From NCBI GenBank assembly GCA_050951365.1, contig JBMNIX010000011.1, forward strand, positions 8,845 to 72,844: DNA of 64,000 nt, given 5' to 3'. The notes under the pieces are model-generated. The model was not told the origin of the DNA, did not search any database, and worked only from the letters and a program-made list of their open reading frames with translations. Numbering within the stretch: position 1 is the first letter of the stretch; the number at the start of each line of letters is the position of its first letter. The stretch is from a bacterium. Its GTDB lineage: Bacteria > Bacillota > DTU030 > DUMP01. Below are positions 1 through 64,000 of this stretch, piece by piece. The translations under genes and the position numbers were made by a program.

Positions 1-303
1 GGAGACCAGCCAGGGCCCGCGCCGCCTCATGACCACCGCCGTGCCGGTGAAAGCCGCCGACGGCTCCGTCCTGGCGGTGACGAGCGGGCGGCGCTCCTCG
101 GCGCCCTGGCCCGCTCGGGGGGCAACGTGACGCGCGCCGCCCGGGAGCTCGGCATCGGCCGCACCACGTTCTACGACAAGCTTCGTAAGCATAACTTGAA
201 CCAGAGCCGGGGCCGCTGTTCGGATTCCCGTTCACTGTCCGGATATCCGACAGACGGGCGTACCGATTGCGATCACAACCGGGGATCCGCCGCCCGACCG
301 TAG
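1..303 (+). CDS. sigma-54-dependent transcriptional activator (NtrC/Fis-type enhancer-binding protein), C-terminal end; 5' part lies outside the window
   Basis: Frame +1 is open from base 1 to TAG 301-303. It reads ...ERAALLGALARSGGNVTRAARELGIGRTTFYDKLRKHNL..., the Fis-type HTH that ends enhancer-binding proteins. A -24/-12 promoter follows 44 nt downstream. Confidence 0.7.
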   Translation, partial: GDQPGPAPPHDHRRAGESRRRLRPGGDERAALLGALARSGGNVTRAARELGIGRTTFYDKLRKHNLNQSRGRCSDSRSLSGYPTDGRTDCDHNRGSAARP

Positions 304-346
304 GTACACATCCCTGCCGCACGCGCTTTCCTAAACCGCCCGCCGC

Positions 347-362
347 TGGCACACGGTTTGCT
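347..362 (+). promoter_or_regulatory. sigma-54 (-24/-12) promoter upstream of the AOR gene
   Basis: TGGCAC-acggt-TTGCT at 347-362 matches the TGGCAC-N5-TTGC consensus. It sits about 60 nt upstream of the AOR ATG (425) and directly after an EBP gene. Confidence 0.7.
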
Positions 363-424
363 GTGATGGATATGGGTTGCTGCTGCCGCAGAGCCCAGTA
401 AACGCACGGAAGGAGGAGCAGAGT

Positions 425-2278
425 ATGGGCAACGGGTACTGGGGCAAGGTCTTACGCGTAAACCTGACCGACCGCACCTTTCGGGAAGAACCAGTGGGTG
501 AGGACGTTTGGCGCAGGCTCCTGGGTGGGGCTGGCTACGGGGCCAAGGTGCTGCTCGAGGAGACACCGGCCAAGGTGGACCCGCTGGGACCGGAGAACAA
601 GATCATCTTCGGCATCGGCTGCCTGCAGAGCGTCCCGGCGCCGGGGAGCGCCAAGTGGAGCGTGGTCACCAAGTCACCCTTAACCCGCACGTACCTGGAT
701 TCCGCCGGGGCGGGCACCTAGGCGCCCATCTTCAAGCGCACCGGGTACGACTCGCTCGTCATCGAAGGCAAGGCCAGCGAACCGCTCTACCTCTACATTA
801 CCGACGGCAGGGTGGAGTTCCGCCCCGCCGGGCACCTCTGGGGCAAGACAACCGGCGAAACCACCGGCACCTTAAAGGATGAACTAGGCAAGAACGCCAG
901 TGTGCTCAGTATCGGTCCGGCCGGTGAGCGCCTGGTTCCCATCGCCTGCATCGCCTCCGACGGCATCAGCTTCGCCGGTCGCGGCGGTGCCGGCGCCGTA
1001 ATGGGCTCGAAGAACCTCAAGGCCATCGCCGCCTATGGGACCCAGGAGTGCCCCGTGGCCGACCGCGAAACGGCCTACCGGCTCAGCCGGGAAATGATGA
1101 GGGAACTGGCCGAGCGCGGCGCCGGCTTCAGCGAGAACGGTACACCCGCCGTTATCGTACCGTTTGAGGAGATGGGCGACACCCCCATCAAATACTGGAC
1201 GGGGGACGTGTGGCACGAGGGCGCGCGCCTGCTGGGGACGCCGCACTATAACGAGGTCCTAAACACGAAACCGCTGCACTGTCTGCACTGCCCGGTGGGC
1301 TGCCACCGCCGCGTGCGGGTGGACGGTCCGCCGGAGTTCGCCATGGAGGGTAACGGCCCGGAGTACGAGACCATCGCCATGTTAGGCTCCAACCTCCTCA
1401 TCGACGACTTGGCCCCCGTCACCAAGGCCAACGAGCTCTGCAACATGCTGGGGATCGACACCATCTCGGCCGGCGCCTGGATCGGTTTCCTGATGGAGTG
1501 CTACGAGAAGGGGCTCCTCACCGACGCCGAGCTGGGCGGCCCGGTGCGTTGGGGCGACGGCCACCGGATGGTGGAGCTCGTCGAGCAGATCGCCCGGGGT
1601 GAAGGCGTGAGCCGCTTCTTTAAGGAAGGCATTGTGGGCGCAGCGAAAATGGTCGGGAAAGGCGCCGAAGAGCTCATCGTCCACGTGAAGAACCTGGACT
1701 TCCCCGCCCACGACCCGCGCGCCGTTTTCGGCCTGGGCGTGAACTACGCCACCTGCCCCATCGGCGCCTCCCACGAGCGCGGCGACCCGCAGGCCACCGC
1801 CCTGGGCCTCTGCTACCCCGAGCTCGGCTGGGATGAACCGCCGGAGCGCTTCGACATCGACCGCGCCGCCGAGGTGGCTTACGTCATCACCAATGCCAGC
1901 CTGATGTACAACTCCCTGACGTTCTGTAAGTTCATCGTCAAAGGCGCCGGGATGACCCTTACCGAGCTCATCGACATCTTTAACGCCGTGACGGGCTGGA
2001 ACTGGACCCCGGCCGAGCTGGCCGACGTAGGTAAACGGGTCATTACGGTGCAGCGTCTCGTCAACGTGCGCGACGGCATCGGCCGCAAGGACGACGTGCT
2101 CCCGCCTAAGATGTACATCACGGCCAAGGAAGGCGGCCGCGTGGGCAAGACCCCGGCCACAGAGCACGAGCGCGTCCTCTCCGAGTACTACGCCCGGCGC
2201 GGCTGGGACGAAAACGGCGTGCCCACGCGCGAAACGGTGGAGAAACTGGCGTTGGGCGAGCTCCTTAAGTACGTGTAG
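425..2278 (+). pseudogene. aor: tungsten-type aldehyde:ferredoxin oxidoreductase (AOR family), reading frame interrupted by one in-frame TAG at 719-721
   Basis: ORF-track pieces 377..721 and 812..2278 are in the same frame. Read-through gives a continuous AOR N-domain (MGNGYWGKVLRVNLTDR...KSPLTRTYLDSAGAGT*APIFKRTGYDSLVIEGKASEPLYLYI...) followed by the catalytic domains. RBS GGAAGGAGG precedes ATG 425. Confidence 0.85.
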
Positions 2279-2341
2279 CAGGTAAGGGGCGCGCTGCGGC
2301 GCGCCCCTGGCGCGGACAGTGCCCCGCAGGGAGTGAAGAGT

Positions 2342-2575
2342 ATGCAAGTTAGGGTTAAGCCTGTTTCTTACTTAAAAAAATACCTGCCGGAAGGCGAAAA
2401 GGTTATGGTCAAGGAGCTGACCGCACCGGTTACGGTGGCCGAACTGCTCGCGCTCTGCGGCTTTCCGGAAGAACTCCAGCCCCTCGTTACAGTGAACGGC
2501 CACCGCAAAAAGCTGGACTACCGGGTGGCTGATGGCGACGAGATCCTCATCGCGCCGCCGGCAGCCGGCGGTTGA
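2342..2575 (+). CDS. MoaD/ThiS-family ubiquitin-like sulfur-carrier protein (C-terminal Gly-Gly)
   Basis: 77 aa ending ...DGDEILIAPPAAGG-stop. Size and the GG terminus are typical of MoaD/ThiS. RBS GGGAGTGA lies before ATG 2342, immediately downstream of AOR. Confidence 0.7.
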   Translation: MQVRVKPVSYLKKYLPEGEKVMVKELTAPVTVAELLALCGFPEELQPLVTVNGHRKKLDYRVADGDEILIAPPAAGG

Positions 2576-2674
2576 AGGGGTAGTGCGCGGGGAAAGAAGG
2601 CGGTGCCGTGGAAGTCGCCGCCCAGCGCGTCACACTGCCCCCGGCTCATTCCACCTGCCGTATCTGGGCGGGGC

Positions 2675-3631
2675 TCAAGCGAGGTCCCGCGCCGCCGGGA
2701 TGCCGGCCACGCCTTCGGCCGCCTGCACCGCCCGCAGGACGGCCTGGGCCGTCGCCTGCGCTGCGAGGGCGCCCACCTGATTGACATCGGCCTCCACCCG
2801 GCCGGTGGCCAAGCTGAAGATGGTGTCCCCGTCGAGCATGGTGTGCACCGGCCGGATGGCCCGGGCGTAACCGTCGTGGGCCATCTGGGCCACCTTGCCG
2901 GCCTGAGCCTTAGTGAGGCGCGCGTTGGTGGCCACGACGCCCAGGGTAGTATTACCCATGGCTCCAGTTGGGACGAAAGAAGTCTTGCGCAAGAACTCCT
3001 CGGCGTCTAGAAAGCCGCCTTTGTCTTCACTCAGGGTTCCGGCAACAATTCGTCCCGTGGCAGGATCTACCACATCACCCAGAGCGTTTACTGCCACCAA
3101 AGCACCCACCACCAGGTCTCCAACCTTCAGGCTGGCCGTACCGACGCCGCTTTTCATAGCCCGTTCGTGTCCCAGAAGCTTTCCTACCGTGGCACCACAA
3201 CCTGCCCCTACGTTCCCTTCTTCTACCGGCCCTGCCATCGCCTGCGCCGCAGCCTGGTAGCCCATGCTTCGATCGGGACGCACCCGGGGATCACCGATAC
3301 CCAGGTCAAACAGGCAAGCCGCAGCTACAATGGGCACGCGCGTAACACCCACATCAAAGCCATAGCCGTGTTCTTCCAGATAGGCCATTACCCCGCTTGC
3401 CGCGTCCAGGCCAAAGGCACTGCCCCCTGCCAGAACCACGGCGTGAGCCTTATCCACCAAGTTTGCAGGAGCCAAGGCATCCGTCTCTCTTGTGGCCGGG
3501 GCACTGCCCCGTACATCTACCCCGGCCACGGCACCCTCCGGGCACAGTATAGCAGTACACCCGGTGAGAGCTTCAGTGTTACTGACCTGGCCCACCCTAA
3601 TTCCGGGCACATCGGTAATGGCATCATACAT
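2675..3631 (-). CDS. P1/S58 (DmpA-like) aminopeptidase family protein
   Basis: The N-terminus MYDAITDVPGIRVGQVSNTEALTGCTAILCPEGAVAGVDVRGSAPATRETD... and the later GNTTLGVVATNA motif are characteristic of the DmpA/peptidase S58 family. Confidence 0.75.
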   Translation of the reverse strand: MYDAITDVPGIRVGQVSNTEALTGCTAILCPEGAVAGVDVRGSAPATRETDALAPANLVDKAHAVVLAGGSAFGLDAASGVMAYLEEHGYGFDVGVTRVPIVAAACLFDLGIGDPRVRPDRSMGYQAAAQAMAGPVEEGNVGAGCGATVGKLLGHERAMKSGVGTASLKVGDLVVGALVAVNALGDVVDPATGRIVAGTLSEDKGGFLDAEEFLRKTSFVPTGAMGNTTLGVVATNARLTKAQAGKVAQMAHDGYARAIRPVHTMLDGDTIFSLATGRVEADVNQVGALAAQATAQAVLRAVQAAEGVAGIPAARDLA

Positions 3632-3661
3632 CGCCAGCCCAACTCCTTTGCCCCATCTTCA

Positions 3662-5275
3662 TCACGCTCCGGTAAACACACGAGCGAGAGCAATGATAAC
3701 CCCTGTAACTCCCTCACCGCCTAAAAAGCCCGAGGAGACAAGCTGCCCCCGCTCACTTATCTGCGGCCAGTGCCTGTCCACCAGCCAGCGGCACAGTCCG
3801 CCTACGGCTGCAGCGGCAGAAATATACATGGGCAGATAAATCCCAATACCGATAGTCATGCCGGGGATGCCCAAGTAGTACAGCACAACACCCAGAGCAA
3901 AGCCTACCGCAAAAGCAGGAGCATGGGGTAAACCGCTCACCATAGTGGAGACGGCATATGCCTGGGGAGCAACCAGCTCGGTTCCAGGCCCCATAGCCCC
4001 AAAAGCACGGTGCATAACAAAGATCACAATCACAGAGACTGCTGCGCCTACAACACCACCAATCAGCTCGGCATAAACCTGGGCTCGCGGCATCGTGCCC
4101 AGCATGTAACCCGCCTTAAAATCCTGTAGATTATCCCCTGCTATTCCACAGGCCACCGCCACCACTGCCGCCACAAAGAAGGCGGCAGTGGTACCCGGCG
4201 TCACAACAAGCTTCACGGCTAGGAGCACCAAAATACCGAAAACCTCCATGGGGTCAATTCCTGTCTGGCCATCCAGAGTTGCGGCCATGGCAGTGGTTAT
4301 CCAAACACCCAGTATGGTAACAATGCTGGCCACGACTCCCATACCCGCAATGACAGTTAGACATACGGCTATTGCCGCCATAACGAACGGAGCCCAGCGC
4401 AGGTTTATATCACCGCGGCCGCCGAGCATAGGGCTAAAAACCTCGCGGGCTTTGGGCAAAACCCCCTTCAGAAGCACTCCCACCCCCGCCCCGACAATGA
4501 GGCCAATGCCAAAACTGTCTTTGATTGCTGTAGCTGTCTCCAGGCTGAGATAACCACCATTTACAGTCAAGGGAATGAATAGAAGATAACTGAGTACGGC
4601 ACCTAAGAACCAGGTTCCCATAAAAAGAGGGCCAATAAGGTACCCAATACCTGCCGCCATGGGTGACACCCAGACTCCGAACTGGATATTGCGCTGCCAG
4701 AGTGCTGCCGGCATCAAGGCGGCCGGAATCTTGCCCCATTGATCCCGCAGGGCAGTGATTACAGCGGCCACACCCAGGGAACCGAAGAGCCACTTGGCCT
4801 TTTGCCCGCCCTCATCACCAGCCAAGACGGTTTCCGCAGCCGCAATACCCATGGGAAAGGGAAGCTGCTCTACTTCAATGAAGTGGCGGCGCATGGCAGC
4901 CACAAAAATCACACCTAAGATGGTGCCACTCAGGGTCACAGCGAGCAAAGGCCAAAAACCTACCACCGCCTCAGGATCCAGCATCCAAATTCCTGGAACG
5001 GTGAAGGCAACACCGCCCGCCACCATGGCTCCAGCGGACATGGCTGTGTGGGCAACGTTTATCTCATTGAGATTCGTACGTCCACAAGCCTTAAGTACAG
5101 TAAGGGATAAGATAGCCACAAAGATCGTCGGCCAAGGCAGTGCCCCCATGCGCAAGGCCACATACATAGAACTGGTAGTTATGATTATCGATCCTATGAT
5201 ACCAAGTACGATCGCCCGGAGGGTAAATTGCTCCTCAAAGGACGAAGCATACCCCACTCGGTTCTGTTCCTCCAT
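3662..5275 (-). CDS. OPT-family oligopeptide transporter
   Basis: 537-aa polytopic membrane protein. The N-terminus ...EEQFTLRAIVLGIIGSIIITTSSMYVALRMGALPWPTIF... resembles bacterial OPT transporters. It lies 30 nt upstream of the DmpA-like peptidase gene on the same strand. Confidence 0.7.
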   Translation of the reverse strand: MEEQNRVGYASSFEEQFTLRAIVLGIIGSIIITTSSMYVALRMGALPWPTIFVAILSLTVLKACGRTNLNEINVAHTAMSAGAMVAGGVAFTVPGIWMLDPEAVVGFWPLLAVTLSGTILGVIFVAAMRRHFIEVEQLPFPMGIAAAETVLAGDEGGQKAKWLFGSLGVAAVITALRDQWGKIPAALMPAALWQRNIQFGVWVSPMAAGIGYLIGPLFMGTWFLGAVLSYLLFIPLTVNGGYLSLETATAIKDSFGIGLIVGAGVGVLLKGVLPKAREVFSPMLGGRGDINLRWAPFVMAAIAVCLTVIAGMGVVASIVTILGVWITTAMAATLDGQTGIDPMEVFGILVLLAVKLVVTPGTTAAFFVAAVVAVACGIAGDNLQDFKAGYMLGTMPRAQVYAELIGGVVGAAVSVIVIFVMHRAFGAMGPGTELVAPQAYAVSTMVSGLPHAPAFAVGFALGVVLYYLGIPGMTIGIGIYLPMYISAAAAVGGLCRWLVDRHWPQISERGQLVSSGFLGGEGVTGVIIALARVFTGA

Positions 5276-5347
5276 CTTGTTGTCCTCCCTTCTACTAGAG
5301 CGAAAACCCAGCCTTGACAGCGCAACTGGGAACGCAAAACTTAGAAG

Positions 5348-6757
5348 TTAGAAACTCTGCGTTATAATAAAGTCTATCAGTTTTTCAGTTTCCCGCCAGG
5401 TAAAACCTGGAATACTTGGCGATAATCCGGACTGCCGCGCAGCAGCAACGTCACCAAATACAGCCACGAGCCTTCCCGTCATACGGGTAATAGGTTCGGA
5501 AACGCCACGACGAAAAACGGCAATCTTGGGAAAGGGACCGCTCTTCAGTCCCTCCAGCAAGACAATATCTAGCGGACCGAACCAGTCTCGTAGCCGCTCG
5601 ACTGCAGCTTCCGCCCCAAGCTCATAAAACAAGGTGGCCCGCTTGGGCGTGAGCAGAGCTGCCGCTTCGGCCCCCGCCTGAGCAAAGCGCCAGGTGTCTT
5701 TGCCAGCAGTATCCGTCTCAACATCTTCGTGAGTGTGTTTCACAGCAGCTACCTTCACCCCGCGGCGAACTAGCCCTTGAATTAGCTCCATAAGGAGGGT
5801 GGTTTTCCCACTACCCGAGGTACCTACAAAGCTGATAACGGTCGGGGAGGGCCGCTGCGCCGCCGCCCCGTCATTAGCTGTCTTACCTGTCTGGCCTAGC
5901 GGCAGGGAATGCATCTGGCCACTGGCAGAGTCTATATAGAAAAGGCGGCACCGTAAGGGTTCTCCCACCCCAGTCAAGATCTTGATCACCTCCTGTACCT
6001 CTAAGGAGGCAACTAAGGCGGCAGTAGCAGCCAGGTTGCCTGTTTCCACCTCAATGCCACGCTCGCGGCCGGTGACGGAACCATAAATCTCTGCCAGCCC
6101 TGGATCACCAGGAAAAATGGTTAGTACTTGACCTAGGAAACCAGCAATTGCACCATGTACAAGGGGAATGTTTGATGCCCGTGCTGCTGCTTCTAAAGCA
6201 AAACGGGCGGGCAGGTTATCTAAGGCATCTACCACAAGGTCTGCACCCTGCAGCAAGGCTCTGGCGTTCTCAGGAGTCAACCGTTCCTGGAAGTAGGTCA
6301 CCTCTGTGGCCGGATTAATGGCCCAGACCCGTTCTCGTGCTACCTCTACCTTAGGCCGGCCCAGGTCCGCCTCCCGGGCAAGTATCTGCCGGTTAAGATT
6401 ATTGTCGCTGAAAACGTCGTTATCTATCAGGATGAGTCTCCCCACTCCCATGCGAGCCAGAAGCTCCACCACAAGCCCACCCAACCCACCGCAGCCTACC
6501 ACCGCCACCGTTGCACGAACCAGACACAGCTGCCCCTCTTTGCCAATAGTACCGATATTCCTCAGGTAGCGGCCAGGTACTATGCCCCCTTCTAAGGCAA
6601 TAAGTTCTACCTCCCTCCGAGATACGTCACAAGTACGCGCAATCTCGCCACAGGCTGTGAGCGAGAGAACCCGCTCTGTCTTCTTGCCCACCTGCGCCGG
6701 TTCCGCCGCCTCCTGAACCATATTCTTGATGGCTTGAGCCTTGGCCGCCGCATCCAT
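5348..6757 (-). CDS. ThiF/MoeB-type E1-like adenylyltransferase fused to a C-terminal MobB-like P-loop domain
   Basis: The Rossmann motif VAVVGCGGLGGLVVELLARMGVGRLILIDND and NLNRQ are ThiF/MoeB hallmarks. The C-terminal VISFVGTSGSGKTTLLMELIQGLVRRGVKVAAVKHTHED matches the MobB Walker A region. ATG 6757 has RBS AAGGAAGGTGA; the TTG at 6790 is a less likely start. Confidence 0.75.
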   Translation of the reverse strand: MDAAAKAQAIKNMVQEAAEPAQVGKKTERVLSLTACGEIARTCDVSRREVELIALEGGIVPGRYLRNIGTIGKEGQLCLVRATVAVVGCGGLGGLVVELLARMGVGRLILIDNDVFSDNNLNRQILAREADLGRPKVEVARERVWAINPATEVTYFQERLTPENARALLQGADLVVDALDNLPARFALEAAARASNIPLVHGAIAGFLGQVLTIFPGDPGLAEIYGSVTGRERGIEVETGNLAATAALVASLEVQEVIKILTGVGEPLRCRLFYIDSASGQMHSLPLGQTGKTANDGAAAQRPSPTVISFVGTSGSGKTTLLMELIQGLVRRGVKVAAVKHTHEDVETDTAGKDTWRFAQAGAEAAALLTPKRATLFYELGAEAAVERLRDWFGPLDIVLLEGLKSGPFPKIAVFRRGVSEPITRMTGRLVAVFGDVAAARQSGLSPSIPGFTWRETEKLIDFIITQSF

Positions 6758-6998
6758 TTTATTCACCTTCCTTGCTTCGTTTTTCGCCAACTACCCAGGT
6801 AAACCCTGCTAACCAAGAACACACTTTACTAGAACTTTTGTTCCCTTTATGAACTTTATGTACTTAATGCCCCAGCTGCCTGATAGGGCAGGTATTTCTC
6901 ACCTGAATGTAGAACTTAATATATATTATGGTCACACAATTCACTCTTATAGTACAAGGGGCCCTTTAGTTAATTTCTAGACGGGGAGGACGAGGTAT

Positions 6999-7721
6999 AT
7001 GCAAGTCAAGGAGGAACTCTGTGTCGGTTGCGGCCGCTGTGTGCTCTACTGTCCGGTTCAGGCTATCAGTCTCAGCGCAGACAGGAAACTGGCCGTTATT
7101 GACCAGGATGAGTGTGTCGAGTGCGGCGCCTGCCTCAGGAGTCCTGCATGCAAGACTGGTGCCCTTTATCAGCCAGAGCTAACCTGGCCCCGTGCTGTCC
7201 GCAGTCTTTTGAGCGATCCCCTTACTATCGCTCCTGAAAGCGGCATTAGCGGTCGCGGTACGGAAGAAATGAAGACCAACGATGTTACTGCGCGCTTCAA
7301 GCGCGGCTATGCTGGAGTAGCCGTGGAGGTGGGTCGGCCCCTCCTGGGCGCGCGCCTTAGGGATGTAGAAAAAGTGGCACAAGCCATCGCACGTTTTGGT
7401 GTTGAATTTGAAAAGATTAACCCCACCACCAGCCTTATGGCAGATCCCAAGACAGGCAAGTTCAAGGACGATCTCCTAGACGAAAAGGTGCTCTCGGCCA
7501 TTATTGAGTTTGCAGTGCCTATCGAGAAGCTACCTGACGTTCTTTACACTCTGGAACGAGTCTCCCACGAGATAGACACCATCTTTACTGTGGATGTATG
7601 CTCGCGCTGCAATCCAGACGGCTCCATTCCCCATGAGGAACTCCTGGCCCGCGGTAACTGGTGGTATTCCATTAACGTCAAGACCAACGTGGGCTTGGGC
7701 CGACCCCTAGCAGCAGAGTAG
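6999..7721 (+). CDS. 2x[4Fe-4S] ferredoxin domain fused to an uncharacterised ~170-aa domain (module copy 1, subunit A)
   Basis: Cys motifs CVGCGRCVLYCP and CVECGACLRSPAC, followed by a conserved domain (GRGTEEMKTNDVT, FGVEFE, KVLSAIIEF, KTNVGLGRP). A paralog lies at 24717..25427. RBS GGGGAGGACGAGG precedes the ATG. Confidence 0.8.
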   Translation: MQVKEELCVGCGRCVLYCPVQAISLSADRKLAVIDQDECVECGACLRSPACKTGALYQPELTWPRAVRSLLSDPLTIAPESGISGRGTEEMKTNDVTARFKRGYAGVAVEVGRPLLGARLRDVEKVAQAIARFGVEFEKINPTTSLMADPKTGKFKDDLLDEKVLSAIIEFAVPIEKLPDVLYTLERVSHEIDTIFTVDVCSRCNPDGSIPHEELLARGNWWYSINVKTNVGLGRPLAAE

Positions 7722-7754
7722 CAGGGAAATAAGCTAGGCTGAGGAGGTAACGAA

Positions 7755-8384
7755 ATGACACATACGCTGCACCGCATCGGCAGCTATAACGACTTGACCG
7801 AGGATTACGTGTTTCTCATGATGCCGTCCAAAGGGATCAACGTAGAAGGATCCGGTGAAAAACTGCGCACCTTTTTGGAAATGGCCTTGAGGCATAATCC
7901 GGTCATTATCGGTGACGCCCGCAAAGGCAACGCCTACCACCAGGGTGGCATTGACAACCTGCTGGCCAATATTGAAGATCAAGCAGTAGTGCAAGCGGTG
8001 TTTGACAATAAGGAAACGGTTGTTACCCTACTTAAAGAACTGAAAGAAGCTGACCTGGGCATGTCAGTGGTGGTTTCTGGCATCGCCACTGAGGTGCACG
8101 AGGCATGTAGGCAGGCGGGATTGGAGCGCCACACCGTAGAACACTCCCTGGGCCGCTGGGGCCGCACCGACAAACTACCGCCGCGGCAAATTCTGGAAAT
8201 AACCAACATGTGTGGACACTCCATGGTCCCGGCCCAACTGGTCTACAACATGCTGGCTGACATAAGAACAGGGCGCAGAACAGCCGAAAATGCGGCAGGA
8301 GAGCTGGCTAAGCCCTGTATGTGCGGTATCTTTAATACAAAACGGGCAGCCCGGCTCTTGGCTGCACTGGCAGAAGCTTTCTAG
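7755..8384 (+). CDS. uncharacterised Cys-containing protein, N-terminus MTHTLHR (module copy 1, subunit B)
   Basis: 209 aa, 33 nt after subunit A, with RBS GAGGAGG. Blocks shared with paralog 25440..26063: MTHTLHR, GSGEKL, HNPV.IGD, VVSG, EIT.MCGH, GRRTAE.A..ELA..C.CGIFN.KRA. I recognise no characterised family. Confidence 0.8.
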   Translation: MTHTLHRIGSYNDLTEDYVFLMMPSKGINVEGSGEKLRTFLEMALRHNPVIIGDARKGNAYHQGGIDNLLANIEDQAVVQAVFDNKETVVTLLKELKEADLGMSVVVSGIATEVHEACRQAGLERHTVEHSLGRWGRTDKLPPRQILEITNMCGHSMVPAQLVYNMLADIRTGRRTAENAAGELAKPCMCGIFNTKRAARLLAALAEAF

Positions 8385-8471
8385 AATAGGAACCTAACCA
8401 GAAAGAAGGTGGGAGTAACTAAGAAATCATTTTGCACCAGAAAAAGAAAGATAGATAGGAGGGGCATTCAC

Positions 8472-9464
8472 ATGCGGAAACGCACACTGGTATTAGTAGC
8501 CAGCCTCCTGGCACTAACACTTCTCGCCGGGTGTTCAGGGGGCCAACAACAGACCTCGCCTGGCGCTAATTATCCGGAAAAACCCATTAACTACGTGATC
8601 CCTTGGAGTCCAGGCGGTGGCAGCGACGTCATGGGGCGCATGGTGGCGGATATCATACAACAGAATAAGTTCCTGCCCCAACCCCTGGTAGTTGTAAACA
8701 AGCCAGGCGGTAGCGGCGCCGTGGGTATGAACGAAGTGGCACAGAAAAAGGGTGATCCCTACACCATTATCGGCGTAGTGTCAGGACAAATCAGTACACC
8801 CATCACCACTGGCGCTGAGGTCAAGGCCTCCACCTTTAAACCCATTGCAGCTTTAGCCCTGGATGAATTCTTTCTCTTGGTAAAACCCGAATCCGAGTTC
8901 CAAACGCTGCAGGACGTCATCGACTATGCCAAGGCCAACCCTGGTAAACTCACCATGGGCGGCACCGGTACCGGCTCTGAAGACCACATGTGCGCCGGCC
9001 TGTTGATGGACGCCGCCGGTATTCAAGTAGAGTATATCCCCTTTGATGGCGGCGGTGAGGTCATGAGCGCCCTCCTAGGCGGGCACGTACAGGTGGCCTG
9101 GGCCAATCCTTCAGAGTGTGCCTCTCAGCTAAAGGGAGGGCTGGTCAGGGTTCTGGGCGTCATGGCACCGGAGCGGACAAAAACCTATCCCGACATCCCA
9201 ACCTTTAAGGAACAGGGTGTAGATGCTGTCTTCCAGCAGATCCGCGCCATCTCTGGTTCGCCTGACATGCCCGACTACGCGGTAGAAGTAATAGGCGAAG
9301 CCCTTAAGAAGGTAAGTGAATCCGAACGCTGGCAGAAAGAATACATTGAGAAGAACGCCCTCACCTCCCGTTACCTTGGCCCGGAGGAGTACGGTCAGGC
9401 TATCGCAGAGGCTGAGAAACAGTACACTGAGATTCTCACTAACCTTGGTTTGGTCAAGAAGTAG
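8472..9464 (+). CDS. tctC: tripartite tricarboxylate transporter (TTT) substrate-binding protein, lipoprotein
   Basis: The signal peptide with lipobox LLAGCSG follows ATG 8472 (RBS GGAGGGG). The motif YPEKPINYVIPWSPGGGSDV is typical of the TctC/Bug family. Confidence 0.8.
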   Translation: MRKRTLVLVASLLALTLLAGCSGGQQQTSPGANYPEKPINYVIPWSPGGGSDVMGRMVADIIQQNKFLPQPLVVVNKPGGSGAVGMNEVAQKKGDPYTIIGVVSGQISTPITTGAEVKASTFKPIAALALDEFFLLVKPESEFQTLQDVIDYAKANPGKLTMGGTGTGSEDHMCAGLLMDAAGIQVEYIPFDGGGEVMSALLGGHVQVAWANPSECASQLKGGLVRVLGVMAPERTKTYPDIPTFKEQGVDAVFQQIRAISGSPDMPDYAVEVIGEALKKVSESERWQKEYIEKNALTSRYLGPEEYGQAIAEAEKQYTEILTNLGLVKK

Positions 9465-9566
9465 GAGCAAGATTAGCCGGTAGAGAGAAAGGAGTGGCTG
9501 CTGGCTTTTGATACACCACCGCCACAGCCCTCCTTTCACACACATCACCAACTGGAGGTTACAGCG

Positions 9567-10004
9567 ATGTCAGGCGACCGTATAGCGGGTTTATTAGGAA
9601 TGATCTGTGGACTATATTGGGGTGTGATGGGCTACAACTACGGCATCTGGGGCCAAACCGGACCAGCCAGCGGCTTCATTCCGGTGATCTTTGGTTCGCT
9701 TACTTTTGTTCTCAGTACTATACTCATCGGGCAAACATTTACGCGGGGCGGAATTAAGCTTAGCATCGGAGAGATACGAACTGTAGTCCTTATCTCTGTT
9801 TTTACGGGTACAGCCATCTTTCTCCTGAATAAACTGGGCACTATGCCTACTCTGGGGCTACTCATTCTTCTCTGGTTGCGCTTCCTCGAGCGTTATCCCT
9901 GGGCCGCAGTCATTAAAATCAGTGTGGGCACCATCGCAGTTGCCTATTTCGTGTTCGTGGTTTGGCTGCAAGTACCATTTCCTACAGGCTGGCTGGGCTT
10001 CTAA
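9567..10004 (+). CDS. tctB: TTT small membrane subunit
   Basis: 145-aa protein with 4 predicted TM segments, lying between the tctC-like and tctA-like genes. Confidence 0.6.
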   Translation: MSGDRIAGLLGMICGLYWGVMGYNYGIWGQTGPASGFIPVIFGSLTFVLSTILIGQTFTRGGIKLSIGEIRTVVLISVFTGTAIFLLNKLGTMPTLGLLILLWLRFLERYPWAAVIKISVGTIAVAYFVFVVWLQVPFPTGWLGF

Positions 10005-10022
10005 GGAAAGGCAGGGTCTAAC

Positions 10023-11546
10023 ATGGATATTCTCTCTAACCTAGTTACAGGTTTTGGCCAAGCACTGCTTCCTGTGAATATCTTCTTCGCCCTGGCAGGA
10101 GGAGTCATGGGGGTCATTGTCGGGGCTTTGCCCGGCCTTGGTTCCATTGCCGGTGTGGCACTCTTGCTCCCGCTCACCTTCAAACTCAATCCTACCTCAG
10201 CCATTATTATGCTGGCAGGCATCTACTATGGCAACATGTTTGGCGGCTCCATCAGTGCCATCCTCATTAATATCCCTGGGGATTCCCCGGCTGTCATGAC
10301 TGCCCTGGATGGTAACCAACTGGCTAAGCAGGGCCGCGCCGGGCAAGCCCTTTTTATGGCCTTTTCCGCCTCTTTCTTCGGTGGCCTCATCGGTATCATT
10401 ATTCTCACTGTTCTCGGTCCATTCTTGGCCTTTGTCGGCCTAAAGTTTGGCCCCCCTGAATTTGCTGCCCTTATCGTCCTGGCTTTAACCAGTATCGGTT
10501 GGCTCCTGGGGGACAACCCTATCAAAGGGGTCTTGGCCGGAGCAGTCGGACTTCTTATTGCCACCATCGGCGTCGATATGATCGAAGGTTTACCCCGCTT
10601 CACCTTTGGGTTAGTAGGCCTCTCATCCGGGGTACCCTTTATTCCCTTTGTCATTGGTCTCTTTGGGCTGGCACAGGTAGTACTCATGTTGGCCCATCCG
10701 GAAGAATTCAGGGCCGACGAAACGCAACCTTCTACCAGACTCTCCCTACGGAGCAGCCTGCCCAGTGTTAAAGATTGGGCCGCCAGTGCCTGGACCATCC
10801 TCAGAAGCGCTGTGTTAGGCTTTTACATCGGTCTACTACCAGGCTCTGGTGCTACCACCGCCGCCTTTTTATCTTATGTGGCCGAAAAGCGCTTAAGCAA
10901 GCACCCGGAACGCCTGGGCCAAGGTGCCATCGAGGGTGTAGCTGCTTCAGAGGCTGCTAATAATGCCGCTAGCATGGGTGCCTTCGCACCGCTCTTGTCT
11001 CTAGGCATTCCTGGTTCTGGGACCACCGCTATCCTTCTCGGTGGCCTCATGATGTGGGGCCTTACCCCTGGCCCGCTGCTCTTTAGAGAAGCGCCGGAGT
11101 TTGTCTGGGGTCTCATCGCCAGTATGTACGTGGGCAATCTCCTCGTGGCCATCACCTGTATTGTAGCTATTCCTGTCTTGGTTTATGTCCTGCGCGTTCC
11201 CCGCGCCGTGATGGCCCCGGTCATTGTTGTAATCTGTATCCTCGGTGCCTACAGTGTGAATAACAGCATCTTTGATCTTTGGGTGATGCTCTTCTCAGGT
11301 GTCCTCGGTTACTTCCTCAACCGGCTAAAATTTCCCATCCCAGCTATGGTGCTGTCCGTTGTCCTCGGGCCACGGCTCATGACTTCTATCCGACAGTCCT
11401 TTATGATGTCCCACGGTGCAGCCAGTATCTTCATCACACGCCCCATTTCCCTCACCCTGCTCCTACTGGCTGTCCTGCTTACCGCTGGCCCCGCTATTGC
11501 TGGCGTAATCAGGAAGCGTCGGGCCGCTTCGGCAACCGCAGAATAG
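10023..11546 (+). CDS. tctA: TTT large permease subunit
   Basis: 507-aa polytopic protein. The motifs GALPGLG, GGSISAILINIPG and LPGSGATTAAFLSY are typical of TctA. Confidence 0.8.
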   Translation: MDILSNLVTGFGQALLPVNIFFALAGGVMGVIVGALPGLGSIAGVALLLPLTFKLNPTSAIIMLAGIYYGNMFGGSISAILINIPGDSPAVMTALDGNQLAKQGRAGQALFMAFSASFFGGLIGIIILTVLGPFLAFVGLKFGPPEFAALIVLALTSIGWLLGDNPIKGVLAGAVGLLIATIGVDMIEGLPRFTFGLVGLSSGVPFIPFVIGLFGLAQVVLMLAHPEEFRADETQPSTRLSLRSSLPSVKDWAASAWTILRSAVLGFYIGLLPGSGATTAAFLSYVAEKRLSKHPERLGQGAIEGVAASEAANNAASMGAFAPLLSLGIPGSGTTAILLGGLMMWGLTPGPLLFREAPEFVWGLIASMYVGNLLVAITCIVAIPVLVYVLRVPRAVMAPVIVVICILGAYSVNNSIFDLWVMLFSGVLGYFLNRLKFPIPAMVLSVVLGPRLMTSIRQSFMMSHGAASIFITRPISLTLLLLAVLLTAGPAIAGVIRKRRAASATAE

Positions 11547-11567
11547 AGAAAGGGAGGAGGGGACAAA

Positions 11568-12446
11568 GTGCGCCTGGTACAATTCTTTCTAGACACCAAT
11601 GCCCTTAGGGTGGGACTGTGGCAGGAGGACGGCATACGCGACATAACGCTGCCTGATCAGGGACTTACCAACACCAACGCTTATCTCGGGAGAGCAGTGG
11701 ATCAGAAAAAGAGCCTGGCTCACGTCGTGGCCGAGGCTTGCCAGGGCGAAAACCTGCCGCTACTGGCCCGGGAGTCTGTACGGCTAACACTCCCCTTTTT
11801 CCCGGACGAGGTGTGGGGCTGCGGAGTCACCTATAAGAAAAGCATGGAGTTTAGGGCTGAGGAGCTCAGCGAACCAGAGAACATCTATGAACGTGTCTAC
11901 AAAGCGGAGCGACCTGAGACTTTTTTTAAGGCCACGACTGCGCGCTGCGTTGGGCCAGGCGAAGCCATTGGCAAACGGGCCGATTCCATCTTCACTGCGC
12001 CGGAGCCAGAGCTGGCCGCGGTAGTGGGACCAACAGGTGAGGTTTTGGGCTACACCCTGGCCAACGACGTTTCCGCCTGGGATATAGAGCGCGCTAATGC
12101 CCTCTACCTGCCCCAGAGCAAGATCTACGCCAAGTGCTGTGCCTTAGGGCCATTTCTTGTAAGTGCTGATGCAGTCCGGGATCCTTACACCATCACCATG
12201 TCCTGCCGCATCATAAGGCAGGGAAAGGTCCTCTTTACAGGCGAAGCCACCACCGCTAACCTCAAGCGCACTATACCAGAACTTATCGCTGCTGTGCAGC
12301 GCTCTAATGTGCTGCCTACCGTCACAGTTATCCTCACCGGCACAGGTATCATTGTCCCAGAGGATGCAGCCCTGGCAGTGGGAGACGTGGTGGAGATCAC
12401 GGCTAATGGTTTGGGTACTTTGATCAATACGGTGGAAGAAGTCTAG
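11568..12446 (+). CDS. fumarylacetoacetate hydrolase (FAH) family protein
   Basis: 292 aa. The C-terminal catalytic region (...GCGVTYKKS..., ...ELAAVVGPTGE..., LTGTGIIVP) resembles FAH/2-keto-4-pentenoate hydratase-type folds. GTG start with RBS GGGAGGAGGGG. Confidence 0.65.
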   Translation: MRLVQFFLDTNALRVGLWQEDGIRDITLPDQGLTNTNAYLGRAVDQKKSLAHVVAEACQGENLPLLARESVRLTLPFFPDEVWGCGVTYKKSMEFRAEELSEPENIYERVYKAERPETFFKATTARCVGPGEAIGKRADSIFTAPEPELAAVVGPTGEVLGYTLANDVSAWDIERANALYLPQSKIYAKCCALGPFLVSADAVRDPYTITMSCRIIRQGKVLFTGEATTANLKRTIPELIAAVQRSNVLPTVTVILTGTGIIVPEDAALAVGDVVEITANGLGTLINTVEEV

Positions 12447-12588
12447 CAGGGGGCGGGTCCATGGCCCGCCCCCTAGGGCGTTTTAGCTGCCCGTATTGGC
12501 TATTCAACTGGTAGGGCATAGACCTTATACATGTCCCAGCTTCAGATTCAGACCATCACAAGGCTTACCTCCACACTAACTGGCCTCG

Positions 12589-13563
12589 CTAGTATTGGTT
12601 GAACAACTCGGTCATCTCCTCATGATCTAGCCCTGCCCCGAGGCCAATCATCAAGAGCAGGCGAGCCTGGGGTCCAGAGAGGGCCCCACCGAAGATGACC
12701 CCTTCGCGAACCAAGGATGCTCCACCGCCAAGATAGCCATAGCGCGGGGCAACCCGCCCGTCCGGACTGCGAGAAACCATAACCACTACCAGGCCAGCGT
12801 CCCGGGCCTTTTTTATTCCCCAGTAAAACTCCTCGTTCACATTGCCCATCCCCACGCCAGAGACTACTATTCCCGCGGCACCAGTGGCTATAGAGGCCTC
12901 GATGTGGCGGGCATCCATGCCGGCGGTAAATACCACCAGATCTACCGGTTCTGTGATCCGGCTGACGGGGAGCCTTCTCAGGGGCGGCAGGTCACGCCAA
13001 TAGTGCACCCCGCTGCTGTCCACGGTACCCAAGAGCCCAGCCTCGCCCGAGGCAAAGGCCCGTAGGCTTGTAGTGTGTACCTTGCGCACACTGCGTGCAG
13101 GGTGGACCTCACCTGCAAAAGTTACCAGCGTTCCCCGCTCCCGGCTCTCCGGTGCTGCTGCTACTTGAAGGGCCGCTGCCAAGTTGGCCGGGCCATCCGG
13201 CCAGGGCTCTGACGCTGCCCGCTGGGCACCAGTTAAGACTACAGGCTTAGCTCCAGGCACTGTGACATCGAGAAAGAAGGCTGTCTCCTCCAGGGTTGAG
13301 GTACCATGGGTGACCACAACACCGTCCACCTTTTCTTCCGCCAGGATTTGGCGGAGGGAAAGTGATAGCGCCAGCATGTCTTGGGGCCGAAGGTAGGTAC
13401 TGTTGATCCGGGCAAAGTCCTCCACCTCAACCTCTACTCCAGGCGGAGGTTCCACCAGCACGTCCTCACCGCTCAAACCCGCGGCTAAACCGCCTAATTC
13501 TGGTTTGTACACCGTGGCAATGGTACCCCCGGTGGCTATGAGTTTGATCCTACGTCTTGTCAT
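12589..13563 (-). CDS. L-asparaginase (type I/II family)
   Basis: IKLIATGGTIATV (active-site Thr motif) and VVTHGTSTLEETAFFL are asparaginase signatures. ATG 13563 has RBS AAGGAGGG; the longer ORF-track N-terminus is unlikely to be real. Confidence 0.8.
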   Translation of the reverse strand: MTRRRIKLIATGGTIATVYKPELGGLAAGLSGEDVLVEPPPGVEVEVEDFARINSTYLRPQDMLALSLSLRQILAEEKVDGVVVTHGTSTLEETAFFLDVTVPGAKPVVLTGAQRAASEPWPDGPANLAAALQVAAAPESRERGTLVTFAGEVHPARSVRKVHTTSLRAFASGEAGLLGTVDSSGVHYWRDLPPLRRLPVSRITEPVDLVVFTAGMDARHIEASIATGAAGIVVSGVGMGNVNEEFYWGIKKARDAGLVVVMVSRSPDGRVAPRYGYLGGGASLVREGVIFGGALSGPQARLLLMIGLGAGLDHEEMTELFNQY

Positions 13564-13786
13564 GCTTGCGAACCCTCCTTGTGCCCTTCTGACAAATAAG
13601 AACGTTGAGTCCTTTTTCTTGATAAGAAGCCAACTTCCTGCTACCCTGTGTTGCACGTGGCAAGTCTTTTTCAAGTTGCTTCTTAGTCTCAGTAGCAAGA
13701 AGGAGTTCATTTCCGCTAAGTCAAATAAGGCTAGAGACATGATGGTTATTTCGACCAGAGGTTAGAACTAGAAAGGAGGATCCTAA

Positions 13787-15166
13787 GTGGCAGATCTAGC
13801 TGTAAGAAATGCTCGGGTTGTTACAGAGGAGGGGGTTTTTCTCGGGGGTATCGCCGTTCAAGAAGGTATGATTGTGGCTCTGGGGACAAATGAGAGCTTA
13901 CCTAGCGCAGAGACAGTTGTAGACGCAGAGAGGAACTATCTCCTCCCTGGTGGCGTGGATCCGCACGTTCATATCCGCTACCCCGGCGGGCCCCATCGGG
14001 AGACCTTTAGCACCGGAACAGCGGCCGCAGCCGCCGGTGGCATCACCACCATCATCGAGCATCCCATCTCCGCACCGCCTCCGTTCTCCAAAGAGATTCT
14101 CCTGAACAGAGTAGCCGCAGTCACAGAGCAGGCACTGGTAGACGTGGCCTTCTTCGGGGCGGCAGGCTATGACAAAGCAGCCTCTATCGGCGAACTGGCC
14201 TCGGCGGGTATTGTGGCTTACAAGACTTTCCTCCAGGCCGCACCAGAAGGACGGGAAAATGAATTCATTGGGCTCACCATGAAGGATAGTCACGAGCTCT
14301 ACGCAGGCCTCCGAGCAGTGGCTCCCACCGGACTCCCTCTGGCCGCCCACGCGGAAGACAACGACCTGGTTTCTGGCCTGGTGCAAGAATTTCGTGCCGC
14401 CGGTAAGGTCTCTCCACTGGACCATGCCCGTACGCGCCCGCCTGTCGCCGAGGTGCTATCGGTTGAGAGACTCATTCGCCTCGCCCGGGAGACAGGAGCT
14501 ACCTTATACCTGGTCCACATCTCCACCCCTGAGGCCGTAATGCTGGCCGACCAAGCCCGCAAGGCCGGACAACGCATCTTTATCGAGACCTGCCCCCAGT
14601 ACCTCTATCTCAGCGAGGAGGCTTTAATCCAACACGGTCCCTACGCCAAGTGTAACCCGCCACTTAGGACCAGGGCCGAAGTTGACGCCATGTGGCGCTT
14701 TGTCCAGGATGGCACCGTGGACACCATTGGCAGCGATCACAGCCCCTTTACCGCAGAGGAGAAGGAGAAGGGGCTAGAGAACATCTTTAACGCCCCCTCA
14801 GGCTTCCCCGGCCTTGAAACACGCCTTCCCCTTATGTTGACAGCCATAAAGGAAGGACGTATCTCCCTAGCACAGGCGGTGAATCTTCTTAGCACCAACC
14901 CCAGCCGCATCTTTGGCCTTTACCCGAGAAAAGGCACCATCAAAATTGGTGCCGATGCCGATCTCGCACTAGTCAACCTGGACGAACCCTTCACCCTTCA
15001 CCACAGTAATATGCTCACCAAGTCCCGTGACGCCAGCCGCGTGTACGATGGTTGGAAACTGTATGGCCGGGTTCTCAAGACCTTTGTACGTGGAAAACTC
15101 GTCTTCGACGAAGGCCGGATAGTCGCTGAGCCTGGCTGGGGCCAGTGGGTCACACCTGGCGAGTAA
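13787..15166 (+). CDS. cyclic amidohydrolase (allantoinase/hydantoinase/dihydroorotase superfamily)
   Basis: The metal motif GGVDPHVHIRYPG, then GTAAAAAGGITTIIEHP and a late GSDHSPF. Its 459-aa size is typical of allantoinase or dihydropyrimidinase. GTG start with RBS AAAGGAGGA. Confidence 0.75.
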   Translation: MADLAVRNARVVTEEGVFLGGIAVQEGMIVALGTNESLPSAETVVDAERNYLLPGGVDPHVHIRYPGGPHRETFSTGTAAAAAGGITTIIEHPISAPPPFSKEILLNRVAAVTEQALVDVAFFGAAGYDKAASIGELASAGIVAYKTFLQAAPEGRENEFIGLTMKDSHELYAGLRAVAPTGLPLAAHAEDNDLVSGLVQEFRAAGKVSPLDHARTRPPVAEVLSVERLIRLARETGATLYLVHISTPEAVMLADQARKAGQRIFIETCPQYLYLSEEALIQHGPYAKCNPPLRTRAEVDAMWRFVQDGTVDTIGSDHSPFTAEEKEKGLENIFNAPSGFPGLETRLPLMLTAIKEGRISLAQAVNLLSTNPSRIFGLYPRKGTIKIGADADLALVNLDEPFTLHHSNMLTKSRDASRVYDGWKLYGRVLKTFVRGKLVFDEGRIVAEPGWGQWVTPGE

Positions 15167-15175
15167 TTACGGAAA

Positions 15176-15217
15176 TAAAAAAAGGCGGACCGCCACAAAC
15201 GGTCTCGCCTTTTTTTG
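15176..15217. terminator. bidirectional rho-independent terminator
   Basis: An A-tract, then stem AGGCGGACCG / CGGTCtCGCCT, then a T7 tract. It lies between converging genes 13787..15166 (+) and 15218..15991 (-). Confidence 0.7.
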
Positions 15218-15991
15218 CTAGCCTTTAATAAAATCCTCTATGAACTCAACAATGCGTTCTAGTGCAGTATCGTTTATCTTCTTACCTTTCTCAGGACTGG
15301 CTGCACGGGCATCACCCATAGCCCCGTTGTTGGTAAGGTCTTTCCAGCGGTAAGGGTAACCCACACGGAATTGTCCGTACAGATCTGTATACTTGAAGGG
15401 ATAGGCACCCTCTCCACCCTTACTTAAAGCATCCGGCCGCACCAATTCGGGTGCCAAGAACCAAGCGTCCGAAACCTCCCATTCGCCTGAGTGTTCGATT
15501 CTGCCTGAGGTAACAACCTCCTTGGTCACATCAGCGGTCATTACCTTGTAATTAACATAGGGCACCCTCAAGCCAAACTGGGCTCGGATAGCCTCGACAG
15601 CCACTGCCAAAGTACCCTCGTTACCACCATGGGCGTTGATAATAAGGAAACGCTGGAACCCATGCTGCCGCAAACTGGCCACATAATCAACAATGGTGTC
15701 CACCAAGGTTTGCGGCCTCAAGGTGATAGTGCCGGGGAAATCAAGATGGTGCGGGGAAATCCCCACCGGAATACCCGGTGCAACAAGCACACGGGGATAA
15801 AGGGCGCGAGCTACGCGCAGGGAGAACTTGTAAGCACGCGTAGCATCAGTCGCCAGGCAAAGATGTGGCCCGTGTTGCTCAGTTGATCCCACCGGGATTA
15901 TCACCAGCTGTACCTTGTCTTTGCGCTCCTCGATTTCCATCCAGGTAAGATCGCCAATGGCGACGCGCTTTTCCGTCTCGGCCTCTGGCAT
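15218..15991 (-). CDS. creatininase (creatinine amidohydrolase) family protein
   Basis: VIIPVGSTEQHGPHL and FLIINAHGGN motifs; 257 aa. Confidence 0.8.
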   Translation of the reverse strand: MPEAETEKRVAIGDLTWMEIEERKDKVQLVIIPVGSTEQHGPHLCLATDATRAYKFSLRVARALYPRVLVAPGIPVGISPHHLDFPGTITLRPQTLVDTIVDYVASLRQHGFQRFLIINAHGGNEGTLAVAVEAIRAQFGLRVPYVNYKVMTADVTKEVVTSGRIEHSGEWEVSDAWFLAPELVRPDALSKGGEGAYPFKYTDLYGQFRVGYPYRWKDLTNNGAMGDARAASPEKGKKINDTALERIVEFIEDFIKG

Positions 15992-16040
15992 GTCTTTACC
16001 CCCTTTTTTTGCCGCTTACTGCTGTATCCTCGATCTTAGA

Positions 16041-16816
16041 CTAGACGTTCTTTACAAAGTCCCGGATAAAGACACCAAGGCGTTCGACCACTTTGTCGAC
16101 GATCTCTTTGCCCAACTCTTTACTTGTTCCCTCCGGATTGCCAAAGGCCCCATTATCGGTAATCTCATGGGTGTACCAGGGATAGTCCACTTTCCACATA
16201 TCGTGGCGCGAACCAATCATTGTGTAGGGCCAGTGCTCATCGCCCTTCTCCAACCGATCCATGTGAACAAGATCCTCGTCCAGGTATAGCGCCACGGCCA
16301 AACCTGGATCAGAGCCGTGTCCGCGCTTTTCTACCGGGATCTTGGCTGCAACATCGCGCACGAGATCAATGTAGAGGGTGTGGGCCACCTCAACTCCCTA
16401 GCTTCTCCTTTGAGCTCCATGGCCACCACGTTGCAGGCGTGGCGGTTGCCGCCATGGGTGTCAATGAGGAGGAACTTCTTAAAGCCGAAACGATGCATAC
16501 TGGTGACTATATCCTCAATAACAGCCATAAAGGTGGATTGTCTTAAAGTCACTGTACCGGGGAAACGCATGTGGTGGTAAGAAACACCCATCATTACCGG
16601 CGGGGTCACCACCGCCAGCGGGTGTACCTCCTTGGCAACCAGTTTCGCCATGTCGTACGCCTGCTGCCCATCCACCTTGAGCTTAATTCCAGGACCGTGC
16701 TGCTCATTGGAACCCACCGGAATGATGGCCAGCTTAGCAACTTTATACGCTTCCTCTGCTTCCTTCCAGGTCATCTCAGGAAGTAGATAAATACCATCTA
16801 CCTGCATTTTTTTCAC
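16041..16816 (-). pseudogene. creatininase-family paralog split by a frameshift near 16385-16395
   Basis: ORF 16331..16816 carries the N-half (AIIPVGSNEQHGPG, FLLIDTHGGN). ORF 16041..16388 carries the C-half (...DPGLAVALYLDEDLVHM..., ITDNGAFGNPEG...). Together they equal one ~255-aa creatininase like its neighbour. Confidence 0.7.
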
Positions 16817-16831
16817 CCTTTCTTCGTTTCA

Positions 16832-17779
16832 CTACAACAGGTGACAAGCCACACGGTGGCCGGGAGCTACTTCTCTCAAGACCGGCTCTTCTTTGCTGCA
16901 CCGCTCCTCTGCGCGCCAGCAGCGCTTAGCAAAACGGCAGCCTGGCGCTGGATTGATGGGGCTGGGAACATCACCTTTTAAGATAATCCGCTCGCGCTGC
17001 TTCCCAATCTTGGGCACAGGTATCGCCGAAAGCAACGCCTGCGAATAAGGATGCAACGGTTGTTGGAACAATTCTTCCGAGGTTGCCTCTTCCACAATCC
17101 GCCCCAGGTACATCACCATAATGCGCTGGGAGATATGCTTTACTACGCTGAGGTCATGAGAGATAAACAGGTAGGTGAGACCCATCTTCTCTTGCAGATC
17201 CTGGAGCAAATTCAAGATCTGGGCTTGAATGGAAACATCCAAGGCAGAGACAGGCTCATCGCAAACAATAAACTCAGGGTTAAGGGCTAGGGCCCGGGTA
17301 ATGCCAACCCGCTGGCGGCGACCTCCGTCTAGCTCGTGAGGGAACTTATCCGCCATCTCGGCAGTAACACCAGTGGCCGCCATCAGCTCTTCCACTTTTT
17401 GCCACAGTGCCCTGCCTTTGTACAGCTTTTGTACAAGCAACGGTTCGGCGATGATTTGGCGTACGGTCTTTCTTGGATCTAGGCAGGAGTAAGGGTCCTG
17501 AAAGATCATTTGCATTTTCCGCCTGAGCACCTTCAGCTGTGCCGGTTTAGCAGCGAGGACATCCTCCCCTCTGTATATCACCTGCCCACCCGTTGCCGGG
17601 ATAAGCCTCAATAGGACCCGACCGGTGGTAGACTTACCACAGCCGCTTTCGCCCACCAGTCCTAAAGTCTCACCCTCTTTGATATCAAAACTAAGATCAT
17701 CCACCGCATGAAGCTTACCGCGGTCCTTTACATCAAAGTATTTCTTGAGGTTCTTAACGCTGATAATTGTCTCGCTCAC
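16832..17779 (-). CDS. oligopeptide/dipeptide ABC transporter ATP-binding protein (DppF/OppF-like)
   Basis: Walker A GESGCGKST, signature LDGGRRQRV, and the C-terminal oligopeptide-type extension. GTG 17779 overlaps the upstream stop (GTGA) and follows RBS GGGGAGGTG. Confidence 0.85.
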   Translation of the reverse strand: MSETIISVKNLKKYFDVKDRGKLHAVDDLSFDIKEGETLGLVGESGCGKSTTGRVLLRLIPATGGQVIYRGEDVLAAKPAQLKVLRRKMQMIFQDPYSCLDPRKTVRQIIAEPLLVQKLYKGRALWQKVEELMAATGVTAEMADKFPHELDGGRRQRVGITRALALNPEFIVCDEPVSALDVSIQAQILNLLQDLQEKMGLTYLFISHDLSVVKHISQRIMVMYLGRIVEEATSEELFQQPLHPYSQALLSAIPVPKIGKQRERIILKGDVPSPINPAPGCRFAKRCWRAEERCSKEEPVLREVAPGHRVACHLL

Positions 17780-18753
17780 TGGGACACCTCCCCAGGTCCG
17801 GCCTGCAGACAGCAGACCATGTGGTCCTCTCCCAGCTTGATCGGAGCCGGTTTCTTGGCCGCACAAGCAGCCGTGGCCTCAGGGCAACGTGGATGAAAAG
17901 GACAACCGCTGGGTAAGCGCAGCGGGTCTGGCATCATCCCTTCTACCGGCTGCAACCGCTCTACTTTGGATTCAAGGTCGGGCATGGAGCCAAAGAGGCC
18001 GCGGGTATATGGGTGCATTGGTGCACTAAAGACGGCTTGCACCGAACCATGTTCTACAATGCTACCAGCGTACATGACGGCTACCTGATCGCAGATTTCA
18101 GCTACGATTCCCAGGTTATGCGTGATCATTATCAAAGACATTTTGAACTTCTGTTTAAGCTCGTTCATAAGGGCGAGCACCTGGGCCTGAATGGTCACAT
18201 CAAGAGCGGTGGTGGGCTCGTCGGCGATCAAAAGCTCTGGCCTGCAGGCCAAAGCCATGGCAATGCCAACACGCTGTCGCATTCCGCCGCTGAACTGATG
18301 TGGGTACTCACTGGCCCTGTAGGACGGAATACCTACCAGTTCTAGCATCTTGCCTGCCTGTTTAAGCGCTTCTTTATCAGATAGACGCTGGTGCTGCTTG
18401 ATAACTCCAGCGATTTGTTCCCCAATGGTATACACCGGGTTTAGCGACGTCATGGGATTTTGAAAGATCATGGAGATCTTATTACCCCGGATTTTGCGCA
18501 GCTCAACCTCAGGAGCTGTTAACAGCTCCCTATCTTTAAACTTAATACTGCCACTAACGATGCGGCCCACTGGTCTAGGCAGTAACCTCAAAATAGATAG
18601 GGCAGTGGTTGTCTTGCCGGCTCCTGTCTCCCCTACCAGACCCAGGCTCTCTCCTTCTCCAATTTCTAGGTCTAGGTTGTTCACTGCCCGCGCCTTACCA
18701 TCGAAGGTGTGATATTCCACCGACAGATTTTGGATCTTGAGCACACTTTGCAA
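17776..18753 (-). CDS. oligopeptide/dipeptide ABC transporter ATP-binding protein (DppD/OppD-like)
   Basis: Walker [10 protein letters not shown], signature FSGGMRQRV, Walker [13 protein letters not shown]. Confidence 0.85.
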
Positions 18754-18779
18754 CTCATCACCTCCCTGTGCTACGAGAT

Positions 18780-19682
18780 CTACTCCTTAAGCTTTGGATC
18801 CAGAATATCGCGAAGTCCGTCGCCCAGTAGGTTTAATCCCAATGCGAGCACCAGTATTGCCAGCCCAGTGTACGTGGTCAGATGCGGCGCCACCAGGATG
18901 TACTCGCGGCCCTTGGCCAACATAGTCCCCCACTCTGGCGAAGGCGGTTGAGCGCCCAGACCCAGAAAACCCAAGCCAGCTGCGGTGAGAATAGCTGAGC
19001 TAACGTTAAGGGTGCTCCAAACGATCAGAGGTGAGATGATGTTGGGTAAAATGTGCCACGTTATGATCCAAGTATCGTTAGCTCCCATGGCTCTAGCCGC
19101 CTCAATATACTCTTGGTTCTTGATTCCCAAAACCTCACCTCGGGCCAAACGCGCAAAAGCTGGGATAGTAAATACAGCAACAGCTATGACAGCATTCTGC
19201 AGATTGGGTCCCAGGATACTCACGATCACAATAGCCAAGAGAATACTGGGAAAAGCCATCAAAACATCAATGGCACGCATTAGTAAATTATCAAGTGTGC
19301 CGCCGTAGTAGCCTGCTATGATGCCGAGAGGTACACCAATGAGGGCAGCCAGGGCCACAGTTACCAATCCGACCATGAGTGAGATACGCGACCCGTAAAG
19401 AATTCGGCTGAAGATATCGCGCCCCAGCTCATCTGTACCCAGGAGGTGATCCCCACCCGGCTTCGCCAGGATAGCGCTGAAGTCTGGGGTGTAAGGGTCA
19501 TAGGGTGCAAGCCACGGCGTCAAAATCGCCACAATTATGCAGCTCAGCACAATAACGAGCCCGGCCACGGCAACAGGTCGCTTTTTAAAGCGATACCACT
19601 GCCGTGACAGTTCCCGGCGGGTGGCAGGGCTTAACCAAGCACGCCTCGCCGTGGGCTGCTGAGATGTCTGTACTTGAGGCAT
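18780..19682 (-). CDS. ABC peptide transporter permease (DppC/OppC-like)
   Basis: 300-aa permease with the N-terminal OppC-type region and the EAA-loop motif YIEAARAMGA. Confidence 0.8.
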   Translation of the reverse strand: MPQVQTSQQPTARRAWLSPATRRELSRQWYRFKKRPVAVAGLVIVLSCIIVAILTPWLAPYDPYTPDFSAILAKPGGDHLLGTDELGRDIFSRILYGSRISLMVGLVTVALAALIGVPLGIIAGYYGGTLDNLLMRAIDVLMAFPSILLAIVIVSILGPNLQNAVIAVAVFTIPAFARLARGEVLGIKNQEYIEAARAMGANDTWIITWHILPNIISPLIVWSTLNVSSAILTAAGLGFLGLGAQPPSPEWGTMLAKGREYILVAPHLTTYTGLAILVLALGLNLLGDGLRDILDPKLKE

Positions 19683-19703
19683 CAGAGTCTCCCCCTTTAT
19701 CCT

Positions 19704-20624
19704 CTAACTGTAACGAATCCGCGGGTTGACATACGCGTAAAGGAGGTCAACCAGTAGATTGATGATAACAAAGGATGCCGCTACCACTAAGATGGCTGCC
19801 TGCACTGTAGGAAAATCCCGTGCCTTTATGCTTTCCACCGCCAAGCGACCGATGCCCGGTAGAGCAAAAACCGTCTCAGTGATTACGGCACCGCCCAATT
19901 GATGGCCAAACTGGACACCAATAACTGTGATGACAGTGTTCATGGCGTTGCGCAGGGCGTGCTTAAAGATGATAACGCGCTCTGGCAGCCCCTGCGCTCT
20001 GGCCGTCAGAATATAATCCTGCCCCATCACTTCAAGCATACTGGACCGGGTCATACGCGCGATCATGGCCAAGGGCCGCGCAGCCAAGGTTAGTGCTGGC
20101 AAAACAATACCTGTCCAGGATTCAAGGCCCATCAGGGGGAACCACCCTAACCGTACCGAAAAGAAGAGCATCAACATAAGGCCCAGATAAAAGGGCGTGA
20201 TGGAGATACCGATCAAGGCTATCACCATCGTAGCATTGTCGTAAATGGAGTAGCGCCTGGTAGCGGAAATTATGCCGGACGTCAAACCTATAATGGTAGC
20301 AATAACAATCGATATTACGCTCAGTCTTATGGTGTTTAGAAACCGGAAACCAATCTCCGTGGACACTGGCCGCCCGGTACGGATGGACGTCCCAAAATCA
20401 CCTCTAAGGGCTTTACTGGCCCAAGCTATATACTGTTCATGCAGCGGTCTATCAAGTCCAAGGCTACGCCGTACGTTCTCGATATCCTCCGGTTGTGCTC
20501 CTTCGCCGGCAATGACCTCTGCAGGATCACCGGGCATCATATGGATCATGGAAAAGATGAGGATTGATACCACCAGGAGCAGTGGTATCAGCATGAGGAG
20601 ACGGCGGAGGGCATATTTGAGCAT
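19704..20624 (-). CDS. ABC peptide transporter permease (DppB/OppB-like)
   Basis: MLKYALRRLLMLIPLLLVVSILIF... is the canonical DppB/OppB N-terminus; 306 aa. Confidence 0.8.
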   Translation of the reverse strand: MLKYALRRLLMLIPLLLVVSILIFSMIHMMPGDPAEVIAGEGAQPEDIENVRRSLGLDRPLHEQYIAWASKALRGDFGTSIRTGRPVSTEIGFRFLNTIRLSVISIVIATIIGLTSGIISATRRYSIYDNATMVIALIGISITPFYLGLMLMLFFSVRLGWFPLMGLESWTGIVLPALTLAARPLAMIARMTRSSMLEVMGQDYILTARAQGLPERVIIFKHALRNAMNTVITVIGVQFGHQLGGAVITETVFALPGIGRLAVESIKARDFPTVQAAILVVAASFVIINLLVDLLYAYVNPRIRYS

Positions 20625-20720
20625 ACTGTCACCCTCTTTGAGATATTTGAGAAAGGGGCCCCTGGCTGTATTGCAATGCGGCCAGGGGCCATATATACAT
20701 TTTGCAGGAGCTTGATCTAG

Positions 20721-22292
20721 CTACTGCTTCTTGGCATAGCGCAGGTCAACAAACTCGTTGGGCCAGATAAACTCTCCGCTGACGCTCTTATTCTTAGCGA
20801 CAATCTGTTTTTCGTAGTACAGAGAAGCCCACGGCAACTGTTCTTGTATCTTCTCCTGCATCTTCTGCAACACTTCAAGTCGCTTCTCCTGGTCCACTGT
20901 GCGCCGCTGCTCGGCCACCAGCGCATCAATCTCTGGATCGGACATGAAAGAGTAGTTGAGAGAACCACCTGTCACCCAACAAATCTGTGCAGTAAAGTCG
21001 AGATCGCCAGCAGGGGAACCTTTACCCACCATGAAGAGCTGAGTTTCCTCACCCTTCTTAAGCATGTCAGAGTAAATTGACCAGTCTAAAGTCTGCAGAT
21101 CAGCCTTGATACCAACCTGTGCCAGTTGGGCCTGAATAGCCTCTGCCACCTGTTTGTCCATGTTGTATCGGCCAAATGGCGCGTGGAACTTGATCTCAAG
21201 ACCGTTGGGATAACCGGCTTCGGCCAGGAGCTGTTTCGCTTTCTCAGGGTCATAGTCGTAGGTGGGAAGATCCTTGGATGCACCAGGGATGCTGGTCGCC
21301 TCAGGGCCAATTGCTATCTCAGCCGTTCCGAGGAGAATGTTGTCGATAATGGCCTGACGATCAATGGCATGATTCAAGGCCTGCCGCACCCGGACATCGT
21401 CAAAGGGTTTATTCTTGAAGTTCATTCCAAGATAGATGGTACGGAAACCAGGAATAAGGTCAACCTGCAGATTGGGGGCCTTTTCTAATTGCTCAATCTG
21501 GAAGGGCGGCACGTTACTGATAATATCCACCTCGCCCGTCTGCAGGGCCATGACACGAGTGGTGTTTTCCGGGATTACCTTGAAGACGATGGTCTTGGTA
21601 GGCGGCTTTTCGCCCCAGTAGTCCTCGAAACGTTCAAACACCATCTTCTCACCCGGCAGCCAATCCTTTAACACATAGGGGCCAGTACCGGCTGGATGCG
21701 TTGCATAGTCCTTGCCGTACTCGTCAATGGCCTTGGGGCTGAGAATCGCGGCATTGTAAGTGGCCAACTGCGAAAGGAACGGCCCAAAGGGTTCTTCTGT
21801 TGTAAGGGCAATAGTGTAGGGATCCACTATCTCCATATCAGTGATCATTGACAGGATGGAGCGACGCGGTGAACCTAAGTCTGGGTCCAGAATCCGTTCG
21901 AAAGATTTCTTCACTGCCTCGGCATTGAAGTCCGCACCATCATGGAACTTAATGCCTTCTCTGAGCTTGAAGGTCCAGGTTTTTCCATCAGGAGAGGTCT
22001 CCCAGCTCTCGGCTAATCTGCCGACAATGTCCATGTTCTTATCCCAGGTCACCAAGGTCTCATGAACGTGCATGACAGCATTGGCGGTGGGGACGTTATC
22101 CACCATCTGTGGATCCATTGTCCGCGCATCGACACCAACACCGTAAGTCAAGGTATCACTGACTGTGCCTGCTGCAACGCCACCACCTGGCTGATCAGCA
22201 GGAGTTTGCTGCTGGCCACCACCGGAGGAACACCCGGCAAGCAGTAGGATCATAACCATGGCTAAGGCAAACCACTTAGCAGCATGTTTCAT
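20721..22292 (-). CDS. ABC peptide transporter substrate-binding lipoprotein (family 5 SBP)
   Basis: ATG 22292 (RBS GAGGAGGG) gives MKHAAKWFALAMVMILLLAGCSS, which contains a lipobox. The body resembles DppA/OppA family 5 binding proteins. Confidence 0.8.
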   Translation of the reverse strand: MKHAAKWFALAMVMILLLAGCSSGGGQQQTPADQPGGGVAAGTVSDTLTYGVGVDARTMDPQMVDNVPTANAVMHVHETLVTWDKNMDIVGRLAESWETSPDGKTWTFKLREGIKFHDGADFNAEAVKKSFERILDPDLGSPRRSILSMITDMEIVDPYTIALTTEEPFGPFLSQLATYNAAILSPKAIDEYGKDYATHPAGTGPYVLKDWLPGEKMVFERFEDYWGEKPPTKTIVFKVIPENTTRVMALQTGEVDIISNVPPFQIEQLEKAPNLQVDLIPGFRTIYLGMNFKNKPFDDVRVRQALNHAIDRQAIIDNILLGTAEIAIGPEATSIPGASKDLPTYDYDPEKAKQLLAEAGYPNGLEIKFHAPFGRYNMDKQVAEAIQAQLAQVGIKADLQTLDWSIYSDMLKKGEETQLFMVGKGSPAGDLDFTAQICWVTGGSLNYSFMSDPEIDALVAEQRRTVDQEKRLEVLQKMQEKIQEQLPWASLYYEKQIVAKNKSVSGEFIWPNEFVDLRYAKKQ

Positions 22293-22335
22293 TTTGGCTG
22301 TTACCCTCCTCGAAAATGTTACTTGTGTATCGCGG

Positions 22336-23106
22336 TCACTCTTCGGCTCCGGCCGCAATTTCTGCCTGCCGATTCACCTCCTTTCGTTTCGCACCTACTT
22401 TCAAATCGCTCAACTCTTGACTACGTTTCGTATCGAGACGTAGATTTGCAAGGTGGGCCTCTAGTCTCTGCACCGCTAGCTCGGGGTCACGGGCAGCAAT
22501 GGCTTCATATATCTTTTTGTGTTCATGGATGGACTGCTGGCGTTGCTCTTCCGTTCTGGGCACATTACGATAGAGTTCGTTGATGAGCTGGGTTAGGGCC
22601 TCGAAAAGAGGAGTCGCAAAGGTATTATGGGCGCATATCGCCACACCGAGATGAAAGTTTGCCCCAGACTGAACCAATTCTTCTACCGTTCCTGAATGGG
22701 CAACCTTTTCCACCAGCTCGCGCAGCATTTCCAAATCTTTTTCATCCGCACGTAGTGCCGCAAGGCGCACCAAACCACGTTCTATAATCAGCCTCAGCTC
22801 GGTGAGCGCTTCAAGAGGCCTTTCTTCAAAATTGAACAAGAACTCGAGCTGCGCCTTTATGCCACGCTGGAGATCGTTGCAGACAAAACAACCCTTCCCC
22901 TGCACAACCTCAATGATTCCTTTTTCTTCTAAAGCCCGCAGCGCCTCCCGGACAGATGATCGTCCCACACCTAGTTGCTCAGCTAGCTCTTTTTCAGTAG
23001 GAAGTCGACTACCTGGTTCCAAGTTGCCGCCTATTATCAGTTGTTCGATCTCGTTTCTTACCAACTGGGCAAGACCAGTGGGTCGACCAACTGGCTTTAG
23101 GCGCAT
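22336..23106 (-). CDS. GntR-family (FadR-subfamily) transcriptional regulator
   Basis: The winged-HTH LPTEKELAEQLGVGRSSVREALRALEEKGII is followed by an all-helical FCD-like C-domain. It is the first gene of the minus-strand transporter operon and is divergent from 23332..27105. Confidence 0.8.
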   Translation of the reverse strand: MRLKPVGRPTGLAQLVRNEIEQLIIGGNLEPGSRLPTEKELAEQLGVGRSSVREALRALEEKGIIEVVQGKGCFVCNDLQRGIKAQLEFLFNFEERPLEALTELRLIIERGLVRLAALRADEKDLEMLRELVEKVAHSGTVEELVQSGANFHLGVAICAHNTFATPLFEALTQLINELYRNVPRTEEQRQQSIHEHKKIYEAIAARDPELAVQRLEAHLANLRLDTKRSQELSDLKVGAKRKEVNRQAEIAAGAEE

Positions 23107-23120
23107 ACACCAACCCCCCT

Positions 23121-23146
23121 ATCTGAATTCAGATCATCAGATATGC
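23121..23146. promoter_or_regulatory. candidate operator: 14-bp perfect palindrome ATCTGAATTCAGAT plus adjacent TCATCAGATATGC repeat
   Basis: Seen directly at 23121-23134 (palindrome) and 23134-23146. It lies 15 nt upstream of the GntR gene start, and the same 13-mer recurs at 23288-23300. Confidence 0.4.
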
Positions 23147-23287
23147 TCCCGAATTGAGAGTTATATTCGCCACGTGAGCTTAAATTCCCTCTCCAAAATC
23201 CAAAACAATTCCTATAAACTTTTTTTCTTTAGGCTAGTACCAGCAGGAAAACGGGACCCACTGGCCAATATATCACTTAAGATCATG

Positions 23288-23300
23288 TCATCAGATATGC
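23288..23300. promoter_or_regulatory. second copy of the TCATCAGATATGC motif, upstream of the M20 peptidase operon
   Basis: Exact 13-nt repeat of 23134-23146, about 30 nt upstream of ATG 23332. Confidence 0.4.
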
Positions 23301-23331
23301 CTAAAAGTTTCAAGCACTGAGGAGGGAACAC

Positions 23332-24699
23332 ATGAGTCTCGCTCACGTTTACAGTTACATTGATAGCCAGCGTGAAGTATTCCTGGAAGATCTTTTCCAA
23401 CTGCTACGGCAAAGGAGTATCAGCACACAGGACGATGGCGTCCAGGAATGTGCTGAGCTTCTTGCGCGCCAGATGCGTGAAGCTGGAATTGAAGCCACTG
23501 TCATGCCGACACCACGCCACCCAATAGTCTACGGCGAGGTTGGCCCCGACGGGGCACCAACCATCCTGATCTACGGCCATTACGACGTGCAGCCGCCTGA
23601 ACCGCTGGAACTCTGGGAGAGTGATCCGTTCAACCCGGTTATCCGCGACGGAAAGATTTTCGCTCGGGGCGCCTCCGACAACAAGGGGCAGCTCTTTGCC
23701 CACGTGAAGGCCGTTCAAGCCTACCTTAAGGTTTTGGGCAAGCTTCCTCTCAAGGTAAAGTTTATCTTTGAGGGTGAGGAAGAGATTTCCAGCCCTAGCT
23801 TGGAACCCTTTGTGGCCAGTCACAAAGACTTGCTCAAGACAGACGTCTGTATCTTTTCCGATAGTCACGTCCAGGAAAATGGTCGTCCTTTAGTGGTGCT
23901 AGGACTTAAAGGTATGCTCTACGTACAGATCACACTTAAAGGTGCCAACCGCGACCTACACTCCATGCGAGCCGCTGCAGTTCCGAGCCCGGTCTGGCGG
24001 CTGATCCATCTCCTATCTACTCTTCGTGGCGAGGACGGCCTTGTACGCATCCCTGGATTCTACGATGATGTTCGCCCCCTCCTGCCTGAGGAAATCGCCG
24101 CCGTTGAGGCCATACCCTGCGATAAGGACGCTCTGTGCGCTGATCTTGGCATCCCAGCTCTGCTGCAAAATCGCAATGGCGACGATTACTACAAGAACAT
24201 GATTTTTGAGCCCACCTGCAATATCGCTGGCCTTAAGGCAGGTTACCAGGGAGTTGGTGCTAAGACTGTGCTCCCCTGCACCGCCACAGCCAAACTGGAC
24301 CTGCGCCTGGTGCCAGACCAGAAACCTGAACGGATACTAGAGTTACTAAAAGACCACCTGGCTAAGAACGGTTACGCCGACGCCGAGATCGAACCACTTG
24401 GCTTCTTGACACCATCACGCACCCCAATCACCCATCCACTTGTGGAGGTAGCACGGGACGCGGTGGCCGACGCCTACGGTGTAGACCCATACATTTATCC
24501 TGGTATCGGCGGTGCTGGCCCGAACTACATCTTTGAGAAACACCTCGGCGTGCCCTGCATAACCATCCCCTTCGCTGCTGCTGACCAGAACAATCACGCC
24601 CCCAACGAAAGTATGATCGTGGACGGCTATTTCAACGGTATTAAGACCGGAGCCTCCCTTATCCACCAGATTGCCGCCTTCTACGCCGCGAAAAAATAA
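23332..24699 (+). CDS. M20-family metallopeptidase (dipeptidase-like)
   Basis: ILIYGHYDVQPPEPLELWESDPF...RGASDNKGQL...FEGEEEISSPSL are M20A dipeptidase motifs; 455 aa. Confidence 0.8.
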   Translation: MSLAHVYSYIDSQREVFLEDLFQLLRQRSISTQDDGVQECAELLARQMREAGIEATVMPTPRHPIVYGEVGPDGAPTILIYGHYDVQPPEPLELWESDPFNPVIRDGKIFARGASDNKGQLFAHVKAVQAYLKVLGKLPLKVKFIFEGEEEISSPSLEPFVASHKDLLKTDVCIFSDSHVQENGRPLVVLGLKGMLYVQITLKGANRDLHSMRAAAVPSPVWRLIHLLSTLRGEDGLVRIPGFYDDVRPLLPEEIAAVEAIPCDKDALCADLGIPALLQNRNGDDYYKNMIFEPTCNIAGLKAGYQGVGAKTVLPCTATAKLDLRLVPDQKPERILELLKDHLAKNGYADAEIEPLGFLTPSRTPITHPLVEVARDAVADAYGVDPYIYPGIGGAGPNYIFEKHLGVPCITIPFAAADQNNHAPNESMIVDGYFNGIKTGASLIHQIAAFYAAKK

Positions 24700-24716
24700 A
24701 TTCGAGGTGAAAAAAG

Positions 24717-25427
24717 ATGTTAGTTGATGAAACAAAATGTGTGGCCTGTGGTAATTGTATTGATTACTGCCCTATGAATGCCATCTCTTTGACCGCAGAG
24801 TGTGCCGCTGTGGATCAAGCAGAGTGCGTGGAATGTGGCGTCTGCCTTCGCTCGGAGTGCTGCCCCACCGGAGCCCTCTACCGTCCAGAGCTTAACTACC
24901 CGCGGGACATCGCCTGCTTCTTCTCGGACCCAGAGGCTACACACCCCTCTACTGATGTGCCTGGACGTGGCACGGAAGAGATGAAAACTAACGAGGTAAC
25001 TGGACGCTTCCCGCCTGGCATGGCCGCGATCGCAATTGAACTGGGGCGACCTGGCATTGGAACGCGCTTCACTGATGTGGAAAAGGTAGCACGCGCCATG
25101 GCTGAGTTCGGCGTGGAGTTCGAGCCACAAAACCCCGTCACCGCTCTCATGATAGACAAGCGAGCAGGTACACTCCCTGATGATCTAAAGCCTGTTAAGG
25201 TTCTCTCGGCCATTGTTGAGTTTGGTGCACCACTGGAAAAGGTGCCAGCCATTCTTCAGCGTCTGAAAGAGGTAGAAGGAGAACTGGAAACCGTTTTTAG
25301 CCTGGATCTGGCTGCCCGTGTTCCGGAGGATGGTTCTCTCCCCTTTGCGGGGCTAGAACTCCCCTACCCGCTTTCCATCAACGGCAAGACCAACGTCGGC
25401 CTGGGTAAACCACGCTTTCGGGAGTAG
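24717..25427 (+). CDS. 2x[4Fe-4S] ferredoxin domain fused to an uncharacterised domain (module copy 2, subunit A)
   Basis: CVACGNCIDYCP and CVECGVCLRSECC, then GRGTEEMKTNEVT, FGVEFE, KVLSAIVEF, KTNVGLGKP. Collinear paralog of 6999..7721. Confidence 0.8.
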   Translation: MLVDETKCVACGNCIDYCPMNAISLTAECAAVDQAECVECGVCLRSECCPTGALYRPELNYPRDIACFFSDPEATHPSTDVPGRGTEEMKTNEVTGRFPPGMAAIAIELGRPGIGTRFTDVEKVARAMAEFGVEFEPQNPVTALMIDKRAGTLPDDLKPVKVLSAIVEFGAPLEKVPAILQRLKEVEGELETVFSLDLAARVPEDGSLPFAGLELPYPLSINGKTNVGLGKPRFRE

Positions 25428-25439
25428 GAGGTTACAGCC

Positions 25440-26063
25440 ATGACACACACACTACACCGTCAAGGGACTGCAGAAAACCTTGCCCATGACTTTTGCGTCC
25501 TGGCCATTTCCGCTCAAGGGATCAACAGCGCCGGTTCAGGCGAAAAGCTGCAGGCAATAAAAGAAATCTTTTTAAAGCACAACCCTGTAAACATCGGTGA
25601 CATTAAGCGCGGCAATATGTACAACCCTAGCACGGAGCACGTAATGGCCGCAACCCAAGACGGTACCGTGGTTCATGCCGTCTACCGTGACCGGGAGACC
25701 TTGATTGCAGTGCTGCGAGACTTAAAAGACGCCGACACCGGCATCTCCATTGTCGTCTCGGGACTTTTCGATCACGTAGGAGAATGTTGCCAGCAGGCGG
25801 GACTAAAACCCCACACCATTGAGTACTCACTAGGGGTTCACGGTGCCGTGGAGCGCCTGCCGGAGCGAAGCATTACTGAAATAACCACCATGTGCGGCCA
25901 CGGGCAGGTCTCCTTTAACCTAGTCCGGCGGATGGTACGAGAAATCGAAGCTGGCCGGAGAACAGCTGAGGACGCCGGAAAAGAACTCGCCCGCCAGTGC
26001 ATCTGCGGTATCTTTAACCCGAAGCGGGCGGAAGAACTACTACTGAAACTAGCTTCAAAGTAA
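25440..26063 (+). CDS. uncharacterised Cys-containing MTHTLHR protein (module copy 2, subunit B)
   Basis: 207 aa, 12 nt after subunit A. Collinear paralog of 7755..8384, with conserved EITTMCGH and CICGIFNPKRA. Confidence 0.8.
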   Translation: MTHTLHRQGTAENLAHDFCVLAISAQGINSAGSGEKLQAIKEIFLKHNPVNIGDIKRGNMYNPSTEHVMAATQDGTVVHAVYRDRETLIAVLRDLKDADTGISIVVSGLFDHVGECCQQAGLKPHTIEYSLGVHGAVERLPERSITEITTMCGHGQVSFNLVRRMVREIEAGRRTAEDAGKELARQCICGIFNPKRAEELLLKLASK

Positions 26064-26118
26064 CCTTTTAGGACAGCCATGATCAAGCGTAGAAACTCGG
26101 TGCAAAGGAGTGAGGCAA

Positions 26119-27105
26119 GTGACTGTGGTAACCAAGGCGGCGGTTCTCAAGGGCCCATATGACATCGAGCTTACCGAGCGGGAACTTGTCTGCGGCGAAA
26201 CCGAGGTCATCGTGAAGAATCACCTAGTTGGCATCTGTGGTTCCGACAAGAACTTTTACCGTGGCCAGTTGCCCCCCAAGACAGCTGAGTTCCGCCAAGA
26301 ACCTGGCTTCCCTTTCCTCCTAGGCCATGAAAGTGGCGGCACCGTGGTAGAGGTGGGTTCTCGTGTCCACGAATACAAGGTTGGCGACAAGGTCATGGCC
26401 TTTGGCTGGAACAACAACCTGGCTGAGTACTTTAAGGCTCCGGTTGAGGAGGTACAACTTGTCCCGGAAGGCCTGGACATGGACCTGGCCAGCCTGGGTG
26501 AACCCATCGGCTGTGCAATGTTTGCAGGCTTAGAAGCAGGAGTAAAGTTGGGTGACACGGTGGCCGTGTTCGGCGCTGGTTTCGCCGGGCAGGTGATCGC
26601 CCAGTGTGCTCGGGCCGCTGGAGCCTATCGCGTAGTGGTTATCGACGTTTGCACTGGCAAGCTTCAGCTGGCCAAGCAATTGGGAGCTCACGTGGCGGTT
26701 AACGCGGCAACTGACGATCCTGTCCAAGTGATAAAGGATCTCACTCACGGACACGGTGCCGACATCGTGGTGGAGGCAGCAGGCACAGAAACAGCCATCA
26801 ACCAGGCCACTCAGGCCCTATGCCACGGCGGAAAGTTTGTTTTCTACAGCTGGGTGACCACCCCAGTACGGCTGGACATTTCACGCTGGCATGACGATGG
26901 CTTTACCTTTGTGAACGCCTGCCTGGTGCACCACAGCCGTGAAGAACGCCAGGTGTGGGCCCCGCGGGCCCTGCGTCCTGTGATCCAAGGGCTGGTTAAG
27001 ATCCATCCTCTCATCACCCACGAGTTCAAGGTGGAAGAGATTAAAGAAGCCTTCGCTTTCGTCGCCCAGGACGAGACGGCGGTGAAGGTAGTCTTAAGAC
27101 CCTAG
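26119..27105 (+). CDS. Zn-dependent medium-chain alcohol/polyol dehydrogenase
   Basis: GICGSD, GHESGGTVVEVG and GAGFAGQV (Rossmann) motifs. GTG 26119 is well spaced from RBS AAAGGAG; GTG 26110 is the alternative start. Confidence 0.8.
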   Translation: MTVVTKAAVLKGPYDIELTERELVCGETEVIVKNHLVGICGSDKNFYRGQLPPKTAEFRQEPGFPFLLGHESGGTVVEVGSRVHEYKVGDKVMAFGWNNNLAEYFKAPVEEVQLVPEGLDMDLASLGEPIGCAMFAGLEAGVKLGDTVAVFGAGFAGQVIAQCARAAGAYRVVVIDVCTGKLQLAKQLGAHVAVNAATDDPVQVIKDLTHGHGADIVVEAAGTETAINQATQALCHGGKFVFYSWVTTPVRLDISRWHDDGFTFVNACLVHHSREERQVWAPRALRPVIQGLVKIHPLITHEFKVEEIKEAFAFVAQDETAVKVVLRP

Positions 27106-27106
27106 G

Positions 27107-27166
27107 TAAAAAAAGAGGATCCCGGCTACGTTGTGCTGCAAGGCACTCGCAGTCGGGATTTTTTTA
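27107..27166. terminator. bidirectional terminator between the ADH gene and the C_GCAxxG gene
   Basis: An A7 tract, then an imperfect hairpin ATCCCGGCT...AGTCGGGAT, then a T7 tract. Confidence 0.55.
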
Positions 27167-27613
27167 CGCCAGCAGCTTGGTTACTAGCACCGCCGCCGTC
27201 TCAACAAAACGCTGACACTTGATCCGGCGCTCGGGGTCGTCCTTGAATCTCTTCTCGCCCTCCGGGCTGCGCAGGTCATAGCCGGTAAGTTCCCGGCAGA
27301 GAAGTTTCCCGTGCTCCCCTTGAAAGCCAGCAATGAATTCCCTCATCTTGCTGCGTACACGGTCGTAGGCTTCCTTGTCCCCGGCCTGTTCACGTCCACC
27401 CCACAAGCCTACCAAGAGTGCAGCTCCGCTGATAACACCGCAGACCTCGCCTTGGCCGCCCACCCCACCGCCAAAAGATGTGGCCAGGGCTGAAGGTAGG
27501 TCTAACCCCATTTGCAGTGCCTCCCGGGCACCTAAGAAAACTGCTTCAGCTCAACTGTATCCGGCTATGAAATAGTCAGCTGCCACCTCTCTGGCCTGTT
27601 GACTTGGCTCCAT
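27164..27613 (-). CDS. C_GCAxxG_C_C-family putative redox protein with in-frame TGA (codon 21) at the first conserved Cys position: candidate selenoprotein
   Basis: ATG 27613 (RBS GAGGAGG) gives MEPSQQAREVAADYFIAGYS-TGA-AEAVFLGAREALQMGLDLP..., in frame with ORF 27164..27511. That ORF carries GEVCGVISGA, LLCRELTG and IKCQRF. The family consensus here is GYNCAQAV. Confidence 0.6.
27516..27532 (-). other. candidate bacterial SECIS hairpin
   Basis: On the mRNA strand, GGUGCC-CGGGA-GGCACU forms 6 bp with a G-containing loop. It starts 18 nt after UGA (27553..27551). Confidence 0.4.
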
Positions 27614-27808
27614 ACTGCTGCCTCCTCAATTTTTAATAAAATTAACCTTCAATTCTGCGCCCAAAGTGGATTCTCCTACCTTGTCTAGGAATTATCCTTT
27701 TTAATGTTACATTTTTTTCTTAGGAAGAAAGCGCTCGTCTTTCCTATAGTTTATGCTCAAAAAAACTCAGCCGGTGGGAAAAATACTAGCAGGAGGTGCA
27801 CAGCAAAA

Positions 27809-28042
27809 ATGGCACGAGGAAGTTGGAACAAACGAGCACACGTGGTACCGGAAGCTCATCAGGTGATGGACAACTTTAAGTATGAGGTTGCCGCCGAGTT
27901 GGGTATACCGGTTTATCAGGGTTCGGAAGACTACTGGGGTGACATCCCCTCCCGGGATTGTGGTGCTGTTGGTGGCCATATGGTAAGGAAAATGATCCAA
28001 TATGCTGAACAGGCCTTTTTGCAAAACGGCGGTTTCAAGTAG
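27809..28042 (+). CDS. alpha/beta-type small acid-soluble spore protein
   Basis: MARGSWNKRAHVVPEAHQVMDNFKYEVAAELGIP...SRDCGAVGGHMVRKMIQYAEQ matches both conserved SASP blocks. RBS AGGAGGTG lies before ATG 27809. Confidence 0.85.
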   Translation: MARGSWNKRAHVVPEAHQVMDNFKYEVAAELGIPVYQGSEDYWGDIPSRDCGAVGGHMVRKMIQYAEQAFLQNGGFK

Positions 28043-28111
28043 AAAGGGCAGGTTACTCCTGCCCTCTCCTTACATTAGGAAGCAAAATTAAGTTTTGAAA
28101 GGAGAAACGGT

Positions 28112-28558
28112 GTGAAGCTGATCACGCTTGCCATTGCTGCAATTGCTGGCCTAATGATGGCCGTGCAGGGGTCACTTAACGCGGCACTGGGTAAGGTTAT
28201 CGGTCTCTGGGAAGCCACCCTGGTGGTCCACGGCATAGGCACGGTGGTAACCGGTGCGGCTGTTTTTTCATTTGCGGCAGGCAACGGTGCTTTGGGCAAT
28301 ATCACCTCTGCCCCCTGGTACACCCTGCTCGGCGGGGTACTGAGTGTGGTGATAATATACACCGTTGCAGTAAGCATCCCGCGTTTGGGTGTGGCTACAG
28401 CCACCACTGCCATCATCGTGGGACAGGTACTTACCGCTCTTTGCATTGACCATCTAGGGTGTTTCGGTCTGGACCGGGTGTCCTTCACTTGGTTTAAGCT
28501 CTTGGGGCTCGCTTTTTTGGCTGCGGGTGCCTGGCTGCTCCTGCAAAGGCCTAGTTAG
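28112..28558 (+). CDS. DMT-superfamily small membrane protein (DUF606/YdcZ-like)
   Basis: 148 aa with 4-5 TM segments. The N-terminus ...AGLMMAVQGSLNAALGKVIG... is typical of YdcZ-like proteins. Confidence 0.55.
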   Translation: MKLITLAIAAIAGLMMAVQGSLNAALGKVIGLWEATLVVHGIGTVVTGAAVFSFAAGNGALGNITSAPWYTLLGGVLSVVIIYTVAVSIPRLGVATATTAIIVGQVLTALCIDHLGCFGLDRVSFTWFKLLGLAFLAAGAWLLLQRPS

Positions 28559-29945
28559 ACTTGGTCCAGCGGCCCAGAATGTTCTTACCTGCGCTGAAGG
28601 CAATAGATAGGAAGTTCTTTTGGCGGCTCAGAATGTCGTCCAGGGCATTTAGGACGTAGTCAATATCATCCTTGCTAACAATAAGAGGTGGCTCAAGGCG
28701 GATTACGTTGGGATTATTAAGCGTGTAAGCCGTGATAACGTGGTGTTTGTTGAGAAGCTCACCGGCTACCAAAGCACCTTGGTACTCCTGGGCCAGGTTT
28801 TTCAACGTACCACCTGTGAGGGTGTTGAGCAACCCCTCCGGCTGGGCAAACTCAAGACCAATAAACAGTCCACGCCCTCGTACCTCCTTAAGCAGGGGGT
28901 ACTTCTTTTGTAACTCCCGCAGTCCCTTAAGGAAGTAGTCGCCCTTTTCCTTGGCCTGTTCCGGCAGCCGCTGACCCACTATTTCCGTAATACTGGCCAA
29001 AGCCGCGGCCATGGCCCTGGCGTTACCGCCAAAGGTGGAGGTGTGCAGCAAGGCCTTTTCCGTTGAACCATAGGCCCGCTGCCAAACCTCTTCGTCGGCC
29101 ACATAGGCGCTGACAGGCATAACACCGCCCCCCAAAGACTTGGCCAAACAGATGATATCCGGGGCGACGTTTTCATATTCGCACGCAAAAAGATAGCCGG
29201 TACGACCAAAGCCAGTCTGGATCTCGTCGGCGATAAAGAGGGCGCCGTACTTCTTGGTAAGCTCCCGCACACCCTTCAGGTAACCATCAGGCGGTACAAT
29301 AATCCCGCCCTCACCTAGAATGGGCTCTACGATAAAGGCAGCCACGTCACCACCCTTTAGTTTCGCCTCCAGGAGGTCAAGGTCGCCGTAAGGGACAGTC
29401 TCACACCCTGGTACCAAAGGTAAAAAAGGCTCCTGATATTTCTTGCGCCCGGTAACCGAGAGGGCACCCATGGTCTTGCCGTGAAAAGAGCCCTCACAAG
29501 AGATCAGCTTTTGTTTGTCAGTGGCAATGCGGGCCAGTTTCAGGGCACCTTCCACAGCCTCGGCACCGCTGTTACCAAAGAATGATCGTTTAAGCCCGCC
29601 GGGGGTAATTTGTGCCAGGTTATGGGCAAGAGCACCGGCTAGAAGATTCAATGAGGCCTGGAGCATGTTGGGCAGATCTCTAACCCGGTCCACAGCTGCC
29701 AACACTGCCGGGGGGTTATGGCCTAGGTTCAGTGCACCGTAGCTGCCGAGAAAATCACGGTATTCTGTTCCCTCAGCATCCCAAACACGGGTCCCCTCTG
29801 CCCGCACAAACTGCTTATCAAAACCAATTAAGCTCAGCATGGACGCCAGATTAGAATTTATATAATCACGGTTATTTCTTATCATCTCTTCCCGATTCTG
29901 AGCCAGGGCTGCTTCCAGAGTATAGAGATCCAGCTCATCTGTCAT
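28551..29945 (-). CDS. class III PLP-dependent aminotransferase
   Basis: NSGAEAVEGALKLAR, FIADEIQTGFGRTG and TFGGN motifs. ATG 29945 has RBS GGGAGG. Confidence 0.8.
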   Translation of the reverse strand: MTDELDLYTLEAALAQNREEMIRNNRDYINSNLASMLSLIGFDKQFVRAEGTRVWDAEGTEYRDFLGSYGALNLGHNPPAVLAAVDRVRDLPNMLQASLNLLAGALAHNLAQITPGGLKRSFFGNSGAEAVEGALKLARIATDKQKLISCEGSFHGKTMGALSVTGRKKYQEPFLPLVPGCETVPYGDLDLLEAKLKGGDVAAFIVEPILGEGGIIVPPDGYLKGVRELTKKYGALFIADEIQTGFGRTGYLFACEYENVAPDIICLAKSLGGGVMPVSAYVADEEVWQRAYGSTEKALLHTSTFGGNARAMAAALASITEIVGQRLPEQAKEKGDYFLKGLRELQKKYPLLKEVRGRGLFIGLEFAQPEGLLNTLTGGTLKNLAQEYQGALVAGELLNKHHVITAYTLNNPNVIRLEPPLIVSKDDIDYVLNALDDILSRQKNFLSIAFSAGKNILGRWTKSN

Positions 29946-30077
29946 ACCAATCGCCTCCCACACCTAATTAGCTTTTCCCATTTCTCCCCGGGTATTCGAC
30001 AGCTAGGGGCACACATCCTGCTCTCCGCATAGATTAAAAGACAGAGCGACCCCCACGACTCACAGGAGGTGATGACA

Positions 30078-30608
30078 GTGTATCGGATTATCGTTGACGT
30101 GCCGGGCCGCCAGCTCTACCTTTATGACGGTAGCCAACAGATAAGGGATTTCCCCATCGCCGTAGGAAAGCCCGAAACACCTACCCCAGCAGGTACCTAC
30201 ACCATCATTGAAAAGGTTCCATACCCCGGTGGTGCTTTTGGCAGCCGTTGGATGGGTCTTTCCCGGCGTTATTACGGCATCCACGGCACCAATGCACCCT
30301 GGCTTATAGGCCAGGCAGTTTCCAATGGCTGTATCCGTATGTACAATGCAGACGTGGAATACGTGTACGACCTGGTTGAGGTTGGCACAGAGGTACAAAT
30401 TCTTGATCAGGTTCAGGAGCAGGGCAACACTGGTAATCAAGGCACCTACGTGGTGGAACCAGGTGACTCTCTTTGGCTCATTGCCAACCGTTTTGGTACC
30501 ACAGTGGATACCCTAGCAGCCCTCAACCACATCAGCCCACCTTATATGATCTACCCCGGACAAAAACTCTACCTTCCCGGCAGCAACCCAGCAGCGGGAG
30601 GTTTATAG
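30078..30608 (+). CDS. L,D-transpeptidase (YkuD domain) with C-terminal LysM domain
   Basis: YGIHGTNAPWLIGQAVSNGCIRM is the catalytic HxxxxxxxxxSxGC motif. YVVEPGDSLWLIANRFGTTVDTLAALN is a LysM domain. The start is ambiguous (30069, 30072 or 30078). Confidence 0.8.
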   Translation: MYRIIVDVPGRQLYLYDGSQQIRDFPIAVGKPETPTPAGTYTIIEKVPYPGGAFGSRWMGLSRRYYGIHGTNAPWLIGQAVSNGCIRMYNADVEYVYDLVEVGTEVQILDQVQEQGNTGNQGTYVVEPGDSLWLIANRFGTTVDTLAALNHISPPYMIYPGQKLYLPGSNPAAGGL

Positions 30609-30626
30609 CAATTTGGAGGTGAAACC

Positions 30627-31028
30627 ATGGAGTTTGACCGGGAGATCTTCAAATACCCGGCAGTGGAATACATCCCCCTCTATCCTTACACATTAGGCTT
30701 GGAACCTAACTGGGCCTCCGGGCGGCCGGACCAGGTTACACTCTATGTCTTACAGGACCAAGCCGCCTTCGCCGAGGAACTGGCCCGCCTGGGCATAACC
30801 TACAGCGAGCCGGTGGATTTCTCCCGCTACCTGGTGCTCATTACCCTGGGTTATGAGATAACCGGCGCCTGGTACCGCGGCTATTTAACCATACTCTTAG
30901 GAAACCCCTTGCCTGGTGGCTACCACATCGCCCGCATTCCGCGCTGGTACTTTTATAAAGACCGCATCCACTTCGCCCTCTACAGCGATGAAGGTAAGAA
31001 GCTGACCTGGACAAACATTGGTCTTTAG
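30627..31028 (+). CDS. hypothetical protein
   Basis: 133-aa ORF with RBS GGAGGTGA, 18 nt after the L,D-transpeptidase gene. No family recognised. Confidence 0.5.
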   Translation: MEFDREIFKYPAVEYIPLYPYTLGLEPNWASGRPDQVTLYVLQDQAAFAEELARLGITYSEPVDFSRYLVLITLGYEITGAWYRGYLTILLGNPLPGGYHIARIPRWYFYKDRIHFALYSDEGKKLTWTNIGL

Positions 31029-31082
31029 GCTTTGCAGGTTTGGTCGACTAAAACGGTAATCCCTCGTCTAGAAGCGGAAAGA

Positions 31083-31282
31083 CTATACAATCTGCTGTAG
31101 CTCTTGTGCCAAACTGGCCAGGCCCTCCGCTGCTGCCGCTACCTCCTGGCTACTGGCGCTCTGTCTTGGCTGGTAGAGACCAGCTCTTCTGTGGCAGCAG
31201 CGTTCTCCTGGACCACCGCTGAGATAGCGTATACCTTCTCGCTAATACCCTGGCTCTGGGCTTCAATCCCTGACGCAGCCAT
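31083..31282 (-). pseudogene. relic of the 3' end of a methyl-accepting chemotaxis protein gene
   Basis: The minus-strand translation reads ...GIEAQSQGISEKVYAISAVVQENAAATEELVSTSQ. After a frameshift it continues ...SASSQEVAAAAEGLASLAQELQQIV-stop, the typical MCP C-terminal signalling tail. No upstream MCP body is present. Confidence 0.5.
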
Positions 31283-31350
31283 GAACAGTTACAATATCTC
31301 TTCTAGTAATGTTCGCTTGTCCAGGTACTTGCTTCCAATTACTCCGCGTG

Positions 31351-31383
31351 AAAATAATAAAACAGGGTGGACATTCCACCCTG
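31351..31383 (-). terminator. rho-independent terminator after the CAP-domain gene
   Basis: On the minus strand, CAGGGTGGAatgTCCACCCTG is followed by TTTTATTATTTT. Confidence 0.7.
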
Positions 31384-31406
31384 TCGAATAGGTATTTCAA
31401 GCCCAT

Positions 31407-32171
31407 CTAGCCCGCAAATTGCTGGGTAAACATCTTACCGTAGGGACCACCATCCACGATACCGATACCAATTCGGGTAAAGTTTGCACTTAGAATGTTA
31501 GCCCGGTGCCCAGGACTGTTCATAAGGCCGTTGTGCGCCTGTGCTACAGTAGGTGCCCCGGCGATATTCTCACCAGCGTAGCGGTAAGAGATACCAGCCG
31601 CGCTCATCTGATCAAAGGGCGAACCCAGCGTTTCCGAAATGTGGCCAAAGTAGTTGTTTTCGACCATATCACGGCTTTTGGCCCGGGCGGTCTCAACCAA
31701 CCCCTTATCCACTACGAAGGGCTTCAAACCTGCCTTTGCCCGCTCCTGATTGACCAGTTCCAACATTTGAGCCTCATCTTTAGTCAAGCCAGCTGGGGAC
31801 TCAGGGGGGACGGTAGGTTCCGGCTTTGGCGCAGGTGCAGGCTGCGGCTCGGGCACCGGCGTAGGTATAGGCTGGGGTGACGGCACCGGTTTCGGTGCAG
31901 GTGGCTGGGGTTTACTGTCTGGCCGCGGAATCTGAGGGACCGTCTTGTCAGTAAGGTTTAGCACCAACTGAGCTGTTAAACGCTGGGCCAGGCTTTCGAT
32001 AGTTTTCTGGCTCAGAAAACCTCCCAGCTGGCTTTGCAACTGCTCCAGTACCTGCCTATACACCGACTGGTAAAGACCTTCGGCAGTTACCGGTCTAGCC
32101 GGCGCGGCATGGGCAAGCAGGCTGAAGGCCAGCACCAACACAAGCGCCAAGCCCACGATCCGTTTACGCAT
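31407..32171 (-). CDS. secreted CAP/SCP-domain protein (YkwD-like) with a Pro-rich linker
   Basis: A signal peptide, then a PxP-rich linker (PQPPAPKPVPSPQPIPTPVPEPQPAPAPKPEP), then a CAP domain (NYFGHIS...GENIA...MNSPGHRANIL). Confidence 0.75.
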   Translation of the reverse strand: MRKRIVGLALVLVLAFSLLAHAAPARPVTAEGLYQSVYRQVLEQLQSQLGGFLSQKTIESLAQRLTAQLVLNLTDKTVPQIPRPDSKPQPPAPKPVPSPQPIPTPVPEPQPAPAPKPEPTVPPESPAGLTKDEAQMLELVNQERAKAGLKPFVVDKGLVETARAKSRDMVENNYFGHISETLGSPFDQMSAAGISYRYAGENIAGAPTVAQAHNGLMNSPGHRANILSANFTRIGIGIVDGGPYGKMFTQQFAG

Positions 32172-32430
32172 CTTTCCTCTCCTCCCTACAAGACATTGTC
32201 GAATCCCAAGTTGGCAGCCTAATTGTAACTCGAGAGTAAGATCCTGTGCAAAGTCCCATAAAGAGGCAGAGGGACAACTTTCTCCCAGGAGGGATCCTGG
32301 TATGACGTGGCTTGTCCTTAGCTGAGGCAGGCAGCCTTTCTGCCAGTTTAAGATGCTCCTGGGAACGATCTCCTAAGTAGCACGCCACCAAAAAACCACG
32401 GCCGGGCCGTGGTTTTTTGGTGGCCTTTTC

Positions 32431-34029
32431 TTAGCCCTGCCCAATTACCTTTGGCGGGATACAAACCTTTTGCCCGGGATAAACCAATTCTGGTTGCCGC
32501 AGAGCAGGGTTGGCAGCAAGAAGGGCTTCCAGGGTCACTCCGTACCGCTGGGCAATGCTCCAGAGGCTTTCACCCGGCTGTACTACATGAAAGCGCATGG
32601 TGGGACACTCCGCTATCGGTGTCGGCGGAGGGGCAGCAGCTTCGCGCACATCCACCACCACATTAAGCTGAACAGGTTCCGTAACCTTAACGAACGCCTC
32701 AACCACTACAGCCTGCTTTACTAAATTATCGTGCCGCAAAGTCCAGTCCACATCGCCGATAATATTGGTGCGGACGTGGACGTCCATGCCCTCTTCGGCT
32801 CCCGGTGTATCGAGGACAATACGGAAGGGCACATCCTCGCTATGATGCCGCAGCAGGTTACCCATATCCACAAAGAAGATCTGCTTGTGGATGGTACCAC
32901 GTACAATCACACTGTCTTTACGCACTGTAGCCGAGACATTACGCAGTTCGGCCATAATGGAAAAGATCTTCATGGCCTGCATCGGCAACGTTACTTCGCT
33001 TTCGATGGCCTCGCGTTCTGTCGCCTCAGTTACCACCTGATCCACCTTGAGCAAGCGCCGTTCAACTATGATGTTGGGTCCGGTTACATTGGTAACCACC
33101 TGGATCTGCAGAGGCTCTACCACTTTCACGAAGGCCTCAACAATCAAACTCTGGCTAAGCTCTTGACCGTGTCCCCTATGGTCATCGTGATCGTGATGGT
33201 GGTGGTCATGGTCCGGTGGGAAATGGTCATGGATGGGTCTATGCTTTAGCCTAAAGTCATCCACCATCACATTGACGTCAACATAAACGTCCATGTCTGG
33301 CTCAGCACCAGGGATGTCTACAGAGATTGAGAAGGGCACGTTTTCAGGGAAGTGGCGTACCAAATTGCCCTCATCCACGAAGAAAATCTGTTTGTGGATT
33401 ACGCCCTTGATGGTAACAAGATCTTCTTTTACGGTTGCGGTGACATTTCTCACCTCGGCCTTAACCTCAAAAATCTTCAGGGCTTTCATGGGCAACCGTA
33501 CAGTGCTTTCGATGGTTTCGCGGACCGTATCTTCACCAACAACACTCTCCACCCGCAGTAGCTCCCGGGTAACTGTGATGTCCGTGTTGGTAACGTCCGT
33601 TACAACCTCCATTTGCTCGACTTCTGTCACCTTTACGAAGGCCTGTATGGCCACATCCTGGACAACTTCTTTTCCATGTGCAGATAAGGTCCAGTCTACG
33701 TTAACAATCTTGGTGTGCGCCTGACAGGACATTCCGGGATCAGCGCCTTCCACATCAATAAAGAAATGGAACGGCACATCCTCGGGAACGTGGCGTACGA
33801 GATCACCCTGGTCTACGAAGTAAATCTGTTTGTGAATGATCCCCTGCACATAGACACCGTCGCGACGGATTTCGCAGCGCGTGTTTTTAAGCGTAGCCTG
33901 GACCTCGAAAACCTTGATCGCCTGCACAGGAAGTGTAATGGTTGCCTGCACAGTCTTGGTTTCAGTCGCCTCACCGATTACCCGCTGAACACGCAGCAGG
34001 CGACGACGTACTGTCAAATGAGGTGCCAT
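32431..34029 (-). CDS. three tandem DUF3794-like repeats, a His-rich insert and a C-terminal LysM domain (SipL-like spore morphogenetic protein candidate)
   Basis: The unit ...LLRV..V.GE.T....I...V.LP..A.KIF.....L.N......D.V...G.IHKQI(F/Y)FVD.G.L.RH..E.VPF....D.PGA... occurs 3 times. The insert is HRPIHDHFPPDHDHHHHDHDDHRGHG. The LysM domain is HVVQPGESLWSIAQRYGVTLEALLAAN. ATG 34029 has RBS AAGGAGGGA. Confidence 0.7.
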   Translation of the reverse strand: MAPHLTVRRRLLRVQRVIGEATETKTVQATITLPVQAIKVFEVQATLKNTRCEIRRDGVYVQGIIHKQIYFVDQGDLVRHVPEDVPFHFFIDVEGADPGMSCQAHTKIVNVDWTLSAHGKEVVQDVAIQAFVKVTEVEQMEVVTDVTNTDITVTRELLRVESVVGEDTVRETIESTVRLPMKALKIFEVKAEVRNVTATVKEDLVTIKGVIHKQIFFVDEGNLVRHFPENVPFSISVDIPGAEPDMDVYVDVNVMVDDFRLKHRPIHDHFPPDHDHHHHDHDDHRGHGQELSQSLIVEAFVKVVEPLQIQVVTNVTGPNIIVERRLLKVDQVVTEATEREAIESEVTLPMQAMKIFSIMAELRNVSATVRKDSVIVRGTIHKQIFFVDMGNLLRHHSEDVPFRIVLDTPGAEEGMDVHVRTNIIGDVDWTLRHDNLVKQAVVVEAFVKVTEPVQLNVVVDVREAAAPPPTPIAECPTMRFHVVQPGESLWSIAQRYGVTLEALLAANPALRQPELVYPGQKVCIPPKVIGQG

Positions 34030-34207
34030 GCTTTCTTCCCTCCTTGCCAAAATCTCAGTCTAAATATATGCACCGGGGGAGGGTTGTGTGCTTTTTTTGC
34101 ATCGGAAGAAAAAAACTGTCCCACCAGGGCTCTAGCAGGTATTCCGGGGCAAACCTTGCGCATAGCCAGAGGCCACGGGCGGATAATAAACACAAGGAGG
34201 TGGGAAA

Positions 34208-34429
34208 ATGGCTCCTGTAACCATGGCAACAGAACGAGAAAAACTGAACTTGGTGGATCAACTAACCGCTGAACAGCTGAAGCAAAAAAAATACGCCCTC
34301 TACGCTGCCGAGTGTGAGGACGAAGACCTGAGCAGACTCTTTAGTCGCCTAGCGAAAAGCAGCGCCCAGCATGAAGCGAAACTCCAAGAGATCATGCGCG
34401 AGACAGGGCTTAGCATTCAGCAGCATTAG
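34208..34429 (+). CDS. small hypothetical protein upstream of the CotF-like gene
   Basis: 73 aa with RBS AAGGAGGTG. It is helical and charged, and lies 11 nt upstream of the CotF-like gene. Confidence 0.5.
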   Translation: MAPVTMATEREKLNLVDQLTAEQLKQKKYALYAAECEDEDLSRLFSRLAKSSAQHEAKLQEIMRETGLSIQQH

Positions 34430-34440
34430 GAGGTGAAAAG

Positions 34441-34674
34441 ATGCACGGGACAAAGTTTACCGATCGCGATCGTCTAACAGACATGCTCCTTCTTACCAAC
34501 AGCCTCGCTGGCGGCTACCATAGCGCCGCCCTGGAGTCAGCCACACCGAAACTGCGGGCAGCCCTCGCTGAGCTTCATGCCGAGGAATTAAAAGACGCTG
34601 AGACTCTCTTTAACGCTATGGAAGAACGCGGCTGGTATCGACCTGAACCGGCCGGCCCTCCCAACATGCGGTGA
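34441..34674 (+). CDS. spore coat protein, Coat F (CotF-like) domain
   Basis: ...TDRDRLTDMLLLTNSLAGGYHSAALESATPKLRAALAELHAEE...MEERGWY matches the Coat_F pattern. RBS AGGAGGTGA. Confidence 0.7.
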   Translation: MHGTKFTDRDRLTDMLLLTNSLAGGYHSAALESATPKLRAALAELHAEELKDAETLFNAMEERGWYRPEPAGPPNMR

Positions 34675-34735
34675 TGTGTCCTGACAGCACCACCAACCGC
34701 ACCTCAGCATAGGCTGAGGTGGGAGGTGGTGTGCC

Positions 34736-34999
34736 TTGGATAAGACGCTCATTGTGGCTCTTATCATGGTTCTAGTAGAAGGTTTGAAACTGAAAGGGCT
34801 GGCCTCTGAATACGCGCCGCTGGTGGCAGTGGTCCTGGGAATCATGCTCAATCTCGGTAACATGGTTCTCTTCAGCAATCAAACCCTGGTTCAGGCCATC
34901 ATCCAAGGAATAATCATGGGACTATCCGCCATTGGCCTCTATCAAGCCAGCCATTCCGCCCGCATTCTTCTTCGCCGTATTCAAGTCAAACGTCGCTGA
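34736..34999 (+). CDS. small membrane protein, holin-like (2-3 TM segments, basic C-terminus)
   Basis: 87 aa with hydrophobic segments and a terminal RILLRRIQVKRR. The architecture resembles holins, but no motif-level proof is available. Confidence 0.3.
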   Translation: MDKTLIVALIMVLVEGLKLKGLASEYAPLVAVVLGIMLNLGNMVLFSNQTLVQAIIQGIIMGLSAIGLYQASHSARILLRRIQVKRR

Positions 35000-35074
35000 G
35001 AAAAAGAAGCCCCCTGGCTTAATGAATTGAACCGCAAGAAAAAGAGGTTCAGCTCATAATGCCAAGGGGGCTTT

Positions 35075-35341
35075 TTAACGACAGGCTATCTTGCGTTCCT
35101 CGCCCTCACACAGGCTGATCTCTACTGTCTTGGTAAGGACATCGGAGTAACTGTAGGATACCCTTTTCACAGGAGTGTCATCGTCCACTAACCGGACGGT
35201 AAAAACATTGGGATAGGTCTGTTCCAGAACCCCTTCCCGAACCACCACTTTCTGGCGGCCACGGTAGGCTTGAAGGCGTAGGCGCTGACCGCGGCAAGCT
35301 TCCAGCTTACTGCGGATCTCTGCCAGCGTGCCCTGACGCAT
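35075..35341 (-). CDS. veg: Veg protein (DUF1021)
   Basis: MRQGTLAEIRSKLEACRGQRLRLQAYRGRQKVVVREGVLEQTYPNVFTVRL...RVSYSYSDVLTKTVE aligns with B. subtilis Veg. ATG 35341 has RBS GGGAGG. It lies next to yabG, as in Bacillus. Confidence 0.85.
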   Translation of the reverse strand: MRQGTLAEIRSKLEACRGQRLRLQAYRGRQKVVVREGVLEQTYPNVFTVRLVDDDTPVKRVSYSYSDVLTKTVEISLCEGEERKIACR

Positions 35342-35522
35342 GGTATTCAACCTCCCTTGTCCGAAAGTTAGCGGGAAAAGCGCTCTTAATGTCCATATTT
35401 TATCACAATTAGTCCTGACTGTCAACCAAAATAATTTATTATACCGAAGGTCTCTATCATAGTCAAGGCCATGAAATAGAAAAAACCTGGGCCGATAGCT
35501 AAGCTACCGGCCCAGATGGGGA

Positions 35523-36395
35523 TCATCCTCCCTTAGGAAACCCAAGCCGGAATTTGCCACGGGTTTCTATACCACCAACACCCTTTTTCCCGGTGATGGT
35601 GCTGGACACCAGCTCCGGCAGATTCACCAACTTGTTAAAGGGTGTAAAAGCAACCTCTTCAGCGACGAAAACAGGATCTAGACAATGGATGAGAACCCGA
35701 CCCGGGGCACTGGCGTAGTTGGCACCAGCTGCAATGATAGCCTCAAAGTTCGACTGGCAGGCACCAGCAAAGATAACCAGCTCATCGCGCGCGGCTTGCA
35801 CTTGGCGCGCTTTCTTTACCGACTCAATGAAGTAACGCGTATTTCTGTAGCTCTGGGGATCATTGTAGTCACGGGCTCCCTTTATAAGGGCATCGTGCCC
35901 TGTAAGGACGAGAATATCCGGGGAGTGCTCCCGGATAAGATCAGCCACGTACTTGGGCTGCTCCTGCTCCGAAACATTGATCCCCACAGCGGTCATCCCA
36001 AGCTGTTTATAAGCGTTGAGGCAGAATTCTAGGTAATCGGGATCACCATCTAAGTGGAGCACAGTCCCCGGCAACTCAAAAAAATCCTGTGTGCCGTCGT
36101 TCCCGGCTGCCCCCTTCAACACCTGTTCTCGCACCAGGCTTTGGCGCTGGCTGATGTGACGAAAGCACTCAACATCCCTCTTGAGCAGTTTTTCCTTGAA
36201 CTCCCGCAGTTCCACGGACCCCACCTTACGAAGGTCTGTCAGTGGCGCATCAGCGATAAGACGAACATCTAGCCCCTTCAATATAGCCACTGCCCGGTCT
36301 CCTGCCCCCTCGAACAGTATCTCCATTACCTTGAAGAAGACATCCCCTTTATAAGAACGACGGGCGACTATGTCTCCCTGCTGGATATTCTCCAT
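35523..36395 (-). CDS. yabG: sporulation-specific protease YabG
   Basis: Collinear with B. subtilis YabG: GDIVARRSYKGDVFFKV..., LPGTVLHLDGDPDYL, ILVLTGHDA, VIFAGACQSNFEAIIAAGANYASAPGRVLIHCLDPV, GGIETRG. Confidence 0.9.
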   Translation of the reverse strand: MENIQQGDIVARRSYKGDVFFKVMEILFEGAGDRAVAILKGLDVRLIADAPLTDLRKVGSVELREFKEKLLKRDVECFRHISQRQSLVREQVLKGAAGNDGTQDFFELPGTVLHLDGDPDYLEFCLNAYKQLGMTAVGINVSEQEQPKYVADLIREHSPDILVLTGHDALIKGARDYNDPQSYRNTRYFIESVKKARQVQAARDELVIFAGACQSNFEAIIAAGANYASAPGRVLIHCLDPVFVAEEVAFTPFNKLVNLPELVSSTITGKKGVGGIETRGKFRLGFPKGG

Positions 36396-36531
36396 GCTTG
36401 CACACTCCCTCCACCCGTCCTACATCATGATATGAAGTACGGGAATAAAGGGTGTCAGGGGTGAAAGTAAGGTCAAGAACCAAAATACACCCGCCGCGGC
36501 GGGTGCTTTCTCTTCAGAGGGTGTTCTAAGA

Positions 36532-36738
36532 TCAATAACCGCTCAAGTCCAGCCAGTAAGGGATGTCGCCACCAGCGGTGTTGAAGGCAAATTCCGGCTC
36601 TGTCGCTTCTTTTGCACCCTCCACTCTCATTGTAGTACGGTGAGGTACAGGGCGGTTCATAAAGTGAGAAAGGCTGGAAAGGCGGGGGTTAGAAAGATTG
36701 CCGTGGTTACGGCCGAAGTTCGAACTGCTGTGCAGCAA
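36532..36738 (-). CDS. hypothetical small protein
   Basis: A 68-aa ORF from TTG 36738, placed 6 nt after a perfect AAGGAGGTG RBS. No family recognised. Confidence 0.3.
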   Translation of the reverse strand: MLHSSSNFGRNHGNLSNPRLSSLSHFMNRPVPHRTTMRVEGAKEATEPEFAFNTAGGDIPYWLDLSGY

Positions 36739-36812
36739 TACTAGCACCTCCTTGCGGTGTAGTATGCCCGCAAACACAGATAAGGTTTGCCTTACCCCAA
36801 AAACCGCTCTCC

Positions 36813-38480
36813 CTAGATCTCAATAATTATCGGCAGGATATTCGGCCTTCTGCCTGTGACCGCATCGAAGTACGCCCCCAGTGTCTCTTGGATCTTGAGC
36901 TTTATCACCGACCATTCAGTGATCTTCTTCTCCTCAATTTCCTTTAGTACCGCGCTGGCCTGCTTCTTGGCTGACTCCAAGAGGGCTTCAGACTCACGCA
37001 CATAGACAAAGCCACGGGTGATGATATCTGGTCCAGAGAGGAACTTCTCCCGCTGCTTATCCATCACCACCACTACAACAAGAACCCCATTGGTGGCCAG
37101 GGATAAACGATCCCGCAGCACAATATGGCCCACGTCCCCTATCCCAAGCCCGTCAATAAAAACAGAGCCGGATTGTACATGGCCGGTGATAGCCCCTTTT
37201 TCTCTGCTAACCTCGATCCTGTCTCCAATATCAGGAATAAGAACGTTCTCGCGCTTAATACCAAGTTCTTCTGCAATCTTGAGAAAGGCCGCTAGATGCC
37301 GGTACTCGCCATGGAAGGGCACTAGGTAGCGCGGGCGTACCATATTAATCATGAGCTTAATCTCTTCCCGGCTGGCGTGACCCGAGACGTGGACTTGCGC
37401 CACTCCCTTGTAGATCACCTCTGCCCCTAGGCGGAAGAGATTATCAATGGTACGACCCACCAGACTCTCGTTGCCTGGAATGGGGGTGGCAGAAATGACC
37501 ACTGTGTCACCACGCCGGATTTGTACCTGCCGGTGATCATTGGTGGCCATCCGCGTTAAGGCGGCCATGGGCTCACCCTGGCTGCCAGTGGTGAGGAGCA
37601 CTACTTTGTTATCTGGCAGGTGCCCTACCTCTTCCAGCTCCACCAAGGCTCCCTTGGGCACCCTGAGATAGCCCAACTCCTCTGAAACGGCGACATTCTC
37701 ACGCATACTGCGGCCGGCAATGGCCACCTTGCGTCCATAGCGCACCGCCACGTCTATAGCTTGTTGAATCCGGTGTATGTTTGAAGCAAAGGTAGCAATA
37801 AGAACGCGACCCTCTGCTTTCTCAAAAATGCGGTCGAAGGTCTCACCTACCACTTTCTCAGAGGAGGTATAGCCCGGACGCTCGGCGTTGGTGGCATCAC
37901 AGAAAAGGGCTAATACACCCTGGTCTCCCAGGGCCGAAAGGCGGCTCATATCCGTTTGGCGGCCATCCACCGGGGTAAGATCGATCTTAAAGTCCCCGGA
38001 ATGAACAATAACCCCTGCCGGTGTGTGAATTGCCAGGGCACAGCCATCGGGAATACTGTGATTTGTACGAATCCACTCCACGGTGATCTGGCCCAGCTTG
38101 GCCGGTGCCTCACCTGGAACCACAACGTTGAGCTTTGCCTGCTTGTTGAGACGGTGTTCCTCTAGTTTCTTGCGCACCAGCCCAATGGTAAGCTTCGTAC
38201 CATAAACAGGAACGCTTAGCCGCGGAAGTACGTAAGGCAGAGCACCAATGTGGTCTTCGTGCCCGTGGGTAAGGACGATACCGCGCACACGTTCCTGATT
38301 CTCCAGCAGGTAATCAATATCTGGAACAACCAGGTCGATGCCCAGCAGCTCTTCGTCGGGAAAGGCCACTCCTGCATCGATGATCACTATGTCATCCCCG
38401 TATTCCACCGCTGTCATGTTCTTGCCTATTTCCCGTGTTCCGCCCAAAGGAATCAGAGAGACAGTGGGTGCCGCAGTCAT
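36813..38480 (-). CDS. rnj: ribonuclease J
   Basis: LIPLGGTREIGKNMTAVEY, the metallo-beta-lactamase motif THGHEDHIGALPY, and beta-CASP plus C-terminal domains. ATG 38480 has RBS AAGGAGGG. Confidence 0.9.
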   Translation of the reverse strand: MTAAPTVSLIPLGGTREIGKNMTAVEYGDDIVIIDAGVAFPDEELLGIDLVVPDIDYLLENQERVRGIVLTHGHEDHIGALPYVLPRLSVPVYGTKLTIGLVRKKLEEHRLNKQAKLNVVVPGEAPAKLGQITVEWIRTNHSIPDGCALAIHTPAGVIVHSGDFKIDLTPVDGRQTDMSRLSALGDQGVLALFCDATNAERPGYTSSEKVVGETFDRIFEKAEGRVLIATFASNIHRIQQAIDVAVRYGRKVAIAGRSMRENVAVSEELGYLRVPKGALVELEEVGHLPDNKVVLLTTGSQGEPMAALTRMATNDHRQVQIRRGDTVVISATPIPGNESLVGRTIDNLFRLGAEVIYKGVAQVHVSGHASREEIKLMINMVRPRYLVPFHGEYRHLAAFLKIAEELGIKRENVLIPDIGDRIEVSREKGAITGHVQSGSVFIDGLGIGDVGHIVLRDRLSLATNGVLVVVVVMDKQREKFLSGPDIITRGFVYVRESEALLESAKKQASAVLKEIEEKKITEWSVIKLKIQETLGAYFDAVTGRRPNILPIIIEI

Positions 38481-38554
38481 GCCAACCCTCCTTCGCCGAA
38501 CCGGTCTCTTTCTCTTTGTCCTTTCCACTAAATTCCCCAACTTCCTTCATTTTC

Positions 38555-39745
38555 TCACGTAATTGAAATAATCTCAGCCTCCTGCACTGCTCGTTCCAGA
38601 AGTTCCGTTGCTATAAGGTCCTGCTCCGCCTTTTCCACTTTAGTCAAGATAGGCCGGGTCTGTGGATGACGCGGTACAAACACCGTACAACAGTCTTCAT
38701 AGGGCCGAATTGAGATGTCATAGGTGCCGATATGGATAGCCCGGGAAATGATCTCTTCTTTATCTAAGGCAACCAGGGGACGGAGTATCGGAAGTGTAAC
38801 CACCGCTCCCGTGGCCGCCAAGCTGGGTAGGGTTTGGCTTGCCACCTGACCCACGCTTTCTCCGGTTACCAGGGCAATAGCCTTCTCTTTCTGCGCTATC
38901 TGTTCAGCAATCCGCATCATCATCCGCCGCATGAGAATAGTAAGCAGCTCGTCTGGGCCGTCCTTGTGCAGCTTCTTTTGTATCTCAGTAAAAGGGATCA
39001 CATAAAGTTTGATTGAACCACTGTAACGGGCCAAAACCCGGCAGAGATCGACCACCTTCTCCTTTGCCCGGTCGCTGGTAAAAGGGAAGCTGTGGAAGTA
39101 AACTGGGATAACCTCCACGCCTCGCTTCATGGTCATCCAACCCGCTACAGGGCTATCAATCCCACCGGAAAGGAGCAAAACTACCCTGCCGCTAACGCCT
39201 ATCGGCAGCCCCCCCGGCCCGGGCAGGGAACGCCAGTAAATGTAGGCAGCCCGTTCCCTGATCTCAACCTGGAGCGTAACCTGCGGCTGGTGTACGTCTA
39301 CGCTCAAGCCGGAAACAGAGCGTAAGATGTGCGCTCCCAACTCCCTACTTACCTCGGGAGACTTTAGGAGGAAGGATTTGTTGGGTCTCCTGGTCTCCAC
39401 CTTGAAAGTAGTGTAACCCTCCTGACGGGCCTCTTTTAGGGCAACCACTGCGGCAGTCTTGATCTGGGGTAGGTTCAGGTCCGCGCTCAGCGTAGGACTT
39501 ACCCCTACCAAACCGAAGACGCGCGTCAATCTCTGGCAGGCCGCCTCCATATCTCCGTTCAAGTAGATATAAATACGGCCGTACTCGCGCTCAATCCGTT
39601 CTACAGCAAAGTCCGTCAAAGCCGCCTGCATGTTGAGAATCAGTTTTTCTTCAAAGGCCCGCCGGTTTCTACCTTTAAGGCCAATCTCTCCGTAGCGCGC
39701 TAGGATTAACTCTGGCACAACAATCACATCCTCACAAAAAAACAC
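38555..39745 (-). CDS. thiI: tRNA 4-thiouridine synthase ThiI
   Basis: ILARYGEIGLKGRNRRAFE (N-terminal ferredoxin-like/THUMP region) and the PP-loop LLLSGGIDSPVA. The exact start is uncertain (GTG 39745 or downstream GTGs). Confidence 0.85.
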   Translation of the reverse strand: MFFCEDVIVVPELILARYGEIGLKGRNRRAFEEKLILNMQAALTDFAVERIEREYGRIYIYLNGDMEAACQRLTRVFGLVGVSPTLSADLNLPQIKTAAVVALKEARQEGYTTFKVETRRPNKSFLLKSPEVSRELGAHILRSVSGLSVDVHQPQVTLQVEIRERAAYIYWRSLPGPGGLPIGVSGRVVLLLSGGIDSPVAGWMTMKRGVEVIPVYFHSFPFTSDRAKEKVVDLCRVLARYSGSIKLYVIPFTEIQKKLHKDGPDELLTILMRRMMMRIAEQIAQKEKAIALVTGESVGQVASQTLPSLAATGAVVTLPILRPLVALDKEEIISRAIHIGTYDISIRPYEDCCTVFVPRHPQTRPILTKVEKAEQDLIATELLERAVQEAEIISIT

Positions 39746-39772
39746 AAGAAACCGCTATCTCCATAAAGAAAG

Positions 39773-40960
39773 CTAACGCCTGCGCGTATACAGGCGCAGC
39801 TCAGGTACAATCTCCTTCAGGCACTCCACTGTGTAGTCTATTTCTTCCTCGGTATTTGTCGGTACGAAGCTGAAGCGTAGAGCTCCCTCGCATCGACTGG
39901 GCGCAAGGTTCATAGCCTCCAGCACGTGACTGACAGAAGCACCATGCGCGGAGCAGGCTGAACCGGTGGACACATAGACTCCCTTCTCCTCCAAGGCATG
40001 CAGGAGTACCTCGCCCCTGATGCCCAAGAAGGACAGGTTGAGGATGTGGGCTGCCCCCCGCTCGTCCTGGGGACCGTTGGCATAGGTGTCTGGAATCTCG
40101 GCTTGAACCCTCTCTCTCAACCGCGACTTTAGTTTACCCATGTGCGCCATTGCCTCAGTATGCTGGGCCCACATCAACCTGGCCGCAACCCCCAAGCCAA
40201 TAATCCCCGGTACGTTCTCGGTGCCGGATCGCAGACCTGCCTCTTGACCACCCCCTACCAACTGGGCCTCCAGGCGCAGCCCCCTACGGACAAAGAGGGC
40301 CCCCACTCCCTTTGGCCCCTGTAACTTGTGACCACTCAGGGAGACAAGGTCCACACCCAGGCGGTGAGGTACCAGGGGCAGGCGAGCAAAACCCTGCACC
40401 GCATCGATATGCCATGCGGGTCTCGGCTTTGCGCTGTCTAAGATGGCCTTGATGGCCTCCAAAGGGGCCACAGCCCCCATTTCGTTGTTGACATGCATAG
40501 TGCTCACCAATATGGTCTCGGGGCTAAGGGCTCGCTCTAACTCATGGAGCACCACCATGCCCTCTTCATCCACTGGCAGGTAGGTCACGTTGAAACCTTC
40601 CCGCTCCAGGCGGCGAAAAGCCTCCAATACCGACGGGTGTTCCGCTTGGGTAGTGATAAGGTGGCGACCCTGACGTACCCGCGCTCGGGCGAGGCCAAAA
40701 ATAGCCAGGTTGTTCGACTCGGTGCCACCTGAGGTAAAGCAGATCTCCTCAGGACCGGCAGCCAGCACCTGTGCCACGGCCGCACGGGCTTTTTTGAGCT
40801 CTTGTTCGGCGGCCTGGCCGCGCCGGTGCGCGGAGGAGGGGTTACCGTAATTCTTTTGGAACGCCTCTACCATAGCAGCCACTACTTCTTGACGCACCTT
40901 GGTAGTAGCACTATTATCGAGATAAATCTCCGGCACCTGGGCACCCCCTTGTATAATCAT
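39773..40960 (-). CDS. cysteine desulfurase (NifS/IscS class V aminotransferase), paired with thiI
   Basis: YLDNSATT, the PLP-Lys motif LSGHKLQGPKGVGAL, and the active-site loop STGSACSA. Confidence 0.85.
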   Translation of the reverse strand: MIIQGGAQVPEIYLDNSATTKVRQEVVAAMVEAFQKNYGNPSSAHRRGQAAEQELKKARAAVAQVLAAGPEEICFTSGGTESNNLAIFGLARARVRQGRHLITTQAEHPSVLEAFRRLEREGFNVTYLPVDEEGMVVLHELERALSPETILVSTMHVNNEMGAVAPLEAIKAILDSAKPRPAWHIDAVQGFARLPLVPHRLGVDLVSLSGHKLQGPKGVGALFVRRGLRLEAQLVGGGQEAGLRSGTENVPGIIGLGVAARLMWAQHTEAMAHMGKLKSRLRERVQAEIPDTYANGPQDERGAAHILNLSFLGIRGEVLLHALEEKGVYVSTGSACSAHGASVSHVLEAMNLAPSRCEGALRFSFVPTNTEEEIDYTVECLKEIVPELRLYTRRR

Positions 40961-41034
40961 TCCGCAAACGAGCTGGCATGTAGTATAATTGGTTGGTGAC
41001 CGGTCTGTCTTTCATCCCAAGGAGGGGTAATAGC

Positions 41035-41784
41035 GTGTCACCCGCAACTAGTACCTGGCTTGAAACTGCCACTCTCGTCCTTACACACTATGGTGTAAGC
41101 GGGCTCATTTTCACTGCTTTTACGGAAGCGTCCTTTTTCCCTCTGCCGCCTGACCTTATCCTGGTACCTCTTTGTCTGCTGCGGCCTGAGCTGGCCTGGT
41201 GGTATGCCCTTGTCACCACTCTGGCCTCTTCCGTGGGTGGTGTCTTTGGCGCCTTTATTGGCATTCGCTTCGGCCGCCCCCTGCTACAACGCCTAACCTC
41301 CGAACAGCGCATCGCGCAGGTGGAACATCTCTTTCAGCACTACGGCGGTTGGGCCGTAGCATTGGCGGCACTGACCCCGATACCCTATAAAGTATTTACC
41401 ATTGCAGCCGGGGTCTTTCGTGTAAACCCCTGGATTGTGCTTACTGCATCCCTGGGCGGGCGCGGCCTGCGTTTCTTTTTGGTAGCTTTCGCCATCTACC
41501 TGTGGGGCGATCACGCTACAGCTATTATCAGCACCTACCTGGGTCCCATTACCCTGGTATTAGGCCTGGTGCTTATCTTGGGCGCCTTGCTCTTTGAACG
41601 GCTGCCACGGGCACGCTACCGCCAATTGGTTTTGCCACTGATCCTTACTATTGTTATCGCTGTTGTCCTGGCACACGTTAGCCTCAGAACCAATTATTTT
41701 ACGGATCTGCAATTGGCTGCCCTGGGACTCATCCTAACCCTTACTTGTTTTCTCTTGGCTTACCTGCCGGGCAGACGGCGTTAG
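41035..41784 (+). CDS. DedA/YqaA-family membrane protein
   Basis: FTEASFFPLPPDLILVP and GRGLRFF are typical of the YqaA/DedA (SNARE-associated) family. GTG 41035 has RBS AAGGAGGGG. Confidence 0.65.
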   Translation: MSPATSTWLETATLVLTHYGVSGLIFTAFTEASFFPLPPDLILVPLCLLRPELAWWYALVTTLASSVGGVFGAFIGIRFGRPLLQRLTSEQRIAQVEHLFQHYGGWAVALAALTPIPYKVFTIAAGVFRVNPWIVLTASLGGRGLRFFLVAFAIYLWGDHATAIISTYLGPITLVLGLVLILGALLFERLPRARYRQLVLPLILTIVIAVVLAHVSLRTNYFTDLQLAALGLILTLTCFLLAYLPGRRR

Positions 41785-41794
41785 TACCTTCTGC

Positions 41795-42646
41795 CTAAAC
41801 TGTATAGAAAATAATCCCTGCCGCCCCAGGTCCCACGTGGTTTCCGACCACCGGTCCAAACTCAGAAGGAATTACCTTGGCCTGTGGCACTGCCTCTCGC
41901 AACAACTGCTGGAGGCGGCCACTGGTTTCTTTGTCATCGGCATCAACAACAGTGGCTGTCACCTTGTCCTTGCCGGCGCAAGCCTCCGCTGTGAGCTCCA
42001 CTATCCGTTCCAAGGCCTTTTTCTTGGTTCGCACCTTCTCGTGTACACTGATAACGCCCTCTTCATCTTTGAGGCCCAAGATAGGCTTTACCTGCAACAT
42101 TGAACCCACCAGAGTCTGAGCAGCACCAATACGCCCACCCTTGTACAAATAGCGGAGACTATCTACCATAAAAAAAGCCTTTAGGTCACGGATAATGGTC
42201 CGACAACGCTCCAGAACTGCCTCCAGAGGCGCGTTCTCAGCTGCTGCCCGGGCTGCCTCCAAGACAATGAAACCCAGCCCCATGCAGGTGAAGCGGCTGT
42301 CTAGTATGTGGATATCTAGGTCCGGCAACATACGTCGCGCTGTCTCAGCTGCAGCCACTGTACCGCTAAGGTCGCCGGAAATGTGGATAGAGACGATGCT
42401 GGCTCCCTGTCGGCCGAGCTCTTGATACAAAGCGGCAAACTCTCCCGCCGGTGGCTGGGAGGTGGTGGGCAGCGTCTTAGCTGTACGGAGTCGCCGGAAA
42501 AACTCAGCGTTGGTTATGTCCATCCCTTCGCGCAGTGATACCCCTTCCATGTTCACCCTGAGTGGCACCACATGTATACCGTGTTCCTGTATCAGTTCCA
42601 TCGGAAGATAGGCGGTGCTGTCTGTAACCACATGAATTTTTCCCAC
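41795..42646 (-). CDS. DegV-family fatty-acid-binding protein
   Basis: IHVVTDSTAYLP...VVPLRV...TSQPPAGEF...ISGDLSGT is the DegV signature. Confidence 0.85.
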   Translation of the reverse strand: MGKIHVVTDSTAYLPMELIQEHGIHVVPLRVNMEGVSLREGMDITNAEFFRRLRTAKTLPTTSQPPAGEFAALYQELGRQGASIVSIHISGDLSGTVAAAETARRMLPDLDIHILDSRFTCMGLGFIVLEAARAAAENAPLEAVLERCRTIIRDLKAFFMVDSLRYLYKGGRIGAAQTLVGSMLQVKPILGLKDEEGVISVHEKVRTKKKALERIVELTAEACAGKDKVTATVVDADDKETSGRLQQLLREAVPQAKVIPSEFGPVVGNHVGPGAAGIIFYTV

Positions 42647-42687
42647 TTATACTTCTCTCCCTACTGCCCCATGCCACACTGGAGGGG

Positions 42688-43032
42688 CTAGTCTAATTCG
42701 GCTTGTACGTCCTGCTCTCGGCGCTGTGCCTCTTCTAAGGCGTTAACCCGCTTCTCCAAGGCGGCAATACGCTTCTCCAGCACTCCTAGCTCGTCCCTGG
42801 ACACACCCTTAAGAGCCTTTAGGGTGCGCTCAGTTTGCTCCTGCGCCAAGCGTAGCACGTTGTCGCGCTCCCTCTGGCCCCGTTCCCAAAGGTCGCGGAG
42901 CATCTCCTTGGCCTCGTCTTGGGTTATCTCGCCTTTCTTTACCAGTTCATCAATTCCTTTTTCTAGGGTTTCCTTGGTCATGGTAAGGGCACCTAACCCA
43001 AGCAGCATGGCCTTTCTGAGAACGCTACTCAT
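42688..43032 (-). CDS. phasin-like coiled-coil protein (COG3937-like)
   Basis: MSSVLRKAMLLGLGALTMTKETLEKGIDELVKKGEITQDEAKEM... followed by a coiled coil. ATG 43032 has RBS AGGAGGT. Confidence 0.5.
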   Translation of the reverse strand: MSSVLRKAMLLGLGALTMTKETLEKGIDELVKKGEITQDEAKEMLRDLWERGQRERDNVLRLAQEQTERTLKALKGVSRDELGVLEKRIAALEKRVNALEEAQRREQDVQAELD

Positions 43033-43272
43033 GCCTCTTACCTCCTGCTGGATCTTAATTTCAGGATACCCGTAAAACCTGGCTCTCAACCCTTACATCA
43101 TATACTATTCACCTGGTGCTTCTTCAAAAGTTATCATATATATAGTGGAAGAGGTTGTCAATGACACCCAGCTTGCACCTTGGGAAGGATTTTCTCCCTC
43201 TGGAACGAAGAGTATAGCATAGTGCAGAGGCCAAATACACCACTGGATTTGTGTTGGAAAGGAGCCAATACC

Positions 43273-44682
43273 GTGAAGCTTAAGTACCGCGCCCTTTCTT
43301 TTTATCTATTGTTCTGCTTGGTAGCAGTAGCCCTGGTTCCCACAAGTGTTGCGGCTGCAGCCCCAATTCGTGTTTTCTTAAATGGACGTCAGCTCTCTTT
43401 TGATACCCCACCCATATTAGAAGCAGGTCGGACCCTGGTACCTTTCCGGGCTATCGGCGAGGCTATGGGCGTTGCTGTTCATTGGGATACAGCCAGAAGG
43501 GTTGTAAGGGCGCAGCAACAGGGAGTCATCGTTGAGCTGCCAGTGGGTGAGAAAACAGCCACGGTAAACGGTCAGTCCGTCATCCTTGACGTACCTGCCA
43601 CGATTCGCCAAAACCGTACTCTGGTGCCGCTGCGTTTCTTTAGCCAGGCCTTTGGAGCTCAGGTACACTGGAACAACGCTACCCGTACTGTTACCATTAG
43701 TACTGGACCTGCCTCAGCCTACATACTGGGCTACTATTACTCTAAGTCTTACCAGGACTTTATGGAAAACTACCAGAACCTCTCCGGCGTGGCCGCCATG
43801 TGGTACACCTTAGATAGCAACGGTCGCCTCACAGGCCAAGCCGCAGCACGTGGTATATCGGTGCCACAAGGATACGAGGAGCCGCTGGCCGTCGCAGCGG
43901 AGAACGGGATCGAAACCTATGCCCTGGTCTTTGAAAACACCGCAGACAAGATTCACCAGGTGCTGGCTGATCGCACCTTGGGAGACCAACTGATTAGCGA
44001 CATTGTGCAGCTATTGAAAGACGAGGGTTACACAGGCGTTAACATTGACTTTGAAATGGTACGAGAAAGCGACGGTGCAAACCTCACCACCTTCATCCAG
44101 CGTCTCGGAGAAGCAGTGCATGCCGCAGGAAAGAAACTGGCTCTCTCACTCCCGGCCCGGACAGAAACAGGTTGGCACCGCGCCTATGACTATGCAGCTT
44201 TAGGCCGGGTGGCCGATCAGGTTGCTATTATGGCCTACGATTACGCCCCAGGAACCGCCGGCCCCCAGGCCACTTTACCCTGGGTGCGCCAGGTAGTAGA
44301 CTACACCTTAGAGCGCATCCCTGCTCATAAGGTCCTGCTGGGACTGCCGCTCTATGGTTACGACTGGTCCACACAGGGTCGCCGTACCGTCCTCTTTACG
44401 GAAACCGGCCTCAACGTCCTTTACCTGGACGACCTTTTCGCACGCTACCGCCCGGAGCTCAAGTGGGACGAGAAGTCCAGCCAGCCATACTTCAACTATG
44501 TGGATGAAAACGGTATTAACCACAGCGTTTGGTATGAAAACGCTGCTAGCATCGGGGCTAAACTCGACCTGGTACAGGAAAAGGGCCTCGCCGGCGTAGC
44601 TATCTGGCGGTTAGGATACACTACCCCTTGGTTTTATGCCTTGCTGGGCCAACGCTGGGTAGCGGAAAGCAAGACTAGCTAA
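43273..44682 (+). CDS. secreted glycoside hydrolase family 18-like protein with an N-terminal copper-amine-oxidase-like (stalk) domain; spore/cell-wall hydrolase-like
   Basis: A signal peptide follows GTG 43273. The stalk-domain repeats are TLVPFRAIGEAMG and TLVPLRFFSQAFG. The GH18 motif is GVNIDFE. Confidence 0.7.
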   Translation: MKLKYRALSFYLLFCLVAVALVPTSVAAAAPIRVFLNGRQLSFDTPPILEAGRTLVPFRAIGEAMGVAVHWDTARRVVRAQQQGVIVELPVGEKTATVNGQSVILDVPATIRQNRTLVPLRFFSQAFGAQVHWNNATRTVTISTGPASAYILGYYYSKSYQDFMENYQNLSGVAAMWYTLDSNGRLTGQAAARGISVPQGYEEPLAVAAENGIETYALVFENTADKIHQVLADRTLGDQLISDIVQLLKDEGYTGVNIDFEMVRESDGANLTTFIQRLGEAVHAAGKKLALSLPARTETGWHRAYDYAALGRVADQVAIMAYDYAPGTAGPQATLPWVRQVVDYTLERIPAHKVLLGLPLYGYDWSTQGRRTVLFTETGLNVLYLDDLFARYRPELKWDEKSSQPYFNYVDENGINHSVWYENAASIGAKLDLVQEKGLAGVAIWRLGYTTPWFYALLGQRWVAESKTS

Positions 44683-44706
44683 CTAGCTTTAAAAGGAGCG
44701 GGTACG

Positions 44707-45417
44707 ATGCGCGTTTGCGTCTATCCACTACCAAACCTTGTTCCGCGGGACCTTACAGGTCCTGCGGTGGTAATCGATGTGCTCCGAGCCACCAGCGTAA
44801 TGGTGACAGCTCTTGCCAATGGCGCGCATTCTATCCGAACCGTGGCAGAGGTCGAGAGTGCACGCTCCCTCGCTGACTCCTATCCCCCAGGCACAGTACT
44901 CTTGGGGGGTGAGAGGCGGGCTCTGCCTATCCCAGGGTTTGACTTTGGCAACTCCCCTTTGGAGTATACGAAGAACACGGTTCAGGGTAAGACCATTATC
45001 CTCACCACCACCAACGGTACACGGGCACTGGAAACCCTCAAGGGAGTGCGCCCCCTCTTTATTGGAGCTTTTTTGAACGGAAGCGCAGTTGCCAAGGCCC
45101 TGGCCAGCCTAGGCCAGGATGCAACGCTGGTTTGTTCCGGCACGCGCGGGCACTTCTCTCTGGATGACGCCGCATGTGCCGGAATGGTGTCAGCCCGGCT
45201 GCAGGAGCTGGTGCCAGGGCTTGAGCTGGATGATATGGCTTACACAGTGCTCAGCCTCTACCAGCAGCACCAAAAAAACCTGCGGGAACTGATACACCAC
45301 GCAGCCCACTGCCAATACCTAACGAGTATCGGCCTGGAAAAAGACATTACCTACTGCCTCCAGGAAGACCTCTTTGACCTGGTGCCCCAACTGGTTAATG
45401 AAGAAGTAAAGATATAA
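44707..45417 (+). CDS. comB: 2-phosphosulfolactate phosphatase family protein
   Basis: VVIDVLRATSVMVTAL, GGERRALPIPGFDFGNSPLEY and TTTNGTRAL are ComB-family motifs. Confidence 0.8.
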   Translation: MRVCVYPLPNLVPRDLTGPAVVIDVLRATSVMVTALANGAHSIRTVAEVESARSLADSYPPGTVLLGGERRALPIPGFDFGNSPLEYTKNTVQGKTIILTTTNGTRALETLKGVRPLFIGAFLNGSAVAKALASLGQDATLVCSGTRGHFSLDDAACAGMVSARLQELVPGLELDDMAYTVLSLYQQHQKNLRELIHHAAHCQYLTSIGLEKDITYCLQEDLFDLVPQLVNEEVKI

Positions 45418-45420
45418 CAA

Positions 45421-45449
45421 AAAGCCCTGCCCACCAGCAGGGTTTTATT
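45421..45449. terminator. bidirectional terminator
   Basis: Stem CCCTGC / GCAGGG with loop ccacca, flanked by an A5 tract and TTTTATT. Confidence 0.6.
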
Positions 45450-45457
45450 AACATATT

Positions 45458-45533
45458 TGGTAGCCCTATGGGGACTCGAACCCCAGTTTCCGCCGTGAGA
45501 GGGCGGCGTCCTAGACCGCTAGACGATAGGGCC
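45458..45533 (-). tRNA. tRNA-Glu (anticodon CUC)
   Basis: The reverse complement GGCCCTATCGTCTAGCGGTCTAGGACGCCGCCCTCTCACGGCGGAAACTGGGGTTCGAGTCCCCATAGGGCTACCA folds as a cloverleaf. The anticodon loop is CT-CTC-AC, the T-loop is TTCGAGT, and CCA is encoded. Confidence 0.9.
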
Positions 45534-45586
45534 ACATCTTCTCGCCAGTTGACATTATAGCATCACCCCGATTCTTCGTCAACCCC

Positions 45587-46381
45587 TTAGGGGGCATACA
45601 AGTGTTGGTACCTGCGGACACTGGGTTTTTCTCCTACATAGATCCCGTAGCCAAGAAAAGCATAAATTTTAGGCACAAATCTTGTGGCCAGGAGGTAACG
45701 GCGAGACCCTGGGTTGGTGTAAAAGAGCTGTAGCTGCCGCCACGAAGAGCGAAAGACCTCCGGCCAGCCATAGCGCCGGACAATTTGTTTAAGTTCCTGT
45801 CTTAGGTTAACTCCATGGATGCGAATCTCCAGGGCTGTAAGACCTGCACCCTTTAGCAGCTCTTCCCATGCATCTGGCAGCAAGACCTCCGCCGCATCAC
45901 TCAAGACCCCTTCAACAAAGTGTACATAGCCAGGCGGCGGTGTCCTAAGCCACGTAGGTTCGTTAAGCCCGATGCGTGCGCCGCTCTTGGCCACCCGTAC
46001 ATACTCACCCAATGCCATGGCTTTTTCAGCGATGAACACCGTCACCGACTCGGCAATTACAGCGTCAAAGCTGCTATCCGGAAAGGGTAGTTCGCGCGCA
46101 TCCGCCTCCAAGAACTCCACCCTGTCCGCCACCCCCTCACGCTCGGCTCTGTGCCGGGCGTGCTCCAGCATGCCTGAGGATAAGTCAACACCCACCACAG
46201 TACAACCAAGGCGTTTTACCAACTGGCAGGCTGTTACGCCTACACCGCAACCCACATCCAAAACGCACATACCGTCTTTCAATGCACAAAGCTGAATCAA
46301 CTCTTCCGTGGCCTCAAGACCGCCCAGGTGCCTGGTAAAACCAATCCGCGTTTGTATGTCAAAAACGCTGGCTTGAGTCAT
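45587..46381 (-). CDS. class I SAM-dependent methyltransferase
   Basis: The SAM motif VLDVGCGVGV and FDAVIAESV. ATG 46381 has RBS AAGGAGGGTGA. Confidence 0.8.
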   Translation of the reverse strand: MTQASVFDIQTRIGFTRHLGGLEATEELIQLCALKDGMCVLDVGCGVGVTACQLVKRLGCTVVGVDLSSGMLEHARHRAEREGVADRVEFLEADARELPFPDSSFDAVIAESVTVFIAEKAMALGEYVRVAKSGARIGLNEPTWLRTPPPGYVHFVEGVLSDAAEVLLPDAWEELLKGAGLTALEIRIHGVNLRQELKQIVRRYGWPEVFRSSWRQLQLFYTNPGSRRYLLATRFVPKIYAFLGYGIYVGEKPSVRRYQHLYAP

Positions 46382-46563
46382 GCTTTCACCCTCCTTCAAG
46401 CTGGTTTCAGGGTCCTACTACTCAGCTAGCCTATGCCATAGGGTGATGCGCTGTGACCATTATTCACGGCCCGTGGCGCAAAAATCTGCTACAGCCCAAG
46501 CACACTGGCGAGGGCACCTGCATACTTTATGACAACTAAATCGAAGGAGGTCACGGTGGGACT

Positions 46564-46899
46564 ATGGAGAAAGACTTTGGTCAGTTGCCACACGACTTTC
46601 AGGCCTTCTTGAACCCCGAAAACATAGAAGCTGCCATAGCCCAAGCCCAAGAAACCTTGAACAACCCAGAGAAGATTCAGGAGGTGCTTGAAAAAAGCGG
46701 CATTCCCAGCGAAGCCATGGCCAATCCGGAACTGCTTCTTAAGATAACCCAGGACATGGTGAAAGCCCTGGACCCAGAAATCAAGAAGTCTCTTAGTAGT
46801 TTTGTCGATCAAGTGCTGGCTGGAGCGCCAACCCCACCACCCCAGGAGATACAAGGCTTCCTCCAAGACATCCTTGTCACAGAGGACGGAGACAAATAG
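46564..46899 (+). CDS. hypothetical acidic protein
   Basis: 111 aa with RBS GAAGGAGG. It is followed by a strong GC hairpin at 46917-46935. Confidence 0.5.
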   Translation: MEKDFGQLPHDFQAFLNPENIEAAIAQAQETLNNPEKIQEVLEKSGIPSEAMANPELLLKITQDMVKALDPEIKKSLSSFVDQVLAGAPTPPPQEIQGFLQDILVTEDGDK

Positions 46900-46911
46900 C
46901 AGGTTAATAAG

Positions 46912-46944
46912 AAAACCCCCGGCCCAAGGCCGGGGACTTTCTTT
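46912..46944. terminator. bidirectional terminator
   Basis: An 8-bp GC stem CCCCGGCC-caa-GGCCGGGG flanked by A- and T-rich runs. It lies between converging ORFs. Confidence 0.65.
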
Positions 46945-46949
46945 AGCTG

Positions 46950-47090
46950 TTAGATGCCACCGCCAAAGAAACCGAAGAAGAAGAAGAAAACAAACACAAT
47001 GATGATTGGAATGAACCACCACCACCAAGTGGTGAACCATCCGCCTGCAGTACCACCGCCACCGAACCACTGTTGTGCCTTATCGGTCAT
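46950..47090 (-). CDS. YjcZ-like small sporulation membrane peptide (46 aa; absent from the ORF track because it is under 60 aa)
   Basis: ATG 47090 (RBS AAGGGGGG) gives MTDKAQQWFGGGGTAGGWFTTWWWWFIPIIIVFVFFFFFGFFGGGI-stop. Gly-rich ends flanking one hydrophobic helix match the YjcZ family pattern. Confidence 0.55.
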   Translation of the reverse strand: MTDKAQQWFGGGGTAGGWFTTWWWWFIPIIIVFVFFFFFGFFGGGI

Positions 47091-47169
47091 CTTGGGCCCC
47101 CCTTGCCTTATTGTATAGAAAGCGGGGATGCTTTCTCAGGATCAATGTATGAACGGCAGGGAGAAATGG

Positions 47170-48966
47170 TTACATCCCTAAAATGGTGTCAACAAACTGG
47201 AAGTTAATGGTATCAACTAATCCTCGGTTTGTAATTCTTAGCTCTGGAATCACTGGCAGAGAAAGGAGCGCCATGGTCATGAAAGGCGAAACTAAATGGC
47301 AACCCAACGCCCGCCAGGCCTTCTCCAGGGCTAACACCTTTTCATTTACCTTTTCTACCCGTTCCGGTGACATAAGGCCAGCGATTGGCAGTGGGAGCAG
47401 GGCAAGCACCTGGCCGTCTCGCACCGCCACCATGCCACCACCGCACTGGGCCAGAGTGTTCCCGGCCAGGGCCATATCAGCCTCGTTGGTGCCAACGATG
47501 AGCAGGTTGTGGCTGTCATGGGCCACGGTGGAGGCAACTGCTCCAGCGGTAAAGCCAAAACCAGTGACAAAGCCAAGGCCCATGTTGCCAGGACCACCGT
47601 GGCGTTCCAGGCAGGCCACTTTGGCCACGTCCGACTTGGGATCTGGCCTGACTTGTCCGTCCCGTACTGCAAGTAGTACCTCTGTGTTTTGTGTCACAAC
47701 CTTGGCCTCAAAGATGCGCATAGCCCGAACCCGCAACTGGCCTGCGTCCACAGGGGCGGGAAGAGAGAAGTCATCTGCCGTAAGTTCCCGCTCTAAACGC
47801 ACCGACTGCATAGCCCACTCGGGGTAGGGATAAGCCGGAAGCTCCAGCAGCAATCTCCCGTCCTCGGCTACAATCTCGCCATCCACCATGACCTTGTCAG
47901 GCTTGAATTCCGCCAAGTCAGTAACAAAAAGTATATCCGCGCAGCGCCCAGGAGCTATGCTGCCCAGATCTCGGCTGACGCCAAAACACTCGGCGGTATT
48001 TATGGTGGCCATTTGAATTGCCCGGATAGGATTTAGCCCTTCCTCGATGGCACGGCGCACCACGTGGTTCAGGTGTCCCAGCTCAAGCAGAGTCGCTGGG
48101 TGGGTGTCGTCTGTGACCAATACCACCCGGCGCGTGTCAATATTCTCTTCAGTAACGCTCTTGATGGTGGCTTTAATATCGTGCCAGGCTGAACCCTCCC
48201 GCAGCTTGGCATACATGCCCAGGCGCAAGCGAGCCAAGGCGTCCTCCTTGCGCGTACCTTCGTGGCACGAGGCACAGCCAGCTGCAGCGTAGGCCTGAAG
48301 TCCAACCGCCGTCTCGGGGATGGAATAGTGACCGGTGATCACCTTGCCTGCCTCCAGGGTGGCCTTAAGCTCACCATGCACACCGGGATCACCGTTCAAA
48401 ACACCTGGGAAGTTCATCATTTCACCAAGACCGATGATACCATCCCAGGTCATGGCCTCGCGTACCTCCTCTGGCCCAATCACGGCACCAGCATCCTCAA
48501 AACCTGGTGCGGCTGGAACACACGATGGCATGGTGGTATAAACCTTGAGGGGCAGGTTACGCCCCTCGGCCATCATGAGCTCAATTCCTTTCATCCCGAG
48601 GACATTGGCTATCTCGTGGGGATCCATAAAGACAGTGGTTGTCCCGCTGGGAAGTACGGCCCGGGCAAACTCTGTGACACTCACCATGCTGCTCTCCACG
48701 TGGATATGACCGTCCAAGAGGCCGGGGGTAAGGTAATAGCCACTGGCATCTATCACCTTGGTTTCGGGGCCAATGGTGTGCTCCGCATTACCGATCAGTA
48801 CCACTCGTCCAGCTCGAATAGCCACATCCGCCGCCATTATCTCGGCTGTAAAAACATTGACAACCTTACCGCCTTTGATCACAGTATCGGCCTTAATCTG
48901 TCCCTGGGCGGCAGCAGTCAGTTCTGCTGTAAGCTCCGCCAGGGGCCGCCGTTTTACCCTGTACAT
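47170..48966 (-). CDS. ade: adenine deaminase
   Basis: 598 aa. LTPGLLDGHIHVESSMV, the amidohydrolase fold and the characteristic C-terminal domain. Confidence 0.85.
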   Translation of the reverse strand: MYRVKRRPLAELTAELTAAAQGQIKADTVIKGGKVVNVFTAEIMAADVAIRAGRVVLIGNAEHTIGPETKVIDASGYYLTPGLLDGHIHVESSMVSVTEFARAVLPSGTTTVFMDPHEIANVLGMKGIELMMAEGRNLPLKVYTTMPSCVPAAPGFEDAGAVIGPEEVREAMTWDGIIGLGEMMNFPGVLNGDPGVHGELKATLEAGKVITGHYSIPETAVGLQAYAAAGCASCHEGTRKEDALARLRLGMYAKLREGSAWHDIKATIKSVTEENIDTRRVVLVTDDTHPATLLELGHLNHVVRRAIEEGLNPIRAIQMATINTAECFGVSRDLGSIAPGRCADILFVTDLAEFKPDKVMVDGEIVAEDGRLLLELPAYPYPEWAMQSVRLERELTADDFSLPAPVDAGQLRVRAMRIFEAKVVTQNTEVLLAVRDGQVRPDPKSDVAKVACLERHGGPGNMGLGFVTGFGFTAGAVASTVAHDSHNLLIVGTNEADMALAGNTLAQCGGGMVAVRDGQVLALLPLPIAGLMSPERVEKVNEKVLALEKAWRALGCHLVSPFMTMALLSLPVIPELRITNRGLVDTINFQFVDTILGM

Positions 48967-48977
48967 ACCTCACCCTC

Positions 48978-50279
48978 CTACGCTACTGTATCCCGCTCAG
49001 GCTTAAACTGCTCGTATTCCTTGGTCACCATTATCTCCTTGAGGTGCTGTACCACCTGCCACACTTCGTGGAAACTGGTGTAAAGGGGTACCGGTGCCAG
49101 GCGAATCAGGTTGGGAGGACGAAAATCAGGAATCACCCCACGTCGTTTAAGGGCAGAGTTGATGCGTACGGCCTCTTTATGCTCCACCGCCACATGGCCG
49201 CCGCGCCGTTCTGGCTCTCGTGGAGTAACAATGGCGAAATTGTACGGAGGTGCTGCTAAGTTAGAGTCGATAAGGTGCATGAGATAAGAGGTCAAAGCCA
49301 GAGACTTGGCCCGTAGCCGCTCCATACCAGCAGCTTTGAAAAGCTCCAGCGACCCTGCCAGAGGAGCCATGCTGAGTATGTGCGCCGTTCCCACCTGCCA
49401 GGCACCAGCGCCGTGGGCAGGCTGGAACTCAGGATCCATGTCGAACTGTTTGTCCTTGCGGCAACCCCACCATCCGGCTAAACCAGGCAGGCGGTCAAAG
49501 TGCTGCTCATGAACGAAAAGACTGGCCACTGCCCCCGGCCCAGCGTTGAGGTATTTGTAGTTGCACCAGAAGGCAAAGTTCACGCCCCACTCATGCAGCC
49601 GGTGGGGCACCACCCCAGCCGAGTGACTAAGGTCAAAGCCAATCAGTATACCGCGCTCCTGGGCCGCATGGGTTAGAAGGTGTAGATCGAGGAGTTGTCC
49701 GCTGCGGTACAGTACTGAGGGCAGTATTGCCACCGCCACTTCATCTGTCATTGCAGCAATGATGTCCTTTTCCGCCAGGGTATGTCCGTCCCGGGAACGA
49801 ACCAGAATAAGATTTTGCTCTGGATCCAGTCTTAGGAGCCGCAGCTGGCTCTCCAGGGCGTACTTGTCTGAAGGGAAATTAAGCTCATCGGCCAGGATCT
49901 TGGTGCGTTTCCCGTGGGGACGGAAAAAACCCGCCATGAGGTTGTGCAGGTTCAGTGTGGTGGAGGCAGTAATAATCACCTCCTCTGGTTTTGCTCCCAC
50001 CAAAGGAGCTTCCTTCTTACCCAGCTCCTCGGCTAAGTAAAACCAGGGGTGCTCACCCTGGAGCCAACCATCTATCCCGTAGGTTTTCCACGCCTCCAGC
50101 ATTGTGAGAAGGGCCCCTTCTGCCTCCCGTGAAAGAAGCCCTAGAGAGTTTCCGTCCATGTAGATGGTGCCAGGCTTAAGGTAGAAGTGCTCCCTGAAAG
50201 AGGCCAACTCATCACTGCGATCAAGGTCCCTGGCAAACTCCTCCGTCAAGAATTCAGGCAGCATCTTCCCTTGTACCAT
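48978..50279 (-). CDS. kynU: kynureninase-family PLP enzyme
   Basis: [28 protein letters not shown]...YGIDGW...HPWF and [12 protein letters not shown] (PLP-Lys) match the kynureninase pattern. Confidence 0.75.
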
Positions 50280-50309
50280 TCCTGTTACCCCCTCCTATTC
50301 TTTTCTTGG

Positions 50310-51422
50310 CTACAGCCTTCTTTCCACCTGTGCTAAGCGCACCAGGAGCTCCTCCCCTCGGGCTGGAACCCTGAGCCGCACTGTTGCTGCCGTGAGCCCT
50401 GGAAAATCAGCTCCTGACTCCACTATCACGCCCTGGCGCAGAAAAGCATCGCGCAGGTCACAGGACGGATCTGGCGCCGTAAGGGCTACGATAGGGGTGG
50501 TGGGGTGTGTAATAGACGCCGAGAGAACCTTCAGGGCCGCCAGCAGCTCAGCCTTTACCTGGCCCACCCCGGTGCGAGAGTTCTCTACAAACTCTGTGTC
50601 TCGGGCAGACACACAGGCTGCTTTAATGGCTGCCTCAGCTACGCTAAAGGGAAGGTCTACCCGCTCGTAAAGGGAACGCAGCTCGCCGCTAAGCACAGCG
50701 TAACCCACCCGCAAACCCGCTAGTCCCAAACCCTTGGAAAAGGAACGTGTCACCACTAAATTAGGAAACTCGCGCACTAAGTGAATCGCCGAATTCTCAG
50801 GGCTGACAAAATCGCCGTAAGCCTCATCCACCACTACTGGCACCGAATGCTGCAGCGCCTGGGTCAAGACCACCCGCAATGCATCTAAGCTGATGAGCTG
50901 CCCTGTAGGGTTGTTGGGGTTATCCAGGTACACCAAGGTCAGCTCCGGTCCCAGATGAGCCAGGAACTCTGTCAGGGAAAACTCCAATCTGCGACCCTTG
51001 AGCTTTACCCCAGTGTAAACGGCCCCGTTAGCGCGGGCATCACTCACATACTCTGAAAATTGGGGAGCATAACCAAGAACACGGGCCCCAGGGAAAAGGA
51101 AAAGCTTGTTTAGCCTCTCCAGCAGCCCCATAGAACCAGGCCCTACCACAATCTCTTCCGGGGTGACACCGGCCGCTTCCCACACATGGGCAAGCACCTC
51201 CCGCAGCTTATCCGCCCAGGGGTCTGGGTAACGGGAAAAATCAACACTCACAGCAGCCAGGTAGGCCTCTCGGGCACTGGCAGGCGCACCAAAGGGGTTG
51301 GTTCCTAACGCACAGTCAATTGTCTCATCCGGTCTCCACCCGTAAGAGCGCAGCTTGTCTCCAACATCCACCACGTAACTATCCCGTTTAAGGGTGTACA
51401 AGTACTCATTGCGGCAAAGCAC
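50310..51422 (-). CDS. class I/II PLP aminotransferase (histidinol-phosphate aminotransferase-like)
   Basis: LDNPNNPTG, DEAYGDF and RSFSKGLGLAGLRVGY motifs. GTG 51422 has RBS AAGGAGG. Confidence 0.8.
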   Translation of the reverse strand: MLCRNEYLYTLKRDSYVVDVGDKLRSYGWRPDETIDCALGTNPFGAPASAREAYLAAVSVDFSRYPDPWADKLREVLAHVWEAAGVTPEEIVVGPGSMGLLERLNKLFLFPGARVLGYAPQFSEYVSDARANGAVYTGVKLKGRRLEFSLTEFLAHLGPELTLVYLDNPNNPTGQLISLDALRVVLTQALQHSVPVVVDEAYGDFVSPENSAIHLVREFPNLVVTRSFSKGLGLAGLRVGYAVLSGELRSLYERVDLPFSVAEAAIKAACVSARDTEFVENSRTGVGQVKAELLAALKVLSASITHPTTPIVALTAPDPSCDLRDAFLRQGVIVESGADFPGLTAATVRLRVPARGEELLVRLAQVERRL

Positions 51423-51714
51423 AGCCTCCGACCTCCTTTACTAAGGCTAGTTTACCATATCAGCCGCCACCAAGAAATGGTTTTCCCGCTGTCCACCCAC
51501 AGCATACAAGTGCCTACCGCGTCTCTGTATCAGCGGCGTATTTGTGTTGCTGGACGCGTATAAGGGTTAATCTATCACCCTGGATGAGCTCGTCTCGTTT
51601 CTGGTGTTTTCACAGCAACATGGCCAGCTTGAACTCGTAGTCTCCCTGATCTATAATCTGTCTATGTCGTGTGGATTAATGTTTTCTCAGCATGAACAAT
51701 AGGAGGCTGGCTTT

Positions 51715-53040
51715 ATGAACGGTGATGAACTCGCGCGCCTCAAGAAAGCGGTATGCGAAGGTATCGCTGCAGCCCGGACGGAAATTCAGACCGTGGCAGA
51801 GGATATTTTTGCTCACCCGGAACTGGGATTTAAGGAGACGCGCACTGCTGACCTGGTGGCAGCCAGGTTCCAGGAACTCGGGCTAGAAGTGGAAAGAGGT
51901 CTTGCCCTGACCGGCATCCGTGCAGTTGCCCGCGGCCGTAACCAAAAGGCCAAGGTTGCCATTGTCGGTGAGTTGGATGCCGTGGTCTCGCCACAACACC
52001 CTTTTGCCGACCCTCAAACCGGCGCCGCCCATGCCTGCGGTCATCATGCCCAGATCGCAGCCCTTTTGGGCTCAGCTATTGGCCTAGTCCGCTCCGGGGT
52101 CATGGCTGAATTAGATGGTAACGTAGTTTTTCTGGCTGTTCCGGCCGAAGAATTTGTGGAACTAGCCTACCGCCGTCGTCTCATGGATGAGGGCAAAATC
52201 CAGTTCTTTGGTGGCAAACAGGAGCTTATCCGGGCCGGTGTTTTCGATGACTTAGATGCCGTTATGATGGTCCACGCCGAGGCCCAGGTACCTGGGCGTA
52301 AGGCCTTTGTGGGGGGCTCCTGTAACGGCTTCGTGGGCAAAATAGTCACCTACTTAGGCAAAGCCGCCCACGCCGGAGCAGCACCACACGAAGGGATCAA
52401 CGCGCTAAATGCTGCCATGCTGGGCCAGATGGGTATCCACGCCCAGCGGGAAACCTTCCGAGACGAAGACTCAATTCGCGTTCATCCCATCATAACCAAG
52501 GGCGGTGACCTGGTAAACATTGTCCCTGCAGAGGTGACCATGGAAACCTACGTTCGCGGCCGCACCATGAAAGCGGTTTTAGACGCCAACAGGAAGGTTA
52601 ACCGGGCCCTCCAGGCAGGGGCGTATGCTGTCGGCGCAGAGTGCAAGATCGACGAGATTCCGGGCTACGTCCCATTGAACCAACATGAAAAACTAACCGA
52701 GCTCTTCGCCGCCAACATGGCCAGTATTATTGGCGCAGAGAATGTGGTTCCAGGACCACACAGCGCCGGTTCTTCCGACATCGGTGATGTCTCGCAGCTT
52801 GTTCCCACCATTCAACCTTTTCTCGGGGGTTTCAGCGGCGTCGCCCACAGCAAAGATTTTGGTGTTGCAGATCCAGAGATGGCCTATGTCATCCCTGGAC
52901 AGGCCTTGGCCATGACAGCGCTGGACCTTCTGGTGGATGGAGCAGCCAAGGCTCGCGCCATTAAGGACGCTTTTCAGGCCCCCTTGAACCGCGAAAGCTA
53001 CCTTAAGATGTGGTCAGATTTCAGAGCCGGTCGTAACTAA
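51715..53040 (+). CDS. M20D-family amidohydrolase (AbgB/aminoacylase-like)
   Basis: AHPELGFKETRTA, HACGHHAQ and VPAEE are typical of M20D amidohydrolases; 441 aa. Confidence 0.75.
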   Translation: MNGDELARLKKAVCEGIAAARTEIQTVAEDIFAHPELGFKETRTADLVAARFQELGLEVERGLALTGIRAVARGRNQKAKVAIVGELDAVVSPQHPFADPQTGAAHACGHHAQIAALLGSAIGLVRSGVMAELDGNVVFLAVPAEEFVELAYRRRLMDEGKIQFFGGKQELIRAGVFDDLDAVMMVHAEAQVPGRKAFVGGSCNGFVGKIVTYLGKAAHAGAAPHEGINALNAAMLGQMGIHAQRETFRDEDSIRVHPIITKGGDLVNIVPAEVTMETYVRGRTMKAVLDANRKVNRALQAGAYAVGAECKIDEIPGYVPLNQHEKLTELFAANMASIIGAENVVPGPHSAGSSDIGDVSQLVPTIQPFLGGFSGVAHSKDFGVADPEMAYVIPGQALAMTALDLLVDGAAKARAIKDAFQAPLNRESYLKMWSDFRAGRN

Positions 53041-53070
53041 AAGATTTCTTCATAAGGAGGCTGAATGTAG

Positions 53071-53890
53071 ATGAAAAAGCCGTCAGAATGGAAGGTCCAC
53101 GCTCTGGTCCTTGGAATGGTGATTGTTGCAGAATTGATCGGTCAGAAAAAAGTTTCAGGTGGGACCCGGCCAGGCAATTTTGCTACCCATGCTCTATGCC
53201 CTGGTGATGGGCCTATTCATGGGGCCCAAGTACCTTAAGTTGGTGACAATGGAAGAAATGAAGTTGGCCACACCTTTCATCAGCATATCGGTAATGCTGC
53301 TCATGGCTAAGTACGGAACCACCATCGGTCCCTCGGTTCCGCTACTTCTGAAGTCCGGCGCGGCTCTGATTCTACAAGAGCTCGGCAACCTGGGAACTAT
53401 CTTCTTCGCCTTCCCAGTAGCCCTGATGCTGGGTTTCAAACGGGAAATCATCGGCGCCGTACACTCCATCGCCCGCGAATCCAGCCTAGCTGTTGTCGCC
53501 GATATCTATGGCCTTGAGGGACCGGAAGGCCGCGGTGTCATGGGTGTTTACATTTGCGGCACCCTCTTCGGCGCTATTTTCTTCGGTATTATGGCTGGCA
53601 TCTTCGGCAGCCTAAACATCTTTCATCCCTACGCCTTGGCCATGGCCTGTGGCGTGGGCAGTGCTAGCATGATGGCCGCAAGCGCTGGCTCTCTCTCGGC
53701 CATGTTCCCCGAAATGGCTAGCGAAATCCAGGCCTTTGCCTCCGCCAGCAATCTTCTCACCGGTGCCGACGGTGTCTACGCTTCTCTATTCCTCGCCCTC
53801 CCAATAACTGAGTGGCTTTATAGGAAATTCGCCCGCGAGGATAAGTCCCAGACTCAAACCAAGCTGGCTGCTACGAAGGAGGTAAGATAG
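53071..53890 (+). pseudogene. DUF3100-like membrane protein with an apparent +1 frameshift at or near the A6 run 53146-53151
   Basis: ATG 53071 (RBS AAGGAGG) gives MKKPSEWKVHALVLGMVIVAELIGQKKVS..., which runs into a stop. ORF 53159..53890 continues in the next frame with ...GPGQAILLPMLYALVMG.... Removing one A restores a single ~272-aa ORF. Confidence 0.55.
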
Positions 53891-54337
53891 ATGAACTGGA
53901 AAGAAACCGTTAAGGTCCTACTCCTGACTGCTGGTTTTGTCCTTGTGGGCAATCTCATCGGTTTTAAGATTAACCCTATTGAGGCCCTGCCCGGCATGCT
54001 GTTTCTTCTCGCCATCGTTCTGGCTGGCCTAGCCCTGGCAAAGATTGTCCCCGTAAAGCTTCCCAGTATCGTCTATATCTCCGCCCTGGGAATCATGTTC
54101 ACTGTACCAGGTTTCCCTGGCGCAGAGTGGTTTACCGCACAAGCAAGCAAGGTACAGTTTCTAGCCCTCTGCACCCCGGTATTGGCTTATGCCGGTATCG
54201 CCTCGGGCAAAGACTTGGATGACTTCAAGAAGCTGGGTTGGCGCATCGTGGTAGTCTCCAGCCTGGTCTTTATCGGTACCTTTGTTGGCTCCGCTATCAT
54301 TGCCCAGGTTGTCCTCAAATTCACCGGTCAGATTTAG
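53891..54337 (+). CDS. small polytopic membrane protein, probably working with the DUF3100 protein
   Basis: 148 aa with about 4 TM segments. Its ATG directly abuts the upstream stop (TAGATG). Confidence 0.5.
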   Translation: MNWKETVKVLLLTAGFVLVGNLIGFKINPIEALPGMLFLLAIVLAGLALAKIVPVKLPSIVYISALGIMFTVPGFPGAEWFTAQASKVQFLALCTPVLAYAGIASGKDLDDFKKLGWRIVVVSSLVFIGTFVGSAIIAQVVLKFTGQI

Positions 54338-54340
54338 AAA

Positions 54341-54366
54341 AGTGCGGCCCTGCCGCACTTTTTTTG
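54341..54366. terminator. rho-independent terminator
   Basis: AGTGCGGC-cct-GCCGCACT followed by a T7 tract. Confidence 0.75.
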
Positions 54367-54404
54367 TCTTAAACACAATGCATTTGGCTGAGACACAAGA
54401 TTCC

Positions 54405-55709
54405 TCAGCCAATGACTCCTGTAATGAGCGGAGAGAGATCTCCTGGTTCGGGGCCGATGGCGTAGGCTGCGGTGAGAGCGGCAACCGCCTCTCGGCCCCG
54501 TCTTGCGTCATTGGCGTGCACCCATGCCAGAGTTTCATCTATTCTCACCGTATCGCCTACCTTTTTGTTCAATACCACCCCCACCGCCAAGTCGATATTA
54601 TCCTCTTTGCGCTGCCGGCCTGCACCTAGTGCCATGGCAGCGCGACCCACCTGGTCAGCACGTAGACTGATAATATGACCGCTTGCAGGGGCGGGCACAG
54701 CCAGTACCTGTTTTGCCTGCGGCAAAAGGCTTATGTTCTCCACTACTCTAGCGTCACCACCCTGCGCCAACACAAACTGACGGAACTTCTCCAGTGCAGC
54801 TCCGCTCCGAAGAAGCTCTCTTAAGAGTTCTTTTCCGGCACTGGCAGTTTGGGCTTTGTCCGCCAGAACCAGCATCTCAGCCCCTAACGCCAAAGAGAGT
54901 TCCGTAAGATCATCAGGACCCTCCCCTCGCAGGGTAGCGACGGCCTCTTTCACCTCCAGTGCATTTCCTACCGCCAAGCCCAGTGGCTGTTCCATGGCCG
55001 TGACCAAGGCGCGGGTCGTGCGACCCACTGCGGTGCCAATCGCCACCATGGTGCGTGCCAACTCTTCTGCCCCAGCCTGTGTGGGCATAAATGCACCAGA
55101 GCCAAACTTGACATCCAAGACGATAGCATCTGCCCCAGCCGCAATCTTCTTAGCCATGATGGAACTGGCGATGAGGGGCAGGCTGGCCGTAGTTGCAGTA
55201 ACATCGCGCAGGGCGTACAGCTTCTTGTCCGCTGGTGCCAAATTACCCGTTTGACCTGAAAGGGCCAGTCCAGAACGCCTTAAACAAGCCAAGAACTCCT
55301 CTTGGCCCAGCGCTGTGCGGAAGCCAGGGATAGCCTCCAGCTTGTCAATGGTGCCGCCGGTGTGACCCAAGCCCCGTCCAGACATCTTAGCCACTGGAAC
55401 ACCAGCGGCCGCCACTAAGGGAAGCACTACCAGGGTGGTCTTATCGCCGACGCCGCCAGTACTGTGTTTATCCACTTTCCGACCCGGGATGGAGCTCAGA
55501 TCCAGTTCCTCACCGGAGCGGGCCATGGCCATGGTGAGCTCTGCCGTCTCCCGCTCTGTCATACCACGGAGGTAAATGGCCATAAGCAAGGCGGCCATTT
55601 GGTAGTCCGGTATTTCACCTGCCACATAGCGGGAGATGACGAACCGGATCTCATTAGCAGTAAGCTCTTCTCCATCGCGCTTCTTGGCGATAATGCTCGT
55701 GGTACGCAT
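54405..55709 (-). CDS. pdp: pyrimidine-nucleoside (thymidine) phosphorylase
   Basis: [33 protein letters not shown] and [16 protein letters not shown] are canonical. Confidence 0.9.
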
Positions 55710-55742
55710 AGCTCCTCTCTCCTCTTCCCCGCATCCTTATGG

Positions 55743-56789
55743 CTAACTATAGCTACTCTTCTCTAGGGCAGCTCGTATAGAGTCTGTATATGGAGGCCTT
55801 AGCACCCCCACCTCAGTGATGATACCACTTAAATAGCATGCTGGGGTCACGTCAAAGGCAGGATTCCAAACCTTGACGCCTTTCGGCGCCATTCGTTTAC
55901 CCGCCAGTTGGGTGATTTCTTCCGGTCTTCTCTCTTCAATGGGAATACTCGCTCCACACGCAAGTTTACTATCAATGGTGGCCAGCGGCGCCGCTACATA
56001 GACCGGAATCCCGTGGGCATGGGCTAAAACGGCCACGCTGTAAGAACCGATCTTGTTGGCTGTATCACCATTAGCCGCTATCCGGTCAGCACCAAAGACA
56101 ACCCAGTTCACCAACCCCTGCTGCATGGCATACCCTGCCATGTTGTCACAGATCACTGTAACCGGAATGTTCTCTTCCTTAAGCTCATAGGCGGTTAGGC
56201 GCGCACCCTGCAGCAGTGGGCGAGTCTCATCAGCATACACCATCTCCACCTTGCCGGAGGCGTGCGCCGCCCGGATCACTCCTACTGCTGTACCATATCC
56301 TGCTGTGGCCAAGGCGCCAGCGTTACAGTGCGTGAGAATGCGCGCCCGGTCCGGGACCAACTCCGCACCGTAGGCACCGATGCGACGGCAGATCTCCATA
56401 TCCTCCACCCACATTGCATTGGCCTCTTCCACTAGCGCAGCCTGCACCGCCGGAACCCCTTTGGGTGCAGCTGCCACTGCCCGCTGCCAAGTAAGCTCCA
56501 GGGCCCAGAACAAGTTCACTGCTGTAGGTCGGGTGGCGGCTAAGAGTGCCTTCACTTCCTGTAAGTGCTGTAGCAGTGCACCAGCATCGTCACCGATAAA
56601 CTCCAACGCCCCCAACGCCATGCCGTAAGCGGCGGCAATACCAATGGCCGGCGCGCCGCGCACTGATAGGCGCATTATGGCCGCCGCCACTTCTTGGGGG
56701 GTCCTACACCTCAAGAACTCCGTCGTCTCGGGCAGCTTGGTCTGATCCAGCAAAACAAGGGTCCCATTGTCCCACCGTATGCTCCCCAC
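55743..56789 (-). CDS. mtnA: S-methyl-5-thioribose-1-phosphate isomerase
   Basis: LVLLDQTKLP...VRGAPAIGIAAAYG...THCNAGALAT...VYADETRPLLQGARLTAYEL. GTG start with RBS AAAGGCGGAG. Confidence 0.85.
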   Translation of the reverse strand: MGSIRWDNGTLVLLDQTKLPETTEFLRCRTPQEVAAAIMRLSVRGAPAIGIAAAYGMALGALEFIGDDAGALLQHLQEVKALLAATRPTAVNLFWALELTWQRAVAAAPKGVPAVQAALVEEANAMWVEDMEICRRIGAYGAELVPDRARILTHCNAGALATAGYGTAVGVIRAAHASGKVEMVYADETRPLLQGARLTAYELKEENIPVTVICDNMAGYAMQQGLVNWVVFGADRIAANGDTANKIGSYSVAVLAHAHGIPVYVAAPLATIDSKLACGASIPIEERRPEEITQLAGKRMAPKGVKVWNPAFDVTPACYLSGIITEVGVLRPPYTDSIRAALEKSSYS

Positions 56790-56908
56790 AAGCGCTCCGC
56801 CTTTCTTGGTCTTGGCAAGTATTTACTTCACCTTAAAGTATACCACAGGCTCGGGGTTCTTCTCTAATCCGCAAGCCACCACGGGTCAACTCTTTTTTTG
56901 CAAACTTG

Positions 56909-56946
56909 AAAAAAGGAGCCCCCAGGATTTGACTGGATTGGCTCCC
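56909..56946 (-). terminator. rho-independent terminator after the asparaginase II gene
   Basis: On the minus strand, GGAGCC..CCAG-loop-CTGG..GGCTCC is followed by a T6 tract. Confidence 0.65.
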
Positions 56947-56961
56947 TTTATCTACTGTAAT

Positions 56962-57966
56962 CTATTGTGCGAAATACTTCACGGGCTCAATCCGCCCTGC
57001 TACTACCCCACCGTAGGTCTTGATTTCCCTCACCTTGTAGCGCTGCAGTGCTGCTACCTGCGCGGGGGTCAGCACCGCAAGCTCCTCCAAGGTTTCCATC
57101 ACAGCCGGAGCCATAGCTCGGTCCGCCCCATCCTCAATCTTGAGAGCAATACCTAAGCCCGAAGATAGCACGCCTACGCCAAAGGAACTCTCACCACCGT
57201 CCTTGGCTACGAGACCTTGAGTTGCTTGGAGAAGTTCCGTGGTGAACCGCCCCGTCCCGGCGATGAGCTCTGGGTACTTGGCCATTGCCTGCTGGATAAG
57301 CTCTATTCCCTGACGCCGTTTACCGCTGAAGCTATCCGCTTGTGCCAGGCGGGAGTAGCCCAGGGCCATGTTCCGCAACGGAATAGCAAACACCGGCACC
57401 CCACAGGTGTCAATTCCGATCTTGATCGCTTCCACTGGAAACTCCATTAGCTCGGCAACTGTCTTAAGCATGAGCTGTTGCACTGGATGGTTAATCTCCA
57501 TATAAGAATCAAGGTCCCAACCCATATGGCATACAATGGCCAGCATACAGGCGTGCTTGCCTGAGCAGGCATTGCGCAGTGGACTAATTTTTCCCCCGGC
57601 CGCCTTCAGACGCTGAGCCGTGGGGCGATGGAAGGGTGGCTGGACACCACACTGCAGGAACTCCTCGGAAAGACCGATCTTGTTAAGTATTGACATCACT
57701 TGCTCCGCATGCATGTCCTCGCCACTATGGGAGCCCGCCATTACGGCAATCTCGGGCAGAGAAAACCCGTACCTTTCATAGGCCCCGGTCTCAAACAGCG
57801 GTAAAACTTGAAACGGTTTGGCCGCAGAGCGCAGAAATGTCATACGTTCAGGGTCACCATACGCTGCCAACATCTCTCCTGTTCGGTCCACCACCGCGAT
57901 GGATCCTGAGTGACGACTCTCAGGAAAATCTCCCCGATAGACTACTGTAACCACTTGCGACTTCAT
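56962..57966 (-). CDS. asparaginase II family protein (PF06089-like)
   Basis: VYRGDFPESRHSGSIAVVD..G.....GDPE..TFLRSAAKPFQVLPL and SGKHACML motifs. Confidence 0.75.
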   Translation of the reverse strand: MKSQVVTVVYRGDFPESRHSGSIAVVDRTGEMLAAYGDPERMTFLRSAAKPFQVLPLFETGAYERYGFSLPEIAVMAGSHSGEDMHAEQVMSILNKIGLSEEFLQCGVQPPFHRPTAQRLKAAGGKISPLRNACSGKHACMLAIVCHMGWDLDSYMEINHPVQQLMLKTVAELMEFPVEAIKIGIDTCGVPVFAIPLRNMALGYSRLAQADSFSGKRRQGIELIQQAMAKYPELIAGTGRFTTELLQATQGLVAKDGGESSFGVGVLSSGLGIALKIEDGADRAMAPAVMETLEELAVLTPAQVAALQRYKVREIKTYGGVVAGRIEPVKYFAQ

Positions 57967-58121
57967 AACACCAACTCCGTTTGGTAGTGTTCTACCGGGG
58001 TAATTCTCCCTTGCCGAACTTTTCTCCTCTAGGGAGCCACCTTTTCCGAAGGCAACAAGGCAATGACGGTCCTGTTCATCTATCAGTCATTTTCTCCAGT
58101 TTAAGGGGGCCGAAGGCCCCC

Positions 58122-58418
58122 TTAACTAAGCTGGTCCTCCAGTGTGTTCAAGAGCTGATTCAATTGTTTTAGCTTCTGAGCGGCGTCTTGTTCATTGCTA
58201 GCAAACCGATTGAGCTGGTTCGTGGCCTGGGCCTCACGAGCAGCGGTAGCTTGATAGTTAGGAGAATGGGCATTGGACAGGATCTGCTGGTTGGTCTGCT
58301 CATCTTTCGCCAATTGCTGGGCCATTCGCACGTTGCTTGTTTCAGCCTGTTCCAGTTGATTGATGATCTGGCGCATCTGGTTTAAAGTTTGCTTTGCCTG
58401 CTGTTTATTTGCGGGCAT
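58122..58418 (-). CDS. Gln/Asn-rich coiled-coil small protein, function unknown
   Basis: ATG 58418 (RBS GGAGGTGG) gives MPANKQQAKQTLNQMRQIINQLEQAETSN...; 98 aa. Confidence 0.45.
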   Translation of the reverse strand: MPANKQQAKQTLNQMRQIINQLEQAETSNVRMAQQLAKDEQTNQQILSNAHSPNYQATAAREAQATNQLNRFASNEQDAAQKLKQLNQLLNTLEDQLS

Positions 58419-58460
58419 GTAACCACCTCCATGCGTATTGTTCCCAGGAGACGAGATATA

Positions 58461-58490
58461 AAAAACAAAAACCCCGCGTGAGCGCGGGAT
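58461..58490 (-). terminator. rho-independent terminator ending the agr/HD-GYP operon
   Basis: On the minus strand, CCCGCGC-tcac-GCGGGG is followed by TTTTTGTTTTTT. Confidence 0.8.
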
Positions 58491-58505
58491 CAAAAACAAC
58501 ATTTT

Positions 58506-59090
58506 CTAGGTAAAACTTCGCATTGTGGATTTTTTTGTTTTAAAGAGTTGAACCAGTTCGGGATCAAAGGCTGTACCGGCATTCTCAACCAGTTGTTCTA
58601 TGGCGTCGGCATCACTCATGGCACCATGATAGGGACGATCGGTGGTCATGGCGTCGTAGCTGTCAACTATTCTTATGATGCGGGCGGCCAGCGGTATCTC
58701 CTCGCCTTTGAGCTGGTCAGGATAACCACTGCCATCATAGTTTTCGTGATGATGACGGATTATCCTAGCCGCGGGTTCCAAAGAAGGTATCGCCCCCACT
58801 ATCTCGCTTCCCCAATGAGGGTGTTGGCGGAATGTGTTTATTTCCTCTGGTGTCAAACGGCCAGGAGTGTTGAGAAGGTAACGATCGATTTCTATCTTAC
58901 CTATATCGTGCAAGAAGGCAGCGTAGCGCAGAAAACGCAGTTCATCACCTTCAAGCCCCAGCCAACTGGCGAATTCACTGGCATACTTTAACACGCGGAC
59001 AGAGTGACCGTAGGTGTACCTGTCCTTGACGTTGATGACCGCAATTAGGGTCTGTACTGAATTGACTAGCTCCCGTTCATCTTCAGCCAT
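58506..59090 (-). CDS. HD-GYP domain c-di-GMP phosphodiesterase (stand-alone catalytic domain)
   Basis: YTYGHSVRV, FLHDIGKIEI, HHENYDGSGYP and IVDSYDAMTTDRPY. ATG 59090 is chosen because the longer ORF-track N-terminus overlaps the agrD-like ORF. The start is uncertain. Confidence 0.8.
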   Translation of the reverse strand: MAEDERELVNSVQTLIAVINVKDRYTYGHSVRVLKYASEFASWLGLEGDELRFLRYAAFLHDIGKIEIDRYLLNTPGRLTPEEINTFRQHPHWGSEIVGAIPSLEPAARIIRHHHENYDGSGYPDQLKGEEIPLAARIIRIVDSYDAMTTDRPYHGAMSDADAIEQLVENAGTAFDPELVQLFKTKKSTMRSFT

Positions 59091-59158
59091 GTCATCAAAC
59101 ACCGAACAGTAGATGACTACCCGGTTCTTGTCTAGGACCTTATAAAGAAGAGTCTTGT

Positions 59159-59290
59159 CTATTTTTGTAACATTTTGGGAACAGTCGGTTGATAGTGGCC
59201 GAGGAAACAGGCTGAAGCCGAGGCAACATTGGCCACCATCATCAGCCCTACTACTGCTACACCCAACAACCAGTGTGCAAACCTTTTCAT
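59159..59290 (-). CDS. agrD: AgrD-like autoinducing-peptide precursor (43 aa; absent from the ORF track)
   Basis: Its ATG shares a base with the agrB stop (TGATG). The product is MKRFAHWLLGVAVVGLMMVANVASASACFLGHYQPTVPKMLQK. It has an amphipathic leader, a single Cys, and a tail resembling clostridial AgrD (C. perfringens ...TSACLWFTHQPEEPKSLRDE, from memory). Confidence 0.7.
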   Translation of the reverse strand: MKRFAHWLLGVAVVGLMMVANVASASACFLGHYQPTVPKMLQK

Positions 59291-59928
59291 CACACAACCT
59301 CCTCTCTTTCGTATTTTGCCACTCCAAGCATATCAATCCATCTGAACAGGTTGTGGCCTGACCTGGTTAGGATAAAGGCACTCCACAAAATAGCCAGAGA
59401 AATGCTTCCCCGTACTCCCAGGGGCAGCCACCCATTTGGAAGTATTAGGACAATAGCCCACAGCATTAAGGTTACCATGGCTCCTAACCTTAGCTTTTTT
59501 CTCCTTTGCAGGGATATTATGGGCGCTCCTGGAGAGTCCACAGGAGCCAGATAATATACAAGAGTAACCCCCGTTATTACACTTACGATTGTTAGCGTGT
59601 TCACTATCGTTGGTCCGAAATACGAGAACATTGCAGCTGTCGCAGCGATGGCAGGGAATAGCAAGACCGTCACCACTGTACAGCGCAAAGGTGAGTTACT
59701 GTGGGCGCCACCTGAGAAAAAGCGAACGGTGGACACAACAAGGAGCGCAGCTATAGTCTCCACAACCAGACCCAAAAGATAAGCACACAGGAGCGAAAGA
59801 ATAACATTGAGGAGGTTAAGGCTCAGAACTTCGATAGCATACGCCATTACTTCTTCCGTCTCCGCTGATGCATTAGCCTTAGAGGCCAAGAAACGAGCGG
59901 CTTTTCTGCTGTGGGGAAGATAAGCCAT
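59290..59928 (-). CDS. agrB: AgrB-family accessory gene regulator protein (AIP-processing membrane peptidase)
   Basis: A polytopic protein with the AgrB hallmark VRFFSGGAHS and a basic loop (RRKKLR). The start is ATG 59928 (50-nt overlap with the upstream ORF) or ATG 59847. Confidence 0.8.
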   Translation of the reverse strand: MAYLPHSRKAARFLASKANASAETEEVMAYAIEVLSLNLLNVILSLLCAYLLGLVVETIAALLVVSTVRFFSGGAHSNSPLRCTVVTVLLFPAIAATAAMFSYFGPTIVNTLTIVSVITGVTLVYYLAPVDSPGAPIISLQRRKKLRLGAMVTLMLWAIVLILPNGWLPLGVRGSISLAILWSAFILTRSGHNLFRWIDMLGVAKYEREEVV

Positions 59929-60394
59929 GATGCTCTGTTGTTCCTTTCCTTGCTCTAAAGTGCCACACGGTCAACGCCAGTATTATCATCGTCACCGCCT
60001 GCGGCAGGCCAACTAATGCCCAAAGCAGGGGATCTGTTGCAACGGTTTGCACATCTACCTCGAGAAGGGCAAAGGCCAAAGTGTGGAAACCAAACTCTAG
60101 TACAGCTATCAGAACTGCACTGGAAAAGGCAGCCAAGAAGCCTTTGGCCGAGGACACATTGCCTATTTTAATGACAATAATCATCAAAAAGAGCAGACCC
60201 AAGAGTGTATGTATCCCGAAAGGAAAGGGCAGGTATCGAATCGATTGGATCGCTAGCATAAGCCCGGCAGAATAACCCATAACCTGCCTAAGGCTAGGGG
60301 TTATACCCGCTATAACCAAGGCCATACTAAAGAGCCCTAAGATTTCCAAGTATGCTTGTAGGACCACTATGATAGATACATACACACTCCACAC
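59879..60394 (-). CDS. polytopic membrane protein (about 5 TM segments, no soluble domain), first gene of the agr-like cluster
   Basis: 171 aa from GTG 60394, hydrophobic throughout. It overlaps or abuts agrB. No kinase or other catalytic motif is seen. Confidence 0.55.
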   Translation of the reverse strand: MWSVYVSIIVVLQAYLEILGLFSMALVIAGITPSLRQVMGYSAGLMLAIQSIRYLPFPFGIHTLLGLLFLMIIVIKIGNVSSAKGFLAAFSSAVLIAVLEFGFHTLAFALLEVDVQTVATDPLLWALVGLPQAVTMIILALTVWHFRARKGTTEHHGLSSPQQKSRSFLGL

Positions 60395-60443
60395 CCCAGC
60401 CTACGTGATAATATGATTGATTATATAACTGTATATATGGTAC

Positions 60444-60465
60444 ATTATACCACCAGAGGAGTCAA
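60444..60465 (-). promoter_or_regulatory. candidate sigma-A extended -10 promoter (TGgTATAAT) for the agr-like operon
   Basis: The minus strand reads TTGACTcctctggTGGTATAAT about 50 nt upstream of GTG 60394. The TTGACT is too close (10 nt) to serve as a canonical -35 element. Confidence 0.35.
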
Positions 60466-60552
60466 TATCCAGATTGATTTGCGACAAATTTTTTCAAAAA
60501 CCCTCTATTCCGGACTCACTCACTTAACAGTGTTACCCATACAGACAGCAAA

Positions 60553-60574
60553 CTCCCGCTGACTTCAGCGGGAG
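60553..60574 (-). terminator. terminator-like hairpin after tRNA-Glu(UUC)
   Basis: A 9-bp stem CTCCCGCTG-actt-CAGCGGGAG followed by only a short U run (TTT) on the minus strand. Confidence 0.45.
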
Positions 60575-60588
60575 TGCTTGTTCTAAAT

Positions 60589-60664
60589 TGGTAGCCCCAA
60601 GGGGATTCGAACCCCTGTTGCCGCCGTGAAAGGGCGGTGTCCTAAACCACTAGACCATGGGGCC
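60589..60664 (-). tRNA. tRNA-Glu (anticodon UUC)
   Basis: The reverse complement GGCCCCATGGTCTAGTGGTTTAGGACACCGCCCTTTCACGGCGGCAACAGGGGTTCGAATCCCCTTGGGGCTACCA folds as a cloverleaf. The anticodon loop is CT-TTC-AC and CCA is encoded. Confidence 0.9.
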
Positions 60665-60755
60665 ACGGGTCTTCAGCGCTCAACATGAAAGAGTGTACTA
60701 TAAACCCGGGCCCCTGTCAATGGTGTCTTATAGGAAATTGTGGTGCACTGTTAAC

Positions 60756-61577
60756 TTAGATCCACTGACTTATCTTGGCATCAATGCTACTAATCACCGC
60801 ACGGGCATTGGCATAGGCATAGTCTGGCGGAAGTAAAGTACGAACCAGATACTCCTTGTTAGTTTCGTCGGGGTCAATGGCTGCTACCAAATCTGGGCGT
60901 AGTGATGTATCTGGATCGTTGAAGCGCAGGGGCAAGAGCCATTTGTAGCCCCCTGCCTCCGCATTTTTGTCCCGATACCACTGCGGCACGGCAACCTGAG
61001 CAGCAATCCGGTGGGCGGTTGTAACTGCACCGTAAAGAACCAAGAAGCGTTGGTAGGGTGTGAGGTTGGGCAGAATTTCTCTAATTCGTGACTCGTGGTC
61101 CCGGAGGTAATGGTCAAAATTAAACTGAAGCTTGTAGTCGCTCCGATACTTAGGATACTTGTATTTAGGAGCCTTGGGAGCCTTTTCCCTCACCGTGGTA
61201 GCGGAAGCAGAGCCCAAGGAAACCTCAAATGATTCACCCTTAAAAACAAACGTGGCTACAAAGGGTTGCCTGTTTTCTAAGCGATTCTTCATAAATAATA
61301 CCGTTATCGGCTGGCCATCGGTAGAAACTAGGTGTCCCACCCGCCAGAGGCAATAGGAATCGTCTTTAGCAAACTTGAGCAATCCCTGTTCTCTAGCAAT
61401 CTCAAAGTTATAATCCATATAAATAGATAAAACTTGCAGGTTGTCGCCCCAGTTCTCCCTTACAGCGAACTCGGCCACCTTTTGAATGATAGCATCGGGA
61501 ACATGGGCAAAGAGTCGCAACAATGTCGGGTAATCGTTTTCCGGCAATCTGTGTCCCTCCTTGTAATATGTAGGCAA
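60756..61577 (-). CDS. DUF3825-like hypothetical protein
   Basis: 273 aa. ...ENWGDNLQVLSIYMDYNFEIAREQGLL... and ...YKWLLPLRF...AYANARAV... resemble the DUF3825 pattern as I remember it. Confidence 0.45.
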   Translation of the reverse strand: MPTYYKEGHRLPENDYPTLLRLFAHVPDAIIQKVAEFAVRENWGDNLQVLSIYMDYNFEIAREQGLLKFAKDDSYCLWRVGHLVSTDGQPITVLFMKNRLENRQPFVATFVFKGESFEVSLGSASATTVREKAPKAPKYKYPKYRSDYKLQFNFDHYLRDHESRIREILPNLTPYQRFLVLYGAVTTAHRIAAQVAVPQWYRDKNAEAGGYKWLLPLRFNDPDTSLRPDLVAAIDPDETNKEYLVRTLLPPDYAYANARAVISSIDAKISQWI

Positions 61578-61591
61578 CTTCTCTGCACAAC

Positions 61592-62709
61592 CTAAGAGAA
61601 GTTGCTAGGCTTCTTGCCCGCTTTGCAACGGAGAACCTTTGATTTTGGGTTGTACTTAAAGCCTTGTTCCTCAAGCCTGTCTTTCTTTGTGCGATTAGGA
61701 ATGTAGGGTTTGATATTGCTTTCAACCAACTCCGTTCGAAAAGTGGAATCATCGTAACCCCTGTCAGCAGCCAGTCGGGATGCCTTCAACTCCCTTTCTT
61801 CCAAGGCCGCTATCATTTCCTTGGCGGGTTCAAGTTCCGCTTCGTTGCCTGGAGTAACCTCCGCAGCGGTGACAATGCCCGTCTCATCGCAAGCCGCATG
61901 AACTTTGTATCCCAAGAACGGTTCGTCTTTCTTCTTAAAGCCCCAGCGAGCCTCCGGATCACTGAAGCTGGCTACACCCTCACCGTTCAGAACGGCGGCA
62001 TAAAGAGCGCACTCTCTCCCCACAGACTCATCAGTAGTACAGTCTCCTACGGCTGCCAGGAATTTCTTGCCCTGCTCGATCTCGGCAGCGAGAAGCTCCG
62101 TGTGGGAGGAATAGTCGGCATCAGGCAGCGGAGCAGCTAGATTTTGCAGTTCTTCCGCCTTGGCAGCGTCGACGCGCGCCAGATTCCTAAGTACGCGCTT
62201 ACGGCCTTCCCGCACCAAACTCAGGGTATTCTTGACGGCAACGTGAGCTATCACCTTGGTCCCATCAATGATCGTCCAGTGGCCGCGAAGGCACTTCTTA
62301 GCTTTCGCTTCTGCAACGACCCGCTCGAAAAGCTCACGGAACTTCTCTTCTCCCAAGCGTTTGCGGAAGACCACCAGGGTAGTGTCGTCGGGAACTATCG
62401 TCGTCCCACCCAAAGTCGCAGAACCAGCGGTAGAGCACGTTGTACTTGAGCTCCCGGCACACCTGTACATCGGAAAGGCCCGCCCAAACTCTCCAAGAAG
62501 AGCACCCTGAACAGGGACTCCGGGGGATAGCTGGGTCGCCCGTTCACCGGGTCATATAAGTCCGCGACCACTCCCGTTACAAAGGAAAAATCGACATGCT
62601 TCTTAATTTGTACCAAAGGATGGAGTAGCTTCGACATTGTGCAGCCTTTACCCTGCCAAATACTACAAATCTCTCCCACCGACATGAGCAAGGATAAGTC
62701 ACCGCTCAA
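61592..62709 (-). mobile_element. decayed IS5/IS1182-like transposase gene (at least 2 frameshifts, 3' truncated)
   Basis: The N-terminal DUF772-like block ...DLYDPVNGRPSYPPESLFRVLFLE is in one frame. LSDVQVCRELKYNVLYRWFCDFGWDDD is in a second frame. The DDE body (IIDGTKV..., LAADRGYDD...) is in a third frame and ends shortly after ...RCKAGKKP, before the expected catalytic Glu region. Confidence 0.7.
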
Positions 62710-62824
62710 AGCAGCTGTCGCAGCCGCTCTAATTCACTTTTGGGGAGTGAGCCGATGGAATGTTTGAAAGATATAACAAAAACTCCGGGCCAATGCATGC
62801 TCGGAGTTATGCTCGTAAGAAAAC

Positions 62825-62898
62825 TGGCTGCGGGACTAGGATTCGAACCTAGGCAACATGATCCAGAGTCATGTGTGCTACCGCTACACCATCCCGCA
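62825..62898 (-). tRNA. tRNA-Gln (anticodon CUG)
   Basis: The reverse complement TGCGGGATGGTGTAGCGGTAGCACACATGACTCTGGATCATGTTGCCTAGGTTCGAATCCTAGTCCCGCAGCCA has a U1-A72 pair. The anticodon loop is CT-CTG-GA, the T-loop is TTCGAAT, and CCA is encoded. Confidence 0.9.
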
Positions 62899-62983
62899 AC
62901 ACTTTCACTTTCAACATAAGTTATCTTAGCACAAAGGCTATCCCAAGTCAAGAAACCGGAGCTGGAAGTGGCAACAAGTTTTG

Positions 62984-64000
62984 TCAACCTGGGACCTGCT
63001 CATCATACTGTTGGTTTCGTTTTACACTTGAGCAGGGGGTAGGACCTCCCTTGCTGAAAAAACGAAGGACCTCTACTAAACGGTCGATGTCGGCCCTATT
63101 GTTATAAAAGTGCACACCTACACGCATGGAAGTGGGCGAGGCAACATGAACTCGCACCCCATGGGCAGCCAGTACACGGTCCGTAAGTTCCCAAGAAGCC
63201 GGGAAGGTAAGGTAAGTAATACCGGAACGGTTGTCTTGCGGGAATGGTCCCACTACACCCACTCCAGGTACAGTTGTAACCCGTTGGTAGAGGTACTCGG
63301 TAAGGCCCAGGATGTAACTTTCTACATCCGCCTTACCTAAGGAGAGGTAGTTCTTGATGGCCGCCTCCATACCCCAAAGACCGGCCCAGTTGAGACCACC
63401 CAGCTCGAAGCGCCGGGCATCAGGGTGATAATAAACCTGATCCTTGGGAGAATTCATCCGGTTCGGGGTGCCTACCCAGCCAAAGTAACGAGGGGTTATA
63501 CGCTCCAGGAGCCTGGCACTGACATAACCGAAACCAATGCCAAACATGTTGCCCAGCCACTTGTAGCTAGAGGCAACCAGAAAGTCCACCTGCATACTCT
63601 GAACGTCTATCTGCATGGCTCCTATGCCCTGAGTGGCATCTACAGCGAGGAGTAATCCTCGTTTCCGGCAAAACTGACCCACCTCGTAGAGGTTGTGCCT
63701 AAAGCCAGAGGTATTTTCCACAAAGCAGAGAGAGATAGCAATGGTCCTATCGTCTACTAGCGCTGCTAAACGCTTCAGAGGCACCATCCCGTTCTCGGCC
63801 GGGGCGAGACGAACCTCTAGACCTCTTCGCGACTGGTTAAGCCAAGTGAGGGTGGTGGCAGGAAAGGCCAGGCTGGTAGAGACAATATTGGCGCCTGATT
63901 CCCAATCAATACCGCTGGAGAGAACATTGAGCGCGGAGGACGAATTGAAGTCATAGAAAATCTCGCCGGCCTGAGCGTTTATCATCTCCGCCACCAGCGA
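62984..64000 (-). CDS. class V PLP aminotransferase / cysteine desulfurase-like protein, N-terminus beyond the window edge
   Basis: AVDATQGIGA and SSYKWLGN (PLP-Lys) motifs. The frame stays open to base 64000. Confidence 0.7.
   Translation of the reverse strand, partial: SLVAEMINAQAGEIFYDFNSSSALNVLSSGIDWESGANIVSTSLAFPATTLTWLNQSRRGLEVRLAPAENGMVPLKRLAALVDDRTIAISLCFVENTSGFRHNLYEVGQFCRKRGLLLAVDATQGIGAMQIDVQSMQVDFLVASSYKWLGNMFGIGFGYVSARLLERITPRYFGWVGTPNRMNSPKDQVYYHPDARRFELGGLNWAGLWGMEAAIKNYLSLGKADVESYILGLTEYLYQRVTTVPGVGVVGPFPQDNRSGITYLTFPASWELTDRVLAAHGVRVHVASPTSMRVGVHFYNNRADIDRLVEVLRFFSKGGPTPCSSVKRNQQYDEQVPG

Follow-up and report, generated by a model that had tools for sequence, protein, structure and literature searches.

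The window, by which we mean the whole 64,000-nucleotide stretch of DNA analysed here, carries two copies of a gene pair that we denote A and B. In the first copy A1 (6999–7721, forward strand) encodes subunit A, a protein of 240 aa, and B1 (7755–8384, forward) encodes subunit B, of 209 aa; the two genes are 33 nt apart and each is preceded by a GGAGG-type ribosome-binding site. The second copy consists of the collinear paralogs A2 (24717–25427, forward; 236 aa) and B2 (25440–26063, forward; 207 aa). All four open reading frames lie exactly where the original prediction had placed them, and the kinship it had noted between the two copies is far above chance, as A1 and A2 are 54% identical (E = 4e-90) and B1 and B2 50% identical (E = 5e-75) by sequence comparison. 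The ferredoxin-type Cys motifs that it had read in subunit A, CVGCGRCVLYCP and CVECGACLRSPAC, are found in the translations, and so is every other motif it quoted (GRGTEEMKTN[DE]VT, KTNVGLG[RK]P, MTHTLHR, MCGH, CxCGIFN). A2 lacks none of the eight ferredoxin Cys or of the family motifs, and B2 keeps MTHTLHR, CC, MCGH and CxCGIFN.

A1 and B1 head an operon that continues on the same strand with a TctC-type periplasmic solute-binding protein of 330 aa (PF03401; approximately 8472–9464, the listed ORF starting at 8409), the small membrane subunit TctB (9567–10004; PF07331), the large membrane subunit TctA (10023–11546; PF01970) and, as last gene, an FAH-family enzyme (11568–12446; PF01557, 85 bits), ending at a terminator-like hairpin with a T-run (12467–12480, forward) detected by a consensus scan only. 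The best PDB relatives of this TctC are the TTT binding proteins 25hk and 4x9t, and TctA is 56% identical to a TctA cluster adjoining A-B in other genomes. The FAH protein matches the NCBIfam models for AraD1/GguC, HpaG and 2,4-didehydro-3-deoxy-L-rhamnonate hydrolase weakly, all below their cut-offs, and orthologues occupy the equivalent position in two other loci (L001, 68% identity, and L061). The FAH partner is limited to close relatives of copy 1 (the window, L001 and L061, and also L027).

The copy-2 operon begins with an M20-family dipeptidase/deacylase (23332–24699, forward; PRK06446, 411 bits against a cut-off of 369, and PRK08201), whose stop codon lies 17 nt ahead of A2. In Acetomicrobium (L003), a 65%-identical M20 gene precedes, at a distance of two genes, the A'B' pair that is closest to A2/B2. 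B2 is followed by a Zn-dependent, Tdh-like medium-chain alcohol dehydrogenase (26110–27105, forward), all NCBIfam matches of which are below cut-off; relatives that are 50–52% identical reside in A-B loci of Desulfobacterales (L034, L038, L045), and another Zn-dependent alcohol dehydrogenase, with the Pfam domains ADH_N/ADH_zinc_N, in the L060 locus. Divergent from the copy-2 operon is a GntR/FCD-type regulator (22336–23106, reverse strand), 33% identical to a GntR-FCD cluster that is present in 19 A-B loci; this regulator heads a Dpp-type ABC transporter operon (16832–22358, reverse strand; SBP_bac_5 and ABC ATPase assignments). A riboswitch or leader RNA that would name the ligand was not seen, Rfam showing only three tRNAs in the window.

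Residues 2–57 of A1 form the 2x[4Fe-4S] ferredoxin head, with Cys 8, 11, 14, 18, 39, 42, 45 and 51 in the spacing C8-x2-C11-x2-C14-x3-C18-P and C39-x2-C42-x2-C45-x5-C51, the last spacer of the second motif being x5 as compared to x3 in CxxCxxCxxxCP. That this is a genuine domain of the class is confirmed by Pfam matches above cut-off to Fer4 (40.3 bits; cut-off 21.1) and Fer4_7 (36.6 bits; cut-off 27) and by the eight Cys, none of which varies among 50 homologues, 47 paired sequences or the fusion lineage described below. Residues 1–57 belong to the same domain class as the PorD/KorD delta subunits, HgcB, the RnfB C-terminus and the FwdF/MvhB polyferredoxins, and yet the best NCBIfam and PDB matches of A (HgcB, FdxA, RnfB, FwdF, MvhB) span residues 2–60 only and score far under the cut-off of each family; these small ferredoxin systems have no counterpart to the other 180 residues of A or to any part of B. 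The remainder of A1 (residues ~58–240) has no described family, as Pfam finds Fer4-type models only in A1, A2 and 50 homologues. It carries the invariant loops GRGTEEMKTNxVT (85–97), GRP (112–114) and N-x-K-T-N-x-G-L-G-x-P (226–236), and the AlphaFold2 model of A1 (pLDDT 88.2), which has low-confidence loops at 80–100 and 225–240, gives no Foldseek match in the PDB at E<=1e-3.

Two database labels of A homologues deserve mention. JGI calls them 'dihydropyrimidine dehydrogenase PreA subunit', a label that rests on the ferredoxin head only. In PreA/PydA the catalytic domain, a DHODH-like FMN TIM barrel, comes first and the ferredoxin domain is C-terminal; in A the ferredoxin domain is N-terminal and Pfam detects no DHO_dh-type domain in A1, A2 or 50 homologues, so that this identity was rejected. 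The NCBI label of one homologue (P0123), DUF362, was likewise discarded, since PF04015 is unmatched in 50 A members at E<=0.1 and in A1 and A2 at E<=1.

In the predicted structure, B1 would consist of the invariant M-T-H-T-L-H-R tail, an alpha/beta sandwich (~10–110) and a C-terminal helical domain that carries C153-G-H155 and C188-x-C190 in addition to C118, whose conservation is limited to this subfamily. The original prediction had counted four invariant Cys in B, and this is true among close relatives (48 sequences) but fails across 131 diverse representatives of 50%-identity clusters, 32–57% identical to B1. While C153, H155, C188 and C190 are conserved in 98–99% of these representatives and are also retained in the Chloroflexota fusion lineage, C118 is found in 60% and C117 in 34%, and the vicinal CC is not a family-wide feature. 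We therefore take the ligand set of B to be Cys3+His rather than Cys4. This set could hold a structural zinc instead of an Fe-S cluster. The C-x-[C/H]-x32-C-x-C spacing, which is the only likeness, prompted us to consider a BFD-like [2Fe-2S] domain (PF04324) at residues ~150–195, a candidate that was abandoned: the Fer2_BFD model of Pfam matches none of 50 isolated B C-terminal domains at E<=10, a PDB profile search with this domain gives no match, and hhalign of the B C-terminus against two Bfd sequences yields a probability of 0.2%.

The AlphaFold2 model of B1 (pLDDT 90.8) too is without a Foldseek match in the PDB at E<=1e-3. In the predicted structures the A core (~100–205) and the N-terminal half of B appear as beta-alpha-beta-beta-alpha-beta sandwiches, the best Foldseek neighbours of which are ACT, PII and MTH1187-YkoF-type sandwiches (aspartokinase ACT domains, PII-like proteins, MJ1052, TM0486); these matches are weak (E >= 6e-3, query TM 0.2–0.3) and reflect a generic fold with no sequence relationship. 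Nor are the A C-terminal core and the B N-terminal sandwich homologous to each other (hhalign probability <1%). Pfam and NCBIfam give no match to B or to the non-ferredoxin part of A for the four window proteins, Pfam on 48 B and 50 A members detects no described family beyond the ferredoxin head, and PDB sequence and profile searches are equally without a match to these parts. In the literature we found no paper with MTHTLHR, no characterised member and, in work on 6-hydroxynicotinate reductase, pantoate catabolism, TTT systems with 4Fe-4S clusters and threonate/erythronate, none on the pair. The prediction that no described family accommodates the pair is upheld by all of these searches, and A/B is a widespread Fe-S protein couple of anaerobic bacteria without a match among described protein families and solved structures.

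We propose to define the A/B family by three features: an A gene directly 5' of a B gene, or a B-A fusion; in A, the eight ferredoxin Cys, W-P-R, G-R-P and a C-terminal K-T-N-x-G-L; and in B, an N-terminal x-[TS]-H-x-x-[HY]-R-x-G together with C-G-H and C-x-C-G-x-F-N about 32 residues apart. Both window copies display all of them, and they are kept in 45 GTDB loci, in 74 metagenome copies and in the Chloroflexota fusions. In 45/45 GTDB species-representative genomes and in 74 of the 76 testable metagenome loci the A gene immediately precedes B, with a spacing from A stop to B start of mostly -4 to +20 nt, including twelve 4-nt ATGA overlaps, and the pairwise-identity matrices of A and B correlate (r=0.91). 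A stable lineage of Chloroflexota fuses the pair in the order B-A, with 22 full-length fusion clusters (463–493 aa) besides the query and one partial match of 310 aa. Co-occurrence outside this genome, on which the original prediction depended, is thus essentially universal and extends over several phyla. A and B form a single unit that is inherited and translated together and at times fused. B forms no fewer than 856 clusters at 50% identity and 1249 or more at 90%, and at least 549 metagenome loci carry it; carriers include sulfate reducers, syntrophs, acetogens, Synergistota, Chloroflexota and the human-gut Oscillospiraceae and Blautia, with Sporomusa termitida, Desulfoscipio sp. XC116 and Blautia hominis as cultured examples. 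At one locus (L131), a 77-aa ferredoxin remnant precedes B and looks like a degraded or mis-assembled A; it was left out of the evidence.

Variants of the pair bear on its function. In two proteins (P0249, P0259) B is fused to a four-cluster DmsB-type Fer4_11 polyferredoxin, and at the locus of the former (L055) an A gene still precedes the fusion; in another locus (L135) an FMN_red flavoprotein takes the place of A. Uptake genes of the TTT, TRAP, MFS or ABC type are linked to most A-B loci, TTT and TRAP being carboxylate systems. The original prediction of a redox step on an imported organic acid fits this linkage, the B-DmsB-type fusions and the flavoprotein in place of A, while the reaction itself we infer; the pair would probably oxidise or reduce small organic acids that the cell imports.

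The commonest enzyme neighbours of A-B beyond the relatives of copy 1 are COG1228-type amidohydrolases (29/88 loci), HIBADH-type dehydrogenases (28/88) and PanB above the NCBIfam cut-off (21/88), and a core of A, B, HIBADH and amidohydrolase recurs in seven loci (L012, L063, L064, L072, L073, L078, L126). This core, together with the ferredoxin head that suits low-potential chemistry, raises the alternative of a reductase that would, at the expense of reduced ferredoxin, reduce an imported carboxylate (a pyridone-, pyrimidine- or hydantoin-type acid) at a C=C bond or in a heteroaromatic ring, after which the amidohydrolase would open the ring and the HIBADH enzyme would handle the semialdehyde. 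The same logic is known from nicotinate fermentation, with 6-hydroxynicotinate reductase (Hnr, EC 1.3.7.1), enamidase and 2-(hydroxymethyl)glutarate dehydrogenase, and from dihydropyrimidine dehydrogenase and dihydropyrimidinase, and by analogy the Eubacterium barkeri nicotinate module and the PydA/PydB pyrimidine route appear to share with A-B loci the setting of a ferredoxin-linked Fe-S reductase beside an amidohydrolase and a HIBADH-family dehydrogenase. Indeed, the only strong PDB match of the HIBADH neighbour is the E. barkeri 2-(hydroxymethyl)glutarate dehydrogenase (Hgd, 3cky). Cyclase-family (PF04199), creatininase-family and M20 hydrolases are also frequent neighbours, PF04199 including the amide/lactam hydrolases kynurenine formamidase and isatin hydrolase, and the window itself is an amide-hydrolase island with allantoinase-like, asparaginase, creatininase-family, S58 and M20 genes. 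Nevertheless, the amidohydrolase neighbour cannot be taken for an enamidase or dihydropyrimidinase, as its PDB relatives are of the carboxypeptidase/N-acyl-amino-acid type (Cc2672, Xaa-Pro dipeptidase, ochratoxinase), and the homologue lists of A and B hold no match named 6-hydroxynicotinate reductase. To our knowledge the reductases of the nicotinate and pyrimidine routes use flavin, and Pfam detects no flavin- or nucleotide-binding domain in A/B. PanB, IlvD/Edd, KARI, glycerate kinases and a DHDPS-like aldolase would be left unexplained, and we regard such a reductase as unlikely.

These last enzymes, with PdxA-like enzymes, are among the further neighbours of A-B, and several of them belong to acid-sugar routes. 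The FAH protein (XylX/AraD1-like, weak), the DHDPS-like aldolase, the PdxA-like enzyme, the glycerate kinases, an L-threonate-dehydrogenase-like HIBADH and a xylose-isomerase-like TIM barrel with an FGGY kinase would all be at home beside a non-redox Fe-S hydro-lyase, in which the B cluster would act as a Lewis acid in removing water from a tartrate-, glycerate- or tetronate-like acid with two or more hydroxyl groups, giving a 2-oxo acid for FAH, PanB or the aldolase, the A head merely keeping the cluster reduced or repaired. Moreover, a single IlvD/Edd (L053) is the only classical sugar-acid dehydratase among the annotated neighbour clusters and representatives, outside of which are many singleton ORFs. 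However, the B-DmsB-type four-cluster fusion and the flavoprotein in place of A speak for sustained electron flow, and kinship with aconitase, class I fumarase (fumarase A)/tartrate dehydratase, L-serine dehydratase or IlvD/Edd was rejected, as Pfam, NCBIfam and Foldseek-PDB give no match to any of them. Known Fe-S hydro-lyases have three Cys ligands and a free iron site, whereas B conserves four potential protein ligands and leaves no iron site obviously free; a hydro-lyase is, in our judgement, very unlikely.

Conservation of A/B is unusually high, with ~55–60% identity between phyla and 50% between the paralogs, although the neighbours vary greatly, which makes one common substrate or a generic role likelier than many substrate-specific enzymes. 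The pair might accordingly be a generic accessory, i.e. an electron carrier or adaptor for an enzyme such as aldehyde:ferredoxin oxidoreductase (AOR), a redox sensor, or a 2-hydroxy-acid racemase or epimerase whose own clusters would hold electrons for a short time. AOR does adjoin A-B in several loci, being directly upstream in L114 and L128 and present as well in L131 and in the window, and tandem A-B-A'-B' duplications (L003, L060, L130) would suit such a role. On the other hand, AOR or any other obvious ferredoxin-dependent partner is missing from most loci, neither protein has a DNA-binding or signalling domain, and the invariant polar residues besides the cluster ligands (R7, D17, N194 and H126 of B; E89, E90, K92, T93, N94, K228 and N230 of A) go beyond the needs of a carrier; we hold an accessory role to be highly improbable.

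The reading that we favour, tentatively and with somewhat less than even confidence, is that A/B is a new heteromeric Fe-S oxidoreductase of strict anaerobes that acts on imported hydroxy- or oxo-carboxylates, its substrate and reaction being read from the neighbour genes. Electrons would travel by way of the two clusters of A, with ferredoxin as soluble carrier at one end and a metal or Fe-S site at the Cys3-His set of B at the other. Speaking for electron transfer are the eight invariant ferredoxin Cys, the polyferredoxin fusions of B, the flavoprotein in place of A and the AOR genes at A-B loci. A carboxylate is suggested by the uptake systems and enzyme neighbours, and also by L025, where a TRAP binding protein encoded upstream of A-B in its operon is closest to a PDB group that was crystallised with pantoate or erythronate (PMC11668362). 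Two invariant but poorly ordered loops of A, GRGTEEMKTNxVT and NGKTNVGLGRP, may close over the site in B together with the invariant B tail (x-[TS]-H-x-x-H-R-x-G), so that loops and tail would form the active centre at the A/B interface. The substrate would be a small imported hydroxy- or oxo-carboxylate, or an acid that a hydrolase encoded nearby frees from an imported amide. In the likeliest reaction an alpha-hydroxy acid and its 2-oxo acid would be interconverted without flavin or NAD, and the product may feed the adjoining 2-oxo-acid enzymes, namely PanB (retro-aldol to methylene-THF), an FAH-type hydrolase/decarboxylase or a DHDPS-type aldolase. For copy 1 the substrate would be the acid that TctCBA brings in, with the FAH enzyme acting afterwards; copy 2 would work alongside the Zn-dependent dehydrogenase on a product of the M20 hydrolase. 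Against this proposal counts that NAD(P)-dependent enzymes of the HIBADH, PdxA and Zn-ADH types, often in the same operons, would render a hydroxy-acid dehydrogenase partly redundant, and that a low-potential two-cluster head is not what would be predicted for the oxidation of 2-hydroxy acids, the couple of which lies near -190 mV. A structural zinc at the Cys3-His set would also tell against it, as does the high conservation of A/B amid varied neighbours.

For the way in which such an oxidoreductase may work, the nearest analogy is LutABC/YkgEFG. LutABC is a multi-subunit, apparently flavin-free Fe-S system of catabolic operons that is thought to oxidise a 2-hydroxy acid; LutB combines a 2x[4Fe-4S] ferredoxin-like domain with LUD/DUF162, LutA carries CCG Cys-rich domains, and the chemistry is poorly understood. 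Unlike LutABC, with three subunits and CCG motifs (CXnCCGXmCXXC), A/B has two subunits and a Cys3-His motif. Kinship with LutB/LutC or with LutA/HdrB/GlpC was rejected, as Pfam finds neither LUD_dom (PF02589) nor CCG (PF02754) in A or B members, and Foldseek against the PDB returns no LUD- or CCG-type structure for the A1 and B1 models.

A more specific and rather unlikely version of the oxidoreductase is that B holds a catalytic metallocentre of a new kind, an Fe-S cluster with Cys3-His ligation that the N-terminal Thr/His/Arg tail and the A loops complete and that performs redox chemistry on small hydroxy acids with no flavin, NAD or pterin, and that the PanB-linked subfamily oxidises 2,4-dihydroxy acids. 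In this subfamily, comprising a TRAP or TTT transporter, A-B and PanB with amidohydrolase and HIBADH enzymes, pantoate or C4 tetronates would be converted to 4-hydroxy-2-oxo acids, which PanB running in reverse would then split into a 2-oxo acid and methylene-THF. If true, this would be an orphan anaerobic route of pantothenate/pantoate or acid-sugar catabolism whose C1 units go to folate; no protein has yet been identified as the pantothenase (PMC10393543).

The A/B family is large and linked to nutrient-uptake genes, yet it is without a Pfam family, a curated name or a structural relative. Knowledge of its reaction would introduce a new type of Fe-S enzyme, allow thousands of operons that degrade small organic acids and amides in the gut, in digesters and in anoxic sediments to be annotated, and explain how such pathways are linked to the ferredoxin pool; the pair may also identify orphan steps, e.g. 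in the anaerobic breakdown of pantoate/pantothenate or tetronate. Even if the chemistry turns out to be conventional, the pair is a clean target: both proteins are small and soluble, fusions exist in nature, and ligands can be sought with the cognate binding proteins. As for other cofactors, a gene of the MoeB/ThiF-MobB type that is divergently oriented suggested a molybdopterin enzyme, an idea that we dropped; the gene is kept only in the window, L001, L002 and L061, and is better explained by the tungsten enzyme AOR of the same window.

The four reading frames of the original prediction were recovered at exactly the positions it gave, all on the forward strand: A1 (6999..7721, 240 aa) and A2 (24717..25427, 236 aa), encoding the ferredoxin-headed subunit, and B1 (7755..8384, 209 aa) and B2 (25440..26063, 207 aa), encoding the Cys-rich subunit that begins with MTHTLHR. 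The gap between the genes is 33 nt in the first pair and 12 nt in the second; A1 and B1 each follow a ribosome-binding site of the GGAGG type. The paralogy claimed for the two copies is real, as A1 and A2 are 54% identical (E = 4e-90) and B1 and B2 50% (E = 5e-75); the 64-kb window holds no third A-B copy. A1 is the first gene of an operon of the order A1-B1-TctC-TctB-TctA-FAH (TctC at 8472-9464), and a terminator-like hairpin (12467-12480) marks its end. Copy 2 lies within an operon of the order M20 hydrolase-A2-B2-Zn-dependent dehydrogenase. Divergent from it are genes for a GntR regulator and for an ABC transporter of the Dpp type. The association of M20 with an A2B2-type pair is seen again in Acetomicrobium (locus L003).

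The N-terminus of A is a bona fide two-cluster (2x[4Fe-4S]) ferredoxin domain, scoring 40.3 bits with Pfam Fer4 (cut-off 21.1) and 36.6 with Fer4_7 (cut-off 27), and its eight Cys are invariant across all alignments made. Matches of A to NCBIfam and PDB sequences are confined to residues 2-60 and fall far under family cut-offs. Neither the remaining 180 residues of A nor any part of B matched a family when the window proteins were searched against Pfam and NCBIfam, 50 A and 48 B homologues were searched singly against Pfam, and PDB sequences were searched with phmmer and family profiles. Homologues are named in databases just "hypothetical protein" or "4Fe-4S binding protein"; where "PreA subunit" or "DUF362" stands as a label on one of them, Pfam searches did not support it. 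Both families are large. For B there are at least 1249 clusters at 90% identity (E<=1e-3), and at the 50% level a profile of the family recovers at least 856 representatives, of which 243 score under 1e-30. The original prediction knew of no characterised enzyme with this pairing, and searches of Pfam (2025), NCBIfam (2026), the PDB (2026) and the accessible literature likewise brought up no characterised member of A or B. Apart from the ferredoxin head, PDB sequence searches and Foldseek against the PDB yielded no solved structural relative. We rate the pair, the ferredoxin head excepted, as lying outside any known family: it is new as a protein family and probably as a type of enzyme, although the reaction could still belong to a familiar class.

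Co-occurrence of the two genes outside this genome, in near-invariant order, was found in GTDB and metagenome loci alike. The GTDB set (contigs at one genome per species) comprises 47 loci, 45 with a full B gene, and in all 45 A lies upstream on the same strand, immediately so in 44 and 1.6 kb away in one. Most pairs are spaced by -4 to +20 nt, twelve have an ATGA overlap, and the pairwise-identity matrices of A and B correlate with r = 0.91. In the metagenome set, 80 loci out of at least 549 found, a full A directly precedes 70 of the 82 B copies and a fragment of A at a contig end precedes 4, while 6 copies cannot show its presence or absence. The two exceptions are L131, where a 77-aa ferredoxin remnant stands in front of B, and L135, the only clear case without A, where a canonical B (8001..8615) is preceded at 43 nt by a 181-aa FMN_red/flavodoxin-fold protein (7412..7957) in A's place. 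The carriers are anaerobes of several phyla: Bacillota (Clostridia, Negativicutes including Sporomusa termitida, Desulfoscipio, Desulfotruncus, Blautia hominis, Oscillibacter and Pseudoflavonifractor), Desulfobacterota (Syntrophobacter, Desulfobacterales and Dethiosulfatarculus), Synergistota, Chloroflexota and candidate phyla. Cultured carriers are Sporomusa termitida (CP036259, region 119.9-140.5 kb), Desulfoscipio sp. XC116 (CP156660), Blautia hominis KB1 and Desulfotruncus arcticus, among others. Tandem A-B-A'-B' arrangements in a single operon occur in L003 (5911..8618), L060 (8275..11147) and L130, and in several MAGs A-B is present at two or more separate places (e.g. L007/L008, L015/L031, L022/L027 and L023/L029).

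In Chloroflexota the subunits are fused in the order B-A (P0382 and P0391-P0412; loci L056, L057 and L058), with 22 full-length clusters of 463-493 aa, the query and a single 310-aa partial match not counted. Of the conserved features of A, the fusions retain the ferredoxin Cys, W-P-R, G-R-P and K-T-N-x-G-L; of those of B, they retain H3, R7, G9, M-C-G-H and C-x-C. Two further homologues, P0249 and P0259, consist of B with a C-terminal DmsB-type four-cluster ferredoxin (Fer4_11), and in L055 (200..2172) an A gene lies upstream of the P0249 fusion, which overlaps its stop codon by 4 nt. The B-A fusions, the DmsB-type extensions and the replacement of A by an FMN_red protein, taken as a set, establish that A and B function jointly and indicate that B is the module receiving or donating electrons. 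A-B is a strictly coupled and sometimes fused two-protein unit.

The four Cys of B proposed to be invariant are so among close relatives; family-wide, one of them gives way. In a set of 131 representatives with 32-57% identity to B1, Cys is found at position 118 in just 60% and at 117 in 34%, whereas R7, D17, G102, G133, G136, C153, G154, H155, C188, C190 and N194 are conserved in at least 95%, and M1, T2, H3, H6, G9, H126, S131 and R197 in 85-95%. As C153, H155, C188 and C190 are kept and C117/C118 is not, the family-wide ligand set is Cys3+His, each ligand sitting at the end of a helix in the AlphaFold2 model. Because of the electron-transfer partners, we infer that this site is a redox-active Fe-S cluster, with zinc as a possible alternative occupant. 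A BFD-like [2Fe-2S] domain has similar ligand spacing, but tests gave it no support.

AlphaFold2 models built from the family alignments are confident for both A (pLDDT 88.2, pTM 0.87) and B (pLDDT 90.8, pTM 0.87). Foldseek against the PDB returned no match with E<=1e-3 for either; besides the ferredoxin head of A, it found weak similarity (query TM 0.2-0.3) of the A core and the N-terminal half of B to generic ACT/PII/MTH1187-type alpha/beta sandwiches, and homology between these two sandwiches was undetectable. The least ordered parts of the models are invariant segments, namely A 80-100 (GRGTEEMKTNxVT), A 225-240 (NGKTNVGLGRP) and B 1-10 (MTHTLHR), as would fit segments that fold only upon complex formation.

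The survey of genes around the pair took in 45 loci from GTDB and 43 from metagenomes that span at least 6 kb, and its annotation covered clusters of neighbours and chosen representatives. A-B is embedded in uptake operons with TTT (TctCBA), TRAP (DctPQM), MFS or ABC systems and with GntR-FCD, IclR or sigma-54 regulators. COG1228-type amidohydrolases (PDB relatives: Arg carboxypeptidase Cc2672, Xaa-Pro dipeptidase and ochratoxinase) occur in 29 loci, HIBADH-type dehydrogenases in 28 and PanB in 21 (312 bits against an equivalog cut-off of 207.6). For the HIBADH-type neighbour the top NCBIfam models, L-threonate dehydrogenase and tartronate-semialdehyde reductase, are both under cut-off, and the top PDB entry is 3cky. 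PdxA-like and cyclase-family (PF04199) enzymes also recur, as do Zn-dependent dehydrogenases 50-52% identical to the one downstream of B2; IlvD/Edd, KARI, two kinds of glycerate kinase, a DHDPS-like aldolase, a xylose-isomerase-like barrel with an FGGY kinase, and a CoA-transferase III with an Oxc/HACL-like TPP enzyme are occasional. The three Chloroflexota fusion contexts (L056-L058) have no carboxylate transporter operon; an MFS gene adjoins the fusion in L057, HGD-D (2-hydroxyacyl-CoA dehydratase-like) genes lie nearby in two of the three, in one of these two with a BcrAD/BadFG activator. In anaerobes, then, A-B is linked with the uptake of carboxylates and with enzymes that handle hydroxy/oxo acids or hydrolyse amides.

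We tentatively propose that A-B is a heteromeric Fe-S oxidoreductase in which A would wire electrons to a catalytic metal site of B at the subunit interface, acting on the alpha-hydroxy/alpha-oxo function of small imported hydroxy-carboxylates. The apparently flavin-free LutABC system is a functional precedent for such chemistry. The main rival, which we consider unlikely, is a low-potential reductase whose substrates, unsaturated or heterocyclic acids, would then undergo amide hydrolysis, by the logic of the Hnr/Ena/Hgd module of nicotinate fermentation or of PydA/PydB in the reductive pyrimidine route. It accounts for the core of A-B, HIBADH and amidohydrolase and for the ferredoxin head, but leaves PanB and the sugar-acid enzymes unexplained, and no flavin domain is detectable in A or B. 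We favour the hydroxy-/oxo-carboxylate reading because it alone explains the adjacent 2-oxo-acid enzymes (PanB, FAH, aldolase and the IlvD product). A non-redox Fe-S dehydratase is in our view improbable, and a generic carrier, sensor or racemase role slightly more improbable again.

In the PanB-linked subfamily, the amidohydrolase would release pantoate or a 2,4-dihydroxy acid from pantothenate or another N-acyl compound, A/B would oxidize it to a 4-hydroxy-2-oxo acid, and PanB, running in reverse, would yield a 2-oxo acid and methylene-THF. This proposed pathway is coherent; pantothenase itself still has no gene assigned to it (PMC10393543). In L025 the operon also encodes, upstream of A-B, a TRAP binding protein (DctP) that has 4p47, 4pdd, 4nq8 and 4p9k/4pak as its closest PDB entries, and ligand-bound structures among the PDB homologues surveyed around 4p47 hold pantoate or erythronate (PMC11668362).

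An aldehyde:ferredoxin oxidoreductase (AOR) gene lies directly upstream of A-B in L114 and L128 and is present too in L131. L128 (3645..11448) has the order AOR, Oxc/HACL-like TPP enzyme, A, B and two family-III CoA-transferases, an arrangement that resembles a module for CoA-dependent alpha-oxidation or of the oxalyl-CoA type with A-B attached. In the window an AOR (AFOR_N and AFOR_C) is listed at 812..2278 on the forward strand; as this ORF begins inside AFOR_N (profile positions 125-199), the true start is probably further upstream. Divergent from A1, a reverse-strand gene (5348..6790) encodes a 480-aa MoeB/ThiF-type adenylyltransferase-MobB fusion. Its counterparts, about 62% identical, occupy the equivalent position in L001, L002 and L061. 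The gene probably serves the AOR close by, through provision of a tungsten or molybdenum cofactor, and not A/B.

Both modules are surrounded by amide-bond hydrolases, making the window an amide-hydrolase island: an S58 (DmpA-like) peptidase (2675..3631), an asparaginase-like protein (12589..13740) and a creatininase-family protein (15218..15991) on the reverse strand, and an allantoinase/hydantoinase-like protein (13787..15166; 371 bits with TIGR03178, cut-off 358) and the M20 dipeptidase/hydrolase (23332..24699) on the forward strand. Together with the OPT transporter (3662..5275) and the Dpp-type ABC system (16832..22358), which includes an SBP_bac_5 protein (20721-22358), these look like an island for the catabolism of nitrogen-rich compounds. 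Convergent with the copy-2 operon, a reverse-strand gene (27164..27511) encodes a 115-aa putative redox-active protein of the C_GCAxxG_C_C family. An Rfam scan of the window found no riboswitch, its matches being three tRNA genes on the reverse strand (45461..45533, 60592..60664 and 62828..62898). A SipL/LysM sporulation protein (32431..34050, reverse strand) points to a spore-forming member of the Bacillota as the host.

Follow-up and report, generated by a model that had tools for sequence, protein, structure and literature searches.

Hydantoinase and allantoinase gene clusters combine a cyclic amidohydrolase with an M20 or CN_hydrolase N-carbamoylase, a racemase or permease, and an IclR or GntR regulator. 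Weimberg-type non-phosphorylative sugar-acid operons contain a transporter, a dehydratase, KdaD and a semialdehyde dehydrogenase. IspH and IspG are ferredoxin-fed three-Cys [4Fe-4S] reductases. The region compared here with these systems occupies positions 6999-27105 of the window, which is the whole 64,000-nucleotide stretch of bacterial DNA analysed. It is probably a mosaic of five independent transcription units for nutrient scavenging, with repeated uptake-hydrolase/lyase-modAB cassettes in which the gene pair modA-modB (the module) would encode an Fe-S redox enzyme.

Gene content and transcription units

6999-7721, +: modA1, 240 aa; Pfam match to Fer4 only
7755-8384, +: modB1, 209 aa; without Pfam or NCBIfam match
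8409-9464, +: TctC (PF03401)
9567-10004, +: TctB (PF07331)
10023-11546, +: TctA (PF01970)
11568-12446, +: FAH-family enzyme (PF01557); last gene of predicted transcription unit 1
12589-13740, -: L-asparaginase-family gene (PF00710 and PF17763); predicted unit 2
13787-15166, +: AllB-like allantoinase/hydantoinase-type cyclic amidohydrolase (TIGR03178); predicted unit 3
15218-15991, -: creatininase-family amidohydrolase 1, intact (PF02633, 226 bits); last gene of predicted unit 4
16041-16816, -: creatininase-family paralog 2, frameshifted, with its halves in different frames
16832-22358, -: Opp/Dpp-type peptide ABC importer, five genes (Pfam: two ATPases, two permeases, SBP_bac_5 binding protein)
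22336-23106, -: GntR/FCD transcription regulator (PF00392 and PF07729); first gene of predicted unit 4
23332-24699, +: M20 metallopeptidase (PRK06446/PRK08201 above cut-off); first gene of predicted unit 5
24717-25427, +: modA2, with Fer4 domain; paralog of modA1
25440-26063, +: modB2; paralog of modB1
26110-27105, +: Zn-dependent medium-chain dehydrogenase, polyol/threonine dehydrogenase-like (Zn-ADH; Pfam and PDB relatives); last gene of predicted unit 5

Pfam and NCBIfam matches left the gene families of the 20-kb stretch mostly as the initial annotation had listed them, with four corrections, and bore out its picture of uptake systems and amide hydrolases packed closely together. Among the corrections, creatininase 2 was frameshifted, the GntR gene had been missed, and the FAH enzyme did not belong to C-N chemistry.

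The tripartite tricarboxylate-type (TTT) importer was complete, with TctC, TctB and TctA in consecutive genes. The sole PDB relative of the FAH protein was 2q18, a 2-keto-3-deoxy-D-arabinonate dehydratase (KdaD; E 4e-66); judged by sequence, the enzyme is nearest to this sugar-acid dehydratase and is not a C-N hydrolase. The AllB-like protein passed the TIGR03178 allantoinase model (370.9 bits vs. a cut-off of 357.85) and was below the cut-off of the other allantoinase and dihydropyrimidinase models; its nearest relatives were at most 69% identical and carried the PGAP name allantoinase AllB. The asparaginase-family protein was below every NCBIfam cut-off, and its start is most likely Met60 of the long open reading frame, at about 13563. 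The creatininase-family genes of the window did not reach the creatininase equivalog TIGR04448 (115.6 bits vs. 235), and the MftE, IolN and ArfB models were also below cut-off. Creatininase paralog 2 carried two 1-nt insertions relative to an intact, 87%-identical ortholog in G001, a complete genome from a sister genus, and is a probable pseudogene or an assembly error. The closest PDB relative of the M20 protein was the carboxypeptidase Sso-CP2 (E 2e-90), followed by CNDP dipeptidases, which places it with the carboxypeptidase/dipeptidase type and not with the N-carbamoylases.

Creatininase 2, AFOR (an aldehyde:ferredoxin oxidoreductase) and two further AllB-like copies were broken, which may reflect decay of part of the neighbourhood or errors in the assembly. 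Segment 1-3000 of the window had a high GC content. Ribosomal RNA was rejected as the cause, because Rfam gave only three tRNAs, and the segment, which includes AFOR, is foreign in composition.

Positions 6999-27105 resolve into five transcription units on alternating strands, with boundaries predicted from strand layout, short intergenic gaps and hairpins. Unit 1 (+) would comprise modA1-modB1-tctCBA and the KdaD-like FAH gene, unit 2 (-) the asparaginase gene alone, and unit 3 (+) the AllB-like gene alone. Unit 4 (-) would run from GntR through dppABCDF and the broken creatininase 2 to creatininase 1, and unit 5 (+), divergent from the GntR gene, would comprise M20 peptidase-modA2-modB2-Zn-ADH. 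A terminator-like hairpin (12467-12480) lay 3' of the FAH gene and another hairpin (15187-15205) between the AllB-like and creatininase-1 genes; overall counts in the promoter and terminator scan were not above those of shuffles.

The GC content of the region was 0.539 vs. 0.538 for the genome (48th percentile of 20-kb windows), and its tetranucleotide distance was at the 35th percentile of 20-kb windows. Its base composition is ordinary for the genome and it is not a compositional island.

Conservation in a sister genus and the ring-opening reading

Units 1, 4 and 5 were syntenic in G001, mostly at 77-88% amino-acid identity (range 50-88%), with lower values for FAH (70%), GntR (61%) and TctB (50%). 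The Opp/Dpp importer orthologs were 77-84% identical, with their order kept. Zn-ADH was relocated in G001, where its ortholog also followed a module copy. These three units were probably inherited vertically; since they were syntenic in G001, the stretch was not absent from relatives as a unit, as a horizontally acquired island would be.

Only 12589-15991 was lineage-specific in the comparison with G001. This block of asparaginase, AllB-like and creatininase-1 genes (the trio) was missing from the otherwise syntenic G001 region and would have been inserted, or retained, in the source lineage only. Orthologs of the asparaginase and of creatininase 1 were not found in G001. Its AllB ortholog (69% identity) lay 1.3 Mb away from the syntenic region, in a cluster of IclR, Amidohydro_3, AllB, an SSF permease and an M20/M28 amidohydrolase. 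AllB orthologs had M20/M28 partners in G001 and in two other genomes, with SSF and IclR in two of these; the nearest match in the source genome to the M20/M28 partner of G001 was 40% identical, on contig C1.

The initial annotation had read the 20 kb as one nitrogen-compound island for hydantoin/creatinine-type ring opening, in which the module might provide the N-carbamoylase, sarcosine or N-methylhydantoin step that is lacking. Genes for one cyclic amidohydrolase, two members of the creatininase family, an asparaginase and an M20 enzyme do lie within 12 kb, the canonical hydantoin/creatinine partners were absent from the window as stated, and Hydantoinase_B (PF02538) was not found anywhere in the 90.7%-complete source genome. 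The single Creatinase_N match in that genome was a 375-aa protein on contig C9 (this domain matched in 13 of 14 control genomes). An N-carbamoyl/allantoate amidohydrolase was not found beside the AllB-like gene, the only M20 of the window being Sso-CP2/CNDP-like. The comparative results nevertheless make this reading highly improbable. Co-localisation of the hydrolase set was not kept in G001, where the ring-opening trio was scattered, an outcome that the initial annotation had itself named as counting against its proposal. The trio was missing from the syntenic G001 region and the AllB ortholog was 1.3 Mb away with canonical partners (M20/M28, SSF, IclR), so a single ring-opening pathway is unsupported; the five transcription units on alternating strands also speak against one pathway. 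At module loci of other genomes, AllB-like genes and asparaginase genes were each present in none of 79 and creatininase genes in 1 of 79. The module, an Fe-S protein pair without hydrolase signature, does not close the carbamoylase gap as had been suggested, and the creatininase equivalog scores far under the cut-off and the ordinary base composition point the same way. The ring-opening island is thus largely refuted by comparative genomics, and the resemblance to a creatininase-plus-hydantoinase pathway is coincidental.

The modA and modB proteins and their genomic contexts

Between the two module copies of the window, modA1 and modA2 were 54% identical and modB1 and modB2 50% identical, and the two modB proteins belonged to separate deep clades. 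modA combined an N-terminal 2x[4Fe-4S] ferredoxin domain with a domain of about 180 aa that carried GRGTEEMKTN and KTNVGLGRP motifs and had no family match. The ferredoxin domain matched Fer4 families and contained two CxxCxxCxxxC(P) motifs with all eight Cys conserved (C8, C11, C14, C18, C39, C42, C45 and C51 invariant in an alignment of 126 sequences). modB had a conserved MTHTLHR N-terminus and invariant C153, C188, C190, H155 and H126. A flavin or nucleotide-binding motif was not found in modAB.

AF2 models of modA1 and modB1 had pLDDT values of 90.7 and 92.6. modA had no PDB fold match at E <= 0.001 and sequence relatives only through its Fer4 domain; modB had no PDB sequence or fold relative. 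With Foldseek, every E-value was above 0.001 and TM (query) was below 0.33 for both proteins, the best, weak resemblances of their subdomains being to PII-like, SbtB, ACT and YkoF-type ligand-binding folds. Outside the ferredoxin domain, the module family had no Pfam, NCBIfam or PDB relative, and no description of a modA-modB module was found in the literature. Homology between the C-terminal domain of modA and modB was ruled out (hhalign probability 0.5%).

One modA homolog carries a public DUF362 annotation. Assignment of modA to DUF362 was rejected: PF04015 was not matched, and the profile alignment with a true DUF362 protein covered the Fer4 insert only.

The source genome (2.0 Mb) contained seven intact module pairs and one decayed pair, and G001 had nine modB matches. 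The family comprised 888 clusters at 50% identity, with about 500 module stretches in genomes of 185,579 species. Hosts came from lineages that are generally regarded as anaerobic (Bacillota, Thermodesulfobacteriota, Dehalococcoidia and Synergistota). The modA and modB genes were always adjacent, and natural fusions were observed as modB-modA (P0387) and modB-Fer4_11 (P0250).

Module contexts in the source genome were TRAP with AFOR; TTT with FAH; Dpp with M20 and ADH; CN_hydrolase with FMN_dh; porGDAB; PdxA with Ldh_2 and TTT; and TTT with M29 and two M20. Three of the four TctA genes of the source genome lay within 3 kb of a module. In other genomes, TRAP, TTT or ABC genes lay within four open reading frames of the module at no fewer than 40 of 72 loci, often directly as DctPQM-modAB or modAB-TctCBA, and 32 of the 72 had no recognised transporter at that distance (with crude open reading frame calling). 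Module-transporter linkage was above chance, paralogous cassettes inside one genome being non-independent observations, and the transporter type switched repeatedly inside modB clades.

The usual direct neighbours were TTT, TRAP or ABC importers together with hydroxy/oxo-acid enzymes. Ferredoxin-linked AFOR or OFOR genes were frequent, and AFOR lay about 5 kb upstream of unit 1, as also in relatives. Neighbours of sugar-acid type included KdaD-like FAH, KduI, RraA-like aldolase, PanB-like, HIBADH, SDR, Zn-ADH and PdxA. Replacement of the OFOR delta subunit by modA in a porGAB-modAB locus was ruled out, because an 87-aa delta gene was present. The amidohydrolase and HIBADH genes that recur beside modules did not support an analogy with nicotinate fermentation (enamidase, Hgd and a ferredoxin-dependent reductase); the recurrent 392-aa amidohydrolase was of the Cc2672 arginine-carboxypeptidase/prolidase type, and the HIBADH was as close to tartronate-semialdehyde reductase as to Hgd. 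Catabolism of pantothenate or pantoate is plausible for the PanB-linked orthogroup, and does not apply to the copies of the window. Pantoate is a known ligand of TRAP binding proteins (PMC5812351).

Several loci consisted only of a transporter plus modAB. This arrangement, and the weak resemblance of subdomains to PII-like, SbtB, ACT and YkoF-type folds, would agree with a non-enzymatic, PII/SbtB-like role of modAB as a redox-sensing accessory that gates uptake by TRAP/TTT importers according to the ferredoxin pool. Such a role is considered quite unlikely: at the Foldseek values obtained the resemblance is that of a generic beta-alpha-beta unit, the large number of invariant polar residues points to a catalytic site, and some copies stand beside enzymes without a transporter (e.g., porGDAB, CN_hydrolase).

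Proposed role of modAB and comparison with known systems

modA and modB are proposed to form one cytoplasmic Fe-S enzyme, given the constant adjacency of the two genes, the natural fusion of both and the 2x[4Fe-4S] domain of modA. In the repeated cassette, an uptake system would be followed by a hydrolase or lyase and then by modAB. The two clusters of modA may pass electrons between ferredoxin and a further cluster at the substrate site, for which the three invariant modB Cys would be the ligands. The resulting redox step, e.g., a reduction or reductive dehydroxylation, would act on a hydroxy, oxo or amino acid that is either imported or set free by hydrolysis, with each modAB paralog tuned to the substrate of its own cassette. 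The best guess is that modAB is an Fe-S enzyme linked to ferredoxin that converts the imported acid; the three-Cys site of modB could also be a Zn site or a non-redox cluster site.

Three invariant Cys, as in three-Cys Lewis-acid clusters, would also suit a non-redox Fe-S hydro-lyase, comparable to the serine, tartrate or fumarate hydratases that consist of two Fe-S subunits. It would carry out the initial dehydration, ahead of the KdaD-like FAH, in the breakdown of a hydroxy or sugar acid after import. Sugar-acid-type neighbours usually accompany a dehydratase, yet none was annotated, and the nearby AFOR could oxidise the resulting semialdehyde. However, the strictly conserved 2x[4Fe-4S] domain and the Fer4_11 fusion would be unnecessary for a hydro-lyase, modAB resembled known Fe-S dehydratases in neither sequence nor fold, and an IlvD/Edd dehydratase co-occurred in one module locus. 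A hydro-lyase appears rather doubtful.

A wider proposal for the ferredoxin-linked enzyme, tentative and somewhat speculative, is that modAB represents a previously unrecognised ferredoxin-coupled Fe-S enzyme class, e.g., a flavin-free reductive dehydroxylase/reductase with hydroxy, oxo or amino acids as substrates. Such an enzyme would catalyse a common core step of anaerobic TRAP/TTT/ABC-importer cassettes and have diversified by duplication into paralogs with their own substrates (7-9 in each genome here, hundreds of clusters, at least four phyla). The neighbourhood of the window is one of ordinary, partly decaying catabolic genes, and it is of value for the modAB pair within it, a high-confidence protein family without detectable structural relative and consistently tied to TRAP/TTT importers in anaerobes. 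Ligand screening of the TRAP/TTT binding proteins can lead directly from each cassette to its substrate and then to modAB chemistry, which may be a common step of anaerobic organic-acid turnover.

The AllB-like enzyme of the window just passes the allantoinase model and has other amide hydrolases near it, as in hydantoinase/allantoinase clusters, but its gene has no adjoining carbamoylase, racemase or SSF permease. Unit 1 resembles the Weimberg type in its carboxylate importer and KdaD-like FAH, with AFOR about 5 kb upstream, and differs in the absence of a recognisable sugar-acid dehydratase/dehydrogenase and in having modAB in its first two positions. As in IspH/IspG, the three invariant Cys of modB could hold an open-iron cluster, with modA giving ferredoxin-type electron input; this is a functional analogy only, as modAB is without sequence or fold similarity to these enzymes and its ferredoxin is fused to a separate subunit. 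CCG or LUD domains were not detected in modA or modB, which belong to a different family from the LutABC/LldEFG lactate-utilisation complex, but modAB resembles that complex in being an Fe-S system of more than one subunit, one of them a Fer4 dicluster protein, and in being encoded with genes of hydroxy-acid uptake and catabolism.

Gene content of the 7-27 kb region

The region was annotated from an ORF listing and from Pfam and NCBIfam scans. Its source genome (G000) is a Bacillota assembly of 2.0 Mb in 16 contigs, 90.7% complete.

Genes of the region (window positions; minus-strand genes are marked)
6999-7721, modA1, first copy of modA
7755-8384, modB1, first copy of modB
8409-11546, TctC (8409-9464), TctB and TctA (tripartite tricarboxylate transporter, TTT)
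11568-12446, FAH-family enzyme
12589-13740, minus, asparaginase-family gene
13787-15166, allantoinase/hydantoinase-type cyclic amidohydrolase (AllB-like)
15218-15991, minus, first creatininase-family gene, intact
16041-16816, minus, second creatininase-family gene
16832-22358, minus, Opp/Dpp-type ABC importer, five genes including the binding protein DppA (20721-22358)
22336-23106, minus, GntR/FCD regulator
23332-24699, M20 peptidase
24717-25427, modA2, second copy of modA
25440-26063, modB2, second copy of modB
26110-27105, Zn-dependent dehydrogenase (Zn-ADH)

Most genes named in the initial annotation were confirmed, but the GntR/FCD regulator had been omitted. The two copies of the modA-modB module shared 54% (modA) and 50% (modB) protein identity, and the true start of the asparaginase ORF was probably Met60. 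The earlier view that nearly every gene served uptake or C-N bond cleavage does not fit the FAH protein, whose sole solved relative in PDB was 2-keto-3-deoxy-D-arabinonate dehydratase (E 4e-66), and whose predicted chemistry is that of sugar acids and not of C-N bonds. The two creatininase-family paralogs were both present, and were the only ones in the genome, but the second had a broken reading frame with its halves in two frames (two single-base insertions 13 nt apart relative to an intact sister-genus ortholog, 87% identical), and the intact gene scored 115.6 bits against an NCBIfam cut-off of 235 for true creatininases (the frameshifted copy lying outside this scoring). The sequence at 16331-16388 in the second copy may mark a true pseudogene or an assembly error. 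The nearest relatives of the M20 enzyme were the Sulfolobus CP2 carboxypeptidase and CNDP dipeptidases, which ruled it out as an N-carbamoylase and was consistent with the divergently oriented Dpp importer. Hydantoinase_B was not found anywhere in the 90.7% complete genome.

Strands, short intergenic gaps and two hairpins, one after FAH (12467-12480) and one bidirectional between the AllB-like gene and the first creatininase gene (15187-15205), would divide the region into five transcription units. The terminator scan overall was not above shuffled expectation.

Composition and comparison with the sister genus

Base composition did not bear out a 20-kb island: among 20-kb windows of the source genome the region ranked at the 35th percentile for tetranucleotide distance and at the 48th for GC, and the sub-block of asparaginase, AllB-like gene and first creatininase (the trio) was likewise unremarkable. 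The neighbourhood was largely syntenic with G001, a complete genome from a sister genus of the same family, mostly at 77-88% amino acid identity (exceptions TctB 50%, GntR 61% and FAH 70%), and its counterpart blocks there were modAB-TctCBA-FAH, the ortholog of the second creatininase with Dpp and GntR, and M20-modAB. The trio, however, was missing from the syntenic region, where FAH was followed by a further module copy and then the Zn-ADH ortholog. Neither an asparaginase ortholog nor an ortholog of the first creatininase was found in G001, and the AllB ortholog (69% identity) lay 1.3 Mb away; the candidate ring-opening trio is therefore a lineage-specific juxtaposition. The distant AllB ortholog stood in a cluster of IclR, Amidohydro_3, AllB, an SSF permease and an M20/M28 amidohydrolase; AllB was also paired with M20/M28 in two other genomes, one of which added IclR and the SSF permease. 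The cyclic amidohydrolase of the window is separated from these usual partners. Two more AllB-like copies in the source genome (C5:1005-2370 and C13:97516-98888; 62-71% identical to the G001 ortholog) each came directly after a TRAP DctM gene and were each interrupted by a frameshift.

A block overlapping window 1-2278 (contig C11:7081-11122) held another module copy, an HTH_8 gene and an aldehyde:ferredoxin oxidoreductase (AFOR) gene. Its GC was 66% (top genome percentile) and it ranked at the 99.7th percentile for tetranucleotide distance, its proteins were 95-100% identical to G001 against about 80% for neighbouring orthologs, an IS21 istA/istB pair lay 2.3 kb upstream, and G001 carried two copies of this module type. 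By sequence the block looks as if it had recently been acquired horizontally, from a donor of high GC. An in-frame TAG at window 719-721 split its AFOR gene. At this site the G001 gene, which is 99.8% identical, has a Trp codon (DSAGAGTWAPIF against DSAGAGT*APIF), which ruled out recoding, and the TAG is therefore read either as a nonsense mutation or as an error in base calling. Elsewhere in the source genome, an aminotransferase gene adjoining a module copy was split into two ORFs (C15:76470-77685), and a Pyr_redox gene adjoining another lacked its N-terminal part (C10:115067-115942). Together with the other broken genes, these suggest either that genes are still decaying or that the assembly contains indel errors.

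The modA-modB family

Whole-genome tblastn recovered eight modA-modB pairs in the source genome, seven intact and one decayed, the two genes being adjacent in every pair and in the same order; the decayed pair (C15:122578-123936) had an in-frame TGA and TAG and fragmented matches. Nine modB matches were found in G001. Public protein sets contained thousands of homologs, all annotated as hypothetical or 4Fe-4S binding, and searching 1.84 billion representative proteins with a profile gave 888 clusters, nearly all starting at profile residue 1. Across genomes of 185,579 species, 497 stretches were found, in Bacillota, Thermodesulfobacteriota, Dehalococcoidia and Synergistota apart from a few in other groups. 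The four named lineages are generally known as anaerobes. Cultured carriers include Sporomusa termitida, Blautia hominis KB1, Desulfosarcina widdelii and Desulfotruncus arcticus.

Eight invariant cysteines in modA formed a 2x[4Fe-4S] ferredoxin domain, outside which the motifs GRGTEEMKTN and KTNVGLGRP were invariant. Invariant residues of modB were C153, C188, C190, H155 and H126, and its N-terminus MTHTLHR was nearly so. AlphaFold models were of high confidence (pLDDT 92.6 for modB and 90.7 for modA); Foldseek against PDB gave no match at E ≤ 0.001 for either protein, their subdomains showing generic resemblance only to PII, ACT and YkoF-type folds, and profile searches of PDB returned no relative of modB and the ferredoxin domain only for modA. 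One modA homolog is publicly annotated as DUF362, an assignment that was not borne out. The copies of Pfam, NCBIfam and PDB searched had no entry for the family, and the literature searched had no description of it. A natural modB-modA fusion (E 5e-36 across the whole of modA) and a modB-Fer4_11 fusion both support a putative physical Fe-S complex.

Surroundings and proposed role of the module

Settings of the seven intact modules in the source genome
1, TRAP DctQM and AFOR
2, TctCBA and FAH
3, Dpp, M20 and Zn-ADH
4, CN_hydrolase and FMN_dh
5, porGDAB
6, sigma-54 regulator, Fer4-Ldh_2, PdxA, aminotransferase, TctCBA and racemase
7, TctCBA, M29 and two M20 genes

Of the four TctA genes in this genome, three were within 3 kb of a module. 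If some 12 membrane genes of TTT or TRAP type are each given 3-kb flanks, the probability that at least four of seven modules fall within them by chance is about 1e-4, by our own arithmetic and with paralogous cassettes that are not independent. Among 79 module loci from other genomes, the neighbours were GntR (26), HIBADH-like dehydrogenase (25), a 392-aa amidohydrolase of the Cc2672 carboxypeptidase/prolidase type (23), DctP (22), DctM (21), TctC (19, +7), TctA (16), ABC ATPases (13), PanB-like (12), FAH (9), putative cyclase (8), AFOR (8), PdxA (7), RraA-like aldolase (6), SDR (6), Zn-ADH (5) and a TPP enzyme with CoA-transferases (5). A TRAP, TTT or ABC system was at most four ORFs away in at least 40 of 72 loci, frequently in the direct order DctPQM-modAB or modAB-TctCBA. 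In the modB tree, paralogs of the source genome were spread over at least four deep clades, the first window copy clustered with TTT and FAH loci of relatives, and transporter type switched many times inside clades.

The constant partner of the module is a binding-protein-dependent importer, whereas the partners that vary are ferredoxin-linked oxidoreductases and enzymes in the metabolism of hydroxy, oxo and amino acids. The earlier suggestion that modAB could stand in for an N-carbamoylase was not supported: across the 79 loci there was no AllB-like gene, no asparaginase and a single locus with a creatininase. The most fitting reading of the neighbourhood is a series of several independent cassettes, in each of which modAB would be joined to an uptake system and to a hydrolase or lyase. 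The island itself is ordinary, and modAB is an uncharacterised family. The three modB cysteines may hold a substrate-site cluster supplied by the two clusters of modA, and the pair would act on the imported acid in a redox step coupled to ferredoxin. Alternatively, modAB could be a non-redox Fe-S dehydratase or a redox-sensing transport accessory.

At three loci (L083, L098 and L103) the module lay between a TPP enzyme of oxalyl-CoA-decarboxylase-like architecture and two family-III CoA-transferases, with an AFOR gene upstream in L103. In five Thermodesulfobacteriota loci (L046, L049, L058, L062 and L065), FAH, GntR, HIBADH and the amidohydrolase were divergent from DctPQM-modAB-PanB-like, in a conserved order. 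With a PanB homolog and an amidohydrolase of the N-acyl-amino-acid type, the latter arrangement would fit anaerobic catabolism of pantothenate or pantoate.

Follow-up and report, generated by a model that had tools for sequence, protein, structure and literature searches.

A diverged copy of a widespread ferredoxin-fusion gene pair beside peptide-uptake genes in a Bacillota genome: a possible ferredoxin-coupled metalloenzyme

The locus and the two copies of the A-B pair

The stretch of DNA analyzed here (64,000 nucleotides, referred to below as the window) carries two adjacent genes, A2 and B2, encoding a ferredoxin fusion protein and a partner protein with an invariant N-terminal motif (Table 1). 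The gap between them is exactly 12 nt long (GAGGTTACAGCC), and a ribosome-binding site (AGGAGG) shares nucleotides with the stop codon of A2. The first-pass annotation had described this order and this gap as part of a second copy of the pair, and both are present; a motif scan for further copies found exactly one other in the window, A1 and B1.

Table 1. Features of the two A-B loci and their surroundings, in window positions
Feature	Position	Strand	Description
A1	6999..7721	+	240 aa; paralog of A2, 54% identity
B1	7755..8384	+	209 aa; paralog of B2, 50% identity; 33 nt after A1
TctC-TctB-TctA	8409..11546	+	Tripartite tricarboxylate-type transporter; immediately downstream of copy 1; Pfam TctC, TctA
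FAH-family gene	11568-12446		Follows TctCBA; Pfam FAA_hydrolase
Opp/Dpp-type operon	16832..22358	-	Peptide ABC transporter; SBP_bac_5, two permeases, two ATPases
GntR/FCD-family regulator	22336..23106	-	Transcriptional regulator; divergent; same direction as Opp operon
Box 1 of candidate operator	23134..23146	.	TCATCAGATATGC; 28 nt upstream of GntR start codon
Box 2 of candidate operator	23288..23300	.	TCATCAGATATGC; 32 nt upstream of M20 start codon
M20-family metallopeptidase	23332..24699	+	Dipeptidase-like; first gene of putative M20-A2-B2-ADH operon; 17 nt upstream of A2
A2	24717..25427	+	236 aa; ferredoxin domain plus 180-aa domain outside described families
A2 ferredoxin domain	24717-24884	+	aa 1-56; N-terminal, clostridial-type 2x[4Fe-4S]
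A2 C-domain	24885-25424	+	180 aa; described in no library
B2	25440..26063	+	207 aa; partner of A2; starts MTHTLHR
B2 motif MTHTLHR	25440-25460	+	Invariant N-terminus
B2 motif MCGHG	25890-25904	+	
B2 motif CxCG	25998-26009	+	
Zn-dependent dehydrogenase (Zn-ADH)	26110..27105	+	Medium-chain, threonine/sorbitol-DH-like; 46 nt downstream of B2

The two copies align collinearly over their full length, with 127/236 identical positions in A (54%; BLASTP E of 4e-90) and 98/196 in B (50%; E of 1e-71), in agreement with an earlier by-eye estimate that about half of the positions are conserved. The similarity is not confined to the ferredoxin domain (62% identity) but extends to the C-terminal domain of A (52%, 93/180) and to B, which has no ferredoxin motif, and the family HMMs score both copies at 311 to 386 bits (A2, 385.7; A1, 362.0; B2, 346.9; B1, 310.9). 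That the likeness of the two loci is trivial, made up of generic ferredoxin motifs and chance, has practically no probability left and is ruled out by the alignments, the HMM scores, and the C-domain identity; the CxxCxxCxxxCP motifs common to both copies are the one point in its favor. At the DNA level there is indeed no repeat, with a nucleotide identity of 55 to 56% (32 to 36% at third positions) and a longest common exact word of 14 nt.

Pairwise comparison gave a dN of 0.45 to 0.47 and a saturated dS (3.3 for A, not computable for B), so that omega is at most about 0.13, which indicates purifying selection. An old duplication maintained under selection had been proposed, and the age, the full-length conservation, and the low omega all fit this proposal. 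However, when homologs are ranked by identity, the other copy in the window comes only 9th to 44th of 84, behind proteins of other phyla. Judged by this ranking, the copies are members of two ancient subfamilies and not each other's closest relatives, and they may stem either from a duplication within the genome or from independent acquisition.

Copy 2 was originally placed between the M20 gene and the Zn-ADH gene, and both do adjoin it. The M20 gene matches Peptidase_M20 (105.6 bits) and M20_dimer (47.5 bits) above the Pfam cutoffs and NCBIfam PRK06446 at 410.7 bits (cutoff, 369). The Zn-ADH contains Pfam ADH_N and ADH_zinc_N and stays under every specific NCBIfam cutoff, the best being L-threonine 3-dehydrogenase (155 bits versus 458); translation of this gene may actually begin at a GTG a few codons into the open reading frame. 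Orthologs with 64 to 67% identity adjoin A-B in loci of Nitrospirota, Desulfosporosinus, and Bacillota, but the gene is absent from the Gelria sp. Kuro-4 locus and therefore falls outside the conserved copy-2 unit. M20, A2, B2, and Zn-ADH are separated by only 17, 12, and 46 nt, no terminator between them is convincing, and they are predicted to form one operon, putatively controlled by the GntR-family regulator (Pfam GntR, 82.9 bits; FCD, 84.7 bits). Scans for sigma-70 promoters and terminators around copy 2 gave scores at or below the shuffle expectation.

Upstream of this putative operon, and divergent from it, lies the Opp operon, whose distal ATPase gene (16832-17866) carries Pfam ABC_tran and oligo_HPY. 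The arrangement with Opp and GntR on one side and a divergent M20-A-B on the other is kept in Gelria sp. Kuro-4 (L082) and in one further locus (L084), as is the M20-A-B order itself (81% amino acid identity in Gelria, whose A-B pair lies at AP024619.1 339448-340841). All annotated Opp genes of L084 correspond to those in the window in the same order and with 73 to 84% amino acid identity; the order and the identity range are the same for Gelria, where four of the five genes were matched and the distal ATPase gene lies past the end of the stretch compared. By this shared gene order, copy 2 belongs to a clade with a conserved synteny.

The 225-bp spacer between GntR and M20 contains the only two matches to the box TCATCAGATATGC within the 64 kb. 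Its core, TCATCAGAT, does not vary between the window and the orthologous spacers of Gelria Kuro-4 and L084, although these are only 67% identical overall, and the two boxes may have a regulatory role. No inverted repeat was found in the spacer, and Rfam gave no riboswitch or leader near either copy.

The surroundings of copy 1 are different, as had been pointed out before: here a TTT carboxylate transporter (TctCBA) and a FAH-family enzyme accompany the pair and ThiF-MobB is divergent from A1, whereas copy 2 goes with peptide transport, M20, Zn-ADH, and a divergent GntR regulator. The description of the region as an island is not borne out. From 4 to 58 kb the GC content stays even, and the Gelria sp. 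Kuro-4 chromosome has a stretch syntenic with the copy-2 region.

Proteins A and B

The N-terminal domain of A is a bona fide 2x[4Fe-4S] ferredoxin. Pfam Fer4 (PF00037) matches A2 at 40.7 bits (cutoff, 21.1) over aa 1-56 only, two CxxCxxCxxxC(P) motifs provide eight Cys ligands (C8, C11, C14, C18, C37, C40, C43, and C49, invariant in 40 homologs), and in the AlphaFold model (pLDDT 89.8) this domain matches 9g03_E with a TMt of 0.90 and an rmsd of 1.2 A by Foldseek. Essentially every one of the thousands of A homologs retains this eight-Cys, two-cluster domain, a point in favor of electron transfer. No Pfam family matches aa 57-236; the scans of A2 against Pfam, NCBIfam, PADLOC, and PHROGs and the PDB sequence searches with A, as a single sequence and as a profile, found ferredoxin domains only, and Foldseek of the C-domain against the PDB gave weak ACT-like matches, none of them significant. 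The C-domain nevertheless has its own invariant motifs (GRGTEEMKTN, ELGRPG, NPVT, SAIVEF, and NGKTNVGLG), all present in A2, and a search with this domain alone found 3862 proteins, nearly all of about 240 aa with an N-terminal Fer4, showing that the architecture is fixed.

Protein B is modeled with high confidence (pLDDT 91.8, pTM 0.89 for B2) as an alpha/beta N-domain followed by a helical Cys/His C-domain. Comparison of this model with PDB folds gave nothing significant (best E 0.03, TMq at most 0.33), B2 had zero matches in Pfam, NCBIfam, PADLOC, and PHROG, and neither single-sequence nor profile searches matched any PDB sequence. Scanning 37 B homologs one by one at E of 5 or below assigned nothing to B; a few members gave weak winged-helix Pfam matches (E 0.02 to 0.16), and no DNA-binding family was significant. 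The ferredoxin domain apart, the A-B module fits no described protein family or solved structure.

Divergent representatives of B keep C152, G153, and H154 without exception (133/133), as they do C187 and C189 (131/131) and R7 (128/128), and nearly all have H6 (122/128) and H125 (123/133). The family signature is x[TS]Hxx[HY]R at residue 1 plus CGH and CxC motifs, which in B2 read MTHTLHR, C152-G-H154, and C187-I-C189. The N-terminal motif stands at residue 1 in 118 of 150 representatives, or in 121 when three with a mis-called short leader are included, and about 15 more carry the variant MTNTLHR there; His3 is replaced by Asn in 11/127. With M-T-H, the His is at position 3 (2 after removal of the Met), a sequence feature that might allow ATCUN-type metal binding. 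A check for selenocysteine was negative, the truncated B matches being frameshifts or fragments without UGA at the Cys positions. Instead of a redox center, the Cys3-His set may form a site for structural zinc.

The C-domain of A and the N-domain of B each have an ACT/ferredoxin-like beta-alpha-beta-beta-alpha-beta fold, with weak Foldseek matches to aspartokinase regulatory domains and PII. Profile comparison by hhalign gave an E of 0.055 for the full profiles and of 1.3e-3, at 18% probability, for a local alignment, which is suggestive of homology between the two domains but below significance.

Distribution and gene neighborhoods

Of about 186,000 representative genomes, at least 578 contain the A-B pair, which amounts to at least 578 species from more than 10 phyla, and the B profile collects 910 clusters at 50% identity. 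The hosts include Bacillota, Dehalococcoidia, Desulfobacterota, Acidobacteriota, Nitrospirota, Synergistota, gut Sutterellaceae, and Bathyarchaeia. The homologs are named only "hypothetical protein" or "4Fe-4S binding protein" in the databases, and a literature search on the family, including the MTHTLHR motif, found no description. Few gene pairs as widespread as this one remain without a family description.

A lies directly upstream of B on the same strand for 85 of 96 B genes (from 80 genome loci, three loci of close relatives, and the window), and the commonest junction is a 4-nt stop/start overlap (25 of 85 pairs). Pairwise distances in A and B correlate with an r of 0.85, by which measure the two proteins co-evolve. 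The only informative fusions among 150 representatives were B-A (P0388) and B with a CooF-like polyferredoxin (P0254), and B is at the N-terminal end in all three fusion proteins found. These are single predicted sequences and could stem from tandem arrays or gene-calling errors. About half of the loci have A-B as a self-contained bicistron, and some have several tandem copies (L015 and L039).

Across the 80 genomes surveyed, different subfamilies of the module are accompanied by distinct neighborhoods. Tungsten aldehyde oxidoreductase (AOR) is near A-B in 18 of 80 loci, TTT transporters in about 13 (TctCBA following A-B), TRAP transporters in about 12, and a cooF-mini-CooS-FAD oxidoreductase cluster in 11; LarA, mini-CooS, or AOR is found in about 30. 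Other recurrent neighbors are a group with LarA, LutAB, GlcDEF, Gcl-like, and tartronate-semialdehyde-reductase-like genes, a TPP enzyme with CoA transferases, Zn-ADH, and hydrolases (M20, M29, M42, GGT, and amidohydrolases). MoaA, MoaC, and MoeA lie near A-B in L085, and the AOR loci of Bathyarchaeia and Thermovirgaceae have their own polyferredoxin beside the pair. Operons made up of only a transporter, sometimes with a regulator, and A-B occur in several phyla (L002, L022, L075, and L070). Regulators in A-B loci are separate genes (GntR, sigma-54 activators, and two-component systems).

The match of subfamily and neighborhood fits a reusable module. The redox part of the phrase "modular redox device" used in the first-pass annotation is suggested rather than established by the ferredoxin domain and the Fe-S fusions. 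A role in C2/glyoxylate metabolism was considered and is only partly backed. At 750 bits the Gcl-like TPP enzyme stays short of its cutoff of 791, and the matches for LarA and for the tartronate-semialdehyde-reductase-like and Frc-like neighbors all narrowly miss theirs. Such a role also leaves the peptide-linked copy-2 clade unexplained.

Proposed role and comparison with known systems

Our preferred reading, to which we give a probability of roughly 0.45, is that A2-B2 is one of two diverged paralogs of a widespread two-subunit iron-sulfur module that acts as a heteromeric ferredoxin-coupled metalloenzyme. The module would probably perform a redox step in the breakdown of small acids or amino acid derivatives. 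A and B would be co-produced through translational coupling and form a complex in which the two [4Fe-4S] clusters of A carry electrons between a low-potential pool, either ferredoxin or partner Fe-S proteins, and a site in B, metal or cluster, that is built from Cys152, His154, Cys187, and Cys189. The substrate site might be lined by the free N terminus (His3, His6, and Arg7), His125, Asn193, and polar loops of the A C-domain, and the complex would oxidize or reduce a small carboxylate, an aldehyde, or an amino acid-derived compound in a ferredoxin-linked reaction. Subfamilies of the module would be reused in different uptake and catabolic operons, copy 1 being coupled to the TTT carboxylate importer. 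Since the putatively GntR-controlled copy-2 operon adjoins a peptide ABC importer, the compound acted on by copy 2 probably comes from a peptide-like molecule taken up by the cell. The sequences and models show that the copies are paralogs under purifying selection, that A and B are consistently paired and co-evolve, that A has a ferredoxin fold, and that B and the A C-domain belong to no known family; that the two form a complex in which B binds a metal and catalyzes a reaction, the class of substrate, the operon, and its control by GntR are inferred.

A bolder version, which we hold only tentatively, is that A-B is an unrecognized class of ferredoxin-dependent metalloenzyme common to anaerobic Bacteria and Archaea, where B would be the catalytic subunit with a fold absent from the PDB and an active site of N-terminal His/Arg and the Cys3-His cluster, for a step on 2-oxo or 2-hydroxy acids, aldehydes, or amino acid-derived compounds. 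Further Fe-S electron carriers, fused to B or encoded beside it, support a redox role, and the transporter-only operons and self-contained bicistrons count for a catalytic rather than an accessory one. The variety of neighborhoods, with peptides, carboxylates, a CODH-like cluster, and tungsten enzymes, makes a single substrate class hard to define.

The same variety fits a general accessory or electron transfer role. The pair could be a dedicated electron transfer adaptor, A being a specialized ferredoxin and B a partner for its docking or tuning; with no chemistry of its own, the pair would link AOR, mini-CooS/CooF, LutAB, and GlcDEF to the cellular redox pool. We consider this rather unlikely, although it would account for the complete clostridial ferredoxin in A, the B-CooF fusion, and the frequency of Fe-S or ferredoxin-dependent neighbors (the AOR and cooF-mini-CooS-FAD oxidoreductase loci counted above). 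Against it, many loci have a transporter and A-B without any other redox enzyme, nothing but a peptidase and an NAD-type ADH accompanies the pair in the copy-2 clade, and the AOR loci of Bathyarchaeia and Thermovirgaceae already encode a polyferredoxin of their own. Moreover, the dense invariant polar residues in the A C-domain and in B look more like an active site than like a docking surface.

If the Cys3-His set is instead structural zinc, the module could be a non-redox enzyme (hydrolase, lyase, or isomerase) or an ACT-like ligand-binding regulator with redox-sensing Fe-S clusters. This is improbable in our view. The ACT/ferredoxin-like folds with their aspartokinase and PII matches, the weak winged-helix matches, and the abundance of C-N hydrolases among the neighbors point in this direction, but the near-universal retention of a complete two-cluster ferredoxin in A, the lack of a significant DNA-binding family, and the presence of separate regulator genes in A-B loci all speak against it. 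The N terminus of B could also suggest a metallocenter maturation factor or metallochaperone, in which B binds nickel or another metal through its free N terminus (X-X-His or X-His) and Cys/His residues and A supplies electrons, with LarA (Ni-pincer), mini-CooS (Ni-Fe-S), AOR (tungsten), and M20 metallopeptidases as clients. N-terminal XXH (ATCUN) and MHE (HypA) motifs bind Ni or Cu and are general precedents for the M-T-H-x-x-H-R sequence fixed at residue 1 of B; the roughly 30 of 80 loci with a LarA, mini-CooS, or AOR gene and the molybdopterin/tungstopterin genes nearby (ThiF-MobB at A1; the Moa and Moe genes of L085) would also fit. We nevertheless regard such a function as quite improbable, as His3 is replaced by Asn in a sizeable subgroup, most loci have no nickel or tungsten enzyme nearby, transporter-only operons exist, tandem copies would be unusual for a chaperone, and the known maturases LarBCE and CooC/T/J are unrelated to A or B.

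The A-B module belongs to operons for uptake and catabolism in anaerobes that are a driving force of digesters, sediments, and syntrophic food webs. Knowing its reaction would close a gap in the metabolic reconstruction of these organisms and could reveal a new metallocofactor environment. Since Gelria sp. Kuro-4 is cultured, has a complete genome, and carries the M20-A-B operon, the question is directly testable.

Two more specific labels are attached to homologs in databases. The label "NAD-dependent dihydropyrimidine dehydrogenase PreA subunit" (JGI) does not fit a protein of only 236 aa without a DHOD/TIM-barrel match in Pfam or NCBIfam, and for "DUF362 domain-containing protein" (UniRef, NCBI), PF04015 gave no match to A2 or A1 at E of 0.01 or below. 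The 4Fe-4S dicluster domain is the sole feature that A has in common with these proteins, and both labels are automatic transfers. A tentative lead, with no relation claimed, is the ferredoxin-dependent 6-hydroxynicotinate reductase (EC 1.3.7.1) of Eubacterium barkeri. Some A-B neighborhoods look like the pathway surroundings of that enzyme, which comprise an amidohydrolase-type enamidase, a 3-hydroxyisobutyrate-DH-family enzyme, and an ICL/PEP-mutase-family lyase. Metal sites with three Cys and one His are known from the CDGSH [2Fe-2S] of mitoNEET, the His-ligated [4Fe-4S] of 4-hydroxybutyryl-CoA dehydratase, and Cys3His zinc sites, and B likewise has three conserved Cys and one His; the order (CGH...CxC) and spacing of its motifs differ from those of CDGSH/mitoNEET and Rieske proteins, and there is no Pfam or PDB match.

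The closest likeness in structure is to clostridial-type 2x[4Fe-4S] ferredoxins (Pfam Fer4/Fer4_7, PF00037/PF12838). Residues 1-56 of A have both Cys motifs, pass Pfam thresholds, and superpose on 1fdn (Clostridium acidurici ferredoxin) and 9g03_E (Clostridium autoethanogenum ferredoxin) with a TMt of 0.84 to 0.90 and an rmsd of 1.2 to 1.5 A. Unlike these free ferredoxins, A adds an invariant 180-aa domain and is paired with B. The logic of the proposed complex, with a small Fe-S subunit that wires a catalytic partner to the ferredoxin pool, is the same as for the PorD/KorD delta subunits, CooF, the AOR-associated polyferredoxin AorA, and RnfB. The ferredoxin domain of A matches these subunits in NCBIfam only weakly and far below every cutoff (26.2 bits against 60.05 for TIGR02179, the 2-oxoacid:ferredoxin oxidoreductase delta subunit, over the ferredoxin domain only). 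In contrast to those systems, B is unrelated to known catalytic subunits, and A-B is also found without their enzymes, though often adjacent to AOR- or CooF-like genes.

Relationship between the two copies

The first-pass annotation had reported that a two-gene module, in which a ferredoxin-domain protein (A) is followed by an MTHTLHR partner protein (B), recurs with a 12-nt gap, and it was right in all details that could be checked. Both ORFs of copy 2 were recovered at this spacing, with a Shine-Dalgarno sequence overlapping the A2 stop codon, and a six-frame motif scan with family HMMs found exactly one further copy in the 64-kb window (A1-B1 spacing, 33 nt). The estimate that about half of the positions are conserved agrees with BLASTP, which gave 54% identity across 236 residues for A2 versus A1 (E 4e-90) and 50% across 196 residues for B2 versus B1 (E 1e-71). 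The copies are full-length paralogs; a similarity limited to ferredoxin motifs is ruled out by the 52% identity in the 180-residue C-terminal part of A (ferredoxin domain, 62%) and by B, from which the motif is absent. That no DNA-level repeat exists also held, as nucleotide identity is 55-56% (a near-random 32-36% at third codon positions) and exact words common to both copies reach 14 nt at most. With dS saturated and dN at 0.45-0.47, dN/dS is at most ~0.13.

The proposed old duplication under selection stands as regards age and constraint but not as a lineage-specific event. The same-genome partner ranks only 9th to 44th of 84 and proteins from other phyla are closer to each copy, so that the two copies represent two ancient subfamilies. 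Taken alone, copy 2 is an unremarkable paralog, of interest because it exposes modular re-use and leads to Gelria sp. Kuro-4, which is in culture and has the same operon.

Features of the window discussed in the text
Feature	Position	Strand	Remarks
Sigma-54-type activator, Fis-type HTH tail	127-303	+	left window edge
AOR gene	377-2278	+	in-frame TAG at 719-721 (...DSAGAGT*APIFKRTGYD...)
MoaD/ThiS-like ORF	2333-2575	+	80 aa, ends GG, after AOR gene
ThiF-MobB fusion gene	5348-6790	-	divergent from A1
A1	6999-7721
B1	7755-8384
Asparaginase, amidohydrolase-superfamily enzyme, creatininase-family amidohydrolase	12589-15991		between the copies
Box TCATCAGATATGC	23134-23146		13 nt, GntR-M20 spacer
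Box TCATCAGATATGC, second occurrence	23288-23300		direct orientation, GntR-M20 spacer
A2	24717-25427	+	ORF, 236 aa
B2	25440-26063	+	ORF, 207 aa, N terminus MTHTLHR
C_GCAxxG_C_C protein	27164-27511	-	convergent to Zn-ADH
tRNA gene	45461-45533	-	Rfam
tRNA gene	60592-60664	-	Rfam
tRNA gene	62828-62898	-	Rfam

Surroundings of the copies

The M20 peptidase gene upstream of copy 2, the Zn-type medium-chain dehydrogenase (Zn-ADH) gene downstream and the divergent GntR/FCD regulator are all present as described. The gaps along M20-A2-B2-ADH (17, 12 and 46 nt) and the lack of a credible internal terminator within this stretch fit a putative operon. Each TCATCAGATATGC box lies ~30 nt upstream of one divergent start codon. 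The orthologous spacers of Gelria and of locus L084 keep the core unchanged although their overall identity is only 67%, making the boxes candidate GntR operators.

The clade of copy 2 is small (73-80% identity), with Gelria sp. Kuro-4, two digester/sediment Bacillota MAGs and one Logan contig, and in it an Opp-type peptide ABC operon and the M20 peptidase always accompany A-B. The order Opp<-GntR<- ->M20-A-B is common to the window, Gelria and L084, and in L085 the M20 gene is the terminal gene of the divergent Opp operon. In a 74%-identical relative (L001:3675-6829), M20 and a 594-aa protein precede A-B; the N-terminal sequence of the latter resembles, by eye, gamma-glutamyltranspeptidase (GGT), which hints at gamma-glutamyl or glutathione-like peptides as substrates. 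Protein identity between the window and Gelria is 73-84% for Opp, M20, A and B and 81-93% for the SASP and aminotransferase genes that lie downstream. The Gelria locus has neither the Zn-ADH nor the C_GCAxxG_C_C gene, and ADH orthologs of 64-67% identity adjoin A-B in Nitrospirota, Desulfosporosinus and other Bacillota. The C_GCAxxG_C_C family is redox-type and Cys rich and includes selenoprotein members.

Copy 1 groups with sequences linked to TctCBA-type transporters (its nearest B, at 62% identity, comes from a Clostridia MAG that carries TctC), and TctCBA followed by an FAH-family gene lies downstream of it. On its other side are the ThiF-MobB fusion, an OPT transporter, an S58 peptidase, the MoaD-like ORF and the gene for a tungsten-type aldehyde:ferredoxin oxidoreductase (AOR); the AOR/MoaD pairing also adjoins A-B in Bathyarchaeia, Thermovirgaceae and Syntrophaceae loci. 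The in-frame TAG in the AOR gene falls at a usually aromatic position, where TGG to TAG is a single base change, and may reflect pseudogene formation, misassembly or recoding. The first 4 kb (1-4000) have a GC content of 63-66%, compared with about 51-57% across most of the remaining window. The asparaginase-to-creatininase stretch and the S58, M20 and Opp genes form a region dense in C-N bond hydrolases. Rfam at gathering thresholds found nothing but the three tRNA genes in the window.

A-B as a unit and its two proteins

A-B is an ancient, obligate unit. Taking one genome per GTDB species, B is encoded in at least 578 genomes, including Bacillota, Dehalococcoidia, Anaerolineae, Desulfobacterota, Syntrophia, Acidobacteriota, Nitrospirota, Gemmatimonadota, Spirochaetota, Synergistota, gut Sutterellaceae and Bathyarchaeia, and an exhaustive profile search gave 910 B clusters at 50% identity. 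Among 80 fetched genome loci, three close-relative loci and the window, A is directly upstream of B on the same strand for 85 of 96 B genes; a 4-nt overlap is the commonest junction (25/85) and nearly all others are 0-20 nt. Pairwise distances of A and B correlate (r = 0.85), and tandem arrays of two or three pairs occur (L015, L017, L039, L044, L050, L084). Fusions of B with A (P0388) and with a CooF-like polyferredoxin (P0254) are each a single prediction that could be a tandem-array artefact. Together, these observations argue that A and B would form a stoichiometric complex, with B in communication with Fe-S electron carriers. The tandem pairs are diverged within one operon, as in L084:7032-11142 (M20-A-B-A'-B'), where A'-B' is just ~50-55% identical to either window copy.

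The known-family part of A is confined to its first 56 residues, a clostridial-type 2x[4Fe-4S] ferredoxin domain with all eight Cys invariant, which passes the Pfam Fer4 threshold and whose AlphaFold model superposes on real ferredoxins (TM 0.84-0.90). No Pfam or NCBIfam model matches the remaining 180 residues, the sole PDB fold matches of which are weak and ACT-like. This C-domain has blocks invariant across phyla (GRGTEEMKTN, ELGRPG, NPVT, SAIVEF, NGKTNVGLG), and a search with it alone returned 3862 proteins, nearly all ~240 aa with the same ferredoxin fusion. The homologue labels "PreA subunit," "DUF362" and "PorD-like" failed their defining Pfam and NCBIfam tests.

B has no match in Pfam, NCBIfam, PADLOC or PHROG, even when 37 homologs were scanned singly at E <= 5, and none among PDB sequences by single-sequence or profile search. 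Its structure model is confident (pLDDT 91.8, pTM 0.89), and the best PDB fold match reached only E 0.03 with TM <= 0.33. Across 133 full-length sequences representing 50%-identity clusters, C152-G-H154 (133/133), C187 and C189 (131/131), R7 (128/128), N193 (130/131), H6 (122/128) and H125 (123/133) are conserved, and C117 in 78/133. Of 150 representatives, 118 have the motif x[TS]Hxx[HY]R at residue 1, 3 more have it after a short leader that was mis-called, and ~15 others carry the MTNTLHR variant at residue 1. B is N-terminal in every one of the rare fusion proteins. A free, invariant N terminus and a predicted Cys3-His ligand set thus define B.

A local profile-profile alignment pairs A2 aa 135-195 with B2 aa 44-107 (window about 25119-25301 and 25569-25760; NPV[NT]..GD.KtG...vL..LKe...VvS). 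By hhalign, the A C-domain and B N-domain align at a nonsignificant E of 1.3e-3 (18% probability), a hint that they may be distant paralogs in a pseudo-symmetric heterodimer.

Neighborhoods and probable function

Clustering of the 984 neighboring genes of the 80 loci, with annotation of cluster representatives, showed that the neighbors of A-B recur yet vary. Tungsten-type AORs, commonly accompanied by MoaD-like genes and a polyferredoxin of their own, are found at 18 loci, TctCBA transporters at about 13, TRAP transporters at about 12, LarA-type racemases at 9 and Zn-ADH at 8. Alongside LarA are LutAB, GlcDEF, a Gcl-like TPP enzyme, an Hyi-like isomerase, a tartronate-semialdehyde-reductase-like enzyme, glycerate kinase and PPDK. 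Also recurrent are a TPP enzyme together with two CoA transferases of family III, Ldh_2 and D-2-hydroxyacid dehydrogenases, C-N hydrolases (M20, M29, M42, GGT, amidohydrolases, FdrA/AllG) and GntR, sigma-54 and two-component regulators. About half of the loci have A-B as a self-contained bicistron, and in several phyla the whole operon is a transporter with A-B and sometimes a regulator (L002, L022, L070, L075). The contexts track subclades in a neighbor-joining tree of B (for example, cross-phylum mini-CooS, TPP/CoA-transferase, Dehalococcoidia AOR-A-B-LarA, TctCBA and TRAP).

At 11 of the 80 loci, A-B lies inside a cluster that comprises a cooF-like gene, a mini-CooS (described in PMC3328121; CODH/prismane-like, 456-514 aa) and an FAD pyridine-nucleotide oxidoreductase. 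The hosts belong to Peptococcaceae, Nitrospirota, Acidobacteriota and Syntrophobacterales, and this cluster shared across phyla is likewise uncharacterized. These loci (L010, L011, L014, L016, L024, L029, L032, L059, L060, L074, L080; around locus position 8000) often also hold a Zn-ADH 64-67% identical to that of the window.

The best-supported reading, to which we give a probability of about 0.45, is that A-B is a heteromeric, ferredoxin-coupled metalloenzyme. Electrons would pass between the two clusters of A and a Cys3-His-ligated center in B, and the N-terminal His/Arg motif, H125 and N193 of B with the conserved polar loops of A would form the substrate site. It is rather unlikely that A-B is a dedicated electron-transfer adaptor serving AOR, CooS or Lut-type enzymes, as the transporter-only operons, the dense conservation of polar residues and the independent recruitment into many catabolic contexts favor a catalytic over a purely accessory role. 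A role in metallocenter maturation would suit the N-terminal X-X-His motif of B and the Ni and W enzymes among the neighbors, but His3-to-Asn variants of B exist and many loci are without Ni or W enzymes, and we hold it to be very improbable. Hardly more probable is a non-redox enzyme or sensor in which the site in B is structural zinc. The recurring neighbor chemistry (2-hydroxy/2-oxo acid dehydrogenases and racemases, TPP enzymes, aldehyde oxidoreductases/reductases, and C-N hydrolases releasing amino or oxo acids) points to a small carboxylate or amino-acid-derived substrate.

Our literature search found no paper on the A-B family. The chance that A-B represents a new class of enzyme is substantial. 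A-B would be a ferredoxin-wired two-subunit Fe-S protein, similar in working logic to the PFOR, CODH and AOR systems, where a small ferredoxin-like subunit wires a catalytic partner; in contrast to these, the partner B and the C-domain of A are undescribed, and the ferredoxin part is the one that is known.
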